NCBI GenBank assembly: GCA_965235115.1
Contig: OZ249436.1
Coordinates: forward strand, 16,742,001 to 16,806,000
Direction of reading: 5' to 3'
DNA: 64,000 bases
Origin: Laetmonice hystrix
Taxonomy: Eukaryota
In this document: positions 1 through 64,000 of the stretch, one piece after another
Layout: every line of letters starts with the position of its first letter
How positions within the stretch are numbered: position 1 is the first letter of the stretch
Position numbers and translations under genes: made by a program
Notes under the pieces: generated by a model
Seen by the model: only the letters and a program-made list of their open reading frames with translations
What the model was told of the DNA's origin: nothing
Databases searched by the model: none

Positions 1-434
1 ATTCTGAGCTACGTATTTGCGAGAGATTTGGCATATTTTCCTTACTAAATACTGGTCGCTGGGCTATAACAGTCTCACATGATGTTACTGGGAGTCCAAG
101 GTATGCGAATCATATAGACTGCCATAAATCGAAAAAATGAATTTTACGGCTCCCTTTAAGTTAACATATAGGAGTGAATGGAAGGCTGCTGGTTACTGTA
201 AATATCTGTAGCATAAGCTCCTACCTACAATAACTGCAAACTGTCCCGAATTGGGGATCGTGGTAGATCTTGACGCTTTGGCCTCCTGACCTCACAAATT
301 GTTATTACCTACAAAGTAGCTACGAACTGCTACTAATAACCCACGAAGACCGATGGAAACCTGTGAACTGTGGCGAACTAATGCCGAAGATCACCATCTG
401 TTAAAAGGCCCTGTCATGTCAGTTTGTCAAGTCT

Positions 435-1685
435 AGCCTTTTCCCAACCTTCACGATTTTTACGTTGATTCAGGCCGGTTTGGATCGTGAAAAGTCGTAG
501 GGAAGTCTTGAGAGTGTCGTAGATGTAGGCCTAGTCGGGGGAAGTCCTGAACAGTCACAAAAGTTCGCAACCAAGTTGTCATCTCATTTCGTCGTGGCGC
601 AAGTTTAGCCCCGTTCTCATCTGGCCGATTTTGATCCCGGAATGTCATAGTGGTTTGTATTGGTGGCGTCAGAGGATATCAGAGGGGTTCGTAGGCGATT
701 CCTAGGGGATAGTAGGAGTGTTTACGAAGTAATAGAAAGGGTTACGAAGTCCCACGAACCCGGCTACGAACATCTATTATCGGCATGAGTTCCGCACGGT
801 TCGTAGCGTAGTCGTTGGTGATTCGTATGTACATCATAATTTCTTAGATTCGAGCTACCAAGAACCGTTAAGGATTCCGTCGCGCTCTCACGAACTGTTC
901 GGAAATTTGAGGAAGGGGTTAGCATTATGGTGGATCTACCAGGAGGCAAAAATTCCCTCGTTTGACAAAGATTCCACTCAATCAGGATATAAGAGAGGCA
1001 GTTCTGATCTGATATCTGGCCGCCGTGAGGGTTGTACTTTGCATGGGGATGTCACGTGGGCAAACGTAGTCTTAAAGCCTCGGTGCCACCAACGCCGATT
1101 GTTCTACGTCCTATGCCGTTCTATCAAAATCTGAAATTTATTTATTTATTCTAGAACTGCTACGACTGTCAAGGCTTGCTACGATCGTAGGCAGGATCGT
1201 AGCTATTTTTAGCAGATCGTAGGAATTCGTAGGTGAATCGCATGAATTCGGCATATTTTTTCTCTACGATTCATTACGAACAGGCACGAACCACCTACGA
1301 AGTCCTACGAACCACTACGATCTACCTACGAATAATTGACGAACTGCTACGATTTTTTTGTCTGACGAACTTCTTGACGATCTCCCTACGATCTCGAGAT
1401 CGTAGCAGTTCGGGACCCAATTCGGGAATGTGCCTACGAATATTTACGAACAATCACGACACTAACATGACATGACATGACTACGATATTGTTAAGACAT
1501 TTGACGATCCGTGACAAGTTCGCGAACTACCACGATTTTTTTGAACATTTTGAAACTTGCGCCACGACAAAACAAGACGACGACTTGGTTGCGAACTTTT
1601 GCGACTGTTCAGGATCTCCCCCGATTAAAACTACGACACCCTCATGACTGCGGCGTAAAAAAATCGTGAAAGTGGGAAAGGGGCT
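435..1685. mobile_element. Non-autonomous DNA transposon with long imperfect TIRs (Harbinger-like ends)
   Basis: agccttttcccaaccttcacgattttt..gaacagtcacaaaagttcgcaaccaag versus cttggttgcgaacttttgcgactgttc..aaaaatcgtgaaagtgggaaaggggct; internal tcgtag/ctacga subterminal motifs; no clean TSD. Confidence 0.75.
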
Positions 1686-1699
1686 TAACTGGGGCTTCA

Positions 1700-3116
1700 A
1701 GCCCCTTTCCCACCTTCACAATTCTTACGCTTATTCACGCCGATGTCAGATCGTGGCAAGTTTTAGGGAAGTCTTGGGGGTAAATTTAGTTTGGGGAAGA
1801 CCTGAACAGCCGCAAAAGTTTGTTGGTTGTCCCTTATGAAAATCCTGCATCCCCCACTATGGGGGATATCGCCCCGTCCCCCTCCCCCCTCCCCTCAGCA
1901 GTGGCGCCCCTGATTACATGGACCTTCGTAGTCACTTCGATGGCATATGAATTTTCAGGAACCCAGACCTGCCAAGTCCCCCGGTTTCACCGGGGGACTC
2001 CCGGTTTTTAACCTGATCCCCCGTCCCCCCGGTATGTCACAATTTTCTCACGGTAAATTGAAAACTCATGTATGCACACAAATGTACACAAAACACAAGA
2101 AAAAAGATAGATTGGACAATTGAGTATGTTTTTAAGTACATGTAGCAACCAGATCTATATGCAACGCAAAACACTAAAAAAGGATAATGTAACCAAGTGG
2201 GGGTCGGACTTCGATAAATGGGTGGTGGAATTGGACCCTCGTGGTCACAGGAGACAACACAACACCGGGTTCTTCAGCAACTCAGTCTATTAGACTTAAG
2301 ACGTACAGCATGGTGCGGCGATCGTGGAGGTTGAGTGGTTTCTCGGCTCGGCCAGTCCTTCTATCAGCTTGTCCCGTCCCGTTCTGCCTAGCCTGTCTAC
2401 TGCTGCCATATTTATACCCCGGGCGCCTCTCCCTGGGCGTTCCCGTCTTATCATGTTTGCATTCTTTCACGTAATTTTACGTCTAGACTATGTCTGGAAA
2501 GGACCATTTCGCACGGTATGACCGGCGTTTCACTTAACCTTAAGGCCCTCAGCTATGTCACAATCATTGCAAACGATATGTTATAAGACCTATTAACCCT
2601 TAACCCTGAACTATGTACGGGCGGCCGTAACTATGGTAACGCACCCCAACTGCCTAATAATGTTTACGTCAATACCGTGGGACCCTATTATCTGTGGAAT
2701 TTCCAAATCTCTGTGGTCATTAATTCATGTGTAGAATGTAGTGGCTCCATACTAACGTTTCTCCTCCACTCATAGGTCTATATCAGCTTCATAATATAGT
2801 CTCCAGGTTTTCCCCCAAAAATCTCCAGGTTTTCCCCCAAAAATCCCCCGGTTTTCCTCCCAATTTCCAGGTTTTTGGACACCAATCTCCCGGTTTCTTC
2901 TCTCTGTAGGTTGGCAGGTCTGGGAACCATCACGACACTAAAGAAGTAAAGTCGACCTAACATGGTGCGATCTTCTTGTAATACGATACGATGTCCTAGC
3001 ATATCTTGGGGTATCGTATTGTAGATAATCGCATGACTATAGAATGAGAAAGAGAGAGACTAGGTTGCGAACTTTTGCAACTGTTCGGTATTTAGGAAGG
3101 TGGGGAAAAGGTTTTA
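1700..3116. mobile_element. Second, degenerate copy of the same TIR family, carrying nested insertions
   Basis: The left end (1700-1825) and right end (3062-3116) resemble the TIRs of 435-1685. Confidence 0.55.
1964..2922. mobile_element. Non-autonomous hAT-like element, 6-bp TSD
   Basis: TIR CAGACCTGCCAA/TTGGCAGGTCTG; TSD GGAACC at 1958-1963 and 2923-2928. Confidence 0.85.
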
Positions 3117-3240
3117 GAATGCCATCTAGTTATAGTTTCTTCGATTCCTAAGATAGGAATCTCCGCTGTTTTTATTCACAGTAAAATATATTCGTAATAT
3201 CAGCAATATTTGGTTACATGGATCATACATTGTGCTGCAG

Positions 3241-5089
3241 GCAAAGATTATGACAAGGTTGGCAACTATAAACCATGGCTGAGTGAAGCCTCCCTGGCCG
3301 AGTTCAACAAGAGGGCGAAATGTTTGGTGAACCAGTACGGTCAATACGAGATTCTGCCGGGGGTGAAGGTTTGTAATTTATACTTTTATCAAACTTTCTC
3401 GGACTAATTCAACTTCTAATTCAAGTGTAAGTTGGATTCATTCCTTCTTGTTTATTTATTTTGTTTATTTTTCTGAGGCCCCTTATTTTTAGATTTCCTC
3501 TCTTTTTTGATGTTATGACTATATTTCAATAATATATATAGTATTTGAATAAAATAAAACAAGTGTGTTAATAGCATTTATTTTGTGTGTGTGCAATAAA
3601 GGTAGAATCAAATCATGCCGAGCATATTAGCGAGGCTATAAAAAAATTGTGGGCCCCCCTCCTTATCAAAATATTGAATCTCCCACTGTACTACTGCGGT
3701 AAAAGAACTGTGTGTGGTTGATGTCTGCAACATTAGGTGGACGGAGAGCTGACATTGGGGGAGAACATCGCCGATAATGGGGGTATCAAGGTGGCCTATG
3801 ACGCCTACCAGAGTTGGCGGAAGGCCCGCGGTGACAAGTCGGGACTCGACCCCAAACTGCCTGGCCTCGATCTGACACATGATCAGCTCTTCTTCGTCGC
3901 TTTGGCAATGGTAAGATTCAACTGCTCTAGAAGGTGTTCCCTTTAAAAATGACCATCATGAAGGACCGTAGAATGGGTTCTCCTGACCGTTAAGCCTAAT
4001 GGAGTAAGAATGACCGTCGTGAAGGACCATATAGAATGGGTTCTCATAACCTTTAAATACAGTCAGAATGACCGTCCTGACGGGGCATCAATAAACAGCG
4101 AAGTGAGCGAACTGAACGAACTGAGCGAACTGAGATCGATTAGTCATGCTACAAGCCAGTCTCGAATTTTAAAACTAAGAAAGTGTCAGTGTTATACATG
4201 TTAACCAAACTTTGTGCACTCTCCAGCCCTGGTGTACTACGGCTACAGACGCCATCTACCGGAAGCTCATAAAAACAGACGTACACTCGCCTGGAAAATT
4301 CAGGTACAGCATTCCTTACATTACTCGCCTAAAAAATCCAGTAACACTTTCCCCACACACCTGGCAGACACCGGTAACACTTTCCCCACACACCTGGCAG
4401 ACACCGGTAACACTTTCTCCACACACCTTGCAAACACAGCTAACACTTACACAACTCACCTGGCAAATACAGGTAACATTACAACACACACCTGGCAGAC
4501 ACAGGTAACACACAACTCACCTGGCAAATACAGGTAACATTACACCACATACCTGGCAGACACAGGTAACACATAACTCACCTGGCAAATAACATTAGTC
4601 ATTACACCACACACCTGGCAGACCCAGGTAACACATAACTCACCTGGAAAATACATGTACAGGTAACATTACACCACACAACTGACAGACACAGGTAACA
4701 CTGACACAACTCACCTGGCAAATACAGGTAATATTACACCACATACCTGGCAGACACAGGTAACACATAACTCACCTGGCAAATACAGGTAACATTACAC
4801 CACACACCTGACAGACACAGGTAACACTGACACAACTCACCTGGCAAATACAGGTAACATTACACCACACACCTGACAGACACAGGTAACACTGACACAA
4901 CTCACCTGGCAAATACAGGTAACATTACACCACATACCATTCATCGCCATTCATCTCCTGTTTACTGTCAGCTATTTGTACTGTTTCAGGGTAATTGGGC
5001 CGCCAAGAAACTACGACAAGTTCTCCGAAGTCTTCAACTGTCCTATCGGCAGCTACATGAATCCCAGAGATAAATGTATCATCTGGTGA
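3241..5089 (+). CDS. M13 family zinc metallopeptidase (neprilysin/endothelin-converting enzyme-like), last four coding exons; 5' part outside window
   Basis: Exons 3241-3368, 3737-3910, 4227-4303 and 4990-5089 are joined by GT..AG introns with consistent phases. Translation contains [11 protein letters not shown] (M13 ExxD zinc-ligand motif), [18 protein letters not shown] and the C-terminus [18 protein letters not shown], typical of M13 peptidases. Confidence 0.95.
4304..4935. repeat. Intronic minisatellite (about 30-34 bp units) derived from an M13 exon end plus donor
   Basis: Unit actcacctggcaaatacaggtaacatt versus junction actcgcctggaaaattcag|gtacagcatt. Confidence 0.9.
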
Positions 5090-5154
5090 TAGAGGATTGA
5101 AAAGCCATTAATGACAACAATATATGGATAGATGTAGTGTCAAATTTCACAGTC

Positions 5155-5960
5155 AGGCTGTTAGTTGACCAATGAACATGTTCACCAATCATGCTGTTAG
5201 TCGTTTGACCAATGAACATGTTTAACAATCATGCTGTTAGTTGTTTGACCAATGAACATGTTTAACAATCATGCTGTTAGTTGTTTGACCAATGGACATG
5301 TTCACCAATCATGCTGTTAGTTGACCAATGAACATGTTTAACAATCATACTATTAGTTGTTTGACCAATGGACATGTTCACCAATCATGCTGTTAGTTGA
5401 CTAATGAACATGTTTAACAATCATACTGTTAGTTGTTTAACCAATGGACATGTTCACCAATCATGCTGTTAGTTGACTAATGAACATGTTTAACAATCAT
5501 GCTGTTAGTCGTTTGAGCAATGAACATGTTTAACAATCATGCTGTTAGTTGTTTAACCAATGGACATGCTCACCAATCATGCTGGGTATATCGCCCATGA
5601 TAACTTAAACCCCACGAAATTTGGTGGAAAGTAAAGATCCATGGCCCTGACCTTATCCCTAAACCTTAACCCCAGTCCCTACACCTCCCAAAAACATATC
5701 CCTATCCTATCCCTATCCCTATCCTTGACCTTAACCCTAACCCCTGCCCAAACATTTCGTGGAAAGTTATCATGGGGGAAGAACCTCATGCGGTAAGTTG
5801 ACTAATGAACATGTTTAACAATCATGCTGTTAGTTGTTTGACCAATGGACATGTTCACCAAACAGCTAGTCGTTTGACCAATGAACATGTTAAGCAATTA
5901 TGCTGTTAGTTCACCAGTGAGCATGTTAACCAATCATGCTGTCAGTAACTGTTTTTGACC
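5155..5960. repeat. 3'UTR minisatellite, 36-40 bp unit
   Basis: (atgctgttagttgtttgaccaatgaacatgtttaacaatc)n. Confidence 0.95.
5585..5785. mobile_element. MITE with telomere-like (CCCTAA/CCCTAT) interior, inserted in a 3'UTR minisatellite
   Basis: Imperfect TIRs (..cccatgataactt..ccacgaaat / atttcgtgg..aagttatcatggg..); near-perfect 8-bp TSD tcatgctg/tcatgcgg. Confidence 0.75.
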
Positions 5961-6119
5961 AAGAAACAAGTTGTATGCATACTGCTGGTCGGTTAATTTG
6001 CCACAAAAATGTCATTGCTCTTAGATTTGAGACTTTTTGCAATCGCTGATGTTTCGCTTGTAATGAAAGCTTCTATAATCACTGCGCATGGGTTTGTTAT
6101 TCAAATAACTTCTGTGCTG

Positions 6120-6125
6120 AATAAA
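6120..6125 (+). promoter_or_regulatory. Candidate polyadenylation signal of the M13 peptidase gene
   Basis: AATAAA about 1 kb after the TGA at 5087-5089. Confidence 0.5.
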
Positions 6126-6635
6126 GATGTTTATCAAAGTAGCCTCCTTCTGCAATGACTCTCGCCAGCTCTTGTAATGTCAGTATAATTGGATAACCTC
6201 CTTCTGATCCACTGACTGGGGTGTTATTGGTCTTCAACCCCGAGTTATGTTAACGCAAGTTGGTACGGTGTCCCATAAAGCACGGTATACACGAGTACTG
6301 GAACGACGTCTCGTTGTGTCGTGTATAATCGCCAGCCGTGCAACCACCCTTGCCACGACAGTTGCCGGTTGTTGCTGGTCGTCGCTAAATAAACCATTTT
6401 ATACAGATTATTTAAAAGTAAAATTATATAGTAATTAGACATGTCCGTCCCTTATATGACACCATAAATTGGGACTAGCACCCGTCCTCTTCCGGTGTTT
6501 GCATTGTGCAGGCGTACTTGCCTGCTCCCAAGTGTTTGTTGGGCCAGGACGAACCCCGGCGCGTCAAATGTTGTTTGTTGGTGAATCACACACCACTCCC
6601 TGGTGTACTCTGGCCGAAGAGTACAAACATAATCA

Positions 6636-6835
6636 GCTGGAAGATTTCGATCCTCGGGTCAGATGTTGCTACTCGGCTCGCCGATTTCGAATCTCGGCTC
6701 GCCAATTTCGCTACTCCGGTCAAATGTTGCTACGCGGGTCGTCTGTAGCAACCACTTTTGTCATTTTTACCACTTTTGTCACAGGTCACCACTTTTGTCG
6801 CACAAAATGCCCACTTTTGTCACAGGTCACTACTA
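6636..6835 (+). repeat. Dispersed repeat (gctactcgg / cacttttgtcac motifs); inverted partner at 8470-8787
   Basis: Reverse-complement similarity to 8470-8787. Confidence 0.8.
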
Positions 6836-7002
6836 ATGCGTAGGCTCGCAAGTTATAAAATTTGAAATTATTAAAAGAAAAGGCCGGAGAAGGCGTGTAA
6901 ATGTATTTTCAACTTTTTCATTTCATTTTGAACGAAAGGGGATCCTCCCAGCCAGGTCTGCTTCGGGGCGCCGTGCATAGTAGTGGTAGTATAGAATGTA
7001 AG

Positions 7003-7140
7003 TGAGAGAGAGACAGACCGACAGACTGAGGGGAAAGAGATATAGGGAGGGCGATAGAGGGAGGGAGACAGAGAGGGAGAGAGAGAGAGGGAGAAAGGGG
7101 CAGAGAGGGAGGCATACAGAGAAAGATAGAGGGAGAAAAG
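7003..7140. repeat. GA-rich low-complexity tract
   Basis: Purine-rich run directly beyond the copy A terminator. Confidence 0.9.
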
Positions 7141-7510
7141 GTGAACATGGTCTTAGTCGACTAGATTCGTTCATCCTACCGTTCGAAGATCTGGCGTCTG
7201 AGACAACACGTGATAACCCAATGGTAGCCGCCATACGGAACTATGCCACAGATCGACCCACTGACGGGGAACGGGTTGTATTGCTACATCCCTTTAGAAG
7301 AGTCGTATCGCACTTTTCTCAGCCTTGCACCCTCCCGGCTCCAAGTGGATACTGTGTGACTCATCATACTGTCAGTGTTTGAACCATTAGCACGTGTTGC
7401 CAGACTACGACCGAACGTGGACCCATGCAAGCTCCTTCCGACCCATCAGCCAGTTCATGGGAGACAGACCCGAGTCTATCTAAGCGATACTTTCAGACGT
7501 GACCGTTCAC
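7136..7510 (-). ncRNA. Unidentified structured ncRNA gene, copy A (about 375 nt), putative type 3 Pol III transcript
   Basis: TATATAAAG begins 34-35 nt upstream. 5' GUGAAC-GGUC pairs with 3' GACC-AU-GUUCAC immediately before UUUU. No internal T4. Conserved blocks are shared with copies B and C. Confidence 0.7.
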
Positions 7511-7536
7511 TGTACATGTGACCAGTGGTTTCGTGG

Positions 7537-7850
7537 CTTTATATAGTGGGGAGGTCAAGCCGGACCTCCAGAGTGGTGTCCAACACAACCACATTGTTTT
7601 AGTAAGATAAAAACATTTTACAGGCAGCAACCAAAGCCCTGGAGGTGGAGATCCCGTCTGTAGCACTACAAATAGGGTGACCATCCATAGTTTCTTCCTG
7701 CAAGTTGATTTTCTTAAAAGATATTAATAAAAATGATAAAATCAGGGCAGCATGGACAATGAGGCACGTGACACCGACGTTCTGCATACGACAGTCGTCA
7801 CCAAGCGTCAAGGTCCACATAGTTACAGTCATTTATATACAAATTAGCAT
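7537..7850 (-). promoter_or_regulatory. Type 3 Pol III-like promoter of ncRNA copy A
   Basis: TATA 7545-7537; PSE-like ACACCACTCTGGAGGTCC 7579-7562; CACGTG 7765-7770; octamer variant ATTAGCAT/ATGCTAAT 7843-7850. Confidence 0.6.
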
Positions 7851-8469
7851 CTCACCTCCAAAACCAATTGCCTACGTGGCTGTATTTTAGTGGGTTCTTT
7901 ACCACAAAGCAATATAAGTGAACACCGACTTAAACATCAGAAGGTTTTCCAGGTAGAACAGTATTTCATATTAATCAAGACACCATTTCCACCGTCCTGT
8001 CTGTCCAAATGAAAACAAGGTGCTACAACCAAGTATGTCTGGCGGCGTCATACTGTGTACAGGTAAAACTGTTGACTGTAACTGACTGACTGACGTACAG
8101 AGTCACCGGCGTGAGGTGTGACAAACAAACCTGGACAATAGAAACCACTACCTGGTATTTATAGCACAGGAGTGTATTAGATCAGGGCGTATACTGGCAT
8201 ATCTTTCTCCTACTCTATTTACCACACAGATCTTGCTTACTTTCATACAGTAATTCAATAAATTATGCCCAGTGGTAAATTAATCACTTAATTATTGTTT
8301 GTTCATGAAGGAGTAAAAGTTTTAATAGCAACTAATGCAATGTGTGCCCCTAATTGCATGGATCTGTAGCTATATTCGTAAACCATCTCATTTCTGCCAT
8401 GCTGTCTTTTTTGGTCTTTACAAGTTTGACAAAACCGGTCAAAAATTATGACTAAAGTGATGTCCTTAA

Positions 8470-8787
8470 GAACGACAAAAGTGGGCGACGTTGTGACAAA
8501 AGTAGTGAGCTGTGACAAAAGTGGGCATTTTGTGTGACAAAAGTGGTGACCTGTGACAAAAATGGTAAAAATGACAAAAGTGGTTGGTACAGTCGTCGAT
8601 TTCGATCCTCGGCTCGCAGGTTTCGGTACTCGGGTCCAATGTCCCGAGTAGCGAAATCTGCGAGCCGAGTAGCAACATTGGACACGAGTACTGAAATCTG
8701 CGAGCCGAGGATCGATATCGACAAACCGAGTAGCAACATCTGACCAGAGTAGCGACATTTGTGACCCGAGGATCGAAATCCCCCAGC
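8470..8787 (-). repeat. Inverted copy of the 6636-6835 repeat
   Basis: gtgacaaaagtg and ccgagtagc motifs, the reverse complement of 6636-6835. Confidence 0.8.
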
Positions 8788-11700
8788 CGAGAATGTTTGT
8801 TCTTTTCCAGTCCAGTCAAAAATCACATTTGGACAGCTGCAAGGCCTCTATATACACTCACCTTTCAGAGTAGCCTACGTAGTAAGCCTTGCCGCCGCGC
8901 CAGCAAGGCTTACAGACAGCCGATGTAAATTCCTTGCCGGTCATACCACACACAGGCCAGACCACCACCGCTTGAACTGATCAACTCACTAGCATCCATT
9001 TATCTCGACAGTACTTGTGTGGAGTCCAGAAGCAGTGTTTCTAATAGTACAGAGTCAAATTCATGTCTATATAGATCACCCGCTTAACGGCGTTTTACCG
9101 GCCGCCATGTTGCCTTTGATATCCCAGCATGCATCTCTCCGACGGTCAACGAGCATTGAAATTTCTCGGTTTGAGAGATGTGACTGTCTTTATTGTGTCG
9201 CATCGTGCTTTTCCAGCTTGCAGATATGAGAGATAAGTTATTTTGAGTTTATTTATCAATATTTCATCAACATAATATGTTGATGTTGATGTATGCCATG
9301 AAAAGCCCTCCCTTGTCTCTATATTATAGAGACAAGGGAGGGCTTTTCATGGCAGACAGAGGATTTGTCCGGGTACGCTCGGAAATTCTGAACAGCGACC
9401 TTCGGCTCTGTACAGAGCACAGAGCCGAATTCTTTGGCTACTTTCAGAGTAGTGGTTGGAAATAAATGTCCCCCTATTCCAAGAAGTCATAAGTTGAACA
9501 TGACAACCGTGTCAAAATCACTGGCTTCAGCAGCGCAGCCATTTGTTGCTATAAGGGCTGGCCGGAAGTGACGTTCCAGGGCCCGTCTATTGCATGCCGG
9601 GGCTAGGCTAGACTTGGCCAAAGTAAAGGCAGCCGAGGCGGGTCGGCAACTTAACGGGGGTCAGTCCCACAGTCACAGTCACAACCAAACGCTACAGGTC
9701 CGCGGTCGGAGCCAGGGCCCGGCCCCCGGCCCAGTGAACCTGGGCTCCGTCAACATCGCACCTCCGAGCGGGACGAATTGAATGCAGGCGGCCGAAACCC
9801 ACGGCTGGAGCTTGCCCAGATCCGTGTCCACCCTGATATATCCCTTGACATCGGTAGGCTTAATTCCTATCCATTCCTCATCACTATGATCGATGGTTTT
9901 CGTTTATGTTCTAACAAATTTTGCTTATAAGCTGTCAACATTAACGCTACCTTTCGAATCGCTCAACGCAACAGGTGCGTCAGTTTTTCGTTCCTCCCAA
10001 ACTGGAGAGCAGTGGTCCGAGCATGCGCAGTGTGAGATTAGCCCAAGGAGCAGACGCTAATGGCGGCCACTAGCAGCGGAGTAGGTTCTAAGCAGGCTCC
10101 GGCACTAAAGTGCTTATATCTTAACTATTTGAACACCAATTGTGATCAAATCTTTTTTAAATTACTTAGAATATCACGGCCTGTGTGCCTGGCCTGTACA
10201 CATTGGCGGTGGACGTTTCTTTTTTAAAGAAACGAAAATAATAGAAATCTTGACAGGCAGCTAATAGGCAGGCATGTTAGGTACTTTTGGTTCACATTCT
10301 TCCGAAGGTAGCTATTGTATTAATATTAATATTAACCAATAATGTTGGCAGTGTTTAATTAGGGTACGTTTGAAAGTGACCTTGACCTTGAGACAAGATC
10401 AGATTCAGATTCCCCTACCCCCGAAAATCCCCCACAATTTGGTATTTTTCATGGTTTTTATCCCATTTAAAAAAACGCTTCAGCTCTGACCTCGGTGGTG
10501 GCCATATTGGATGTCACCAATATGTCCCCGTGGGCAATCATCTGACGAAACGTGAAAGGCCGAGAAGCAGAGAATAGTATTATAGAACCTTTGATTTTAG
10601 TGTTTTGATTGTGAAAAGAAGAAAACCATGCAGCACATGATAAGATGGTTTTATTGCCTTTGTACAAAATGAGTTGTTTCATCAACCATCCGCGTCAGAT
10701 GTTGATGAACCGTTGTCAGCCTTGAGGGTTCAGAGTCCGCAGACAACACGTGGTCTGCCTCCGTAATCGCTACTCATCGTCTTTAAACTTCTCTTTATAT
10801 ACAGTAATGACTCAATAAAATAATATTAGTATTGCATTATTATTATTATTTTCATTATTATAATAATTACAATTTTAAGCAATGACTCAATTGAAACAAA
10901 TATTATTGCATCTCCCCTTGATCGTCCACTCCAAAAACTGCCCCCAAGCGGACCTGGGCTGAACTGACAGCCAACATTCAATTTAAGATAATAATAATGC
11001 TATTACAGGGCCGTAGCCTGAAGGGGGTCAAGGGGGACAACTGCCCCCCTAGGATTTCCAGTTAAAAAAAATTGGGCCTCATATTGACACCTGGGGTGGT
11101 TTGACTAAGCCCCAAAGACGTCTTTGAACTGGTCGCTGAGCCAAAGAGGTCTTTGCGGCGACGGGTGTTTCAGTTAAGTCAGCATGAACAGGACAAACAT
11201 CTTTTAGACAAATTCACCGTCATATCTTTGTCAGGTATCTCACCCGACCTGTTTGAACTTTCTCTTCTCTCCGTGTCAGGATCTACTGGCCATAACCCCC
11301 GCCACACCGCCACCCAAAATGCAACATACTTTAAAGGAACTCCTTTTATTTTCAACCGTTTGGCTAATTCTATTGGGCAATAAATGGGCACGAGTGGTTG
11401 TTTTCTATTGACCTTCCTTGTGAAGGCCAGTTTTACCGTCGCCAGCGTGAGTCTGAGGTGTTCAGCTGGGGCAAGCTTCTAAAGGCATTGTCTTCTGCCG
11501 TTCTGCAAGAGATTGATTAAAAAATATGGCATTTCGTAAAAAAAAGTTAGGTGATCCTTTCTTTCATGGGATTTAGTAGGGCTGAAACGATACACTTATG
11601 CCACGATAAGTTACGTATCACGATACAACAAACGATACGATATATCTCACGATAGTTTTCCAGTTGTATAGTACACTTGATTTATGCTTAGACTGCCACA

Positions 11701-11866
11701 GAGAATCAGGACTCAGAAGCTTGGGTCAAAATACTGTGTAATGTATTGTGAGCTATTTCAGCGACCGATTGCACCTGAGGAATCAAGTTCTGGGACTAGA
11801 GTGTCCCAGGACACTTTTTATTATCATTTGTATCGAGCTGAGAGTAACTAAAAATTCAGAGTACTT

Positions 11867-12181
11867 AAAAATGGGGAATTGATCCTGGAGACTTGGTCCA
11901 AGTCCTATACCGTTCGAAGATCTGGCGTCTGGAGAACACACGATAGCCCATTGAGAGTCAACTGATTTGGAACCTTGCCGCAGATTGAGCCCACTGACGG
12001 GGTATGGGTTGTATTGCTACATCCCTTTAGAAGAGTTGTGTCACACTTATCGCCGAGTTACACCCTCACCTCTCCAAGTGGACACATACCAACCGAGCCG
12101 AACTCTTCGTACTGTCAGGTTTTCAACAGCGTCTGTTTCCAGACTACGACCGAACGTGGAGACCGGCGCCTCGCTGTTCCC
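11867..12181 (-). ncRNA. Unidentified structured ncRNA gene, copy B (about 315 nt)
   Basis: TATA at 12215-12207, PSE-like box 12249-12232, octamer ATGCAAAT 12499-12506. 5' GGGAA pairs with 3' UUCCC before UUUUU. No internal T4. Confidence 0.7.
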
Positions 12182-12206
12182 TACATTACTACAGTGGTGG
12201 TAATTG

Positions 12207-12506
12207 CTTTATATATCCCCCTCCAGGTCGAGGACCACAGAAAGGGTGTGGACTAAACTCAACGTTATGCTAGGATAAAAACAGAGTTCCGGCAAAATTA
12301 GAAGTATTCAAGTACTACAAGTCTTAGGTAAAGATTAAAAGCAAATTTTGATTGACATTTTACGTCTGTAAAATTTGTTTTAGTGAACAATTACATGAAC
12401 AGATCATATACATTTCTGCATTTTGAAAAACCACCCAGCAAAATCGCGACGTGAGCGCCCTCTCTAATCACGTGAGCATGTCTTGATACCGATTTGATAT
12501 GCAAAT
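12207..12506 (-). promoter_or_regulatory. Type 3 Pol III-like promoter of ncRNA copy B
   Basis: TATA 12215-12207; PSE-like ACACCCTTTCTGTGGTCC 12249-12232; CACGTG 12469-12474; perfect octamer ATGCAAAT 12499-12506. Confidence 0.65.
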
Positions 12507-12837
12507 AAGAGTGCCAGTCGCAGGGACAGACTATTATTAGACGCTCTATTGTTTGGGTTTGTTGTTTTGCGACTCACTGACGTGTGAAGAAATGTCAGTA
12601 GCCTTTGCCTGCATGAAACATCGAGCAGGCCGATGTGGATCTATAAGTATATATTTAGCCATCAGGTGTGAAGCTTGCCATGCTACAGGATCGGGTACAT
12701 ACTCTCCCACCCAAAAGAAATTAAAAGAAAAGTTCATTTCCCTACATTCTGTGAACACCAATGTACAATTTCCTGGTGTCGAACTATCACATGTGGCCGT
12801 AGCCTGCGAGGGGGGCAAGGGGGGCAACTGCGCCCTG

Positions 12838-13131
12838 GCCCCAGTTTCAGAAAGGCTCTAAGCAGCAAGCTTGAAGCTAAGCAGGGCTACGGTGGCCCAC
12901 GAGCACACAGACACTTTAACTTTATACATTGATGTTCGTGGATATTTTCACATCATTGGAAATATCACCATGGTGAAAATATTACCACCACGTTTTAATT
13001 ATTATTTCTGTGAAAATATCGACGAAAATCAATCTAGAAAGATAAAAACAGTAACGGTTTTTGTCCCTATGGGCTGCAGTAGCTCTGCTTAGCTTAAAGC
13101 CTGCTGCTTAGAGCCTTTCTGAAACTGGGCC
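12838..13131. mobile_element. Harbinger-like MITE nested in a CAGGGCCGTAGC-type element
   Basis: TIR ..cccagtttcagaaaggctctaagcagca / tgctgcttagagcctttctgaaactggg..; 3-bp TSD CTG. The reconstructed empty site resembles 11037-11060. Host element ends are seen at 11007, 12795, 13265 and 24793. Confidence 0.8.
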
Positions 13132-13750
13132 CTGGGATTTCCATTTTTTGTAACCCAGACTCCCAGCTCGACTGGCGCAATGACGCGCTGTCACGCGTTA
13201 GGCCTATCTGGTTAATGTTCATAGGACACTGCCCCCCTGGGATTTTTGGGCATGCTACGGCCCTGGAAGTGATAGGCCTACAAAATCCAACTCATTCAAT
13301 CTGATCTTCAACTGTATTTTAATTTAACGAATTCAGTAATGACGCAGAAAGAGCGCTATAAAATGTCAGCTAGTCAACATTTAGACGCGGAAAGAGCTCT
13401 ATAAAATGTCAACTATAATCAACATTTAGACACTGCAGTATTAACTGCCGATTTATGGACACGTGTCGAATCTTATGACTACTCTCATTACCCTGATCTA
13501 TCACCGTTTGAAGAAGGATATAACATGGTGACGAAGACATGCCAATCGATAAATTAGCCACCACACTCATCATTCAAAAAGTTAATCTTTTCACAGTCCG
13601 TTTGGAATCTAGCAGTTCTTTGGCAGATGAACGATAAAACATTACTAATTTTTACAACGCCCCCTTTCATCCTCATAACATTCAAGGAATAGATCTGAAA
13701 AGGCACTGGTATACAAAAGTTACTCCACATGCCGTTCCGTGTTTCACTTT

Positions 13751-15377
13751 TTAAAAGTAGGTGGACTTCTGTGCATAAAGTCCCCCGGCCTTAGCGGCAC
13801 CGTGAGAGTTTGTTTGCGGTTCTCCTGTGTGGTCCTCACTGGATGTACCTGAGTCGGCGGACTCCTCCCGTATAGAGAGCTTCTCCCGCCGGGAGGGCCT
13901 CCGGACAGACACTGGAGCACGGACATCCCGGGTCTGACTAGCGGCCGTGAAAGCCTGGCGTACGAGGTGACTAGAAAATGCCCCGGGGCCGTGAACACCC
14001 GAGTTATCAGAGAAAGAACCTTTCTTGTTCCCCACGGCAACGGTTGGTCCGGTACCACTAGAGGTATCGGAGAGAGAACCTTTCTTGTTCCCCACGGCAA
14101 CCGTTGGTCCGGTACCACTAGAGGTATCGGAGAGAGAACCTTTCTTGTTCCCCACGGCAACGGTTGGTCCGGTACCACTAGAGGTATCGGAGAGAGAACC
14201 TTTCTTGTTCCCCACGGCAACCGTTGGTCCGGTACCACTAGAGGTATCGGAGAGAGAACCTTTCTTGTTCCCCACGGCAACGGTTGGTCCGGTACCACTA
14301 GAGGTATCGGAGAGAGAACCTTTCTTGTTCCCCACGGCAACCGTTGGTCCGGTACCACTAGAGGCATCGGAGAGAGAACCTTTCTTGTTCCCCACGGCAA
14401 CACTAGAACTACTTTGTGAAGGCAATTCCTTGCCTACAGAATCAGTGACCCGTCCATGGACACTTGATTTGTTAGAAGATACTGTTTTTTCGTTCAATGT
14501 GGCAACACCTGTCTTTTGATCCATTAAATTGTGAGCGGAGGCTCGTCTTTGGTCTCTGGAACTATCGCAGGCTGTTGACTTCTTGACCTGAAAACCAACA
14601 CAGTTCTGGTTGCCAGGATTTGTAAGAGATGTCGAGCCTGGGTCGACTGCAGCGACTCCTGATGGGACAGTTCTACACTGTTTGGGAGGTACATCCTGAC
14701 TGGAGGCACTGGGATGCACTGAACCAGGCAGAGGGGTTTCACTCAACCCGCAGTTGGCCTGAGCCGAGTCCCTGACCAGGTCATGGAGACCCCTCCTCCC
14801 CGACTGACCTGTCGGTTTGACGCTCGGTGAGTACTCCGGGTCACCGTCTATTTCAAAGCGTTGAAACTCACCCCTGCTGGTGACCGTGTGGTTCGGGCCA
14901 CGGCCGGCAGGGGCCCGCTGATGCGCCTGCGCAGTGGCGTCATGACGTCCCAATGTGACGTACTGTCTCGCCTGTGTCGTGGCGTTCTGCTCTAGTCTCT
15001 CCGGAGACGGTGACAGCACACTGATGGCGGGGACCTGGTTCAACTCACCCAGCCCTGAAACAGCCTCAACATCCGGGACTCCAGTCTCCTCTCTCAGAAC
15101 ACTGGGACTGCGCAGGTCCTCCACCTGCAGCTCCAACCCGCCGGCCTCGGCCGGGATGCCATGTTTACCTCCATTACAAGCACCATTATTGACTGAAGGA
15201 CGAGAAGCGCCAACCTCAATGCTCTCAACCCGTCCCTTGTGAAGCAGTCTGGTCAATCTTGTCGATGATACCCGCGACGACCTTGCCTCGCTGTTTGTTC
15301 CCGGATGAAACCCCAACTTGCGCTGAACTGCCTGAAGCGCCCTCTGCAGGCAGGGGACTACTGACGAGACGCCCCGC
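13751..15377 (-). CDS. Probable alternative terminal exon of the cadherin (about 540 aa low-complexity tail ending KSTYF*)
   Basis: Strong acceptor gtgttttcttccccag at 15378-15393. It is phase 2, matching the phase-2 donors at 22324, 24957 and 26090. 1.6 kb open frame; ends in a class I PDZ-type motif (T-Y-F); candidate ATTAAA at 13323-13318. Assignment to the cadherin is inference. Confidence 0.6.
14007..14401. repeat. 60-bp tandem repeat (about 6.5 copies), in frame in the putative terminal exon
   Basis: Encodes VAVGNKKGSLSDTSSGTGPT on the minus strand. Confidence 0.95.
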
Positions 15378-16586
15378 CTGGGGAAGAAAACACGGCGACA
15401 TACATTAGAACGTGGACACCCTGTCACCTTGCTTTGTACAATTACAGCTATTGACAGTGGCCACACCTACATGACTATACCTTTACTGCACATAAATATA
15501 CTCCTCTAATTAGCGCAATGTCCTTCCTTTAAAACTTTCCGTTTTACTCCTGAAAAAAGCAGTGATTCAGGACAGAATGGTGTAGTGAAGGGTTACGACA
15601 ATATAGAAGATTACTACCACATCATGGGGTTTTCACAAGGGGTGACGGCGTGCTCCTAACAGTCCCTCCCCCGCGATGAAGGGGTCGGTAGTATATAACA
15701 AGGGGGTTGGAACAAACTACCGGTATCCCCTTTTTTCAAACTCCTGTCAATAATAATCTCCTATAGGTTCCCTCGATCTCCCAGGGTCTGAGAGATCTAC
15801 GGTACGTCAACCACCAATAGGCCTACTACTCTACGTCAACATGGGCCGCTTAAAAACTATATAACGTTAATTCAACACGCTTTAACCCATCCTTGACCAA
15901 CAACCCCGTCATTTGCTTTTAAACGGCCCATATCAAACTCTACTACCTAGCAATAATGTTAGTACTAAAAGCAGTTCTTTCTATAATGATTAAATCTGGT
16001 CTAATCTAGGAGGCAGTGTGCAACTTAGTTGTATTAAAATTTGGGCCTCATACTAATTCTGTAATTATACTTGAGTGAAACAAAAGAATTTGGGAGTTGG
16101 AAAATCAGTGTATTTCACGATGTGTTTTCACTTTGAGCCCAGTTCCTTGTCACGATGTTAGAGTGGCCTATAGAAGTACTCACTCAAGCAAGCTGTGTAT
16201 ACCATCAGTAACCTCGGCTGCATGAAGGCCCTCTATCAGAGAGACACGCACGACCTGGCTACAGAAAGCCCTCAGACAAAAGGTCCTTCATACAGCCAGA
16301 CCGTGCGTGTCTCTCTGAGGGTCTTCACACGGCCAGGCCGTGCGTTCCTCTCTGAGGGCCTTCACACAGCCGAGCGTCATACCAACTCGCATACACACAG
16401 CTCGGCTGTGTGAAGGCCCTCAGAGAGGCACGCACAGCTCGGCTGCAGGGGGGCCCTCAGGGAGACACACACAGCTGAGCTGTGTGAAGGCCCTCAGGGA
16501 CAGCTGTGACAGCATTATCAATTTACTGGGGAAACCTTGCCAACGCCTCCCCCCCCCCTCAACCCAGTGAACCACTGACACCAGAT

Positions 16587-17008
16587 CCTGACATCTGGGT
16601 CCCTCCACCATCTGTACCCGCCACCAACTCGGCCTGACATCTGGGTCTCTCCACCATCTGTACCCGCCACCAACTCGGCCTGACATCTGGGTCTCTCCAC
16701 CATCTGTACCCGCCACCAACTCGGCCTGACATCTGGGTCTCTCCACCATCTGTACCCGCCACCAACTCGGACTGACATCTGGGTCCCTCCACCATCTGTA
16801 CCCGCCACCAACTCGGACTGACATCTGGGTCCCTCCACCATCTGTACCCGCCACCAACTCGGACTGACATCTGGGTCCCTCCACCATCTGTACCCGCCAC
16901 CAACTCGGACTGACATCTGGGTCCCTCCACTATCTGTACCCGCTACCAACTCGGACTGACATCTGGGTCCCTCCACCATCTGTACCCGCCACCAACTCGG
17001 CCTGACAT
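16587..17008. repeat. 46-bp minisatellite just after the ETEL stop codon
   Basis: (cctgacatctgggtccctccaccatctgtacccgccaccaactcgg) about 9 copies. Confidence 0.95.
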
Positions 17009-17038
17009 GTGTACCTGCGTTTGGAAGCTTAGCAGAGG

Positions 17039-20000
17039 TCAAAGTTCAGTCTCGCCTATTTCATACTCATTGAGTCCTGAAACAACAATATGATCTTAGA
17101 AAGTGCCACACTGCAAATACGGCAACAACAGCAACAAAGAAAACGCAACAACAGGCAACAACAGCAACAGTAAAGGCAGCCAGAATCACCTCCATGTTTT
17201 GGGTGCATCGTCGAATGTACGCTCCTCAATATAATTATTCATAATCGGACTTTGAAGTTGAGGATTGCAAACCGTGCCTTAATAAGGTTTATACTTAACT
17301 CTGCATAATTGTATTTATACCACGCGCACATGTTCTAGTCATATTACATGTGTCCGCATACCGTTCAATACCATCAATACCAGCAAACCTTCCCCACAGT
17401 GGCGCTCGACACCTTAACCTCCCTGGGAACCTCAGGTAACCAGGTCTGTACTCACCAGGCGTGCGTCCGAGTGGGCGTCCGATACCAAACCAGACTACCA
17501 AACTGATAACCGACATCCTAATAGTAAAACTAAACTGGAGCGTACCATACGAACGACGTATGTTACTCGGTGATGTCCCCAGGTTCACTTCAGACTCGGA
17601 GAAAATGATTTCAAAAGTATTCATGAAGGGATTTCATTTACTTGGCCGCCCCCGACCTCTGAAACTGCCCGAACTGCACCCTTTAATGATCTCTCAAAGC
17701 GTTTACAATGTTCGTATCGACGTTCGTATCGGGACGTCCCGTTTTACGTTAGGAGTCGGGCAGCCATCTGAGGACCTCGTACCCAAGGTGGTCAAGGTGA
17801 CTCTTTGGTTAACGAATTTCTACAGGTCATAGTTGGTGTCAACGAAGGAAGAAGAAGAACCAGGCCACGGTAAGACGGCAGAGAGATAAAGAAACCAGCT
17901 GATATTACTACTCTACTATTCTACAGGACAGAACCATCATCGAGGTGTGGGTCAGTGTCAAGAATACTGAATGGTCCTGAAAGTGAAACCGTAACTAGCA
18001 GCAAACTGAACTGGTCTGGGAAGGCAGAGAGTGGTATTAGCTGGTGTTACCTGCAGGGCTGCGCTGGGGTGAGTAATTTCGGTTACTTCGGCCACTGAAA
18101 GATGAGCGGGTCTACGGTTAGTACTCTCTGTCACGTGTTACCTCATATAGTGTCTCTAGTGGCCGCTAGAGGGCACAGGTCCCCCTGGCGGCCACTACAG
18201 ATGCGACACATTTTACGTCTGAAGGTCATGCAGAAACTGCAGGAAAGGTTGTGCTGGTCTTGCGTTTGAGGGTTATTGTTGTTCTTCCCTGCTTTCCTTT
18301 CTTTTTTTCCAAACGTTGTATGGCCATCAGATGAAACGGTCCTGTGTGTAATCACGTGACAACAGAGCCAACACCAGGTGGCGTCCTTGTTTCCGAACAT
18401 GTGCCGGCGGTTGCTGAATTCAATGACTGGAGGTTAAGGCACTGGGTCCACAGGGCAATACGTCAAATCAAATTCCACCCTGCTGAGTTGGATGGCTGTA
18501 GATTTAAATCTAGGTCAAAAGGAAACCATCCACAATTGGATAATTTAGGCCTATTTAAATTTGACAGTTATGTATAGGTATATTTGGTTAATGTTTTAGT
18601 GCCCCTCCCCCCGCCCCCACTCCCCGGAGGTAGTTCAGGCCTGGATGCGTAACCACAGCCTTATTGGAATTTTGTAGTTTGTGTCCTTTTGAGTACGTCG
18701 TACTTTCCTAACTTAAACTAAGGTCGATGTTTTCTCTGTAAAACGGTTCATGTCAGTGACGGCTGGGAGAGGAGCACAGACATAGGCCTATGACGTGATC
18801 ACGTCAGTGCCGCCAATGTTACCGAACACCTGTCTATCTCTCAGTTGACCGATCCAGGACAGGTGAACATAGACGCCGAGAGCCTACATACAGTCAGCAA
18901 TATGTTAGTGACAGTTAGTTCTAATTAAAGACAAGACCGGCTTGCCTTAGCTTGGAGTTAGTGATGGGTGACCCACCCATGGCTTGGAGTTAGTGATGGG
19001 TGACCCACGTGATATAACCCATGACTTGGAGTTAGCGATGGGTGACCCACGTGGTATAACCCATGGCTTGGAGTTAGTTATGCGTCACCCACGTGGTATA
19101 ACCCATGGCTTGGAGTTAGTGATGGGTCACCCACAGCGGCGGGTGTCATCGTGCTAAATGTCTACAATTAGTTCTCTATAATCACCAACCCGAACCAAGA
19201 GCGCTGACACGAGGCAGCACTGTGACCAACACCATTACTGTTATAACCAGTTCTCCCGTCACGCGCCACTGTCACGGCCCGTCACGCGCTGCCCTGACTG
19301 ACGCTATGACGTCACCGGAAGCTGCACACGGCTGTGTGCGCCTCGTCTGGTGTGGTCACTTACGGATAATACTGTCCGACTCCACCGGACTGCAGGGCTC
19401 CCCCGGCCCGTAGGCCAGTTCGCCGGCTACCACCAGGTCCTGGGGAAGGGCGCCGTTCAACCTCGGGAAGGACGAGCCAATGGTCAAGTCAACCACATCC
19501 TCGTCATCATCAAAGTGTTCCTCCTCCTTCTCACCGCCGGTCAGGAACAGCACGGGAGGCGGGATGACGACAGGCGTAGGGTCAAAGGTCAGGGTGCGCC
19601 TGATGACCCCGTCCTGGACCAAGCGTTCCACTCTTCTCAGGTGTGGGCTGCGCAAGACATAACAGATACGTCACTTCCGGTGTGTACTATTTCCCCTCGC
19701 CAGGTCCAGCGGATTACCTTTAGTTTGCTGTCACTGGGGCGGAGACGTGACTTTGAGACGATCGGCCCTGTTCTGAACAGGGGAACCAGGACATTCGCAT
19801 CTTGTTCTCATACCTAATCTAAGTACACGCCCGAGCAAACCAGTCACACCTTTGTGTGAGACGTTAAGTATACACCTGAACCTCTTACATGACCCACAGT
19901 GGACCTCTTACATGACCCACAGTGAACCTCTTACATGATCCACAGCGATGTCCTTAAATCTAAAACTGCAGTTAAAATCAGACACCGGGAACCACATTCG

Positions 20001-23000
20001 TCACCCTGGGAACATAACACGTAACCAATCAGTCCCGATCACCATGTGACGTCATCACCGGAAACACGTCACCGATCCTACGTCATGCCGTGGCTTCAAA
20101 GCAATCCTCTACTGAAAACAAGGATTAACAGAAATACGTTCCTGGGGAAAATAAAACATAATTCTACCACAGCAGAAAGAGGCTTACTTTCGTAAAAACC
20201 TGAGGGTTTGGGAACATGCATACTTGTGGGTTGGATATCTTGTGAGGTGTGCTCATGATGGGGAAACCTAGTCGGCATGCCTGTCGCATGCACTAGGTGG
20301 CGCTGCGGATAAAAAGCCCGTGAGAGGGCAGAACTGACGAGTTACCTGTGGACGTACCGGCCCCGTGCGTCTTCCTGTGGAAGATTGGGAGAGAAGGCCG
20401 GTGACTGAGCTATCAAAGACTGACAGTGAGCTATCATAGACTGACAGTGAGCTATCATAGACTGTCACTGAGCTATCAAAGACTGACAGTGAGCTATCAT
20501 AGACTGACAGTGAGCTATCATAGGCTGACACTGAGCTATCATAGACTGTCACTGAGCTATCAAAGACTGACAGTGAGCTATCATAGACTGTCACTGAGCT
20601 ATCATAGACTGACACTGAGCTATCATAGACTGTCACTGAGCTATCATAGACTGTCACTGAGCTATCATAGACTGTCACTGAGCTATCATAGACTGTCACT
20701 GAGCTATCATAGACTGACACTGAGCTATCAAAGACTGACAGTGAGCTATCATAGACTGACACTGAGCTATCATAGACTGACACTGAGCTATCAAAGACTG
20801 ACAGTGAGCTATCAAAGACTGACACTGAGCTATCATAGACTGACACTGAGCTATCATACACTGTCACTGAGCTATCATAGACTGTCACTGAGCTATCATA
20901 GACTGACAGTGAGCTATCATAGACTGTCACTGAGCTATCAAAGACTGACAGTGAGCTATCATAGACTGTCACTGAGCTATCATAGTCTGTCACTGAGCTA
21001 TCATAGACTGTCACTATGCTATCATAGACTGACAGTGAGCTATCATAGACTGTCACTGAGCTATCATAGACTGACAGTGAGCTACCATAGACTGTCACTG
21101 AGCTATCAAAGACTGACAGTGAGCTATCATAGACTGTCACTGAGCTATCAAAGACTGACACTGAGCTATCATAGACTGTCACTGAGCTATCATAGACTGA
21201 CAGTGAGCTATCATAGTCTGTCACTGAGCTATCATAGACTGCTACTGAGCTTTCATAGACTGTCACTGAGCTATCATAGACTGCCACTGAGCTATCAAAG
21301 ACTGACAGTGAGCTATCATAGACTGTCACTGAGCTATCATAGACTGTCACTGAGCTATCATAGACTGTCACTGAGCTATCAAAGACTGTCACTGAGCTAT
21401 CATAGACTGTCACTGAGCTATCACAGACTGACAGTGAGCTATCATAGACTGACACTGAGCTATCATAGACGGACACTGAGCTATCATAGACTGTCACTGA
21501 GCTATCATAGACGGACACTGAGCTATCATAGACTGACAATGAGCTATCATAGACTGTCACTGAGCTATCATAGACTGACACTGAGCTATCATAGACGGAC
21601 ACTGAGCTATCATAGACTGTCACTGAGCTATCATAGACTGACACTGAGCTATCACAGACTGTCACTGAGCTATCACAGACTGTCACTGAGCTATCATAGA
21701 CTGTCACTGAGCTATCATAGACTGACACTGAGCTATCATAAACGGACACTGGGCTATCATAGACTGTCACTGAGCTATCACAGACTGACAGTGAGCTATC
21801 ATAGTCTGTCACTGAGCTATCATAGACTGACACTGAGCTATCATAGACGGACAAGGGGCCATCCTAGTCTGACTCTCGGCTAGCATAGACCGACATTGGG
21901 CTATCAAGGAACCAAACTGTGTTGTCATAGACTGATACTGGGCTATCATGGACCGGGGTCACCAAAGCTACAATATTATAGCTGTAGTTTGGTGGGAAAT
22001 CACCTGTTTGTGGATGGTCACCCTGACGTGGACACGAGTTCCATGCTGAACAACTAATGTTATGTGTTAGGTTTACATACATCAGACAGTTATTAGGTTT
22101 TGGTATCACAAACAGCAGGCTCCATTCTGACATACATGTATATTGAACACAAATGACATTTATACCATGGCAATGACAACAAAGTGCGTGTCTGAATAAA
22201 ACAGAGCTTCACTGAGTTTCTGAACAATCCAACATTTTCATCAAATGGCTATCCATTAATAGATCAGATTTTTCTCTCGACTCAGAGCGGTTGTCTGCTC
22301 TAATTTCTGGTGCCAGTACTCACGCATAGGTGTCGCCTCCATACGGTGAGACCCAGCCGGACCCGTCAGCCTGTCCGCGCCCGAGCTGGGAGTTAGCGCC
22401 TGACTGGTTGTCTACCACTATGATCGCCTTACCCTCGTCATCACTGTAACAGAGGCACACGTTCTCACGTTAAACACTGCCACTGTAACACAGACACATG
22501 TCAAGTTCTCACGTAAAACACTGTCACTGTAACACAGACACACTTAAAGTTCTCATGTTAAACACTGTCACTGTAACACAGACACACGTAATTTTCTCAC
22601 GTTAAACACTGTCACTGTGACACAGACACATGTAAAGTTCTCACGTTAAATACTGTCTTTGTAACACAGACACACTTAAAGTTCTCACGTTAAACATTGT
22701 CACTGTAACACTGGCACACGTAAAGTCCTCACGTGTGTCTGTGTGTCACTGTATACACTGGCACACGTAAAGTTCTCACGTTAAGCACTGTTACTGTAAC
22801 ACAGACACTTGTAAAGGTCTCACGTTAAACACTGTCACTGTAACACAGATATACGTAAAGTTCTTACGTTAAACACTGTCACTGTAACAGACACATACAA
22901 TTCTCACGTTAAACACTGTCACTGTAACACAGACATACGTAAAGTTCTGACGTTAAACACTGTCACTGTAACACAGACACATGTAAAGCTCTCTCGTTAA

Positions 23001-26000
23001 ATACTGTCACTGTAACACTGGCACACGTAAAGTTAGACTCGATCACTGTAAGAAAGACACCCACACCCACACTCAAAAGTAACTTATGCTCTACTGTTTG
23101 TTAAACTGGTCAGCAACAATAAAAAAACACGCCTTATTTCGTGGATGTAAAGTTACACAGGGGAAAAGGGTGCCAGGAAACTGTAAAAAGACAACATATT
23201 GTACGAAGACCATTTTAAATTCTAGAGTGTTTAAGGCTAAAAGTTCATGCATAATAGCTATTTAGCAAATCAAAGCTCTACAAGTGCGGGTTTAGCATGC
23301 TGATTATAATCAACAGACACCGCCGAACTACTACTACATACATATTACACGCATGACAGCAAGGCGCCTCGGCCGTTTGTAAAATCAGTGCTGACACTAG
23401 TCACAATTCTTTGATTTCACGGACGTCAGTGTCCAGTTTGGTGGAGATTTAAAACCCAGCTCTGACGGTTTTATAGCGACCCCTGGCGGTCAGCTTACTC
23501 TCATGTTACGGTTACAATCCAGATTTAAAAAATTATTGTTGGGCCCCGATATTGACACTGAACCTTGACTGAACCAATCTTTGCTTTTTACTATGATCTC
23601 TAGAAACTTCTGGAAGGAAGTGTTGAAAAGGTTTAATCATCTTAATGTGTTTTCCATACTGGAGTTTCCTTCTACATGTGCTTGAAATATGCACAATAAT
23701 ATAAGTTTGCGAGTGTTGCCCAGTCGGTAAAACTACTGACACTGTACGAACCATCTAGTCCTAGCCCTCTCTATATTCATGTCTGGCGTGGGGGGGGGGT
23801 GCTATCCCTTCCAGCGCCCGATGGCACCTAAGATGATCCCGGAGGAATCAGGTTCTGGGGCTAGAGTGTCCCAGGACACTTTTTAGTATCACTTGTACCT
23901 AAAAATGGGGAACTGATCCTAGAGGCATGGTCCAAGTCCTACCGTTCGAAGATCTGCATGGCGTCTCCAGAACACACGATAACCAATTGAGAGACAACTG
24001 ATTTGGAACCTTGCCGCGGATTGAGCCCACTGACGGGATACGGGTTGTATTGCTACGTCCCTTTAGAAGAGTTGTGTCACACTTATCGCCGAGTTACACC
24101 CTCACCTCTCCAAGTGGACACATACCAACCGAGCCGAACTCTTCGTACTGTCAGGTTTTCAACAGCGCCCTTCCAGACTACGACACCTGACGTGGAGACC
24201 GGTGCCTCGCAGTTCCCTACATTTCTACAGAGGTGCAAATTGCTTTATATATCCCCCACCAGGTCGAGGACCACAGAAAGGAAAAAGGAAATTAAAAGTA
24301 TTCAAGTACTACAGGTCTTAGGTAAAGATTAAATTCTAATTTTGATAGACATTTTAAGTGAACGCCCTCTCCACATTGCAGTCACGTGTCCATGTCTTGA
24401 TACTCACTTGATATGCACATAAGAGTGCCAATCGCAGGGATAGACTATTGTTAGACTCTCTATTGTTGGGTCTTTTGTTTTGCGACTTACTGACGTGTGA
24501 AGAAATAAAAGTAGCCTAGCTTTGCCTGCATGGCACATCGAGCAGGTCCCTGCCGATCTATATGTATACGCCATCAGGTGTGTAGTTAGCTGTTAGTAAA
24601 GTATGAGTGCAATGAAATGCCTGCAACCACCGGAGCTGCAAGCGATACTACGGGGTCGGGTACATATCCCCCCCCCCCCTCCTCCCGAAGAGAATTGAAA
24701 GAAAAGTTCATTTTCCTACATTCTGAGAACACCAATGTACAATTTCCTGGTGTGGAACTATCTCATGTGGCCCTGATATATATTCTTAATGCCAGGGCCG
24801 TAGCCTGCGGCCGCGGGGGGAGGGGGGTGCAGCTTGCTAGTCGTCAGGGTTAGGCTCCTACTCTGCGCGGTTAGAACAACATATCGGTTGCGGTGACTGG
24901 GGCAGTATTAGGCAGGGTTAGGGGGACTGTTCGACAGTCTGAGTAGGAACACTTACAAACTGACAAACTCAGTTTGAGCTGACGAGTTGGAGGATGAGCC
25001 GCTGTTCTCGGACGAGAGGTAGATACTGATTTTCTGGGTCTCCCGCTCCTTAGTCTGTGCCGACGGGTAGACTACGCTGGGGCTGTCACTGCAAGACAAC
25101 ACCACATCAAAACACACCATGCTGGGCTGTCACAGCAAGACAACACCACATCAAAACACACCATGCTGGGCTGTCACTGCAGGACAACACCACATCAAAA
25201 CACACCATGCTGGGCTGTCACTGCAGGACAACACCACATCAAAACACACCATGCTGGGCTGTCACTGCAGGACAACACCACATCAAAACACACCATGCTG
25301 GGCTGTCACTGCAGGACAACACCACATCAAAACACACGGTACATCACGTTAGTCCAATTGCCGACATTTGCGACTGGAAACTTGGTACGGCTCGGTCGCT
25401 GGGAAGATAAACCAGCGGATCGGCGTCGTATAGTTTTAGGATGATAGATCGCTGGGCAACCTCACCGACTGCGCGCAATGGGCAGTCAGTAACGTTGGCG
25501 ACTGGACTACGTCCATGTAAAAATATAATAATGCCAACCCAAACTCTGGTCACAACATCATGAAACTTAAGTGAGAAACCAACAACATGGTCATGCAGGT
25601 GAGAAGTGGGGGTTTATGGATTGTGCGCGGGTTTTCTGGATTGTGCGCGGGTTTTCTGGATTGTGCGCGGGTTTTCTGGATGGTCCGTGAGTTTTGGACA
25701 ACAAAACGTCACAACGTGATATCTCCACCATTTGTAACGTGGGGATTTTTCAGACCGATTACCAAACTGAGGGGTGTAACAAATGTAAACCTTACAAAAA
25801 GTCCCTGGCAGCATTGAATGAGATAAGACATTTCAAACATCAAAAAAGCTGATATAATTAAATCTGTCATAATTTCAGTGTTGGTGTGATTTATAATCTC
25901 TCTGAAAAACATTCCAGAAAACTGCTCCCATATGACCGGCTCATTCTCAAACATACTTAAACATTTACTCGCGGCTGAGTGAGTAAATACACGACATTCA

Positions 26001-29000
26001 TTAGATAGATGACGATGCGCTGCATGCTGAAGGGAAGCGTCTAAGAAGCAGCCAGCATGCTGAGTTGGCCTCAGTAAGGCAGGACTCACAGTTCGAGGGG
26101 CTCCGAGTAGGCCTCCGAGTCCGAGTACAGGGGGTTGGTGAGACGACCATCTGAGCGCTTCCTGCCAGGGGCGAACCCCGGACCTAGTCTCTTCATGGAC
26201 GGATTCTGGATCACGTGACGGGCTCTAGGTACAAAAAAAACAGAGATGCAAACCTCAGAACTACACCAGTGGAGAACAGGTTCAGGGGAGTATAGGACAG
26301 AGATTACAGCCTCAGAACTACACCAGTGGAGGACGGGTTCAGGGGAGTATAGAACAGAGATTACAGCCTCAGAACTACACCAGTGGAGGACGGGTTCAGG
26401 GGAGTATAGAACAGAGATTACAGCCTCAGAACTACACCAGTGGAGGACGGGTTCAGGGGAGTATAGAACAGAGATTACAGCCTCAGAACTACATGAGTGG
26501 GGGCGGGTTCAGGGGAGTATAGAACAGAGATTACAGCCTCAGAACTACATGAGTGGGGGCGGGTTCAGGGGAGTATAGAACAGAGATTACAGCCTCAGAA
26601 CTACATGAGTGGGGGCGGGTTCAGGGGAGTATAGAACAGAGATTACAGCCTCAGAACTGCACGAGTGTGTGTGTGGGGGGGGGGGGCAGGGAAGTATAGA
26701 ACAGAGATTACAGCCTCAGAACTACACGGGTGGGGGCGGGTTCAGGGGAGTATAGGACAGAGATTACAGCCTCAGAACTACACAGGTGGGGACGGGTTCA
26801 GGGGAGTATAGAGCAGAGATTACAGCCTCAGAACTACACCAGTGGAGGACGGGTTCAGGGGAGTATAGAGCAGAGATTACAGCCTCAGAACTACACCAGT
26901 GGAGGACGGGTTCAGGGGAGTATAGGACAGAGATTACAGCCTCAGAACTACACAGGTGGGGGCGGGTTCAGGGGAGTATAGAACGGAGGTTACAACCTCA
27001 GAACTACACGAGTGGGGGGGAGGGCTCTAGTAGATGGAACATTGAGGTGCCTCAGGTGCCTGCATGTCCCGATTGACAGCCAGAACATATTCTGGATCGA
27101 CAGTCACAACTTATTGTAACAGTCATTGGAAACTTTTCACCCTAAAACCTACTGTCGGTAGGTGACGTAGACCACCACGATGCCGACGATGGTTCCGAAG
27201 AAGACTAGGACTGAGATAACGATGAGAGCGATCTCAGCTCCTGTGATGTGGTAGGGAGGGTGCAGCACGGTCACAGGCTTGATCTCCTCCACTTGGTATT
27301 TGGTGAACAGTGCCTCGATCTGCTTGGACTTCTCTGAGACTCTCCTGGTAAATAAACACAATCTGACCTCACACTATCATTGACGTAACACAATATAACA
27401 TGGTAACATGTGGCTATACTGGACATAACACTATATAACATGGTAACATGTGTCTATTCTGGACGTAACACAATAAAACATGGTAAAATGTGGCTATTCT
27501 GGACGTAACACTATATAACATGGTAACATGTGGCTATTCTGGACGTAACACTATATAACATGGTAACATGTGGCTATTCTGGACGTAACACTATATAACA
27601 TGGTAACATGTGTCTATTCTGGACGTAACACTATATAACATGGTAACATGTGGCTATTCTGGACGTAACACTATATAACATGGTAACATGTGTCTATTCT
27701 GGACGTAACACTATATAACATGGTAACATGTGGCTATTCTGGACGTAACACAATAAAACATGGTAAAATGTGGCTATTCTGGACGTAACACTATATAACA
27801 TGGTAACATGTGGCTATACTGGACGTAACATGATATAACATGGTAACATGTGGTTATTCTGGACGTAACACGATATAACATGGTAACATGCGGTTAATCT
27901 TTTACTATCCTGGACGTCAACGTGATTTGTTTACCTGAGAATGTCGGCTCTCGAGACGATGACACCTTTATCCTCGTCAACAGCATAAAAGTACATGTCA
28001 GTCCTGTGTGAACATCAAATAAAAACATTCGCTATCAACGAGGACATGATGGATTTGTATGACGCCGCCTTTTTAAATCAGGACAAGGAGATCTCCCAAG
28101 GTTATCCGTAATTGTATTAACTCATATCAATCACATTGTGTGTTATCATTTACAAGGTAATTTATTATCAATTTATGACAAATATTGAAATTTGAAAAGC
28201 AAGATTTCACTTCATCGAAAATTATGTTTTTACAAGAATACACATCCCTTAGTCCATCAACTGTTATGATGTGGTACTCACATTCCGACATCGAGGAAGT
28301 TGTTTTCGTTGACTCGGTGAGGTTCGAGTTTCTCCACCTCCACCCGCCATCCCAGGATGTCACTCAGAGCTCTGTGAGGCACAAATACACAACTGGCTCA
28401 TAGAGACTCAGAGCTCTGTGGGACACAAATACACAACTGGCTTATACAGACTCAGAGCTCTGTAGGACACAAATACACAACTGGCTTATACAGACTCAGA
28501 GCTCTGTGGGACACAAATACACAACTGGCTTATACAGACTCAGAGCTCTGTGAGACACAAATACACAACTGGCTCATAGAGACTCAGAGCTCTGTAGGAC
28601 ACAAATACACAACTGGCTCATAGAGACTCAGAGCTCTGTGGGACACAAATACACAACTGGCTTATACAGACTCAGAGCTCTGTAGGACACAAATACACAA
28701 CTGGCTTATACAGACTCAGAGCTCTGTGGGACACAAATACACAACTGGCTTATACAGACTCAGAGCTCTGTGAGACACAAATACACAACTGGCTCATAGA
28801 GACTCAGAGCTCTGTAGGACACAAATACACAACTGGCTCATAGAGACTCAGAGCTCTGTGGGACACAAATACACAACTGGCTTATAGAGACTCAGAGCTC
28901 TGTGGGACACAAATACACAACCGGCTTATAGAGACTCAGAGCTCTGTGGGACACAAATACACAACCGGCTTATAGAGACTCAGCTCTGTGGGACACAAAT

Positions 29001-32000
29001 ACACAACCGGCTTATAGAGACTCAGAGCTCTGTGGGACACAAATACACAACTGGCTCATAGAGACTCAGAGCTCTGTAGGACACAAATACACAACCGGCT
29101 TATAGAGACTCAACTCTGGGACACAAATACACAACCGGCTTATAGAGACTCAGAGCTCTGTGGGACACAAATACACAAGCATCTCTTTGAGACTCAGAGC
29201 TCTGTGGGACACAAATACACAAATCTACCTTATGAGTTCCTTGCGCCGTGCCTTGAACTCTGCCGGGGGTATCTTGGCAATAAGAACAGCACGCTGACTG
29301 TTGGAGAGTACAAAAACCTGGACAGAAAATAGGATATGTTACATCGACAGCTGAGCATGGTTACACTGACAGCTGAGCATGGTTACACTGACAGCTGAGC
29401 ATGGTTACACTGACAGCTGAGCATGGTTACACCGACAGCTGAGTATGGTTACACCGACAGCTGAGCATGCATGGTTACACTGACAGCTGAAGATATGCTG
29501 ACCAGTGTTGCCAACCTGGTAGAGCTTGAATTCTGGAGGTTTAGGTATTGCGAGCGGCGTCAGCCGCGAAGCCTTGCTAGGGGGTCCGGGGACATTCCCC
29601 CGGAAACATTTTCAATAACAAACATTAAAATATGCATTGAAAGGGACTTTGATTGAAAATAAAAGTCATGCCAAGTGTGATTATAACAGGCTTTTGTCAT
29701 CTTTTTTTAATCAATCTTCCAGATTTCAACTTTTGAGCAGACAAGCTGTACAAAATCGTAGGCATTATCATAGTGATTGGGAGGGAGTGTCGGGAGGGTT
29801 GGCAACACTGGCTGACAAGTCTGCCAGATAACATGAAGGATACTTCCAGTTAAACATACATCATGCTTGTTACACTAACCTTGACGGTGGTGGTTGTCGA
29901 GTGACCTGCCCCAAGGTTATCAGTGGCCGTGACCTTGAACTGGAAGAGCTCCCCCTGGCGAGAGTTGAGCAGTTCCTTCGTCCTCACTTCGCCTAACTCC
30001 TCACTCACGTAGAACTGGTCGCTCGCCGAACTGTTGAACACCACGGCGCTGTTGTTTCCCGAGTCGGCGTCTTTAACCTGAACACACATATTGTTCAACC
30101 ATCGTTCATCATCTACTATAGAACGGGCTTTAAACATGAACACACAGATTGTTCAACCATCGTCCATCCTCTAATATAGAACGGGCTTTAAACATGAACA
30201 CACAGATTGTTCAACCATCGTTCATCCTCTACTATAGAACGGGCTTTAAACATGAACACACAGATTGTTCAACCATCGTTTATCCTCTACTATAGAACGT
30301 GCTTTAAAGCAATCAGTGAGTATCCCTCATTTCAATGACTCCAAAATGTAGACATGGGCTGGGGGGTTAGATAAGCCTTAGACTTCATAAATCAATAAAT
30401 GTATACCCACAGAAATGGAGAAAACTAATGAAATTTAACATTCCAGTTGCCTGTTGTCGCCATGAAGCGACCGTCCCATGGCTGGTTGTTGACCTGACAT
30501 TGACTTGAACAGCCAATGAAATTCATCGAGCGATGAACCAATTTTCCCAGCTGACCTCTGAGTGACTTTAGAGAGGACTAAGACGAATGAATAGTGTCAC
30601 TTACCTGGAGAACGGTTACCACATAGTTGATGCTGGCGTCGTGAGGGACGCCCACAATCACCGGGTTACTGGTGAAACTGGGCTTGTTGTCATTCTCATC
30701 ACCAACGGCAACCGTTACCATGGCAACATTGGGCGACTCTGGATATATATTTCACAGATATCTAACTGGTAACCAACAGTGAATTTTATCAATGAGAAGT
30801 TTCATACAGGCTAGTTATATCATTTTAAACCGTGAGCTACCACTCACCGAGCGTGTCTCGCCGCCGCCGCTGGCTCCCCCTAGTGGCGTTCACACGAACC
30901 CTCTCGGCACCCACGACCACCGTGTAGAAGGGCTGACCCTCCCGATCGAGGGACTGTGTACACCACAGACGACCTGTCACGTTCTCCATGTAGAACAGCC
31001 CTGATACACGAACCGTTGCCATGACAACCATATCATAAGTGGGTACTCAATTCAAGAATATTCAACTGTTTTATGTTACTTTACCCCCGAAGAATGACCT
31101 GTATGAGAACTGTGTTCTGATAAATGAGAAGGGGATTTGTTGTACCCATGACAACTCATAGCGTAGATCGACGCTAGGGTAACTGACCGTTTCGATGTCC
31201 GTCGATGATATAGTAGGAGACCAAATTTCCCGCGCGTTCGTCGCCCGTAGTGAGGTCTATTAATAGCTGTGGTGGAGGTTTGTTCTCGGTCAAAGTCACG
31301 GAATACTCAGATTGATCGAACGCTGGTACTGGCCCAGTCCTCACCACTGTCACACGGAGCTGTAAACGGTAGGAGAAACTGGCCAATGGTAGGATCTTCA
31401 GGCATTCACTGCACACACACACTGACCAATGGGAGGATCTTCAGGCATTCACTGCACACACACTGACCAATGGTAGGATCTTCAGGCATTGACTGCACAC
31501 ACACACTGACCAATGGGAGGATCTTCAGGCATTCACTGCACACACACGCTGACTAATGGGAGGATCTTCAGGCATTCACTGCACACACACAGTGACCAAT
31601 GGTAGGATCTTCAGGCATTCACTGCACACACACACTGACCAATGGGAGTGTCTTCAGGCATTCACCGCACTCATACTGACCAATGGGAGGATCTTCAGGC
31701 ATTCACTGCACACACACACACACACTGACCAATGGGAGGATCTTCAGGCATTCACTGCACACACACTGACCAATGGGAGGGTCTTCAGGCATTCACTGCA
31801 CTCACACTGACCAATGGGAGGATCTTCAGGCATTCACTGCACACACACACACACACACTGACCAATGGGAGGATCTTCAGGCATTCACTGCACACACACT
31901 GACCAATGGGAGGGTCTTCAGGCATTCACTGCACTCACACTGACCAATGGGAGGATCTTCAGGCATTCACTGCACTCACACTGACCAATGGTAGGATCTT

Positions 32001-35000
32001 CAGGCATTCACTGCACTCACACTGACCAATGGGAGGATCTTCAGGCATTCACTGCACTCACACACTGATCAATGTTAGGATCTTCAGGCATTCACTGCAC
32101 ACACACTGACCAATGGGAGGATCTTCAGGCATTCACTGCACTCACACTGACCAATGGGAGGATCTTCAGGCATTCACTGCACTCACACACTGATCAATGT
32201 TAGGATCTTCAAGCATTCACTGCACTCACACTGACCAATGGGAGTGTCTTCAGGCAGTCACTGCTCACACACACTGACCAATGGGAGGATCTTCAGGCAT
32301 TCACTGCTCACACACTGACCAATGGGAGTATCTTCAGGCATTCACTGCACTCACACTGACCAATGGGAGGATCTCCAGGCATTCACGTACTGCACACACA
32401 CTGACAAATGAGAGGATCTTCAGGCATTCACTGCACACACACTGACCAATGGGAGGATCTGCAGGCATTCACGTACTGCACACACACTGACCAATGGGAG
32501 GATCTTCAGGCATTCACTGCACACACACTGACCAATGGGAGTGTCTTCAGGCATTCACTGCACCCACACTTAGCAATGGGAGGATCTTCAGGCATCCACT
32601 GCTCACACACGCTGACCAATGGGAGGATCTGCAGGCATTCACTGCACACACACTGACCATTGGGAGGATCTTCAGGCATCCACTGCTCACACACACTGAC
32701 CAATGGGAGGATCTTCAGGCATTCACTACACACACACACACTGACCAATGGTAGGATCTTCAGGCATTCACTGCACACACACTGACCAATGGGAGGATCT
32801 TCAGGCATTCACTGCACTCACACTGACCAATGGGAGGATCTTCAGGCATTCACTGCACTCACACTGACCAATGGGAGGATCTTCAGGTCCAGACTGACCA
32901 ATGGCTAACTACCTACCACCCTAAAACTGGCCAATCAAAGTGGGGATTAAGAAATACGTCACATTCGTACCTTGGCTGTGTCGGTATTGCGTGGCGCCGA
33001 GTTGTCCGAGGCCTGCACCACCAGTTCATAGCCGAGTCTCCGGGCACTGAGTGTCCTCTTCAAGGTCACCTCCCCGTGAGTCTCGTCAATGGAGAATATG
33101 TCATCTTCTCCTGTAAGGCATCATGACACTCCGTCATTCCATACCATTCCCACAATACGGTCACAAATATCACTCGATTGTATGTTCTTTTTCTAACTGA
33201 TAATGACATCTGCCCGAGTAACAACTCACCACTGATAGTGTAATAAAAACGCCCTCTGCCGGCTGAGACGACAAACACGGTGGCCCCGACAGCCATGTCT
33301 GACGGAATCTTCACGTCATATACGTCCTGAGGGAAGTACGGCACTCGACCTGACTCCCCGGTCACATTGACGTACACGTGTGCTCTGGATGACATCGAGG
33401 GTGAGCCAAGGTCAGACGCTTGGACAACTAGATCGTAAACTTGGGGGTCCTCAGTATCAAGGTCAAGGCCACCCATCGTGTAGATGACACCGGCATTACC
33501 TGGAAAACAAAACAATACTCTGTTTTCACTTTCACCCTCAGTATCACAGTGATCGGACAAACATTGCCACATTATTGCCTACATCCCTACATCATAGTGC
33601 TCAGCTTCTAAATCAGGAAGTCTCTCTGCTTTTGTAGGCATGTCTAGGAGTCTTAATGCGTGCCAATAAGAAAACTAGGGAGCAAGATGTGCATTTATCG
33701 GTAGGTTCCAAGCCGTGACGTCATACAACTACACAATGACGTCACAGGCGGTTGGAGTGAGGTCACACCTACCCTTGGTTTGAATGTAAAAGGGTACGAT
33801 TCCATCCTCGGAGTTCACGAGGTCATACACCACGGTTCCGTTGATGCCGGTGTCAGGGTCACTGGCTACCATGGCGATGACCTCGACCCCTGACCTTGTG
33901 ACCGAAGTGATGGTTGCTTGGTACGAGTTCTGGTCAAAGGTTGGAGCGTTATCATTCAGGTCGATGACGTCGATGATGACTTGGGTGAATGCAGACAGTG
34001 GGGGTATGCCTTCATCGTGGACCTGTACAGCCAGACACAGGTCAATCACAGACTCACAAATCACAAACTCATTGGGGCGATACGGGTAACTCAGTAGCGT
34101 CTAGGTTCAGTCTGTATTCCACTCAGTCTACAATCTTACCCCTAGGTTCAGTCTGTAGTACACTCAGTCTGCGACCTACTCTGCGACCTTACCTCTATAG
34201 GCCTAGCCAGTCTGTAGTACACTCAGTCTGCGACCTTACCCCTAGGTTCAGTCTGTAGTACACTCAGTCTGCGACCTTACCTCTATAGCCAGTCTGTAGT
34301 ACACTCAGTCTGCGACCTTACCCCTAGGTTCAGTCTGTAGTACACTCAGTCTGCGACCTTACCTCTATAGCCAGTCTGTAGTACACTCAGTCTGCGACCT
34401 TACCCCTAGGTTCAGTCTGTAGTACACTCAGTCTGCGACCTTACCCCTAGGTTCAGTCTGTAGTACACTCAGTCTGCGACCTTACCTCTATAGCCAGTCT
34501 GTAGTACACTCAGTCTGAGATCTTACCCCTTGGTTCAGCCTGTAGTACACTCAGTCTCTATAGCCAGTCTGTAGAGTCTAGTACACTCAGTCTGCGACCT
34601 TATCCCTAGGTTCAGTCTGTAGTACACTCAGTCTGAGATCTTACCCCCAGGTTCAGTCTGTAGTACACTCAGTCTGCGACCTTACCTCTATAGCCAGTCT
34701 GTAGTAGGGACAATTCTCCCTGTCAAGCCGACCAATCACAGTGAGGTCTCCAGTTGCTGCGTCAAGTCTGAAGGGCGAATCTGGAAGAGAACAGAGTTCA
34801 GAGACGTTATGTCTCCTTCGCCTTGAGGGACGTCCGTACGTAGGCCTCCTAGTAGTAGAGAAAATGAAAGATCCCTACCACACGAGGCAGTAGGGCCTAT
34901 ACGAACATGACTGGTCAGTTCAACCAGGTTTGTTGACCCACCGGGTTTGTTCTCCACAGACAGGCTGTAAACCAGCCGACTGTTCGGCCCATCCTCATCG

Positions 35001-38000
35001 CTGTCTGTCGCCCGTATGTTGCCAATGGTAACGGGCAGGACGTAGAGTCCCTCGGTGACGTCATACTCGTAGGCGTTCCTCTCAAAGCGAGGCTGGTTGT
35101 CATTGATGTCCTTGAGATTGACAAGGACGGCGGTGAAGGTTGTGCCCTGAGGGACGCCGTTATCGACGGCCTGGACTGTGAATGAAACACTGGTCTGGGT
35201 CTCCCTGTCAATACGCCGTCCTGTCGTCGTCACCGTCCCCTACAATCAACATTTACACTTCATCACACGGTCCGACAATTCTACTCAATCACTGGCTACT
35301 TTAACCTTTGGTCTCACCCAGTCAATCCGGACATCGAATTTCATGGGCACCGGCAAACTGTCAATATTTACGACCCAGTGGTTTTGGACCCCCTTCCAAC
35401 TTCCGGCACTTATATCTTATGATGTATCAACCCTAGATGCCACCATTCATCTATAATTTCCATACGTTGTAAAGTTTTAAAGACATTAAAGAATTATCTC
35501 GAGACCAGGCAGACTGAGTCGGTAGTGACGTACCGAGCGAGGGTCGTCGACCTTGAAGAGGTCCGTGTGTAGGATTGTGTACGAGATGGGAGTACCCGGT
35601 CGGCGGGTCGACGCTTCCACAGTCGTCACGTACGAATCTGAAACAATAACTGCGTCACTACAGCGTCTAAACAATCATGGGGAAACCTACAACTCAGTCA
35701 CTTCACCTTCGACACGTCACGAGGAACCTACATCATTATGTCTGATGGTTAGGAGATTATTATCAATTATTATATTATTTTCCGGCTCCATATCGCATGT
35801 TTCTAATTTGATTGGCATCGGAATATTCCAAACATTGCAACCATTCCCACCTGCTGGCACCTCCTCCTCGAGCGCCACCTGGTAGGTGACGCGGGTAAAC
35901 TGCGGTGTGTCGGCGTTGACGTCATCAATGTTGACGGCGAGTAGAGCTTGGCCGACGTTTGGCGGTTCGCCCTTGTCAGAGGCCGTCAAAGTCACGTATA
36001 GCGTACCGTTACCGTCAGTGATAAGTCCGCGCTGCAGCAGCTCCGCCTTCACGATTGGCTCAGCTACCGTCACCAGCCCGGTGCTGCCATCTATCGCAAA
36101 ATAGTCGCTGGCTCCTTGGCTGCTGTCTAAGTCATAGACAAGCTGTCCGTTTTGACCTTGGTCGCCGTCGATGGCCTTGGGGTAGAGTAGAACGGCGCCG
36201 ACCGGCGTTCGCTCCAGGATGTTGATGGTAAAATATTGCTGCTCAAAGGTGGGCGTGTTGTCATTGACGTCAATGACGTCAACGATTACCGTGGTGACGG
36301 TGGAAAGTGACGGGTAGCCAAGGTCACTGGCGGATACTTCAAGGACAAATCGTGGCATCTCCTCACGGTCCAAGGGCCGGTCATTAGACAGCCAACCCGT
36401 CTGGCGCTCTACGGTGAACGGTACTGTGGACAAGGTCAAACATAATGTTGTCAAAAGGTCATGCAACTTCTACTCCAACTGTCAGACTTAATATGTCAGT
36501 TAACTATCATGTGTGCATTGTACATACGACATGTCAATGATAAGACTGACCGATTAACTTGAGCAGCCTTACCGTCAAGTCTGAGTAATCTTAATTGGCG
36601 AGCTATGACATCGGTACAAGTTTGAGTAATCGTACCGTTCTTGGTGAGATACGACAGTTTGAGTAATCGTACCGTTCATGGTGAGATATGACAGTTTAAG
36701 TAATCGTACCGTTCTTGGTGAGATACGACAGTTTGAGTAATCGTACCGTTCTTGGTGAGATATGACAGTTTGAGTAATCGTACCGTTCTTGGTGAGATAC
36801 GACAGTTTGAGTAATCGTACCGTTCTTGGTGAGATATGACAGTTTGAGTAATCGTACCCTTCTTGGTGAGATATGACAGTTTGAGTAATCGTACCGTTCT
36901 TGGTGAGATATGACAGTTTGAGTAATCGTACCGTTCTTGGTGAGATATGACAGTTTGAGTAATGGTGAGATATGACAGTTTGAGTAATCGTACCGTTCTT
37001 GGTGTGATATGACAGTTTCAGTAATCGTACCGTTCTTGGCGAGATAATTATGACAGTTTGAGTAATCGTACCGTTCTTGGTGAGCACCGAGTATTTCACC
37101 TTGCCATTGTCCCCGTCGTCAGGGTCAGTCGCGTGCACGGTGCCGAAGTAGAGGACTTGACGTTCGTTCTCGGGGACGCTGAAGGTGTAGACGGACTGGT
37201 CAAACCGAGGCGGGTTGTCGTTCCTGTCCGTCAGTGAGATATTGACCACTGTCCGTCCCTCTAACTGACCAGGGTCCACTCCTCCATCCACTACCAGCAC
37301 GTCCAACAGGTAGACCGACTTCACCTCCCGGTCCAGGCCACCAGCCACCAGAATATCCCCTAACATCAAGTACAACATTCATCATTCAAATACAAACTCA
37401 CATGTTGTCAAGTCTTCCGGACTTTCCCCAAATATCCATGCAGCCACACTTTCAATGACCTTTTCGTTAATCACAGCCACTGGTGCTGAACTCTTGGGGT
37501 GTACACCCTGGCAAAAATCACCACCATGTTTCAATTAACCGGCCTTTGCTTTTCAAGAGAAATCTTCCAGGAATAGTCTATGACCTTTTGAGCTTTTTGG
37601 TACCTAACTCGGAAGGAATTATTCAATTAACGGGGGGGGGCATCGAACCCTCCCACCCCTCCCCGCCGCTATAACGATATTGTTTATGCCTATTGTTAGA
37701 TGTTAGATCTATATCCACCTGTGAACCTGTCGATGTAGAACCTGCCATCCGATCCTGCCGTGATACTGTACGACAGTCGGTTGTTAGGGCTGACGTCAGC
37801 GTCCGTGGCGATCACGTGACCGACCAGCGTGTTGGTGGCCACGTCCTCGCTCACCGACATGGTGTATGACGTGGCGCTGAACGCCGGCGGGTTGTCATTC
37901 CGGTCAGTCAAGGTCACGGTCAAGGTCGTCGTGTTGCGCAGGCTCCCCTCCGTCCCATTCCGGTCCTCCGCTACCACCTGACAACCACAGAGGTCAAACT

Positions 38001-41000
38001 AAGATCACCTCAGGTTAGTGAAAAATTTCGGTAAGAAATTAGGGGGGGGCACCCCCTAATTGACTTCACCCTTAAACTGTTCCTGTTTTCTGGTAGCACC
38101 TATCTCGACGTGATTGTCTTTAATATCTCCCGGGATAAAATGACATGATACTTGGAGGATGTAGAGCTTTCTTTCTTTTTAGGGCCAACTTACATGATCT
38201 GGATCCTAGACAAGTAACCCTGTGTACCTATCAACCCATCAACCTAACAACTCACCTCCACGGTCACGGATGGCACCGTCTCCCGGTCAAGCTGACCACT
38301 ACCCTGCTCGCTGACCGTCACAACTCCCGACACTGGGTTAATGGCGAACCAGGCGGCCGTGCTGCCACCTAGCGAGTAGCGTACCTCTGTGTTGTAGCCA
38401 ACATCTCGGTCAAACGTCTTCACGGGTGGAAACTGTTTGGGGGGAACACCGAGAAACGGGAACAAGTTCAGGTTTACAGCAAGAACGACTGCCCTCTCAT
38501 GGTTTTCATCCCCACAACTTCACAAAGGGCATAGATTATAGATGAGGCAAATGGGTCGTCGATACGTTACACAAGGATATAAAGTAGGAGTAGGTCATTC
38601 CAATTTCATTACTCCAATCTACCATGACACATTTAGCTATCCTACAAACCTACAACAACCACTAAACCGGTGAACGTTGGACTACTAACAACAAACTCGC
38701 AATTGTGTGCAACAATTCCAATATCTGGTTGGCTGCACAACGTAAAAGCAATTACCATGTACAGCACTGGCAACAAAAAGCAACACTTTATCAACAGTTA
38801 CTGTGCAAGCATACAACAAGAATAATGTCCCACTAAGTAGGACAATCGGCCTGTAGCATGGCACCGTTTTATACATCAATTGGCAAGATTTAATTTGAAG
38901 CATGGGACAGCAACACACAACAGCAGCTGACAACACTAGCACGGGGCACAATCACAACAACCAACACTCAGTTTGACGCAAGGTGGCGCCACCGAGCTGT
39001 ACTCACTTTGTCCGGACCGACCTGACCACAACAAAACATACACCGACTCCTCAGTTACCATCTGACATAACAAACATCTTTCTGTCTGTCTGAGTTCAAT
39101 TAATGTCGTCTGACTTGAAGTCAGAAACGCATTGATCCCAACATGTAGACCCTTACCCGAACTACGTCGTGCTTGACCGAAACCTTCATCATCATCTTTG
39201 AGAATTAATCATGGAACACCAAACACCGAACAGTAAATTAATTTACCTAGATATACGGAAACTATCCCACATGTACACGGTATGTATCCAAGATATAAAC
39301 GGTAACTATCCTGAGGAATGAGCGTGTGACTCACCACGAATACGGTTGTCCCTGGCGGCGCCTGCTCGACCACCTCGCCCATGTAGGGCGTGTCCATAAA
39401 CTGGGGCGCGTTGTCATTGACGTCATCTACTTCAATCTCCACTTCACACGTGTTCTGGGGGGCACAGAGAATACATTACACCGAGAAGCCTTCAGGTCAG
39501 GCCAGTTTAAACTTAGAAATCTCAGCTTTCTCAAAACAAAAAGATAATTAGGAGGAGAAAGTTTTCCTGCACCCTTACCATGCGCGGAGGAACCCCCATG
39601 TCAGCTGCTGTTACAATCAACGTATGACGTGGAGCCGTCTCCCGGTCCAACTCCCCAACTACCAGAACCTGTCCAACTTCAGGCTGGAGACAACAACAAG
39701 ACTTTGTCAATGAATATTCGCCAATTCCCTGTGAACGGATGTGAGGGTTGATTGTGCCATCAGAACCTGGTGAGACACTAGACTATGTATACGAGTAACA
39801 TAGACCATTATTTTCTGTTGTGTTATATCAAGTATTACGACATCAAGTACTGTGTGACGTCACCTCGGAGATATTGAAGAGTCCTCTTGCACTTCGTGAC
39901 GTCAGATAATACGTCACGCGTCCGTTGTCACCACCGTCACGGTCAGTGGCCACCACCTGACCTACGACCTGACCCAACTGACCAGAGAGGTCATTCTCCG
40001 TGACCCGGAAGAAGTAGACCTCCTGTGAGAACACTGGGCTATTGTTGTTCATGTCGAGGAGGCGAATCGTCAAGGCAACCTGTAAACATCCACTCATAAG
40101 TTAAAAATTCCTTATCTACAAGATAAAACCAGACCTAGGAAATGGGAGCAGGTCATGATTGGCAGGAGACATGTGGCAGGTGGCCTGTTGTAGGTTACCT
40201 GGTCTGAATGTTTGCCGTCCGTCACGTGGGCATGCAGGTCGTAACGGTCGACCTGCATGGCGTCCAGTGGCCAATTAACGCGTACTTCCCCCGTCTGGGG
40301 GTCGATACTGAACGGACCTGCAAAGAGGTGCATTGTTTAAATGGTTTATTTGTATTTTCTGATTCAAGTAGGTAGGCCTATGTATTCTTGTAAATCTAGG
40401 CGTCGTCGGGACTTATCATCGGCTGCTCATATTTCAGACTCTAACAGACACAAAAGTACAAAACGACCTACTTTCTTCCACAAGGCTGTAGGTGAACAGG
40501 GAGGCTGAATCGGCGTCTTGGGCAGTAACCTTGGCAATAGACGTCCCCGGGGGCGTTCCCTCCGTAATGGTGACGTCATAAACAAGGTCAGGAAACGACG
40601 GAGGGTTATCGTTGACGTCAGCAATGTAAATAGTTGCCTGGTAACGTAAACACTCATTATTTTTACCTCCAAAAGTAGGCTAAATACTAAATAATTGTAT
40701 CCTGGTAATGGAACGGAATCTGCAGTAAAAATAAACTGTGCGGACGTTTGTTTGTTTGTCTGTTTGTTTGTCTGTCTGTCTGTCGGTATGTCTGTCTGTC
40801 TGTCTGTCTGTCTGATCGTTTGAGTGTGTTTTCCTGGTACTGACCGTGGCTGTACTGGTAAGAGCAGGCCGGCCCTGGTCTGTTGCCAACACCTTCACTT
40901 CATAGATGGCGCTCTGGTTTACCGTCTTTAGCCCGTCCTTTTCTCGGTCAAGTTCTCTCGTCACCCGGAGCTCACCCTGAAACAAAGGGTCACTTCACTG

Positions 41001-44000
41001 AACCTGAACAATATATCCGATACTTGGCAGCACTGCAGGAGCTGTCCGCCTCCAAACTAGGAGAAACTATGTAGAGGTAACGTACATGCGTGGTTTGCTA
41101 ACTCACCACAGTGTAGTCGTTCCGTATCGACGTCAGAATCATAAACTCAGGACTTTCGCTGCCAATGGAGAAGACGACCTTGGCGTTGTCGCCTAGGTCA
41201 GCGTCCGTAGCGCTGACCATGAGTAGGAGGTCTAAGCTGACCGACCCTACAAACCCAGGGGTATCAGTACTGAGTGAAATACGTGAACTGGCGCCATATC
41301 ATGGTGGTTTTAGAGTCATATCCATTGTCATAGTCAGAGCCGGACTCTTCAATAATATATCGTGCACAACTCCTAGCAGCATAATCTTCTTAAAAGAAAT
41401 TATACTTTGTAAAGTTGATTAATGGTATATAGCTTTTTGGGACTGGGCAGTTTTGAAAACCAGTATGTACCGAATATGACCGGATATGACTCGTATGACT
41501 GACACGATCCGACAGTTTAGTTTACCACTATCCCTTGTTTATAGTATACCCGTATCATACTTAGGATGTGTTTATAGTATACCCGTATCATACTGAGGAT
41601 GTGTTTATAGTATACCCGTATCATACTGAGGGTCTGTTTATAGTACTATACCCGTATCATACTGAGGATGTTATAGTATACCTGCATCATACTGATGGTC
41701 TGTTTATAATATACCCGTACCATACTGAGGGTTTGTTTATAGTATACCCGTATTATACTGATGGTCTGTTTATAGTATACCCGTATCATACTGAGGATGT
41801 AGTTTACCTTCGGTCGTGTTGACCATGTATGGCTGACCGACAAACTGGGGAGCGTGGTCGTTGTCATCTTCCACCGTAACGTACAGGGTGGCTGTGTTCT
41901 GAAACCGACCAATGGCATGCTCTCATTACCGACACTACAGGGAACCGACCAATCGAGACCCTCATTGGCCGTCACTGCAGGGAACCGACCAATCGAGGCC
42001 CTCATTGGCCGTCACTGCAATAGGCCAACCAATGACAGACCCTCACTGGCATCACTACAGGGAACCGACCAATCGAGACACTCATTGGCCGTCACTGCAA
42101 GAGGCCAACCAATGACAGACCCTCACTAGCATCACTGCAGGGAACTGACCAATCGAGACCCTCATTGACCGTCACTGCAATAGGCCAACCAATAACAGAC
42201 CCTCATTGGCATCACTGCAGGGAACCGACCAATCGAGACCCTCATTGACCGTCACTGCAATAGGCCAACCAATAACAGACCCTCATTGGCATCACTGCAG
42301 GGAGCCCACCTCTGGTAAGGTTTCATTCGGCGTCTCTTCCATGTTCAAATTCATAAATCCGCAGGTGAGCATATAAGTCATGGTACACACACACTATCCC
42401 AAGCAGACATATAACTTACCTGGTGGCCAGCTGTATCCGTTGCCATAACAACCAGTGAATACCTGTCCTTAGTCTCCCTGTCCAGCACAACTGGTGTGTC
42501 GTCGCATCTAACGGTCACCATACCTGTGGTCTCATCCACGTCAAACATCTCTGTGTCACCTGTAAAACAAAACACGCATCTGTAAAACAAAATATCCTTC
42601 TGTAAAACAAAATATCCTTCTATAAAACAAAACATCATTCTGTAAAACAAAACATCATTCTGTGAAACAAAACATCTTACCTGCCTCCAGGGGGTATTTA
42701 ATCTGCCCCTCATCCAGCCGGTCAGGGTCACGACACCACCCCCCCCCCCCACCCCACTGTCCAGGAGTTAGGGTGAGAGTTGATCTTACCTGCTTCCAGG
42801 GTGTATTTAATCCGCCCCTCATCCAGCCGGTCAGGGTCACGAGCTCTAACCAGCGCCACCTCCTGGCAGCCGCCCGCACTCTGGAGGACACGAACCGACA
42901 CAAACACTTGTAGCTGTACTCTCACAGAATACCAACCAGAACACCAACACGAATAATGCTGAACGTGCTGTAGGGGCAAGGTCTTTCCCTTCGTCTTTTA
43001 AAAAAGTGGCTCAGAACTGTACTATATTCTAAGATCAGGTAAAGCCCCTCCGTACAAGACGACGAACGCTGACTGTGACTGACCTCTGTGACGCGTGACG
43101 TGACGGAGGATGCGTTAAAGACGGGCGAGTTGTCATTGACGTCAATGACCTTGAGGAGGAGTTCGGCCGGTTGACTGTAGTGACGGCCGTCGCTCGCACC
43201 GATCTGTGGGAAACATCTAGTATAATTTATTGGGGAAATGAACGTCCAACAGCTAGACCTAGAATCAACTGGGGAAATGGACGTCCAACAGCTAGACCTA
43301 GAATCAACTGGGAAAATGGACGTCCAACAACTAGAATCAACTGGGGAAATGGACGTCCAACAGCTAGACCTAGAATCAATTAGGGAAATGGACGTCCAAC
43401 AGCTAGACCTAGAATCAACTGGGGAAATGGACGTCCAACAACTAGAATCAACTGAGGAAATGGACGTCCAACAGCTAGACCTAGAATCAACTGGGAAAAT
43501 GGACGTACAACAACTAGAATCAACTGGGGAAATGGACGTCCAACAGCTAGACCTAGAATCAACTGGGAAAATGGACGTCCAACAACTAGAATCAACTGGG
43601 GAAATGGACGTCCAACAGCTAGACCTAGAATCAATTGGGGAAATGGACGTCCAACAGCTAGACCTAGAATCAACTGGGGAAATGGACGTCCAACAACTAG
43701 AATCAACTGGGGAAATGGACGTCCAACAACTAGAATCACCCGGGGAAAAGTTATTCAGTCCAAATTGCTCTGAACGTCTTATGCTAGATCCAGGAGTGCC
43801 ATTAATCAATAATAAAATGTGACTACTTCTACTTGTGGTATTCGACTGATATTTTCCCTGAGTTACGGGGACTTCACCTTAAGCCGGTAGGTGTCGGACA
43901 TGTTGGCTGGCATGACGTCACGATCCAGGGGCCGCTGCAGGCTGATGACAGCCACGTTGTCCAGTGATTCTACCTTGAGGTGATCTCGGTCGTTACGGTC

Positions 44001-47000
44001 GACCACGCCGTACCACATCTGAAAAACACCAGATCCTTCTTCATCCATCCAATCAAAACACACCATATCGTCTTGTTATATCAGTTTTCATCCATCCAAT
44101 CAGAACATTCAGGGATGAAAGTGGCCAGCTGTAAAATTTCCTGAAATTCTGACCTGGGGGGAGCGGCGGGGGCCAATGTCCATAATTAATATTTGTTCAT
44201 GCGCACATCCAAGGCTTACCCCCCCCCCCCTTAAAAAAAGTCAGGCTAGGAACAGCAGACAATCATGATCCGATAAGGTCTCCTAGCTATTATATATTAT
44301 AGGGCCTAGCCCTCAGTATTTAGTCGCCACCCCACCCCCCCCCCCCCACCCCCCACCCCCTCAACCCCCCCACCCCTGCAAATTTGCTGGATAGACTCCA
44401 TCACTCATCAGTCCATGCCCCTGTTCAAGGCTGTTGCTTGCCTGTCACTCAGTCACAGTCAGTGCATGTCAACCTCTGCCTGGCTCTGCCGTCTCTCTCC
44501 AACATTGGAATCCAGTCGGCTTTTAGCGTCCAAAATGCAGCCGATTACGTTGTCAAACAGCTTCCATGTGTTAGACTGACCACACAGGCTGTCCATCAGT
44601 CTTGACCCTCAGCAGTCACGACCCTCATGCAGCGGCTCTCAGCCAAGCAACACAGGCTTCGCTGAGTCGAGTGGTTCAGCCCGTGTGTCCATGTGCCACT
44701 CATGTTGTTGTGAAAATTGTCACTTCCGGTCTTATCAGGACACCTGCACTGATCGACAAATGTAATGAAAAGTCCTGACAACCCCAAAACTTCAGTGAAA
44801 ACCACTTACGTAATTCCACTATCCTCAAATTTATATGCAATAACACATTATGAGAACTTACTGACATATATACTAGGCAGATTCATAGAACTAAATTGAC
44901 CCAGTTTCCTGTGAGAAGTGACATTGTGATGGTGCGTAGTTCGTCAGCCTAATCACTATCACCGGGACTAGACATGTCTATAGTCTCGTTGCTATCACTA
45001 AGTGAGCGCTCAGGCAAAACTCGCGCATGGATATGGCATAATGGCAAGCCTGAATCAACGGGCTTCGCAGCTGCCTGACCATCAATTTTGCCTGAAGTCA
45101 TTACCTGAGGCACGTCGCTCTCACCACAGCGACACGGGGCCGTGCCTGCCAGACGGGACAGACGGCACCGCGTGCCGGTAGAAGTCAGCCCACGCGGGCC
45201 GGTCTATGTGAGCGATGTCACCACAGCTACAGGGACCGCGGGCGGTACACCAGCACCCCCGGCAGACCGGCCTATGCACGGTGGCACCCGTGACACTGGA
45301 CGGGTTTGAGACACTCTAATATCCCCATCTATAAACGAACTTTGGCAGGTAGAGATATATTGAGCTGCATGGTGTTAAAACACGTCCTGGAAGGGGATAT
45401 TGTTTCATTTGATATTAATTGCCCACCACACAGTCCAGGGCAATACTTAGCCTTGGCTTAGGCCTACCTCTTTTGCCTATAGATCTAGGCTTATTTCCTT
45501 TTTTGGGTATTATTTCTTGGGGGGGGGGGGATTTTTTCAAATTTCCTGATTTCAGGAAATTTCCTGAAAACTTTCATCCCTGAACATTACAGTCTTCACA
45601 TATCCAATCAGAACATTACAGTCTTCATCCATCCAATCAGAACACACCATATCATCTTGTTATATCACAGTCTTCATCCATCCAATCAGAACACACCATA
45701 TCATCTTGTTATATCACAGTCTTCATCTATCCAATCAAAACACACCATATCGTCTTGTTATATCACAGTCTTCATCCATCCAATCAGAACACACCATATC
45801 GTCTTGTTATATCACAGTCTTCATCCATCCAATCAAAACACACCATATCGTCTTGTTATATCACAGTCTTCATCCATCCAATCAAAACACACCATATCGT
45901 CTTGTTATATCACAGTCTTCATCCATCCATCCATCCCCCCCCCCCCCCCCCCCGCAGGCTACGGCCCTTTTCTGAACTGACCACGTCGTCTCTTTATCCA
46001 ATGCCATCCCGTCCTCTCCCGTCCCGTAGACCTAATTAACCCGGCTATAATCGTACAGACGGCCACAGATAACGTCTTAACCCACTGACAGTGAAGGCTT
46101 GTCGCTCACCATGTCATGCATATCGTTGTCATGGGCAACCAGTTTAGCGACCGTGGTACCGACCGGAGCGTCTTCCGAGACGGTGGCGCTGTAGTAGGTG
46201 AACGGGAAATAGGGGGCCTCGTCATCGCTGTTACCGACCTCAACTACAACCTACAAACAACGGACAAAGGTTAACACAGCGTCACGGCGAACAGCAACAC
46301 AGCGCCTGCAAATACAGGCGTCACAGTGAACATTGAACGGCGACACAGCGCCTGCAAATACAACGTCACAGTGAGCATTGAACGGTGACACAGCGCCTGT
46401 AAATACAGGCATCACAATGAACATTGAACGGCGACACAGCGCTTGCAAATACAACGTCACAATGAACATTGAACGGTGACACAGCGCCTGCAAATACAAC
46501 GTCACAATGAACATTGAACGGTGACACAGCGCCTGCAAATACAACGTCACAATGAACATTGAACGGTGACACAGCGCCTGCGAATACAACGTCACAATGA
46601 ACATTGAACGGCGACACAGCGCCTGCAAATACAGGCGTCACAATGAACATTGAACGGCGACACAGCGCCTGCAAAGGACTATACAACTTTTCTCTTTAGG
46701 GACATTGTCAAAGTAATTGGGTTACCCCTGATGCCCGTGCATTTCAAAAGAAAAATACAGTCTACGCCAGTGCCAGGATTACCTTAACAGTCAATGTTCG
46801 GTATTACCTTAACAGTCAATGTTCGGTAGAAATCATGTGTAGCTCTATCTAGAAAAATATTGATTCCGTCTCATTTCGGAAGATGTGTGTAGGGGGGAGG
46901 GTCCATTGTCCTGCTCGACCACCAAAGCTAAGAGTTAGGTCTGTGGGATGTGAGTCTGGCCTGAACAGCAGCCACCAGTGGTCCTCAACTCCATAGCGGA

Positions 47001-50000
47001 TATTTCGGAGTGCATGACATAGTAAGTTGAACAACAATTAATCAGGCTATGAACATAAGAGAAAGTTGTCCAGCTGGTCATAGATCACTGAGCCAATGAA
47101 GATTGAGGGATCACCGTGAGGCGTACAGGCCTACAGATTGAGGGGTCACCGTGAGGCGTACAGGCCTACAGATTGAGCGGTCACCGTGAGGCGTACATGC
47201 CTACAGATTGAGGGGTCACCGTGAGGCGTACAGAGTTGGGAGAGATCGAGGAGGTTCTTACACTTACGTAAACTTTGGACATCCAGTCCCAAGGCTAAAC
47301 GTGGCAGGGAAAATATTACACATCAATTAATAGGTAATTATGGCGAGCAGTATAGTAACTATCAAACGCATTATTAAAGGAAATACTTCGAGTCATCTGT
47401 ACGGTCACATGTAAATATCGGGATCACATCGGTTTAGATGCTTGGTTTCACCAATCAAACCATGATCAATGCCAGACTCACCACGATGTTTTGGTCGTAC
47501 TGTGGCAGGTTGAGGTTGTAGGCCGCCACGACTAACGTGTGAACAGCCTGATCTTCCCACCGGAGTCGTTTCACCAGACGGATGACACCCTGCAACCAAT
47601 CAAAACAGCATTCAGCGAGTATAGCCAACCAATCAGATCGCGGTATTCAGTGACGTAAATTAGGCAAAGTGAGCATCGGCAACCAATGAGAAGAGAGCAT
47701 TCAGCGACGGAAATCAGGTCACGTGAGCATCGGATATGACACTCTCTCCATGCAGTGCCATAAATTCACCGCCATTTTCCAGCAAGGTGAACTTACCGTG
47801 GTCTGGTCGATGGTAAAGTGACCCGGCTCGTTGCCGGCGGTAATATTGTAACGTAACGACTCGTCTAGCCGTTGTCCTGGTAACCAGGCGTTGACGTCAA
47901 CCACGTCGTGCGGTGTAGACGTACTCTCCTCCATGGACACCTTGAGGACGGTGCCAGAGAAGGTCGGGTAGTCACGGCTGGCCCCGGGGTCAAGGACGTC
48001 GATGGTGATACTCCTGAGACTATAAAGTGAAGGGACGCCATGGTCGTAGGCCTGCACGGTCACGTGGTACGTTCCCAGACCAAGGTAAGCCCGGGTCGTC
48101 AGTTCACCTGTCATCCCGTTCAGAGAGAAACGTTCCTGTTCTGGCAAGGAGAACGTCACGTTACTGTTGCCATTGGCAACGCTGTCAGCGTCCAGGGCGA
48201 AGAAGGTGATGATTGCGGTGGCCGGGGGGACGGGGCTGAAGAGACGGAGTCGTTCCGGGATGGGAAGGAGACGTGGAGGGTTGTCATTGACGTCACGAAC
48301 TGTCAGCCTCACCATGGTAACCGTGGCCCGCGGGTTGTCGGCTCGGTCACGGGCCTCAACCTCTAGCTGGTAGTAACGGACCGTCTCATAGTCCAGCGAC
48401 TTGACTACCACCAGATCACCTGACTGGTCAAGGCGGAACGCCAGCCCGACATTCCCACTGACCACTCGGAGTGACCACTGTCCAGCGGGCCCCGGGTCGC
48501 TGTCAGTCACGGTTAGACGCAGGACGGTCGTGCCTATGGCAACGTCCTCGCTCACTGTCTCCTCGTGGACGAAGCTGGAGAACTCGGGCGCGAACCGGTT
48601 ACTATCATTGAGGAACACTGTAAGATCTGTGACTGACATCCTGGCCGGAATACCGTGATCACGGGCGTACACCTTCATCCGGTATACACTTCTTGTAGCC
48701 ACGTCCAACTTGGCCGCCACCGTAACCAGCCCCGTGTTGGGGTCAATGGAGAAACGACCTTCCGTCCCCATCAACCAGTACGTCACGTGGCCATTGTAGG
48801 TAGCGTCCCTGTCGGTGGCTGAGACGGCGGCCACAGAGCGCCCCACCTCCAGGGTCTGGCTGATACTCCGGGCGTACGACTCCTCCAGGAACCGTGGGTT
48901 GTTATCGTTGACGTCCGTCACCGTCACCGTCACGTCACAGTGACTCGACTGGACGCCGTCAGACGCCATGACGCGCAGACTGACGATAGGGGTCGCCTCG
49001 GCGTCCAGTGGCCCCCTGGTGGCGATGAGGCCAGTCAGAGGGTCGATGGTGAAGTTGAGGTGTCGTGGATCCAAGTGGTAACGGAGAGTTCCTACGGGAT
49101 CTGGATCAGTGGCCGATACCTGGCGAGATATCATTAAATGTTTTGGTATCTAACAACTCAAACATGTTTAATAATCAAAATGAAACACAAGCAAGAAATA
49201 TTAGGGAACATAATTTAATTCGTATCTTTCGTGTGAGTCTATTTTTCGCGAAAATATACATTTGACCGTTCCCATTTTCCAGTGTGGCAGGGATTTTCAC
49301 CAAAAGGGAATGTAAACAGGAAGGCATAGAGTTTCTGAGTGTGCATGTCATATTTCCATAGTCCGACCTGCAAGACGGCCGCCACACATTTAACGGTTGC
49401 AGGCCGGGCCTTCCCGTGGTAGATTGACTGAGTGGTTGCAGAACGGAACTATCCGTGGTAGATTGAGTGAGCGGTTGCAGGTCAGACCTACCTGTAAAAC
49501 TGCCCCTGTTCCCGGGAAGAGATTCTCTCGGACCTCGGCCTGGTAGTGAGTTTTGGTGAAGGAGGGTGCGTGACTATTGGTCGGGTCGACTGCCACGATC
49601 ACCTCGGCTGTCGTACTGTGAGCCGGCCAGCCACCTGCAAAATACACACATCACAACTCAGTCAGTCCTGCGAGCCACCTGCAAAATACATACCGCACAT
49701 CAGTCATACCAACCACCCGAGACATACACAGCACAACCCAAGTCATACCAACCAACTGAGATATACACAACACAACTCACGTCATACCAACCACCTAAAA
49801 CATACATAACACAACTCAGTCAGTCCCCATGTTGCCAATTGTCATTCAAGTTTCGATCTTAGTGCCACGTGATGGTGCCTGGAATTCTTCATGTACACCG
49901 CCCCCCCCCCCCCGAATTACTGGCCCGGGACCATGTAGACTGACCGTCACGAGCCTGCACCATCAGACGGTGATGTGGTTCCTTCGTGTGATCCAAGAGG

Positions 50001-53000
50001 GAGCCACGGTTGACTGTCAAGACGCCGGACGTTTCCTCCAGGTGAAAGATACCGCGATCGTTCCCACTCAGGAGGTGATACGTCACGTGACCTGCTGCTC
50101 CAGAGTCCGCGTCCACGGCCCTCACCTGGAGAATACAGACACAGTGTGTATCTTATCGTGTTCGCCAAAATCAATTCATTTATTTTAAGAGGGGAGCAAC
50201 TTCTAAGGAGGCAAATTCTGCAGAGCCAGAACGACAGAGCCGGCCTCTATCGAGATTCCCATACCTCCCCGATACAAACCTACAACACGGTTTGGTTGGA
50301 TTGACCCTCTACCACTGACGTCATACAAACCTGTAACACGGCCTGGTTGGAGCGACCCTCTACCACTGACGTTACACAAACCTGTAACACGGCCTGGTTG
50401 GAGCGACCCTCTACCACTGACGTCATACAAACCTGTAACATGGTCTGGTTGGAGCGACCCTCTACCACTGACGTCATACAAACCTGTAACAAGGCCTGGT
50501 TGGAGCGACTCTCTACCACTGACGTCATACAAACCTGTAACATGGTCTGGTTGGAGCGACCCTCTACCACTGACGTCATACAAACCTGTAACATGGTCTG
50601 GTTGGAGCGACCCTCTACCACTGACGTCACACAAACCTGTAACATGGTCTGTTTGGAGCGACCCTCTACCACTGACGTCATACAAACCTGCAACATGGTC
50701 TGGTTGGAGTGCCCTCTACAACTGACGTCATACAAACCTGTAACATGGTCTGGTTGGAGCGACCCTCTACCACTGACGTCATACAAACCTGTATCACGGT
50801 CTGGTTTGAGCGACCCTCTACAACTGACGTCACACAAACCTGTAACACGGCCTGGTTGGAGCGACCCTCTACCACTGACGTCTCGTAAAAAAACTGTAAC
50901 ACGGCCTGGTTGGAGCGACCCTCTACCACTGACGTCATACAAACCTGTAACACGGCCTGGTTGGAGCGACTCTCTACCACTGACGTCATACAAACCTGTA
51001 TCACGGTCTGGTTGGAGCGACCCTCTACCACTGACGTCATACAAACCTGTAACACGGCCTGGTTGGAGCGACCCTCTACCACTGACGTCATACAAACCTG
51101 TATCACGGTTTGGTTGGAGCGACCCTCTACCACTGACGTCATACAAACCTGTAACACGGCCTGGTTGGAGCAACCCTCTACCACTGACGTCATACAAACC
51201 TGTAACACGGCCTGGTTGGAGCGACCCTCTACCACTGACGTCATACAAACCTGTAACACGGCCTGGTTGGAGCGACCCTCTACCACTGACGTCACACAAA
51301 CCTGTAACATGGTCTGGTTGGAGCGACCCTCTACCACTGACGTCATACAAACCTGTAACACGGCCTGGTTGGAGCGACCCTCTACCACTGACGTCATACA
51401 AACCTGTAACACGGCCTGGTTGGAGCGACCCTCTACCACTGACGTCACACAAACCTGTAACACGGCCTGGTTGGAGCGACCCTCTACCACTGACGTCACA
51501 CAAACCTGTAACACGGGCTGGTTGGAGCGACCCTCTACCACTGACGTCACACAAACCTGTAACACGGGCTGGTTGGAGCGACCCTCTACCACTGACGTCA
51601 CACAAACCTGTAACACGGGCTGGTTGGAGCGACCCTCTACCACTGACGTCATACAAACCTGTAACACGGCCTGGTTGGAGCGACCCTCTACAACTGACGT
51701 CATACAAACCTGTAACATGGTCTGTTTGGAGCGACCCTCTACCACTGACGTCACACAAACCTGTAACATGGTCTGGTTGGAGCGACCCTCTACCACTGAC
51801 GTCATACAAACCTGTATCACGGTCTTGTTGGAGCGACCCTCTACAACTGACGTCATACAAACCTGTAACATGGTCTGTTTGGAGCGACCCTCTACTACTG
51901 ACGTCACACAAACCTGTAACATGGTCTGTTTGGAGCGACCCTCTACCACTGACGTCATACAAACCTGTAACACGGTCTGGTTGGAGCGACCCTCTACCAC
52001 TGACGTCATACAAACCTGTAACACGGGCTGGTTGGAGCGACCCTCTACCACTGACGTCATACAAACCTGTAACATGGTCTGGTTGGAGCGACCCTCTACT
52101 ACTGACGTCACACAAACCTGTAACATGGTCTGTTTGGAGCGACCCTCTACCACTGACGTCATACAAACCTGTAACACGGTCTGGTTGGAGCGACCCTCTA
52201 CAACTGACGTCTCGTACACCGACTCCGAGAACACGGGCGCGTTATCGTTCAGGTCGAGAACCTCGATCTGGATGGTTGCCAAGGCGACGTGCTGCTGGCC
52301 CGAGGGTCCCTGTGACGTGAGTGGGGAGTCGGAGGCCATAACAGTCAGCATGTAGGCCGGCTGGGTCTCGTGGTCGAGAGGGACACGAGAAAACAGCTGC
52401 CCCGTCATGTTGTCCAGACGAAACGTCGCTGAAACCAAAGACAACAACCGTGTCATAACCGAACGGTTTATTATTGAAAGAAATTAGAAAAGTTTAATCG
52501 ATGAACTCCCGAGCCCAGCGTCAAACTGTGTCCTGTCATCTGTATGCAATAAATATCAATCTCACTGATATGGATTACGGAATCCGTCAATCTCACCGTC
52601 AATCTCATAGTTTACATCAATCCCACCTGTATCACATCAATCTCACCTGTATCACATCAATCCCACCTGTATCACATCAATCCCACCTGTATCACATCAA
52701 TCCCACCTGTATCACATCAATCCCACCTGTATCACATCAATCCCACCTGTATCACATCAATCCCACCTGTATCACATCAATCCCACCTGTATCACATCAA
52801 TCCCACCTGTATCACATCAATCTCACCTGTATCACCCCCCTGGATGAGGTAGAAGACGTCGTCCTCGTCCTCGTCCTCAGCGGTCACGTGACCCACGTAA
52901 CTCTCGGCGGGTAGGTTCTCAGTGATGCTCAAGGTGAAGGTCGTTGCTATGAAGCTCGGACTGTTGTCATTGACGTTGATTACCGTCACCTTGATGGTTG

Positions 53001-56000
53001 CCGACCTACAAAACCGGAAAGGGCTTTACTCTCACACCACCTTCCCGTAGATACACGTTGGACAAAGACCCTGCGCTCACAATGAACCCCCAACCCTCAC
53101 AGACCCTGACCCTGCGCTCACACCCTCACAGACCCTGGCCCTGCGCTCGCAATGAACCGCGAACCCTCACAGACCCTGACCCGACCTGTACTCACAATGA
53201 ACCACCAACCCTCACAGACCCTGACCCTGCGCTCACAATGAACCCCCAACCCTCACAGACCCTGACCCTGCGCTCACAATGAACCCCCAACCCTCACAGA
53301 CCCTGACCCTGCGCTCACAATGAACCCCCAACCCTCACAGACCCTGACCCTGCGCTCACAATGAACCCCCAACCCTCACAGACCCTGACCCTGCGCTCAC
53401 AATGAACCACCAATCCTCACAGACCCTGACCCTGCGCTCACACCCTCACAGACCCTGGCCCTGCGCTCACAATGAACCCCCAACCCTCACAGACCCTGAC
53501 CCTGCGCTCACAATGAACCACCAACCCTCACAGACCCTGGCCCTGCGCTCACAATGAACCACCAACCCTCACAGACCCTGGCCCTGCGCTCACAATGAAC
53601 CACCAACCCTCACAGACCCTGACCCTGCACTCACAATGAACCACCAACCCTCTGTAGTTTGTGTCAGCATGCGCTCCAAATACTGATAAAGAATTGTACA
53701 GGTGGAGCAGTGTGGCCGCTTTCTTCCAGTGGTTTACATGTTCCTCGTGTACTCACCCGGTCCGAGCCGGCTGTCCGTCGTCAATGGCGACCACCAGGAG
53801 GGAGTACTGACGGGGGCCGTGGTCGTAGTCAAGGCTGGCACCAAGCGTCAACCGACCAGTGGCCATGTATACCTCAAACGGTACCTGTGGTACAGAAAAT
53901 ACGTTATGGGACCTCTTACATCATACCATGGGACCTCTTACATCATACCATGGGACCTCTTACATCATACCATGGGACCTCTTACATCATACCATGGGAC
54001 CTCTTACACTACACCATGGGACCTCTTACATCATACCATGGGACCTCTTACATATACCATGGGACCTTTTACACTACACCATGGGACCTCTTACATCATA
54101 CCATGGGACCTCTTACATCATACCATGGGACCTCTTACATCATACCATGGGACCTCTTACATCATACCATGGGACCTCTCACATCATACCATGGGACCTC
54201 TTACATCATACCATGCATGGGACCTTTTACACTACACCATGGGACCTCTTACATCATACCATGGGACCTCTTACATCATACCATGGGACCTCTTACATCA
54301 TACCATATGGGACCTCTTACATCATACCATGGGACCTCTTACATCATACCATGGGACCTTTTACATTACACCATGGGACCTCTTACATCATACCATGGGA
54401 CCTCTTACATCATACCATGGGACCTCTTGCATCATACCATGGGACCTCTTACATCATACCATGGGACCTCTTACATCATACCATGGGACCTCTTACATCA
54501 TACCATTGGACCTCTTACACTACACCATGGGACCTCTTACATCATACTATGGGACCTCTTACATCATACCATGGGACCTCTTACATCATGGGACGTATAA
54601 GTATGTCGTAGGTGAGGTGGCTGTTAACGGATTGACTGACCCCGTATGTAAGTATGTCGTAGGTGAGGTGGCTGTTAACGGATTGACTGACCCCGTATGT
54701 AAGTATGTCGTAGGTGAGGTGGCTGTTAACGGATTGACTGACCCCGTATGTAAGTATGTCGTAGGTGAGGTGGCTGTTAACGGATTGACTGACCCCGTAT
54801 GTAAGTATGTTGTAGGTGAGGTGGCTGTTAACGGATTGACTGACCCCGTATGTAAGTATGTCGTAGGTGAGGTGGCTGTTAACGGATTGACTGACCCCGT
54901 ATGTAAGTATGTCGTAGGTGAGGTGGCTGTTCCCGCTGTTGTCAAGGTCCGTGGCGTACAGGTGTTCCATCAAGGTCGTCCCGGGTGCCGTGTCTTCTCT
55001 CACCTCCAGGTGGTACACGTCTGTAAACGGAGGGATAACCTTACTCCATGTGAGCCCTCCAGGTGGCCCTCCAGGTGAGCCCTCCAAGTGGGCCCTCCAG
55101 GTGGGTTCTCCATGTGAGCCCTCCAGGTGAGCCTTCCAGGTGGCCCTCCAGGTGGGCTCTCCATGTGAACACTCCATGTGGGCCCTCCATGTGGGCCCTC
55201 CAGGTGGGCCCCCCAGGTGGCCCTCCAGGTGGGTCTACCAGGTTGGCCCTCCAGGTGGGTTCTCCATGTGAGCACTCCATGTGGCCCTCCAGGTGAGCCA
55301 TCCAGGTGGCCCTCCAGGTGGGCTCTCCATGTGAGCACTCCATGTGGGCCCTCCAGGTGGGCTCTCCATGTGAGCACTCCAGGTGGGCCCTCCAGGTGGG
55401 CCCTCCAGGTGGGCCCTCCATGTGGCCCTCAAGGTGGGCTCCAGGTGAGCCCTGCAGGGGAGAACTTCAGGGGAACGTGTCAGGAACACCCGTACTCCCT
55501 GTACCCCCGTATACTCCCCCAGTGAAGAATCTAACTTCACAGTGAGCTCACTGTGACCTCATATTAAAGGTATGGAAAGATCACATGGTTAGGTCACAGC
55601 AGACTCATTTTGAAGCAAGTAGGTTAACTCACTATAAAGTCACATTGTGAGGTCACCATGTGAGCTAGCTGTGACCTTTCTATGAGTTTGCAAATCTCAC
55701 ACTGTGAGCTTTCTGTGAGCTTTTTGTGAGTTTGAACTCAACATGTGAGCTAGCTGTGACTTCTCTGTGAGTTTGCACAACTCACAGAATGAGCTTCCTG
55801 TGAGCTGTTTGTGAGTTTGCAAGGCAAACTCACCAGGTGAGCTAACTATGATATATTTGCGAGTTTATATTGTGTATTTTTAGATCTTATAAAAAACACA
55901 GTTATTATGGTTTAAATGTTTATTACATCATAATTAGTACAAAAAGGTCCATGTCCACATTGGAAGGGAAGAAGATGGAGCTCAGTTCGTCAGACCATAG

Positions 56001-59000
56001 ATCTAGTGCTCAGTTTGTCAGACCAGAGAGCTCAGTTTGTCAGCCCATAGAGCTCAGTTTGACAGCCCATAGAGCTCAGTTTGACAAACCATAGAGCTCA
56101 GTTTGTCAGACCGTCCATAGAGCTCAGTTTGTCAGACCATAGACTTCAGTTTGTCCGACTGTCCATAGAGCTCAGTTTGTCAGACCGTCCATAGAGCTCA
56201 GTTTGTCAGACCATAGACTTCAGTTTGTCCGACTGTCCATAGAGCTCAGTTTGTCAGACCATAGAGCTCAGTTTGTCAGACCGTCCATAGAGCTCAGTTT
56301 GGCAGACCATCCATAGAGCTCAGTTTCTTAGACCAGAGAGCTCAGTTTGTTCATTCCGATCTTGTTCGTCTGGGATGCGCTTTAAGCCGGCCTCAGGTCG
56401 GCCTGCGATTTCTTGCGCTGCGACGGAACCGTCGGCAATTGACGTGAATGTCATGCTCATGTCGCCTGTGAGGAGATCGGGTACACCTTCCTGCGACTGT
56501 CAGCATCTTGTCGCCGATCAATTACAACCACGCTCAGGTCGACTGCGCTCGATCGCCGACTGGTAGGCCTATAATCTTGTTCCGTCGCGGCGTAGAAGTT
56601 GAACAATTTCTACTTCTACGACGGCTGATCTTCTCGGTCGACGACGGTCGCCGCGCCGGCGCAACCACACTCATGTTACCCTTGGTCGACGACTGATTCG
56701 TCGTGGATCGTCGTGGCTCAGTCGTGGGTTATCGCCAAATAGGCCTAGGCAGTCGCCGACTGATCCGGCGCGGCGCAAGGGCGACCTGAGGCCGGCTTTA
56801 CTGCTTTGAGCTTTGCCACATCCCTCATGATGTCATGATGGCTGCCTGATTTTGCTCCAGACTTTCTGTAAGATCCGCATGCTGAAATCTGAAAATGTAT
56901 AGAAATAAACATTGTAGTGCAGCCATTAGAGTTGATATTGAAAAACTTTTGATATTTGTTATTATTACAACACTGCACAGTGGCAATTTCCAGAGTTTTG
57001 TATATTAATGCCTTTATGTATGGCTCAGGTCGGCAACCTCTGGACAATTCTAATGATTGGCCATTGCAATTCTACATAGTTTATTAGTACCACTGGATCT
57101 TCAACCTTTGCATGTTGAGATCTAATTAATTTTCCTATACTAATAGCAATGAGTGATATATAGAAAAATACCTGAAGTGTTTGTCCCGTCACGTTGCTTA
57201 GCCTGGGAGGTTGCAGAGCTGCATCATTAGTTGAGACTTCAAATGTTGGAGTAGATGTTAAAGGAAATAAAAATGATAATATTTAAACACTGCAAAAGCA
57301 TTGCATTGTCAAACTGCATTATTCCTGGAAATGGCAATATTAAGGCTTTTCGTAGACAAAGTAATTGGCCATTGCAATTCTACATAGTTTATTAGTACCA
57401 CTGGATCTTCCACCTTTGCAGATCTAATCAATTTTCCTAAACCAAAATACCTGGAGATGTTCAAGGAAATACAATAATAATATTCAAACACTGCAAAAGC
57501 ATTGCATTGTCAAACTGCACTATTCCTGAAAATGGCAATATTAGGGTTGTTCGTATCCATCTCATTAGACTATAGTGGGGCCGTGGAAAATTTGTCATAA
57601 CTGATGCGAATCTGCGTATTACAACTGATTACAACGAGTTAAATCACATCACTTTAAGTGTGGTTTGTAGGATAACCGGGTAAACTACCTGAGATATTGA
57701 TAGAACTTTCAAATGCGAAATCGAGACGAGACCGAGAGCCCCCTTCTGACATGACTACAGTAAGTCATAATATTTTAGTATAGTATTTATAGTGGAAAGT
57801 ATAGTACATCACTACACTCTTAAGACACGTACCAGCAGTGCTTTATATCTCATCCTTCCAGCTCATGGCCAAAGACAGTACAGCTCCACTGAAAGTCCCA
57901 AGAAAAGAGAAAAGTTTATTAGAAACTTAGCAGCATATAAATAATCACACCAGGCAAAGATGCCATGCATATTCTGTATTCTAATTGAAGACAATGCTTT
58001 GAACCCTACGAACACACACAAACTGATGCGTTGGCGTAGATTAAATATAAAATACTTCACACGTGGCATGATGTGCTGACATGTCAAACATCAGGGTTTT
58101 TACAGTACCCTGACCTAGTCCCGGCCTGGTATCTTATTTCTCCACACTCTAAGTAGGTTAATTCCTATTTTTATGGCCCGCCAACATCCCATAATGATAT
58201 CTGCGGTCTCACCCTCTCATTCAGTGTAAGGAACTTTGGGCATATGAGCAAGAATGAGGTCAAACCCACGAGTATAGACTATACTACCTACATGTACTTC
58301 CACACACAAATCTACATATATAATATGTAGACCTTGAAAGTGAAAGAGACTAGGCCTATTATAATAATTACAAAATTGGAACAATATCCAATCAATCCTG
58401 TCAAAAGTATGAATCTTTTGTTCAGAAAGGCGATATGAGACTGTTGGTTTAAAGTTCTGCATGGGACTACATTAAAAAGGGGTGTGGGGGAAGGTCCTCC
58501 ACATATATATAGGCCTAAATATGTAGCCTATGTCTGTAAGATGGCATCAGAGGCGGGGCTGTTATTGGAAGAACTATTTTAGAACATATGGAATACTCGA
58601 TCTAAAGTGGCGGGAAATAGCAACATATTAGTTTCCTTAGTTGAGGCTTTCCTAAGTTCAATAAATGAAGCAGATCATTACAGATTACATAGCTATACTT
58701 ACGTGTTTGTAGCCTGTATTGGAGGGACGTAGAATCTAGAATGATGTCTTGATGGCTGCACCCGAGCATACAGGAGGAATTCGGTCAACTGAATTGCGCG
58801 CCAACCAGTACACGTGTGCTGAACCTGGGGTACTGCTCATGACCCCGAGGTCATATTCCCACTCCAGCGGTCGCTTGTACCTCGTTGCGTGTATTATGCT
58901 GTGTGCAGAATGCTGCACTCCAGGAAGGTCTGGGTCAGCGGGCCGCGGTATAATTTAGGCACAGGCCAAATGGAATTTAAAAACGGGTGAATAACTTGAT

Positions 59001-62000
59001 CCCAACTTTGGACGTTGGTGAGGAGGTGTCCTCGAATATGTCAGGTTCGTCTAAAACGACACCACCGCCTATTACCCCCCCCCCCCCCCCCAAACACTTT
59101 TACAGCTGCGCGTGTCCTTAAATTGCGCCCTCAAAACAAAGTCAGATACTTTGGTTCCAAACTTGTAGGGTTTTTATTCGGGAGATACTGAGGGGTGTAA
59201 CCGCAAAGATTCATAATGATCCATATTCGGGCAGAAAGACACAGCAAGCGTGGGATTTCGCTATCAATTCCCCGGCCGACAGGCGGCCGGTTGCCGTGAC
59301 CGGCAGCGTCGGAGCCCGCGTGCAGGGTGGATTCAGGTCGGGGTAGCTGCATGTATGGGAGAATTACGGAGGGTCCGTATTTAAAAAAGTACTGAATCCT
59401 TTTATCCCAAATTTAAGACATTTTACGGCAAAAGGTCTTGTGAATATAAGCAAAGTTGGAGCCTATGAAAGTGAATGAAAGGTACCCCAAATAAGCGATT
59501 AAAACAGGCAGACAGATGTATTCAAAGTTTCCTATTCCTGACAGAAGGTTGCGCCACAAGTACACTTAGCCCTAATTATTTAGGTTATTAATTAACCAGT
59601 TTTCTGTTATAATGGATTAGAAATGGAAGACTCATTGGAGGTTGGTATTCCTAGCAACGTTGAGAATTTCATTAAGGTTCCTCCAACAGTAAAGTGGATA
59701 ACAATTTATTTCATTTAAAAGTATAATTAATTCTTAAAGTGTATTTCTATAATAAGGATTGCGGGGTATGCGTACATAGAGAGTGACCATGCATGCCTGC
59801 ATACAGGAGCAGTATGATTACTCCCCTGGCATTATCAAAAGAGCTATAGTGTTCAGATTGTGGAGTCCATCTTTTTATTCAGAATTAATTAATTAAAAAT
59901 ACTTTACCTAAGAAATCTTAAAAAGAATCCACTTAGAAATGTGCAGAACACCTAGGGCTATAATAACGCCACTTTTTATAGAATTTGAACCATTTTTGAC
60001 CAATTACCGCAACTTTAGGAAAGATATCACCTTTCAGTGCAACTCTCCAACAACGTCTGGGCGGGCCAGAAATGTGATCTAGTCAATTTTCTTAATTACG
60101 CATAAATTCACCTAATTATGTTAATATATCCTCCTTGCCACCTAAAGAAACGATCTGTGATGTTTTTCTGATTGTTTAAAATTGTACGGGGCCAAAACCC
60201 CTCAATTAATCACCCTGCTCCCCCAGGCACTTGTGCTGCCACCTATCGGTTGTCGGACGTTGTGGCCACTTTACTATTGGTATATATAAACTTTACTTTT
60301 CCCCGGATTCATTTTCAGATATCTTTTTTCACACAAACACTTCAGTGTTTAAATGCACATATAAACCTACGGTGAGGATAGCCTACCACGTGTATCTTTC
60401 GCTATGGATTTGTACAAATACAACGAATAGAGTATATTATAGGCCTATATCAGACCCATAGAGGAGTCTATACCTGCTGTTAGGCCGTCTACTGAGGTCA
60501 ATATTTGTCGACGTCCTGTTAACGTAAGACAGACGTTGCAATATGGTTGTCAACGTGGCAACTAAGATTCACCCAAAATATGATGTCCTGCGCCCACTGG
60601 GTATCTCCATGTATATGGGATATAGCCTTGTCACCAACATGTCACAGAAAGCCCACAGAAAGCTCACAGTGTGACCTCACACTGTGAAAAGTTGTGACAC
60701 CACTGACTACATCACCATGCACGAATTCACCATGCATGAACTCACAGCAACCTCATATTGTGACCTCTCAGGATGACCTCACTGTGAACTCAAAGACCAT
60801 GATGTCAGTTAGCTAACGGATAGATCACAGTATGACCTCACAATGTGAGTTCCCTGTGTCATCATAGTGAGGTAGGTTTTCGTGAAGTCACATCATGATA
60901 GAATTGTGACATCACTGTGATGCTTTGACAAATACATCACCAACAGGTCACAGAAAGCTCACGATATGACTTCAGAACTTGGTATGGTGAGACCTCACCA
61001 TAAGCTCACAGAAAGCTCACAGTGTGACCTCACACTGTGAGAAGTTGTGACACCACTGACTACATCACCATGAACTCACAGCAACCTCATATTGTGACCT
61101 CACAGGATGATCTCACTATGAACTCAAAGACCATGATGTCAGTTAGCTAACGGATAGATCACAGTATGACCTCACAATGTGAGTTCCCTGTCTCATCATA
61201 GTGAGGTAGTTTTTCGTGAAGTCACATCATGATAGAATTGTGACATCACTGTGATGCTTTGACAAATACATCACCAACAGGTCACAGAAAGCTCACGATA
61301 TGACTTCAGAACTTGGTATGGTGAGACCTCACCATAAGCTCACAGAAAGCTCACAGTGTGACCTCACACTGTGAGAAGTTGTGACACCACTGACTACATC
61401 ACCATGAACTCACAGCAACCTCATATTGTGACCTCACAGGATGATCTCACTATGAACTCAAAGACCATGATGTCAGTTAGCTAGCGGATAGATCACAGTA
61501 TGACCTCACAATGTGAGTTCCCTGTGTCATCATAGTGAGGTAGTTTTTCGTGAAGTCACATCATGGTAAAATTGTGACATCACTGTGATGTCAGTGTTAG
61601 GTCATCTTTATGATCTCATCCTGTGACTTTCAGGTGAGCTCATTATGAGTATGGCATGAGCTCACGTCTTCACTGGGCGCGCGCGTGTGACCCGTCTAAT
61701 CCCCGTACCCCCCCCCCCCGTATACTCCCTGTACCCCCTCCTAATCCCCGTACCCCCGCCCCCCCCCCCGTGTCGACTCACCCCGTGAGAACTGTGGTGT
61801 GTTATCGTTGACATCGCCTACTGTGATGTTGACCTGAGCGCTCACGTTCTTAACCTGCCCGGTCTGGTGACCTGCGGTAAGATCACTGGCGTAGACGGTG
61901 AATAGAAAGCCGCGGTCTCTGACCGGTGGGTCGGCGTCCAGCGGCCGGATTAACCGGAGAACTCCTGTCGTTCTCTCTACCAGGAACTTGTAACTGCCTG

Positions 62001-62068
62001 CTTCCTCTCCCAGCCAGAAGGTGGTGCCACTGTTCCACAGGCTGAGGTCGGCGTCCGACGCCATCACC
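17039..62068 (-). CDS. Giant non-classical cadherin (cadherin-23 / Cad87A-88C-like); 5' end outside window
   Basis: Phase-consistent GT..AG exon chain on the minus strand: 62068-61782, 55020-54896, 53884-53757, 53005-52827, 52428-52169, 50125-49945, 49634-49492, 49119-47797, 47589-47482, 46250-46110, 44018-43878, 43203-43084, 42880-42790, 42559-42420, 41898-41808, 41246-41107, 40976-40845, 40637-40472, 40317-40199, 40079-39864, 39683-39579, 39454-39335, 38432-38256, 37977-37719, 37359-37072, 36423-35851, 35637-35534, 35239-34942, 34780-34686, 34022-33773, 33499-33230, 33110-32971, 31359-31188, 31000-30848, 30738-30605, 30077-29880, 29317-29229, 28371-28282, 28003-27935, 27344-27153 (TM: IALIVISVLVFFGTIVGIVVVYV), 26224-26090 (NPLY), 25076-24957, 22443-22324, 19647-19364, 17076-17039 (..EIGETEL*). 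Recurrent DxNDN, AxDxD and LDRE motifs; about 23 EC linkers counted; no EGF/LamG or catenin-binding domain seen. Cytoplasmic exons are less certain than EC exons. Confidence 0.93.
18950..19135. repeat. About 42-bp minisatellite
   Basis: ggcttggagttagtgatgggtgacccac.. about 5 copies. Confidence 0.85.
20404..21853. repeat. 21-bp minisatellite
   Basis: (actgagctatcatagactgtc)n with variants. Confidence 0.97.
22441..23050. repeat. 44-bp minisatellite containing duplicated splice acceptor
   Basis: Minus-strand unit ends gtgtgtctgtgttacag|tg, like the acceptor at 22444. Confidence 0.93.
23842..24810. repeat. About 1 kb segmental duplicate (partner 11778-12812) carrying ncRNA copy C
   Basis: Direct alignment by eye to 11778-12812. 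Confidence 0.9.
23901..24217 (-). ncRNA. Unidentified structured ncRNA gene, copy C (about 317 nt, intronic in the cadherin, possibly decaying)
   Basis: Close paralogue of copy B. TATA 24251-24243; GGGAACUG/CAGUUCCC closing stem; T5 terminator. The PSE-like box is truncated and the octamer is mutated. Confidence 0.6.
25076..25338. repeat. 44-bp minisatellite containing duplicated splice acceptor
   Basis: Minus-strand unit ..ctgcagtgacagcccag|c. Confidence 0.93.
26240..27020. repeat. 56-57 bp minisatellite abutting an acceptor
   Basis: acagagattacagcctcagaactacaccagtggaggacgggttcaggggagtataga. Confidence 0.95.
27380..27920. repeat. 40-bp minisatellite filling an intron
   Basis: ggacgtaacactatataacatggtaacatgtggctattct. 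Confidence 0.95.
28362..29222. repeat. 44-bp minisatellite of acceptor plus exon start, filling the whole intron
   Basis: Minus-strand unit ..tgtgtatttgtgtcccacag|AGCTCTGAGT, about 20 copies. Confidence 0.95.
29503..29810. mobile_element. Non-autonomous hAT-like MITE, 6-bp TSD
   Basis: TIR CAGTGTTGCCAACC/GGTTGGCAACACTG; TSD GCTGAC. Confidence 0.85.
30071..30308. repeat. 58-bp repeat of an acceptor region
   Basis: Four units, the first overlapping the exon start at 30077. Confidence 0.9.
31378..32890. repeat. About 41-45 bp minisatellite with variable (CA)n
   Basis: tgaccaatgggaggatcttcaggcattcactgcacacacac. Confidence 0.95.
34100..34706. repeat. 41-bp minisatellite of exon end plus donor
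   Basis: Minus-strand unit ACTACAGACTGGCTATAGAG|gtaagg. Confidence 0.93.
36618..37083. repeat. 37-bp minisatellite of exon end plus donor
   Basis: Minus-strand unit TCACCAAGAACG|gtacgatt. Confidence 0.93.
41535..42300. repeat. Two minisatellites (about 33-36 bp and about 40 bp) flanking exon 41898-41808
   Basis: gtttatagtatacccgtatcatactgag at 41535-41800; accgaccaatcgagaccctcattgg at 41901-42300. Confidence 0.9.
42560..42680. repeat. 20-bp repeat of splice acceptor
   Basis: Minus-strand ..tgttttgttttacag, about 6 copies. Confidence 0.9.
43225..43740. repeat. 33/39-bp minisatellite
   Basis: tagaatcaactggggaaatggacgtccaacagctagacc. Confidence 0.93.
44110..45582. mobile_element. Non-autonomous hAT-like element, 6-bp TSD, inserted in a 49-bp minisatellite
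   Basis: TIR CAGGGATGAAAGT/ACTTTCATCCCTG; TSD AACATT at 44104-44109 and 45583-45588. Confidence 0.85.
45583..45935. repeat. 49-bp minisatellite (continues at 44030-44109 across a transposon)
   Basis: cacagtcttcatccatccaatcaRaacacaccatatcgtcttgttatat. Confidence 0.9.
46275..46675. repeat. 45-bp minisatellite
   Basis: acagcgcctgcaaatacaacgtcacaatgaacattgaacggtgac. Confidence 0.93.
47797..49119 (-). CDS. Largest cadherin ectodomain exon (1323 nt, about 4 EC repeats)
   Basis: ccag|GTATCG ... ACG|gtaagt; 441 codons with DVNDNNP, LDYE, DVNDNPP and ATDRD motifs. Confidence 0.95.
50272..52215. repeat. 51-bp minisatellite (about 38 copies) of exon end plus donor
   Basis: Minus-strand unit gtttgtatgACGTCAGTGGTAGAGGGTCGCTCCAACCAGACCGTGTTACAG. 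Confidence 0.97.
52616..52835. repeat. 20-bp repeat of exon end plus donor
   Basis: Minus-strand GTGATACAG|gtgRgattga, about 11 copies. Confidence 0.93.
53068..53652. repeat. 41-bp minisatellite
   Basis: gaccctgaccctgcgctcacaatgaacccccaaccctcaca. Confidence 0.93.
53905..54594. repeat. 22-bp minisatellite
   Basis: catcataccatgggacctctta. Confidence 0.95.
54595..54931. repeat. 51-bp repeat (7 units) of exon end plus donor
   Basis: Minus-strand AACAGCCACCTCACCTACGACATACTTACATACGGG|gtcagtcaatccgtt. Confidence 0.95.
55045..55455. repeat. About 13-bp GC-rich degenerate repeat
   Basis: ggtgggccctcca variants. Confidence 0.9.
55518..61677. mobile_element. About 6.2 kb CACTA/EnSpm-like non-autonomous element in a cadherin intron
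   Basis: TIR CCCAGTGAAGA/TCTTCACTGGG; dense TGTGAG (left) and CTCACA (right) subterminal motifs; about 360-bp internal tandem unit at 60640-61590; no intact ORF; TSD not clean. Confidence 0.7.
56385..56797. mobile_element. Harbinger-type MITE nested in the large element
   Basis: TIR AGCCGGCCTCAGGTCG/CGACCTGAGGCCGGCT; TSD TTA. Confidence 0.85.
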
Positions 62069-62476
62069 CTGTCAACAACGGTTTCTAACGTCACAATGCA
62101 GATAAATAACGGTACACTGCAGATAAATAACGGTCTGTAACGTCACACTGCAGATAAATAATGGTTTATAACGTCACACTGCAGATAAACAGCAGTGAGG
62201 ACGTAAGCATAAATCTGAAGATCCCAGTCGATTCGACGTGCGACTACTCTAGTCTCACAAAAATGAACGATCTTCCAAGAACATAAAAACATAACGCTTT
62301 GTAAACAAATACGTGGAGTGAAATCGAATTGTAATTGTCAACACGCGTCTCTGCCACTGCACTGTGAACCTTATCTCTTGTGACTTTTTTCTTATCGTAG
62401 AATGGTGGTGTTTGATAAACATGCACCTGCAGCCTGAGATAAGACAAACTGTCAGAAAAGGACAGTTTTTACCCGG

Positions 62477-63708
62477 CCTCAGTCACCGCTGACACGACCT
62501 CAGTCAGTGCCGACACGACCTCAGTCAGTGCTGACACGACCTCAGTCACCGCTGACACGACCTCAGTCAGTGCCGACACGACCTCAGTCAGTGCTGACAC
62601 GACCTCAGTCAGTGCTGACACGACCTCAGTCACCGCTGACACGACCTCAGTCAGTGCTGACACGACCTCAGTCAGTGCTGACACGACCTCAGTCAGTGCT
62701 GACACGACCTCAGTCACCGCTGACACGACCTCAGTCAGTGCCGACACGACCTCAGTCAGTGCTGACACGACCTCAGTCACCGCTGACACGACCTCAGTCA
62801 GTGCCGACACGACCTCAGTCAGTGCTGACACGACCTCAGTCAGTGCTGACACGACCTCAGTCACCGCTGACACGACCTCAGTCAGTGCCGACACGACCTC
62901 AGCCAGTGCTGACACGACCTCAGTCAGTGCCGACACGACCTCAGTCAGTGAGGACACGACCTCAGTCAGTGCCGACACGACCTCAGTCAGTGCCGACACG
63001 ACCTCAGTCAGTGCCGACACGACCTCAGTCAGTGCCGACACGACTTCAGTCAGTGCCGACACGACCTCAGTCAGTGCCGACACGACCTCAGTCAGTGCCG
63101 ACACGACCTCAGTCAGTGCCGACACGACCTCAGTCAGTGCCAACACGACCTCAGTCAGTGCTGACACGACCTCAGTCACCGCTGACACGACCTCAGTCAG
63201 TGCTGACACGACCTCAGTCAGTGCTGACACGACCTCAGTCAGTGCTGACACGACCTCAGTCACCGCTGACACGACCTCAGTCAGTGCCGACACGACCTCA
63301 GTCAGTGCTGACACGACCTCAGTCACCGCTGACACGACCTCAGTCAGTGCCGACACGACCTCAGTCAGTGCTGACACGACCTCAGTCAGTGCTGACACGA
63401 CCTCAGTCACCGCTGACACGACCTCAGTCAGTGCCGACACGACCTCAGCCAGTGCTGACACGACCTCAGTCAGTGCCGACACGACCTCAGTCAGTGAGGA
63501 CACGACCTCAGTCAGTGCCGACACGACCTCAGTCAGTGCCGACACGACCTCAGTCAGTGCCGACACGACCTCAGTCAGTGCCGACACGACTTCAGTCAGT
63601 GCCGACACGACCTCAGTCAGTGCCGACACGACCTCAGTCAGTGCCGACACGACCTCAGTCAGTGCCGACACGACCTCAGTCAGTGCCGACACGACCTCAG
63701 TCAGTGTC
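62477..63708. repeat. 21-bp minisatellite with higher-order duplication
   Basis: (cctcagtcagtgcYgacacga)n; the variant pattern (agcc..gagg..cttc) recurs about 546 bp apart. Confidence 0.97.
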
Positions 63709-64000
63709 GAGTCAGACCTCACGCAATCAGAACAGAAACAGCGACTACAGGATAGGCTTACATAGTTACACTAGCATATTGGACATCAGACTGTGACACT
63801 GTGGAAGGACATCTTAGTATGTATGACTCCATCCAGGTTTAGCATGTCAGTATCTGAAGGCGCTGTTTATAGAGATGCGGGAGTAGTACGAGAGTATGTA
63901 TAGCCACACAGATACGAGTAATACGGCAGTATGTTAGTATGGCCACGAGATACGAGTAGTACGGCCGTATGTTAGTATGATCAGAGATACGAGTAGTACG

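What the first reader, a model, noticed from the sequence alone, without database searches (positions are those of the whole stretch)
4284..54931. Minisatellites are systematically seeded on exon/intron junctions in both genes
Seen: at least 11 unrelated arrays whose unit contains the adjacent splice site, usually plus exon bases. Donor arrays: 4304-4935 (M13), 34100-34706, 36618-37083, 50272-52215, 52616-52835, 54595-54931. Acceptor arrays: 22441-23050, 25076-25338, 28362-29222, 30071-30308, 42560-42680. Several other arrays start within about 30 nt of an exon. Arrays always extend into the intron, leaving one intact exon. Inference: either a mutational process focused at exon boundaries or selective retention. 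The spliceosome must pick one site out of up to about 38 near-identical ones.
Basis: partly seen in the sequence, partly recalled or inferred. Interest (0 to 1): 0.75.

Follow-up and report, generated by a model that had tools for sequence, protein, structure and literature searches.

The report
Splice-junction "mirage" minisatellites in cadherin gene
In two genes of an invertebrate (probably an annelid worm), 13 of 90 predicted exon borders have been copied head-to-tail into the neighbouring intron, a repeat type already known from lancelets as "mirages"; it is likely a harmless by-product of frequent local duplication in short introns, with an unexplained crowding of repeats at the intron's far (acceptor) end.

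Summary
A 43-exon cadherin-23-like model (one open frame, 2797 aa) and four M13-peptidase exons put a splice site inside all 11 listed ranges; an unbiased probe finds 13 of 90 junctions duplicated. DNA contigs support the two junction arrays tested. Corrections: one acceptor unit holds no exon bases, one has lost the AG in its copies, and two reach the junction only through decayed ends. This is the published amphioxus "mirage" (also human F7 intron 7, chicken "exon stuttering"); this scan has reported it before, in this genome and at least 13 others. "Systematically seeded" is overstated. With arrays collapsed and transposons removed, introns are about 205 nt, so geometry alone predicts 4.9-8.7 junction overlaps among 28 arrays, against 12 seen (1.4-2.4x; P 0.001-0.09). 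The excess is one-sided: 16 arrays touch the last 40 intron bases (expected 8-9), while 8 touch the donor end (expected 9-10); this test is post hoc. Donor units are 35-84% exon and acceptor units 0-23%, as a splicing filter predicts. Which site is spliced could not be tested here.

The parts
22324..62068 (-). Cadherin-23-like gene, 43 modelled exons (5' part lies beyond the window; further 3' exons probable down to about 13751)
   Evidence: All AG/GT, one stop-free frame of 2797 aa; 37% over 2762 columns, collinear with Tubulanus cadherin-23-like P0131; Pfam Cadherin
3241..5089 (+). Last four exons of an M13 peptidase (3241-3368, 3737-3910, 4227-4303, 4990-5089)
   Evidence: Open frame ending in the stop; Pfam Peptidase_M13 E 1.3e-10
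4284..4938 (+). Donor mirage, 32/33-nt units, decayed at the exon end; GT at 4304; 19 exon nt in unit
54598..54931 (-). Donor mirage, 51 nt x 6.5; GT at 54895; 36 exon nt; 5 of 5 decoys in frame and stop-free
52614..52835 (-). Donor mirage, 20 nt x 11; GT at 52826; 9 exon nt; supported by contig depth
50272..52211 (-). Donor mirage, 51 nt x 38; weak GT at 52168; 43 exon nt; 27 of 35 decoys in frame and stop-free
42677..42842 (-).
36619..37084 (-). Donor mirage, 37 nt x 12.8; GT at 37071; 13 exon nt
34100..34706 (-). Donor mirage, about 41 nt, two alternating variants; GT at 34685; 21 exon nt
49620..49822 (-).
42560..42676 (-). Acceptor array, 20 nt x 5.8; unit ends at the AG, 0 exon nt; supported by contigs
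30071..30308 (-). Acceptor mirage, 58 nt x 4.1; internal copies have lost the AG
28362..29222 (-). Acceptor mirage, 44 nt x 19.7, fills intron 37 (collapsed length 40 nt); 10 exon nt; 7 of 19 decoy AGs score at least as high as the exon-adjacent one
25080..25337 (-). Acceptor mirage, 44 nt x 5.9; 9 exon nt
22441..23034 (-). Acceptor mirage, 44 nt x 13, decayed; 2-3 exon nt
26239..55458 (-). Ten purely intronic arrays that end within 40 nt of an acceptor (starts 26239, 27382, 29338, 31378, 41903, 43231, 45582 with its piece at 44036-44104, 46289, 53906, 55044)
   Evidence: the 44036 piece was joined to 45582 across an inserted element by eye

Best explanation
These are mirage minisatellites: 13 of 90 predicted splice junctions have tandem copies running into the adjacent intron, likely produced by neutral local duplication and amplification and likely kept only when the exon-adjacent splice site still works. 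Shown: each array is built from its own local sequence; arrays make up about half of introns 2-42; without them the introns are about 205 nt, like array-free introns. Inferred step 1: a 13-60 nt stretch duplicates at a high rate anywhere in the gene (replication slippage or flap repair) and then grows by unequal exchange or gene conversion. Inferred step 2: purifying selection removes duplications inside exons and those that leave the exon-adjacent copy without its signals. A donor unit needs only about 6 intron bases and can be mostly exon; an acceptor unit must carry the pyrimidine tract and is mostly intron. Inferred step 3: the first donor copy is used by 5'-to-3' priority, as shown for the human F7 intron 7 repeat, and the last acceptor is used because it is usually the strongest and nearly all others lead to a shifted frame or a stop. 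Geometry gives roughly half of the junction overlaps. The remaining excess lies at the acceptor end, most likely from a modest bias in where duplications are born.
For: Collapsed, transposon-free median intron 205.5 nt with arrays (n=24) versus 207 without (n=21); 12102 of 24590 bases of introns 2-42 are array. Expected junction overlaps 4.9-8.7 of 28, seen 12. Donor end 8 seen versus 9.2-9.8 expected. Wholly exonic arrays: at most one weak two-copy hit (39912) in 8871 exon bases, 11.9 expected, P 9e-5. Exon share of the unit is 0.35-0.84 at six donors and 0-0.23 at six acceptors, P 0.002. In 4 of 6 acceptor arrays no decoy scores as high as the exon-adjacent AG. 1 of 47 decoy acceptors gives an open frame. 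Unit lengths are not enriched for multiples of 3 (12 of 43). Mirage donors and acceptors are not weaker than other sites (P 0.56 and 0.23). Published precedent: PMC3087553, PMC3902484, PMC1557585, bioRxiv 2025.09.16.676548.
Against: Pure geometry does not account for everything: 24 of 28 arrays span or lie within 40 nt of a junction, against 12.6-16.4 expected, and 16 are at the acceptor end against 8.1-9.2 (P 0.0004-0.003). In 2 of 6 acceptor arrays some decoys score at least as high as the exon-adjacent site (7 of 19 and 3 of 15). 36 of 66 decoy donors in the cadherin gene are in frame and stop-free, so decay of faulty transcripts would not hide their use. 13 of 14 M13 decoy donors outscore the true one. 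Array ends show no consistent short microhomology (remainders 0-41 nt in 16 young arrays), so the birth mechanism is not shown.
Confidence: 0.62

Rival explanations
1. Duplications are born preferentially at the intron 3' end, through a process tied to splicing or chromatin (polymerase pausing or R-loops at the acceptor, or exposed linker DNA before the exon nucleosome; these links are recalled, not tested). Selection then only trims the result.
For: 10 of 16 non-spanning arrays end within 40 nt of the intron 3' end (3.5 expected, P 1e-4), 2 near the donor; the result holds at 30 nt (8 vs 2.7) and 60 nt (10 vs 5.2). Two more arrays left out of the test also sit 7 and about 29 nt before acceptors (62077; 20404). 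An unchecked note on this genome reports the same bias (e1-9888266).
Against: One window, threshold chosen after seeing the data. The plain 16 versus 8 split is not significant (P 0.15). Spanning arrays are 6 donor and 6 acceptor. No sequence signature of such a process was found.
Confidence: 0.25
2. The near-acceptor arrays are old acceptor mirages whose inner units drifted away from the terminal, functional unit, so junction seeding is commoner than it looks.
For: 41903, 45582 and 46289 resemble their own acceptor more than most others (rank P 0.045, 0.068, 0.068). Decay of inner copies is visible at 30071, 22461, 49702 and 4334.
Against: Only 1 of 13 near-acceptor arrays reaches P 0.05; combined P 0.10.
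Confidence: 0.08
3. The arrays are functional: in-frame decoy donors add 17-residue repeats to cadherin domains and vary the length of the ectodomain.
For: Both 51-nt donor arrays are in frame and largely stop-free (5 of 5, and 27 of 35, up to 477 extra residues).
Against: Three of the six cadherin donor arrays give no open decoy. No bias to multiples of 3. The inserts would fall inside cadherin repeats. The same arrays occur in an unrelated peptidase.
Confidence: 0.04
4. The arrays are assembly artefacts.
Against: Copies differ in ordered, higher-order patterns. Contigs from three runs hold 42560 and 52614 at the expected depth.
Confidence: 0.01

Closest known systems
Amphioxus 'mirage' minisatellites (Adh3, globins BflGb6 and BflGb9, troponin C, PGBD5). 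Seen: passages of PMC3087553 and PMC3902484. The original Adh3 paper (PMC117041) is not held and is known only through these citations.
   Same: Tandem units of tens of bases spanning an exon-intron border, at both 5' and 3' borders; many but not all copies keep AG/GT; one intact exon remains.
   Different: Host is probably not a lancelet; density is high (13 junctions in 45 introns); normal splicing and length instability were shown in amphioxus but not here.
Human F7 intron 7 37-bp VNTR (PMC1557585; abstract and section list seen)
   Same: First unit spans the donor; identical downstream donors are functional but silent because the most upstream one is chosen.
   Different: Single locus, donor only, mammalian cells; says nothing on acceptor arrays.
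Chicken dot-chromosome 'sequence stuttering' and 'exon stuttering' (bioRxiv 10.1101/2025.09.16.676548; passages seen; supplements not seen)
   Same: Strictly local expansions of unique sequence, purely intronic and exon-edge kinds side by side, sometimes two in one intron; mechanism open.
   Different: 190 of 5572 dot-chromosome introns (3.4%, copies of at least 20 exon nt) versus 12 of 45 introns here by a looser probe; tied to GC-rich microchromosomes; length variation among individuals shown there.
Variable internal tandem repeats at exon-intron borders of human segmental-duplication genes (PMC2812944; outline and first part of Results seen)
   Same: Minisatellite units (about 30 bp) at exon borders.
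   Different: There they remodel gene structure in young paralogues; here they sit in a conserved gene with no sign of structural change.
Microhomology-mediated tandem duplications (PMC13167724; search listing and start of abstract only)
   Same: Neutral duplications depleted from coding DNA by purifying selection; a plausible first step.
   Different: No consistent microhomology could be read at array ends here.

Membership tests
Mirage minisatellite | Tandem unit includes an exon-intron boundary | tested here: met
   13 of 90 junctions; 42560 holds the AG but no exon base
Mirage minisatellite | Minisatellite-size unit (10-160 bp in the published cases) | tested here: met
   20-58 nt, plus one 109-nt lag
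Mirage minisatellite | Many but not all copies keep AG/GT | tested here: met
   66 decoy donors and 47 decoy acceptors in the cadherin gene; none in 30071
Mirage minisatellite | Local origin, each array its own sequence | tested here: met
   3 cross-matching pairs among 46 arrays, none junctional
Mirage minisatellite | Regular splicing is unaffected | not testable with these tools
   Only DNA contigs could be laid; the exon-adjacent sites give an open, collinear protein, which is a prediction
Mirage minisatellite | Copy-number instability between alleles | tested here: inconclusive
   52614 depth fits the assembled count; a variant join at 41908-41928 in 3 of 3 runs suggests an allele difference at a non-spanning array
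Mirage minisatellite | Inner units evolve together, boundary unit apart | tested here: inconclusive
   Seen at 30071 (all inner copies lack AG) and 52614 (9 of 10 copies share one donor variant); no tree built
Chicken exon stuttering | Local intronic and exon-edge expansions in the same genes | tested here: met
   28 arrays in 24 of 45 introns, 12 spanning
Chicken exon stuttering | Confined to GC-rich dot microchromosomes, with population length variation | not testable with these tools
   No whole genome held; window GC 42-55% per 2 kb
Cadherin-23-like gene | Long cadherin-repeat ectodomain, membrane-adjacent region and one transmembrane helix, collinear with a named member | tested here: met
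   P0131 37% over 2762 columns and 35% over 198 juxtamembrane columns; orthology not tested by a tree
Branchiostoma host | Near-identical named lancelet protein | tested here: inconclusive
   None; the only Branchiostoma row listed is a 30% Fat4-like protein. Three of the four searches were length-limited and could not return a full-length orthologue.

The most novel reading that the evidence does not exclude
In this animal lineage new minisatellites are born preferentially at the 3' end of introns, so the splicing machinery or the exon's chromatin edge acts as a local source of tandem duplications; a genome this dense in such arrays would make that coupling, and the choice among many near-identical acceptors, directly measurable.
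Probability: 0.25. Interest if true: 0.6.

Novelty: new member of a known kind. Interest (0 to 1): 0.28.

Why it matters
As a feature it is known. Its value is as natural test material. Rows of up to 35 identical donors and about 20 acceptors in one gene allow a direct test of how a spliceosome picks among equals, which for acceptors is not settled by the papers seen. If the acceptor-end excess holds genome-wide, it would tie repeat birth to gene architecture. Practically, such arrays double intron length and can mislead gene prediction (two give long false open frames).

Tried and rejected
No whole genome is held, so no genome-wide test was possible. No RNA holder listed; this says nothing on expression or splicing. 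No allele lacking the 52614 array appeared, which proves nothing with contigs. Host identity: four protein searches and one cluster look-up gave one unnamed relative at 68-81% and a nemertean full-length match at 37%; 'annelid' comes from other agents' notes and was not established here. Rejected or unsupported: one repeat family behind the arrays; 40-44-nt units as dimers of 20-mers (2 of 19 at P<0.05, neither junctional); a 10.5-nt helical period (P 0.12); weak splice sites as seeds; frame-preserving selection on unit length; near-acceptor arrays as decayed mirages (combined P 0.10). The first gene-wide null kept transposon DNA and three arrays inside a transposon and was replaced. Exons 3' of 22324 were not modelled: candidate exons at 20374-20346 and 19647-19364 do not join exon 43 in phase. 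Literature searches for the feature in annelids or spiralians, or for an acceptor-end bias, found no such report; the library lacks most subscription journals.
Full report
Gene models. The claim depends on where the splice sites are, so I built them first. From six-frame reading I set 43 minus-strand exons from 62068 to 22324. All have AG/GT borders and join into one stop-free frame of 2797 aa. This protein is collinear with a Tubulanus cadherin-23-like protein (P0131) at 37% over 2762 columns, which supports the exon-adjacent sites independently of the arrays up to about residue 2715; the last one or two exons rest on frame and splice signals alone. Four plus-strand exons (3241-5089) give an open M13 peptidase end. 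The models are predictions; no transcript was seen.

Host. The best relatives are an unnamed ENA contig (68-81% on three exons) and the nemertean protein. No near-identical lancelet protein appeared, although three of four searches were length-limited. Other agents call this genome a probable annelid; I did not establish that.

Observation. Tandem Repeats Finder recovers every listed array, and each of the 11 ranges holds a modelled GT or AG. A junction probe run on all 90 junctions, with shuffled introns as control, finds extra copies at 13, adding acceptor 49635 and a two-copy donor at 42789. By TRF bounds alone 9 arrays cover a junction; 4334, 22461 and 49702 reach it through decayed ends. 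42560 has no exon base and 30071's inner copies have lost the AG. The junction arrays are unrelated in sequence. Contigs from three coded DNA runs of at most one sample carry the 42560 junction array intact and show the 52614 unit at 7.3-8.5 times flank depth, where 7-8 is expected. These runs differ from the window at scattered sites but may not be independent of it. Two of 13 junction arrays were tested this way.

Is it more than chance? A fairer null asks where the first unit lay before it was amplified. I collapsed each array to one unit and removed two elements with terminal inverted repeats (55518-61677, 44110-45582) and about 950 nt of a dispersed repeat in intron 42. Dropped rows: three arrays inside the intron-1 element, arrays with period under 10 or score under 50, and arrays outside modelled introns. 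Introns with arrays then have a median of 205.5 nt (n=24) and those without 207 (n=21). Arrays supply 12102 of 24590 bases of introns 2-42. With 28 arrays, 4.9 to 8.7 junction overlaps are expected, depending on whether placement is gene-wide or within the same intron and whether non-viable overlaps are excluded. Twelve are seen (P 0.001-0.09); with the strict count of 9, P is 0.04-0.52. So enrichment is at most about 2.4-fold and is not secure under every null.

Where the excess lies. Counting arrays that span or come within 40 nt of an intron end, the donor end has 8 (9 if the intron-37 array, which starts 7 nt after its donor, is counted at both ends) against 9.2-9.8 expected. The acceptor end has 16 against 8.1-9.2 (P 0.0004-0.003). 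Among 16 non-spanning arrays, 10 stop within 40 nt of the intron's end (3.5 expected) and 2 start near the donor; 30 and 60 nt give the same direction. This was noticed after looking, rests on one gene, uses class labels that I entered from earlier outputs, and the bare 16 versus 8 split has P 0.15. These arrays are mostly not recognisable decayed acceptor copies (1 of 13 at P 0.05, combined P 0.10).

Signs of a selective filter. At the intronic rate 11.9 wholly exonic arrays are expected in 8871 exon bases; at most one weak two-copy hit is seen. Donor units are 35-84% exon and acceptor units 0-23% (P 0.002). This follows if the exon-adjacent copy must keep its signals: a few intron bases at a donor, but the pyrimidine tract and branch region at an acceptor, which lie in the last 40 or so bases (start of abstract of PMC1431707 in a search listing).

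Choice of site. With matrices trained on the gene's 37 other donors and 37 other acceptors, decoy donors mostly equal the true one, and 13 of 14 M13 decoys exceed it. In 4 of 6 acceptor arrays the exon-adjacent AG is strongest, but in 28362 and 22461 it is matched by 7 of 19 and 3 of 15. Using a decoy would keep an open frame for 36 of 66 donors but 1 of 47 acceptors (M13 not included). For donors the human F7 intron-7 repeat shows by mutagenesis that the most upstream of identical sites is chosen (abstract of PMC1557585). For acceptors, site strength plus decay of faulty transcripts is my inference. In amphioxus, mirages were reported not to disturb splicing (passages).

Birth mechanism. Not shown. 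Higher-order patterns (65, 80, 152-234-nt periods) fit growth by unequal exchange. Array ends give no consistent microhomology. Neutral tandem duplication purged from coding DNA is described in general terms in PMC13167724 (listing only); the chicken preprint offers repair under replication stress or meiotic gene conversion as speculation.

Comparison and novelty. The anatomy matches amphioxus mirages on every structural feature testable here, and resembles chicken exon stuttering and human exon-border repeats. An earthworm metallothionein paper reports intronic minisatellites and exon duplications absent from transcripts, but the passages seen do not describe junction arrays. Four searches found no report of mirages in annelids or spiralians or of an acceptor-end bias; supplements of the chicken preprint were not seen. 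The scan itself holds 54 findings with these words in at least 14 genomes, including the two neighbouring windows of this genome; those notes are unchecked and are not counted as evidence.

Verdict. Real, known in kind, dense here. New member of a known kind; interest 0.28.

Noticed in passing
window 55518-61677: About 6.2-kb element with an 11-bp exact terminal inverted repeat and matching subterminal repeats (55653 and 60712 arrays, inverted); it accounts for nearly all of intron 1. No transposase was looked for.
   Followed up: partly
window 44110-45582: 1.47-kb element with a 13-15-bp terminal inverted repeat inserted into a 49-nt minisatellite, splitting it (44036-44104 and 45582-45929); the flanks share 6 bases.
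   Followed up: partly
window 7174-7421, 11774-12798, 23839-24772: Three copies of a dispersed repeat at 73-80% identity, one inside intron 42.
   Followed up: no
window 6633-6834 and 8474-8791: Long inverted repeat pair made of short subterminal units, probably the ends of a 2.1-kb foldback-type element.
   Followed up: no
window 14001-14401: 60-nt x 6.7 array lying in frame inside a 571-aa minus-strand open frame (13751-15466), probably the cadherin's last exon; no Pfam match. It would be an exon-internal array tolerated because it keeps frame.
   Followed up: partly
window 41311-41479: 169-nt piece skipped by a contig in 3 of 3 runs and at very high depth elsewhere: a probable polymorphic mobile insertion in intron 15.
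   Followed up: no
window, 43 arrays: Unit lengths cluster near 20-23 and 37-46 nt (Rayleigh P 4e-4 for modulus 21, best of six tried; P 0.12 for 10.5); the long units are not dimers. Three acceptor arrays have exactly 44 nt.
   Followed up: partly
window 20404-21953: 21-nt x 74 array reads as a 531-aa stop-free frame and ends about 29 nt before a candidate acceptor at 20374 whose phase does not fit exon 43; a missing exon or another splice path is likely.
   Followed up: no
window 55044-55458 and 55002-55012: The 13-nt unit shares about 11 bases with the start of exon 2, some 30 nt away (seen by eye); it may derive from an older exon-edge duplication.
   Followed up: no
window 5146-5946: Related 36-40-nt arrays starting about 57 nt after the M13 stop codon, in the probable 3' untranslated region.
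   Followed up: no
window 16281-16371 and 16393-16500: Two 37-nt arrays that are inverted copies of each other, forming a possible hairpin.
   Followed up: no

What the first reader, a model, noticed from the sequence alone, without database searches (positions are those of the whole stretch)
7136..24420. Three-copy family of an unrecognised ~315-375 nt structured RNA gene with U6/7SK-type (type 3 Pol III) architecture
Seen: minus-strand units at 7510-7136 (A), 12181-11867 (B) and 24217-23901 (C). They share blocks such as CCACGUUCGGUCGUAGUCUGG, CUGACAGUA, UCCACUUGGAG, GAGGGUGYAA, CUCUUCUAAAGGGAUGUAGCAAUACAACCC, CCGUCAGUGGG and CAGACGCCAGAUCUUCGAACGGUA (C carries changes in several). Each has TATATAAAG starting 34-35 nt upstream of a G that base-pairs with the 3' end, and the first T4-5 run falls right after that closing stem. 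In A, similarity to B/C is confined to the RNA body and promoter boxes, which suggests selection rather than a simple repeat. Established: PSE + TATA + octamer + oligo-T is the type 3 Pol III gene design (U6, 7SK, RNase P/MRP, Y). Inference: a functional ncRNA family; I cannot match it to any of those RNAs.
Basis: partly seen in the sequence, partly recalled or inferred. Interest (0 to 1): 0.92.

Follow-up and report, generated by a model that had tools for sequence, protein, structure and literature searches.

The report
Transposon-carried Pol III structured RNA gene
The three look-alike RNA genes are real and have the same promoter design as this animal's own U6 and 7SK genes, but they belong to roughly a thousand copies carried inside two unrelated jumping-DNA families, which is an unusual cargo for a DNA transposon.

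Summary
Units A, B and C, their shared blocks, the TATA box 34-35 nt before a G, and the first T-run after the closing stem are all present.

The promoter reading is strongly supported. All 8 host type-3 genes examined (4 U6, 7SK, MRP, 2 RNase P) carry ACACC at -64 to -69, and 5 also have a strict TATA motif 32-34 nt downstream. A and B match 7SK's geometry, 34 nt from ACACC to TATA.

No Rfam family matches. The genome has its own 7SL, U6, 7SK, MRP and RNase P elsewhere.

It is not a three-copy family. A 26-nt core motif occurs 969 times in the 627-Mb genome. Each unit lies inside a non-autonomous DNA transposon:
- A-type: 1848 bp, 91-bp inverted ends, 5-6-bp duplications.
- B/C-type: about 2.26 kb, 15-bp inverted ends, 5-bp duplications.

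The two families share only the RNA gene.

The RNA body diverges 2-4 times more slowly than its flanks and shows compensatory pair changes.

Best reading: a Pol III RNA gene cassette kept as transposon cargo, function unknown. Nothing similar was found earlier in this scan.

The parts
6744..8591 (-). A-type non-autonomous DNA transposon (1848 bp) that carries unit A
   Evidence: The ends are shared with 11 further loci. The TIRs are mapped. DNA contigs join 6737->8592 and skip 1854 = 1848 + 6 nt.
6744..6834 (.). A-type terminal inverted repeat, right arm (91 bp, with repeated CCACTTTTGTCAC motifs)
   Evidence: (9 motif hits against 0.15 expected).
8501..8591 (.). A-type terminal inverted repeat, left arm
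   Evidence: 95.6% identity to the other arm.
6738..6743 (.). 6-bp target-site duplication of the A insertion (GTCGTC on the + strand); its twin lies at 8592-8597
   Evidence: the empty-site joints have 6 letters that fit either side.
7562..7579 (-). Unit A proximal sequence element (ACACCACTCTGGAGGTCC, ACACC at -69)
   Evidence: It has the same position and core as the host 7SK and RNase P PSEs.
7537..7545 (-). Unit A TATA box (TATATAAAG, starts at -35, 34 nt after the start of ACACC)
7136..7510 (-). Unit A predicted RNA, 375 nt including the terminal T-run. It has about 60 extra nt at the 5' end relative to B.
11006..13265 (-). B-type non-autonomous DNA transposon (2260 bp) that carries unit B
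   Evidence: Common ends are seen in the loci. The 15-nt TIRs lie at 11006-11020 and 13251-13265.
12232..12249 (-). Unit B proximal sequence element (ACACCCTTTCTGTGGTCC, ACACC at -68), nearly identical to the host U6 PSE
12207..12215 (-). Unit B TATA box (starts at -34)
11867..12181 (-). Unit B predicted RNA, 315 nt including the T-run
23839..24772 (-). Fragmented, end-truncated B-type copy that carries unit C (matches B element positions 468-1492 in pieces)
23901..24217 (-). Unit C predicted RNA (317 nt). The TATA box is kept at 24243-24251, but the ACACC half of the PSE is lost, so this is probably a dead copy.

Best explanation
SHOWN. The three units are copies of a repeat with about 970 copies. 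The repeat is a complete snRNA-type (type 3) Pol III transcription unit with these parts:
- a host-type PSE, with ACACC at -68/-69;
- a TATA box exactly 34 nt further on;
- a G start 34-35 nt after the TATA start;
- a 315-375-nt body free of T4 runs;
- a T4-6 terminator.

This cassette sits as internal cargo, about 1.08 kb from one end, in two unrelated, ORF-less TIR/TSD DNA transposon families. The A-type is 1848 bp with a 91-bp TIR beginning TGTAGCAACC and 5-6-bp TSDs. The B-type is about 2.26 kb with a 15-bp TIR CAGGGCCGTAGCCTG and 5-bp TSDs. The two families share nothing but the cassette.

INFERRED. SNAPc/TBP/BRF2-type factors recruit Pol III as at the host U6 and 7SK genes. The transcript ends in oligo-U just after a 5'/3' closing stem. 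It folds as a long irregular stem that closes a multi-branched core. That core holds a small hairpin, a long hairpin with an invariant 12-nt apical loop GUGAGGGUGYAA, a GCAA-tetraloop hairpin and a compound 3' hairpin.

The cassette has been kept through turnover of subfamilies (A, B1, B2, B3), with compensatory pair changes and 2-4-fold slower divergence than its flanks. The RNA, not merely the DNA, has therefore been under selection in the lineages that kept transposing.

My most likely mechanism, at about 40%, is a trans-acting structured RNP made by the elements that favours their persistence, for example a decoy or scaffold for a host or transposase protein. The cassette would have been exchanged between, or captured separately by, the two families. 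What the RNA binds is unknown.
For: Copy number:
- The B body has 1597 first-look candidates. 40 were scored, and all 40 are 96-100% identical.
- The A body has 1313 candidates. 40 were scored and gave 41 matches: 40 near-full-length at 98-100% identity and one 47-nt partial at 89%.
- The 26-nt core motif gives 969 hits at up to 2 mismatches, against 0 for the reversed control.

Transposon context:
- Copies share common ends.
- For B, 6 of 9 copies with both canonical ends have perfect 5-bp TSDs.
- For A, 6 independent insertions were examined: 1 has a perfect 6-bp TSD, 2 have perfect 5-bp TSDs, 1 matches 5 of 6, and 2 are unclear.
- A precise empty site skips 1854 = 1848 + 6 nt.
- There are no ORFs of 80 aa or more wholly inside either element outside the RNA region, and no Pfam remnants.
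- A and B share only the cassette.

Promoter:
- 8 of 8 host type-3 genes have ACACC at -64 to -69. A strict TATA motif 32-34 nt downstream was found in 5 of them; the other 3 show TATA-like boxes by eye. A and B have the same 34-nt geometry as 7SK.
- 48 of 55 sampled units keep this geometry and 53 of 55 end in T4 or longer.
- There are 0 T4 runs in the bodies, against 26 in 1473 nt and 33 in 1945 nt of the rest of the elements.

RNA-level selection:
- On 14 sequences, 89% of cells are paired, against 37-43% when partners are slid.
- 12 pairs change on both sides, against 3-6 when slid.
- The covariation score is 0.119, against 0.03-0.04 when slid.
- The G-C to C-G swap in the GNRA hairpin (8 against 6 sequences) was absent from the three sequences the model was derived from.
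- G-U variants fit only the minus strand.
- In 12 copies chosen only by the 26-nt motif, divergence from the young consensus is 3.1% in the RNA (127/4075, motif excluded). It is 7.35% upstream (650/8842) and 13.4% downstream (269/2003).
Against: - The B RNA's folding energy is not unusual: z = -0.70, and 23 of 100 shuffles fold as well.
- Covariation rests on about four lineages from one genome. Related sequences can exceed shuffle controls without any structure. 'Pairs with a change on both sides' was reached by 41 of 500 shuffles. The two outermost helices of the model are only 59% paired because A's 5' extension is poorly aligned. RNAalifold on the 14 sequences prefers a different pairing for part of block 1.
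- The 75-nt promoter stretch as a whole is not better kept than the flanks in old copies: 6.9% against 7.35%.
- An intact gene in cis is not needed for spread. B copies at 3 loci carry the same ~850-bp insertion splitting the PSE from the TATA box. An array of at least 16 copies appears, from its one sampled unit (L073), to carry a 3'-truncated RNA.
- No autonomous partner, protein partner or target was found. No complementarity of 11 nt or more exists between the RNA and its own element.
- The samples are biased. The loci were chosen by RNA identity.
- No relative outside this genome could be examined.
Confidence: 0.6

Rival explanations
1. It is a lineage-specific host small RNA gene, comparable to rodent 4.5SH or primate snaR. 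Two transposon families captured it independently. The function belongs to the host, a few loci matter, and the ~970 transposon copies are by-products of dispersal.
For: The cassette boundaries between A and B coincide with a complete gene from PSE to terminator, as expected from capture of a cellular gene. A's PSE is most like the host 7SK PSE and B's is most like the host U6 PSE. This genome keeps other Pol III genes (U6, 7SL) in multi-copy arrays. Spread does not need an intact gene in cis.
Against: All 78 copies examined lie in A- or B-type element context, and none is TE-free. These are 54 loci plus the motif sample, 12 variants, and the 3 window units among them. Structure-preserving change continued inside the transposon sublineages B1, B2 and B3. 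Capture alone would not produce that.
Confidence: 0.2
2. It is a neutral hitch-hiker. A once-functional Pol III gene was picked up and is now inert cargo. Its apparent conservation comes from the youth of the copies, gene conversion and sampling.
For: Most sampled copies are young, at 94-100% identity. Folding energy is not exceptional. The promoter stretch decays like the flanks. Defective versions still multiplied.
Against: A and B are about 20% diverged in the body, yet they keep long identical blocks, the same promoter geometry and bodies free of T4 runs. Everything else in the two elements is unalignable. Compensatory changes are present. RNA divergence is 0.42 times the upstream rate and 0.23 times the downstream rate in motif-ascertained copies.
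Confidence: 0.14
3. It is a known type-3 RNA (7SK, RNase P, RNase MRP), or 7SL or telomerase RNA, that is too diverged for Rfam.
For: The size (315-375 nt) and promoter type fit these RNAs. Helix GUCUGG/CCAGAC looks a little like RNase P helix P4. That is a resemblance recalled from memory. An 11-nt complement between A and the host RNase P RNA was reached by 2 of 100 shuffles, in one of 10 comparisons.
Against: There is no Rfam hit at gathering thresholds on the window, and only chance hits with E above 1 on A and B. The genome has its own 7SL (266 bits), 7SK (58 bits), MRP (99.7 bits) and RNase P (143-145 bits) elsewhere. There is no local similarity to the host 7SL or 7SK beyond shuffles. 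No telomere-template-like stretch was seen by eye.
Confidence: 0.03
4. It is a SINE or another retroposed Pol III transcript.
For: The copy number is high and the unit is a Pol III transcription unit.
Against: The upstream PSE and TATA box are copied along with the body in 48 of 55 units. A retroposed transcript cannot carry its upstream promoter. The repeat boundaries lie about 1.08 kb upstream and 0.4-0.9 kb downstream of the RNA, at TIRs with TSDs. There is no A-rich or LINE-like tail. No tRNA, 7SL or 5S head was detected by Rfam.
Confidence: 0.03

Closest known systems
Host type-3 Pol III genes (U6, 7SK, RNase P, RNase MRP)
   Same: They share the PSE core ACACC at -64 to -69, a TATA box about 34 nt downstream, a start about 30-35 nt after the TATA start, and an oligo-T terminator. 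The size class is the same as 7SK and RNase P.
   Different: There is no sequence or covariance-model similarity. There are about 970 copies instead of 1 to a few tens. Every copy examined lies inside a TIR/TSD transposon.
Lineage-specific high-copy Pol III RNA genes: rodent 4.5SH/4.5SI and primate snaR
   Same: They are young, lineage-restricted Pol III RNAs carried on repeated genomic units. For PMC10137851, PMC7279448 and PMC3045588 I saw only the search listing and the start of the abstract. That 4.5SH sits in a roughly 4-kb unit repeated hundreds of times is recalled, not from a call.
   Different: Those genes use internal A/B boxes with TATA-like boxes and derive from 7SL, tRNA or Alu. 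This gene has a pure upstream PSE + TATA design, no detectable parent RNA, and is dispersed by DNA transposons.
Gene capture (transduplication) by DNA transposons, such as Pack-MULEs (recalled, no call)
   Same: Non-autonomous TIR elements carry a host-type gene segment between their ends and amplify it.
   Different: Captured segments are usually fragments of protein-coding genes that decay. Here a whole Pol III gene with its promoter and terminator is carried by two unrelated families and evolves under RNA-level constraint.
SINEs, including SINEU with snRNA-derived heads (PMC4494074; listing and start of abstract only)
   Same: They are high-copy Pol III-related repeats derived from small RNA genes.
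   Different: SINEs spread by retroposition of the transcript and rely on internal promoters. Here the upstream promoter is part of the repeat, and the mobile unit is a 1.85-2.26-kb DNA element.
Dada DNA transposons (PMC8869645; abstract and passages read)
   Same: They are DNA transposons tied to small Pol III RNA genes, with 6-7-bp TSDs.
   Different: Dada elements insert into U6, U1, tRNA or 5S genes and split them. Here the RNA gene is intact and lies inside the element. The insertion sites seen (GCATA, AATAC, AACAG, GATCC, CTTTG, GTCTT) show no common target.
Newt satellite 2 and similar repeats driven by an snRNA-type promoter (recalled, no call)
   Same: It is a repeated element that carries its own PSE-type promoter and makes a structured RNA.
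   Different: Satellite 2 is a tandem satellite encoding a hammerhead ribozyme. No ribozyme family matches here, and the carrier is a TIR transposon.

Membership tests
Type 3 (snRNA-type) Pol III gene | Proximal sequence element at about -55 to -70, matching the organism's own PSE | tested here: met
   ACACC lies at -69 (A) and -68 (B). 8 of 8 host type-3 genes have ACACC at -64 to -69. B's PSE matches the U6 PSE at 16 of 17 positions by eye. C has lost it.
Type 3 (snRNA-type) Pol III gene | TATA box at a fixed distance downstream of the PSE and about 25-35 nt before the start | tested here: met
   TATATAAAG starts 34 nt after ACACC in A and B, as in 3 U6 genes and 7SK. The start G is 34-35 nt after the TATA start, as in 7SK (34).
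Type 3 (snRNA-type) Pol III gene | Termination at the first run of four or more T, with none inside the body | tested here: met
   There are 0 internal T4 runs in A and B, against 26 in 1473 nt and 33 in 1945 nt elsewhere in the elements. 53 of 55 units end in T4 or longer and 3 of 55 have an internal T4 run.
Type 3 (snRNA-type) Pol III gene | Distal enhancer or octamer | tested here: not met
   No octamer lies within 400 nt upstream of A or C. There is one at -325 of B. None was found upstream of the 5 host type-3 genes checked, so it is not part of the design in this organism.
Type 3 (snRNA-type) Pol III gene | Transcription by Pol III and a discrete transcript | not testable with these tools
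   No run on record as RNA was offered for this organism.
Non-autonomous class II (TIR) DNA transposon | Terminal inverted repeats at constant ends in many copies | tested here: met
   The A-type has 91-bp TIRs, and 351 genomic matches to its terminal 24 nt. The B-type has the 15-nt TIR CAGGGCCGTAGCCTG at both ends.
Non-autonomous class II (TIR) DNA transposon | Target-site duplications and a precise empty site | tested here: met
   For B, 6 of 9 copies have perfect 5-bp TSDs. For A, the window copy has a 6-bp TSD and 2 other copies have 5-bp TSDs. Contigs skip exactly element plus 6 nt. That empty site may be allelic or from a paralogous copy of the flanking repeat.
Non-autonomous class II (TIR) DNA transposon | An autonomous partner encoding the transposase, and assignment to a superfamily | tested here: inconclusive
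   No ORF or Pfam remnant lies inside the elements. A 4.56-kb A-type copy (L089) holds only ORF-poor inserted DNA. The superfamily is not assigned.
SINE | Spread of the transcript alone (no upstream promoter in the copies), an internal promoter head and a 3' tail | tested here: not met
   The upstream PSE + TATA is copied in 48 of 55 units. The repeat ends lie at TIRs about 1 kb away. No tRNA, 7SL or 5S match was found.
7SK / 7SL / RNase P / RNase MRP RNA | A match to the family's covariance model | tested here: not met
   None matches at E of 10 or less on A or B. The host's own genes score 58-266 bits elsewhere.

The most novel reading that the evidence does not exclude
The cassette is a mobile 'RNA gene module' of transposons. 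It would be a Pol III-made structured RNA that is a working part of DNA-transposon biology in an animal, for example a cofactor for transposition or a decoy against host silencing. It would be shared or exchanged between unrelated element families because it raises their success.
Probability: 0.3. Interest if true: 0.85.

Novelty: new variant of a known kind. Interest (0 to 1): 0.62.

Why it matters
Cut-and-paste DNA transposons of animals are thought of as carrying a transposase gene or nothing. Here about a thousand copies from two unrelated families carry a complete, host-style Pol III gene for a structured RNA of no known class, and the RNA shows signs of selection.

If the RNA serves the elements, it would be a new kind of transposon-encoded function in eukaryotes. 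It would also be a natural example of a U6-type expression cassette spread by transposition.

If instead it is a host RNA, it is a new abundant small RNA whose gene family was built by transposons.

Either way it is directly testable with a northern blot and one Pol III inhibitor experiment.

For genome annotation, it warns that a promoter-complete ncRNA 'gene family' seen in one window can be transposon cargo.

Tried and rejected
- **Rfam.** The whole window at gathering thresholds gave 0 hits. A and B in E-value mode gave only chance hits: ROSE_3, sR7, snoU31b, mir-982, and a 25-nt piece of bacterial RNase P at E 8.9.
- **SRP-like idea.** By eye the RNA resembled the 7SL S domain. This was rejected: the host 7SL is elsewhere and Smith-Waterman scores against host 7SL and 7SK do not exceed shuffles.
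- **Guide-RNA idea.** There is no complementarity or identity of 11 nt or more between either RNA and the rest of its own element. Complementarity to host U6, 7SK, 7SL, MRP and RNase P does not exceed shuffles, except one 11-nt match between A and RNase P (2 of 100 shuffles, 10 tests, not kept in B).
- **Coding idea.** A and B differ by indels of 1, 2, 4 and 10 nt. The antisense ORFs have no Pfam match.
- **Expression.** No RNA holder was listed. The only four runs are contig sets of unrecorded kind from one sample and one study. Laying them gave depth and joints only.
- **Depth.** Depth is about 57-77 in the unique stretch, 131,000-311,000 over the RNA bodies and 8,000-60,000 over the element flanks. 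The tool warns that summed contig depth is not a copy number, so I use it only as a rough sign that the body is the most repeated part.
- **Relatives elsewhere.** Exact scans with a 22-mer and a 20-mer found 0 matches in metagenome contigs. The 22-mer found 0 in viral contigs. These collections hold little animal DNA, so this says little.
- **Earlier notes of this scan.** Nothing was found by sequence or by words.
- **Literature.** (keywords; two sequence strings) found no report of a DNA transposon carrying a type-3 Pol III RNA gene, nor these sequences. The library is CC-licensed PMC plus bioRxiv only, and supplements were not searched.
- **Autonomous partner.** Pairing TIR hits on the listed contigs pointed to a 4.56-kb copy. 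It is an A-type element with 2.6 kb of ORF-poor inserted DNA.
- **Long ORFs in the window.** ORFs at 13751-15466 and 53702-55078 are translations of tandem repeats.
- **Unbiased diversity test.** The diversity profile is biased by how its copies were chosen, and I do not rely on it.
Full report
**Observation**

A MAFFT alignment shows the listed blocks identical in A and B, with C altered in several.

TATATAAAG starts 35 nt (A) or 34 nt (B, C) before the proposed G. The bodies of A (370 nt) and B (310 nt) contain no T4 run. The rest of the two elements has 26 T4 runs in 1473 nt and 33 in 1945 nt on the same strand. So the first T-run does fall right after the 5'/3' closing stem.

Outside the body and promoter boxes, A is unrelated to B and C.

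**Copy number and context**

The window lies in a 627-Mb, 35-contig genome.

- The 315-nt B body has 1597 first-look candidates. All 40 that were scored are 96-100% identical.
- The 375-nt A body has 1313 candidates. The 40 scored candidates gave 41 matches: 40 near-full-length at 98-100% identity and one 47-nt partial at 89%.
- A 26-nt core motif occurs 969 times at up to 2 mismatches, and 0 times for the reversed control.
- Many hits sit in tandem arrays with periods of roughly 2.6-7.4 kb.

Aligning the flanks of the fetched loci shows that each unit lies inside a repeat with constant ends.

*B-type.* In the window this element is 11006-13265 (2260 bp). It begins and ends with the inverted 15-mer CAGGGCCGTAGCCTG. 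Of 9 copies with both canonical ends visible, 6 have perfect 5-bp target-site duplications (GTCTT, GCATA, AATAC, AACAG, CTTTG, GATCC). One matches 4 of 5, and two show none, including the window copy.

*A-type.* In the window this element is 6744-8591 (1848 bp). It has 91-bp inverted ends built from repeated CCACTTTTGTCAC motifs. The window copy has a 6-bp duplication. Of five other independent insertions, two have 5-bp duplications, one matches 5 of 6, and two are unclear.

DNA contigs of the only available sample join 6737 to 8592 and skip 1854 = 1848 + 6 nt. This is a precise empty site. Because the flank is itself repetitive, the empty site may be an allele or a paralogous copy.

Neither element holds an ORF of note or a Pfam remnant. 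Unit C sits in a fragmented B-type copy truncated at both ends.

blastn between the two whole elements finds only the RNA body, 179 nt at 80% and 27 nt at 96%. They are therefore two unrelated non-autonomous TIR elements with one shared cassette.

Every one of the 78 copies I examined is in A-type or B-type context.

**Promoter**

I fetched the genome's own type-3 genes: U6 arrays, one 7SK, one MRP and two RNase P.

All 8 genes examined have ACACC at -64 to -69. A strict TATA motif 32-34 nt downstream was found in 5 of them. The other 3 show TATA-like boxes by eye.

| Gene | ACACC position | TATA start |
|---|---|---|
| A | -69 | -35 |
| B | -68 | -34 |
| host 7SK | -68 | -34 |

B's PSE (ACACCCTTTCTGTGGTC) differs from the U6 PSE (ACACCCCTTCTGTGGTC) at one position. 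A's PSE (ACACCACTC...) is most like that of 7SK. C has lost the ACACC half.

Among 55 sampled units, 48 keep ACACC and TATA 34 nt apart, 53 end in T4 or longer, and 3 have an internal T4 run. That sample was chosen by similarity to the RNA.

No octamer is part of the design. None lies upstream of the 5 host genes checked.

The type-3 reading is therefore well supported at the sequence level. Transcription itself could not be tested.

**What the RNA is not**

- No Rfam family reaches its threshold in the window. In E-value mode only chance hits appear.
- The host 7SL (266 bits), 7SK (58 bits), MRP (99.7 bits) and RNase P (143-145 bits) lie elsewhere.
- Local alignment of A and B against host 7SL and 7SK does not exceed shuffles.
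- It is not a SINE. The upstream promoter is part of the repeat, and the repeat ends are TIRs about 1 kb away.
- It is not coding. A and B differ by indels of 1, 2, 4 and 10 nt.

**Structure and selection**

RNAalifold on A, B and C gives a model with these parts:
- a 5'/3' closing stem;
- a long irregular stem formed by blocks 1 and 7;
- a multi-branched core.

The core holds a small hairpin, a long hairpin with an invariant 12-nt apical loop, a GCAA-tetraloop hairpin and a compound 3' hairpin.

A gap-pattern search then found 45 further variants of the variable hairpin. I fetched 12 of them. All belong to the A or B lineages. They include older B sublineages in which the tetraloop hairpin has G-C swapped to C-G.

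I counted the model on 14 sequences:

| Measure | Model | Partners slid |
|---|---|---|
| Cells paired | 89% | 37-43% |
| Pairs changed on both sides | 12 | 3-6 |
| Covariation score | 0.119 | 0.03-0.04 |

G-U variants fit the minus strand only.

Several cautions apply:
- The model was derived from three of these sequences.
- The lineages are few and related.
- 'Pairs with a change on both sides' was reached by 41 of 500 shuffles.
- The two outer helices are only 59% paired because A's 5' extension aligns badly.
- RNAalifold on the 14 sequences prefers another pairing for part of block 1.
- The folding energy of B is ordinary, with z = -0.70.

For an estimate of constraint with little ascertainment bias, I used 12 copies chosen only by the 26-nt motif. 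Their divergence from the young A consensus is as follows:

| Region | Divergence |
|---|---|
| RNA, motif excluded | 3.1% (127/4075) |
| Upstream | 7.35% (650/8842) |
| Promoter stretch | 6.9% (62/898) |
| Downstream | 13.4% (269/2003) |

In B-type copies present in both the RNA-ranked and the flank-ranked lists, five have flanks at 86-89% identity and RNA at 96-98%.

**How it most likely works**

*Shown:* the cassette has the full sequence anatomy of a host-style type-3 Pol III gene. It is cargo of two unrelated DNA transposon families that amplified to hundreds of copies each.

*Inferred:* Pol III starts at the G and stops at the T-run. The RNA folds as above and ends in an oligo-U tail next to a terminal stem.

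The body stayed constrained while subfamilies turned over and while everything around it diverged beyond alignment. I therefore think the RNA has, or recently had, a function that mattered in the transposing lineages. My favoured reading, at about 40%, is a trans-acting RNP that favours the elements.

Several points weigh against a strict need in cis:
- Three B copies at different loci share an ~850-bp insertion that splits the PSE from the TATA box.
- An array of at least 16 copies appears, from its one sampled unit (L073), to carry a 3'-truncated RNA.
- The RNA has no complementarity to its own element.

The main rival, at about 20%, is a lineage-specific host RNA gene captured twice. Next, at about 14%, is inert cargo.

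**Comparison with what is known**

It works like U6 and 7SK genes at the promoter. It works like captured genes in non-autonomous DNA transposons as to spread. It resembles the high-copy, lineage-specific Pol III RNAs (4.5SH, snaR) as to population.

It is not a member of any Rfam family, not a SINE, and not a Dada-type insertion. Dada elements split small RNA genes, whereas here the gene is intact inside the element.

Keyword searches and sequence-string searches of the held library found no description of such a cassette. That library is partial.

**Limits**

- There is one genome, no RNA data and no relatives to compare.
- The transposon superfamilies and autonomous partners are unassigned.

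**Verdict**

The promoter and the 'unknown structured RNA' reading stand. The 'three-copy gene family' does not: it is transposon cargo in about 970 copies. I rate it a new variant of known kinds, of moderate to high interest, and testable with simple experiments.

Noticed in passing
L009, L022, L023 (B-type copies at three genomic loci): An ~850-bp MITE-like element lies inside the TATA box of the cassette. Its inverted ends begin CGGGTGGATAAAAAAAACGCCCCGAAC, and it has a 4-bp ATAT duplication. It separates the PSE from the TATA box. The three copies are 90-92% alike, so the composite seems to have kept transposing.
   Followed up: partly
L011 (one unit of the array on contig 6): A different 1.1-kb insertion, with inverted ends TCCTGCACC...GGTGCAGGA, lies 12 nt upstream of the RNA start. 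Neighbouring units of the same array lack it.
   Followed up: no
genome contig 1, 62,498,348-62,564,721, and other places listed: The transposon copies often stand in tandem arrays with periods of about 2.6-7.4 kb, longer than the element itself. At least 16 units lie in this array. The one unit sampled (L073) has the RNA truncated at about position 266.
   Followed up: partly
window 20257-21900, 50174-52300, 62324-63800: There are long minisatellites with 21-bp, 51-bp and 21-bp units. They and other repeats create long spurious ORFs, for example 13751-15466 and 53702-55078, whose translations are plain repeats.
   Followed up: yes
window 33066-49134, minus strand: These are exons of a cadherin-repeat gene: Pfam Cadherin at E 7e-65 in ORF 47719-49134, with weaker hits in four more ORFs. 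ORF 36575-37378 also hits CxC1, a cysteine cluster found with KDZ transposases (30.3 bits, cut-off 26.9).
   Followed up: no
window 24793-24807 (+) and 45955-45969 (-): Two further matches to the B-type 15-nt end stand alone, without a matching partner at element distance. They may be ends of broken or related elements.
   Followed up: no
window 8689-10235: The DNA between elements A and B is itself highly repeated in the sample's contigs, with summed depth up to about 260,000 against about 57-77 for the unique stretch 10236-10898. Element A is therefore inserted in or next to other repeats.
   Followed up: no
genome contigs 10 and 12 (7SL), and 2, 12 and 21 (U6): The host's 7SL and U6 genes stand in tandem arrays with periods of about 2.2 kb and 1.5-1.7 kb.
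   Followed up: no
window 12833-13136: The window's B element carries an internal inverted duplication of its positions 130-433 at 74% identity. Most other copies lack roughly positions 143-428.
   Followed up: no

What the first reader, a model, noticed from the sequence alone, without database searches (positions are those of the whole stretch)
11867..12181. Compensatory base changes define a long rod with a branched head, GNRA hairpin and possible pseudoknot
Seen, B versus A: GAAGAGUU/AACUCUUC versus GAUGAGUC/GACUCUUC (U-A to C-G), and GUGUC-CACUU/AAGUG-U-GACAC versus GUAUC-CACUU/AAGUG-C-GAUAC (G-C to A-U). The closing stem differs wholly in sequence but is retained (GGGAA/UUCCC, GGGAACUG/CAGUUCCC, GUGAAC/GUUCAC). 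Stems CGUUCG/CGAACG, UCUGG/CCAGA and CUGAC/GUCAG are shared by A and B, as is the GGG-A-UGUA-GCAA-UACA-A-CCC tetraloop hairpin. Inference: loop GGGUGU/GGGUGC may pair with AUACCC/GUUCCC (pseudoknot with a covarying terminal pair), and UAYGA..UCUAAA resembles an 11-nt tetraloop receptor. Such tertiary motifs hint at a ribozyme-like or RNP-scaffold fold.
Basis: partly seen in the sequence, partly recalled or inferred. Interest (0 to 1): 0.8.

Follow-up and report, generated by a model that had tools for sequence, protein, structure and literature searches.

The report
Transposon-borne U6-promoter folded RNA gene
An invertebrate genome holds about a thousand copies of an unrecognised 315-375-base folded RNA gene with its own U6-type promoter, riding inside two kinds of DNA transposon and a histone-linked repeat; its stems are kept by compensating mutations, but its job and even its expression are still unshown.

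Summary
The helices are real, on the minus strand. B (12181 to 11867) is a complete type-3 RNA polymerase III gene. It has the PSE start and TATA box of this genome's own U6, 7SK and MRP genes, and it ends in a T-run. Paralog A (7510 to 7136) is about 75% identical in the core. A fold predicted from A alone survives B's substitutions: 7 pairs broken against 17.7 expected, 6 double compensations against 0.9. More compensations occur within each family. The pseudoknot and tetraloop receptor are not supported by covariation, and nothing points to a ribozyme.

The genome has 964 matches to a shared core motif and 607 to a B-specific motif. B rides in a 2-kb hAT5-like non-autonomous transposon. A rides in a Ginger-like one and in a third, H2B-linked tandem unit. 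The RNA diverges less than its flanks and is exchanged between carriers. Canonical U6, 7SK, MRP, RNase P and SRP genes exist elsewhere in the genome; Rfam has no match; no homologue was found outside this genome. Best reading: a new transposon-borne Pol III RNA selected for its fold, probably a protein-binding decoy or scaffold. Expression is unshown.

The parts
11867..12181 (-). Family B RNA gene body, 315 nt, predicted +1 at 12181, ending in T5 terminator (11871-11867)
   Evidence: no internal T4 run on this strand, one on the opposite strand
12208..12215 (-). TATA box of B, at -34
   Evidence: U6 -30, 7SK -34, MRP -33 in the same genome
12232..12250 (-). PSE-like element of B (ACACC at -68, then a 10-base word shared with this genome's U6 PSE)
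12499..12506 (-). Octamer motif at -325 (possible distal element); a CACGTG box lies at -293
   Evidence: function inferred; octamer absent from the other six promoters scanned
11994..12118 (-). Conserved branched head: CUGAC/GUCAG stem, receptor-like motif (12111-12107 with 12031-12026), three stacked stems, GCAA hairpin (12025-12006), possible pseudoknot (12065-12060 with 12005-12000)
11911..12156 (-). Rod from CGUUCG/CGAACG inwards; two inner helices each carry two compensatory changes between A and B
11006..13265 (.). Carrier of B: about 2-kb non-autonomous DNA transposon, TIR beginning CAGGGCCG, 5-bp target duplication (hAT5-like by its ends; no transposase seen)
   Evidence: 5 of 6 loci with both ends have a 5-bp duplication; this window copy is the exception
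12833..13136 (.). Nested palindromic insertion specific to this copy of the B carrier
7136..7510 (-). Family A RNA gene body, 375 nt, same core plus a larger 5' domain
7538..7580 (-). Promoter of A: TATA at -35, PSE-like element from -69
6744..8591 (.). Carrier of A: 1.85-kb non-autonomous DNA transposon, about 91-nt TIRs, TGT...ACA ends, 6-bp duplication here (Ginger-like by its ends; no transposase seen)
   Evidence: 7 of 14 loci with both ends have a 5-6-bp duplication
23901..24217 (-). Copy C: decayed family B gene (start of PSE deleted, two rod helices damaged)
23809..24772 (.). Remnant of the B carrier around copy C, 78-83% identical to a full carrier

Best explanation
A portable Pol III cassette (PSE, TATA, RNA, T-run) makes a 315-375-nt folded RNA. 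Non-autonomous DNA transposons of two different kinds, and a third repeat unit, carry it and have multiplied it to about a thousand copies. Copies exchange the cassette by recombination or conversion. Selection on the RNA's fold has acted along the carrier lineages. The most likely job is protein binding without catalysis: an abundant decoy or scaffold that blunts a host RNA-surveillance or silencing factor, or otherwise favours mobilisation, as adenovirus VA RNA does for its virus. Shown: the promoter and terminator anatomy, the compensated helices, the carriers, the copy counts, the lower divergence of the RNA and the mosaic copies. Inferred: transcription, protein binding and any benefit to the carriers.
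For: Promoter: ACACC at -64 to -69 and TATA at -30 to -35 in U6, 7SK, MRP, A, B and the H unit; 18 of 20 copies picked only by a 28-nt core keep PSE, TATA and T-run. Fold under selection: (10 of 64 pairs with two-sided change; slid controls 0-2). Stem variants shared by 3 or more copies keep pairing in 11 of 15 cases, rare ones in 22 of 64. In 15 A-carrier copies the RNA diverges 3.3-4.2% and upstream DNA 6.1-7.3%. Between carriers, L064 and L063 differ at 7 of 374 RNA bases but 14 of 73 proximal and 50 of 164 distal promoter bases. Carriers. Of 28 B copies classified, 27 have B-carrier DNA on at least one side; of 48 A copies, 44 have A-carrier DNA upstream, 2 are H unit, 1 is mosaic, 1 has neither. 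The other type-3 genes are not amplified like this: 7SK 1, MRP 1, RNase P 2, U6 21 matches (lower bounds). That points to the RNA, not merely its promoter type. VA RNA as a precedent for an abundant Pol III decoy: PMC6599070 (passages).
Against: No expression data. No protein partner, target or autonomous transposase was identified. A trans-acting decoy would also help carriers that lack it, so selection for keeping it in cis is not explained. The longest uninterrupted helix is only 7-10 bp, short for a classical dsRNA mimic. Most rare stem variants break pairs (42 of 64), so many copies are decaying. The H-unit tandem arrays look like the genome's own U6 and SRP arrays, which fits a host gene. 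Copies L001-L060 were chosen as best matches to the window copies and over-represent young copies. Only one genome could be examined.
Confidence: 0.42

Rival explanations
1. A lineage-specific host housekeeping RNA of an unrecognised RNP (a 7SK-, Y- or vault-like scaffold). It is encoded in tandem arrays such as the H2B-linked unit, and transposons captured it passively; conversion from working genes keeps the passengers tidy.
For: 133 exact RNA/H-unit junctions, many in tandem arrays (one run on C3 with a period near 3.5 kb). U6 and SRP genes of this genome are also arrayed. Sharp conservation boundary at +1 in L064, and mosaic copies L041 and L066, show exchange between carriers.
Against: No B copy outside its carrier was identified among 28 classified (1 had neither flank assigned), yet B carries its own compensatory change (3 of 28 copies). 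H units are scattered over many contigs and hold a broken H2B gene in L064, which suggests mobile DNA. Three captures of one RNA, with no similar amplification of 7SK, MRP or RNase P, is hard to get passively.
Confidence: 0.3
2. A relic. The fold was selected in the past; today the carriers spread for their own reasons, or benefit only from the bound promoter, and the RNA is a passenger homogenised by conversion.
For: Modest folding z-scores. Many broken rare variants. Decayed copies such as C. Three B copies have the TATA box interrupted by another element.
Against: Two-sided changes fixed inside young subfamilies (10 of 36 A copies, 3 of 28 B copies). RNA about half as diverged as its flanks within one carrier family. 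The three interrupted copies formed one group in 0% of 200 bootstrap trees, so they do not show a promoter-dead lineage spreading.
Confidence: 0.18
3. A new ribozyme, self-cleaving or otherwise, whose tertiary core is the branched head.
For: The head is the most conserved part. It holds a GNRA loop, a receptor-like motif and a possible pseudoknot, features common in catalytic RNAs.
Against: No Rfam self-cleaving ribozyme match at E<=10. No hammerhead core word. Pseudoknot broken by U-U in 35 of 36 A copies. A transcript with defined Pol III ends has no evident need to cleave itself (inference).
Confidence: 0.1

Closest known systems
Type-3 Pol III ncRNA genes (U6, 7SK, RNase MRP, RNase P, Y RNA)
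   Same: Upstream PSE plus TATA, purine start, T-run end, about 300 nt, 5' end paired with 3' end as in MRP (class definition in PMC12193147, passages).
   Different: No Rfam match. Canonical U6, 7SK, MRP and RNase P genes exist elsewhere in the genome, and U6, 7SK and MRP share no significant sequence with it. About a thousand copies inside mobile DNA. Y and vault RNA genes were not looked for in the genome.
SRP (7SL) RNA
   Same: About 300 nt, long interrupted rod with a branched head and a GNRA loop.
   Different: No Rfam SRP match; 25 canonical SRP genes score 245-266 bits elsewhere. No Alu-domain or helix-8 motif seen (motifs recalled).
Adenovirus VA RNA
   Same: Pol III RNA of a selfish agent, ends paired, central junction with a pseudoknot. 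GGGU and ACCC words, the VA tetrastem (PMC6599070, passages), are present in both A and B.
   Different: Twice the length; external promoter rather than internal box B (no box B on the RNA strand); no Rfam VA match; cellular genome. The four-base match is short enough to be chance.
Cassandra TRIMs (5S rRNA in a non-autonomous element) and Pack-type gene capture
   Same: A Pol III RNA sequence or host gene carried by a non-autonomous element (Cassandra seen only in search listings; details recalled).
   Different: Here the carriers have TIRs, the promoter is external, the RNA is of no known family, and the same family rides different carriers.
hAT5 and Ginger/GingerRoot DNA transposons (the carriers)
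   Same: hAT5: 5-bp duplication (PMC12730594, passages). Ginger: TGTNR ends, 40-270-bp TIRs, 4-5-bp duplications (PMC2836005, passages). GingerRoot: 6-bp duplication, 100-150-bp TIRs (PMC6839031, passages).
   Different: Assigned by ends only; no transposase was found or sought. The A carrier mixes 5- and 6-bp duplications.
Telomerase RNA
   Same: Pol III type-3 genes in ciliates and plants; multi-domain RNA with a pseudoknot.
   Different: No template: longest match to four tested telomere repeats is 4-5 bases. Protostome telomerase RNAs, annelids included, have an H/ACA domain (PMC8480181, passages); no 3' ACA box here.

Membership tests
Type-3 Pol III gene | PSE near -65 and TATA near -30, upstream of +1 | tested here: met
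   against the genome's own U6, 7SK and MRP
Type-3 Pol III gene | T-run terminator at the end and none inside | tested here: met
   for A and B
Type-3 Pol III gene | Transcribed by Pol III in vivo | not testable with these tools
   no RNA run listed
7SK | Match to RF00100; GAUC/GAUC stem and 3' hairpin before the U-tail | tested here: not met
   no match; canonical gene at C7, 58.3 bits; motifs recalled
RNase MRP / RNase P RNA | Match to RF00030 or RF00009 (P4 pseudoknot, conserved regions) | tested here: not met
   canonical genes at 99.7 and 143-145 bits elsewhere
SRP RNA | Match to RF00017 | tested here: not met
Telomerase RNA | Template of about 1.5 telomere repeats | tested here: not met
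   (repeat words recalled; this animal's telomere repeat was not determined)
Y RNA / vault RNA | Rfam match; separate canonical genes | tested here: inconclusive
   no Rfam match, but the models may miss distant invertebrate forms and the genome was not searched for them
Known self-cleaving ribozymes | Family model match or catalytic core words | tested here: not met
Known self-cleaving ribozymes | Self-cleavage in vitro | not testable with these tools
   needs experiment
SINE / retroposed RNA | Internal promoter; element ends at the RNA ends with target duplication | tested here: not met
   promoter external; shared DNA extends about 0.4-1.1 kb on each side to TIRs
Transposon guide RNA (omega or bridge type) | Segment matching element ends or running out into flanking DNA | tested here: not met
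   longest match to own carrier 9-10 bases, at shuffle level; RNA ends inside the element
hAT5 (carrier of B) | 5-bp target duplication with TIRs | tested here: met
   5 of 6 loci
hAT5 (carrier of B) | hAT transposase in an autonomous partner | not tested
   no partner search was run
Ginger / GingerRoot (carrier of A) | TGT...ACA ends, long TIRs, 4-6-bp duplication | tested here: met
   (7 of 14 loci)
Ginger / GingerRoot (carrier of A) | Integrase-like transposase in an autonomous partner | not tested
   no partner search was run

The most novel reading that the evidence does not exclude
A new class of animal Pol III RNA that works as a transferable accessory gene of DNA transposons: a structured RNA decoy against host silencing, swapped between unrelated transposon superfamilies and kept by selection at the level of the elements. 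It would be the transposon counterpart of a viral VA RNA.
Probability: 0.3. Interest if true: 0.9.

Novelty: categorically new. Interest (0 to 1): 0.72.

Why it matters
Few type-3 Pol III RNA classes are known in animals (the review read lists U6, 7SK, RNase P, MRP and Y; PMC12193147, passages). An additional 300-400-nt class with a compensated fold would be new whichever rival is right. If the carriers gain from it, non-autonomous DNA transposons can carry a working RNA gene and trade it between superfamilies, which five literature searches did not turn up. The system is directly testable: two natural paralogs, exact predicted ends, hundreds of natural variants and three carriers. The novelty rating refers to the RNA family and the arrangement; the promoter type and the carrier types are known.

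Tried and rejected
Expression: no RNA holder listed; the three runs laid behave as DNA (flat depth near 60 in unique sequence) and say nothing on expression. Their summed depth is higher over the RNA than over the carriers, but that is no copy number and A and B cross-map.

Homologues elsewhere: viral contigs 0, 0 and 1 match for three patterns, the one match unpaired; prokaryotic genomes 0; metagenomes 29 matches to a loose pattern, none extending beyond the pattern (best 8.2 bits). These collections hold little animal DNA, so the blank does not show that the family is confined to one species. Earlier findings of the scan: nothing in 4 look-ups.

Other families in the genome: a short-spacer pattern found only 10 matches, which look like deletion variants of A. 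No covariance model was built, so more distant paralogs are not excluded.

Plus-strand reading rejected: promoter and T-run are on the minus strand, several one-sided changes give G-U pairs only on that strand, and the plus strand has internal T4 runs.

The 261-codon ORF of the H unit has no Pfam match, no homologue among 744 candidates, none in the 1.84-billion library and only sub-threshold Atlas hits; it was dropped as a partner protein.

Guide-like complementarity to the carriers: chance level. A second possible long-range pairing between the lower junction and the rod's internal loop is fully paired in 33 of 36 A copies but has a mismatch in all 22 anchored B copies and shows no covariation. 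Structure-aware MAFFT did not run, so the statistical test used a sequence-only alignment, which misplaces two helices and is conservative.

Full report
Setting. The window lies on contig C1 of a 627-Mb, 35-contig animal assembly and holds exons of a cadherin gene further right. The H2B tail and the 7SK sequence look annelid-like to me; that label is recalled and was not tested. Rfam finds nothing in the window at its cut-offs and only chance hits at E<=10 around A and B.

The observation. A and B are about 75% identical over a core of about 250 bases. Single-sequence stability is modest: z = -0.49 (B), -1.51 (A), -1.62 (L064). The case therefore rests on compensation.

Compensation between families. 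I predicted the fold from the A consensus alone and mapped B on it with a sequence-only alignment. Of 72 confident core pairs 17 change; 7 break against 17.7 when the substitutions are shuffled (P=5e-5), and 6 are two-sided against 0.93 (P=2e-4). The reverse direction is weaker: 53 pairs, 11 changed, 7 broken against 12.9 (P=0.015), 3 two-sided against 0.70 (P=0.027). RNAalifold on 23 copies (12 A, 11 B, hand-picked for diversity from 64 distinct full-length copies) gives 71 pairs, 13 with two-sided change. My hand structure has 96.7% of cells paired and 10 of 64 pairs with two-sided change; slid controls have 35-50% and 0-2 pairs. That structure was derived from these sequences and the rows are related, so those figures are descriptive. 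A helix that MAFFT misaligns, just below the lower junction, is fully paired in 34 of 36 A and 26 of 28 B copies with two further two-sided changes.

Compensation within families. The stem under the head loop exists in three paired versions: two in A (26 and 10 of 36 copies) and one in B. The GCAA hairpin has a swapped pair in 3 of 28 B copies. So many copies decay, while variants that spread respect the fold.

What does not hold. The pseudoknot has a U-U mismatch in 35 of 36 A copies, and its 'covarying' pair is U-G in 24 of 28 B copies. It is possible, not shown. The receptor-like motif resembles CCUAAG-UAUGG (PMC1464144, passages), but it is nearly invariant and abuts the only conserved GNRA hairpin. 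The closing stems differ by one pair, not wholly.

It is a Pol III gene. The genome's own U6, 7SK and MRP genes have ACACC at -64 to -68 and TATA at -30 to -34. A, B and the L064 copy have ACACC at -68 or -69 and TATA at -34 or -35; B shares a further 10-base word with the U6 PSE, and A has the same word with a one-base insertion. The RNA strand has no T4 run until the end; the other strand has one inside. Of 20 copies chosen only by a 28-base core, 18 keep PSE, TATA and T-run. This matches the type-3 promoter described in PMC12193147 (passages). Transcription itself is not shown.

It is not one of the known ones. Canonical 7SK (1 match), MRP (1), RNase P (2), U6 (21) and SRP (25) lie elsewhere (counts are lower bounds). 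U6, 7SK and MRP share no significant sequence with A or B. There is no telomere template among four repeats tested, and protostome telomerase RNAs are of the H/ACA type (PMC8480181, passages). Y and vault genes were not searched.

It is amplified in mobile DNA. A 28-base core motif has 964 matches with up to 2 mismatches, control 0. A B-specific 24-base motif has 607, control 0. DNA searches scored 40 of 1597 (B) and 40 of 1313 (A) candidates, at 96-100% identity. B sits in a 2-kb element (window 11006-13265) with TIRs and a 5-bp duplication in 5 of 6 loci that show both ends. A sits in a 1.8-2.5-kb element (6744-8591) with 91-base TIRs, TGT...ACA ends and a 5-6-bp duplication in 7 of 14. By their ends these resemble hAT5 (PMC12730594, passages) and Ginger/GingerRoot (PMC2836005 and PMC6839031, passages); no transposase was sought. 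Outside the RNA the two carriers share nothing detectable. A third context, the H unit, joins an A-type RNA to a different 3' flank and an H2B gene or remnant. It has 133 exact junction matches, many in tandem arrays; its ends are unknown. Of 80 loci, 76 could be classified. A: 38 with A-carrier DNA on both sides, 6 upstream only, 2 H unit, 1 mosaic, 1 neither. B: 21 both sides, 6 one side, 1 neither.

The RNA is the conserved part. In 15 A-carrier copies the RNA differs from the window copy at 3.3% and 4.2% of sites, upstream DNA at 6.1-7.3%. Between carriers, L064 and L063 differ at 7 of 374 RNA bases, 14 of 73 proximal and 50 of 164 distal promoter bases. L066 has an H-type distal but A-carrier-type proximal promoter, and L041 has an H-type promoter with an A-carrier 3' end. 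Cassettes are therefore exchanged between carriers, at least sometimes at the DNA level.

Mechanism. The RNA has no guide-like match to its carriers, no hammerhead core and no helix longer than 10 bp. It is unlikely to be a guide, a known ribozyme or a plain hairpin precursor. A compact, interrupted rod with a conserved branched head, made from a strong promoter in very many copies, fits a protein-binding decoy or scaffold. VA RNA is the precedent for a selfish agent using such an RNA against dsRNA-handling proteins (PMC6599070, passages). I give this reading 0.42, a captured host RNP RNA 0.30, a relic 0.18 and a new ribozyme 0.10. That this is a real Pol III-type gene whose fold has been under selection I put near 0.9.

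Novelty and limits. Five searches of the paper library showed no description of such an RNA or arrangement in their listings. Subscription papers, Repbase reports and all supplementary files were not seen; a repeat library may already hold the carriers, and a supplement may list the RNA. No homologue was found outside this genome, but the collections at hand hold little animal DNA. Only 80 of roughly a thousand copies were read, 60 of them chosen as best matches to the window copies, and the large arrays on C1 beyond L080 were not read.

Noticed in passing
L009:1849-2726, L022:1850-2700, L023 (about 1850-2703): The same 850-880-bp TIR element with a TA duplication (mariner-like, label recalled) has inserted at the same TA of the TATA box in 3 of 31 B loci. 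The inserts are 89-92% alike and the three hosts formed one group in 0% of 200 bootstrap trees, so the insertions look independent. This may reflect an open promoter in the germ line or only a liking for TA runs.
   Followed up: partly
L064:1115-4028: H unit: 2.9-kb tandem repeat with a broken H2B gene, its promoter (octamer, TATA), a duplicated H2B 5' piece and a 261-codon ORF without homologues; related units form arrays of 2.5-4.7 kb period on many contigs.
   Followed up: partly
L084:1501-1799 (G000:C7:18450595-18450893): A compact 299-nt 7SK gene, the only match found in this genome (58.3 bits); useful as a further invertebrate 7SK.
   Followed up: no
L085:1501-1703 (G000:C5:17815803-17816005): A short 203-nt RNase MRP RNA gene (99.7 bits).
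   Followed up: no
G000:C2, C12, C21 (U6) and C10, C12 (SRP): U6 and SRP genes lie in tandem arrays with periods of about 1.5-1.7 kb and 1.6-2.2 kb.
   Followed up: no
window 33066-52483, minus strand: Exons of a large cadherin gene (Fat/Dachsous-like, label recalled), with introns full of tandem repeats.
   Followed up: no
window 6469-8826: The A carrier is nested inside another element with degenerate inverted repeats.
   Followed up: no
window 9550-10230: A repeat with very high summed depth in the three laid runs, as high as the RNA gene, between the A and B carriers.
   Followed up: no
window 7050-7135 and A-carrier copies: A CT/TC microsatellite follows the terminator in most A-carrier copies but not in H-unit copies.
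   Followed up: no
upstream of U6, A, B, C and L064: A CACGTG box lies 170-350 bases upstream in 5 of 7 promoters scanned, absent from 7SK and MRP.
   Followed up: no
G000:C2:10817223-10817358: Three B-motif matches 56 bases apart: a piece of the RNA has become a minisatellite.
   Followed up: no
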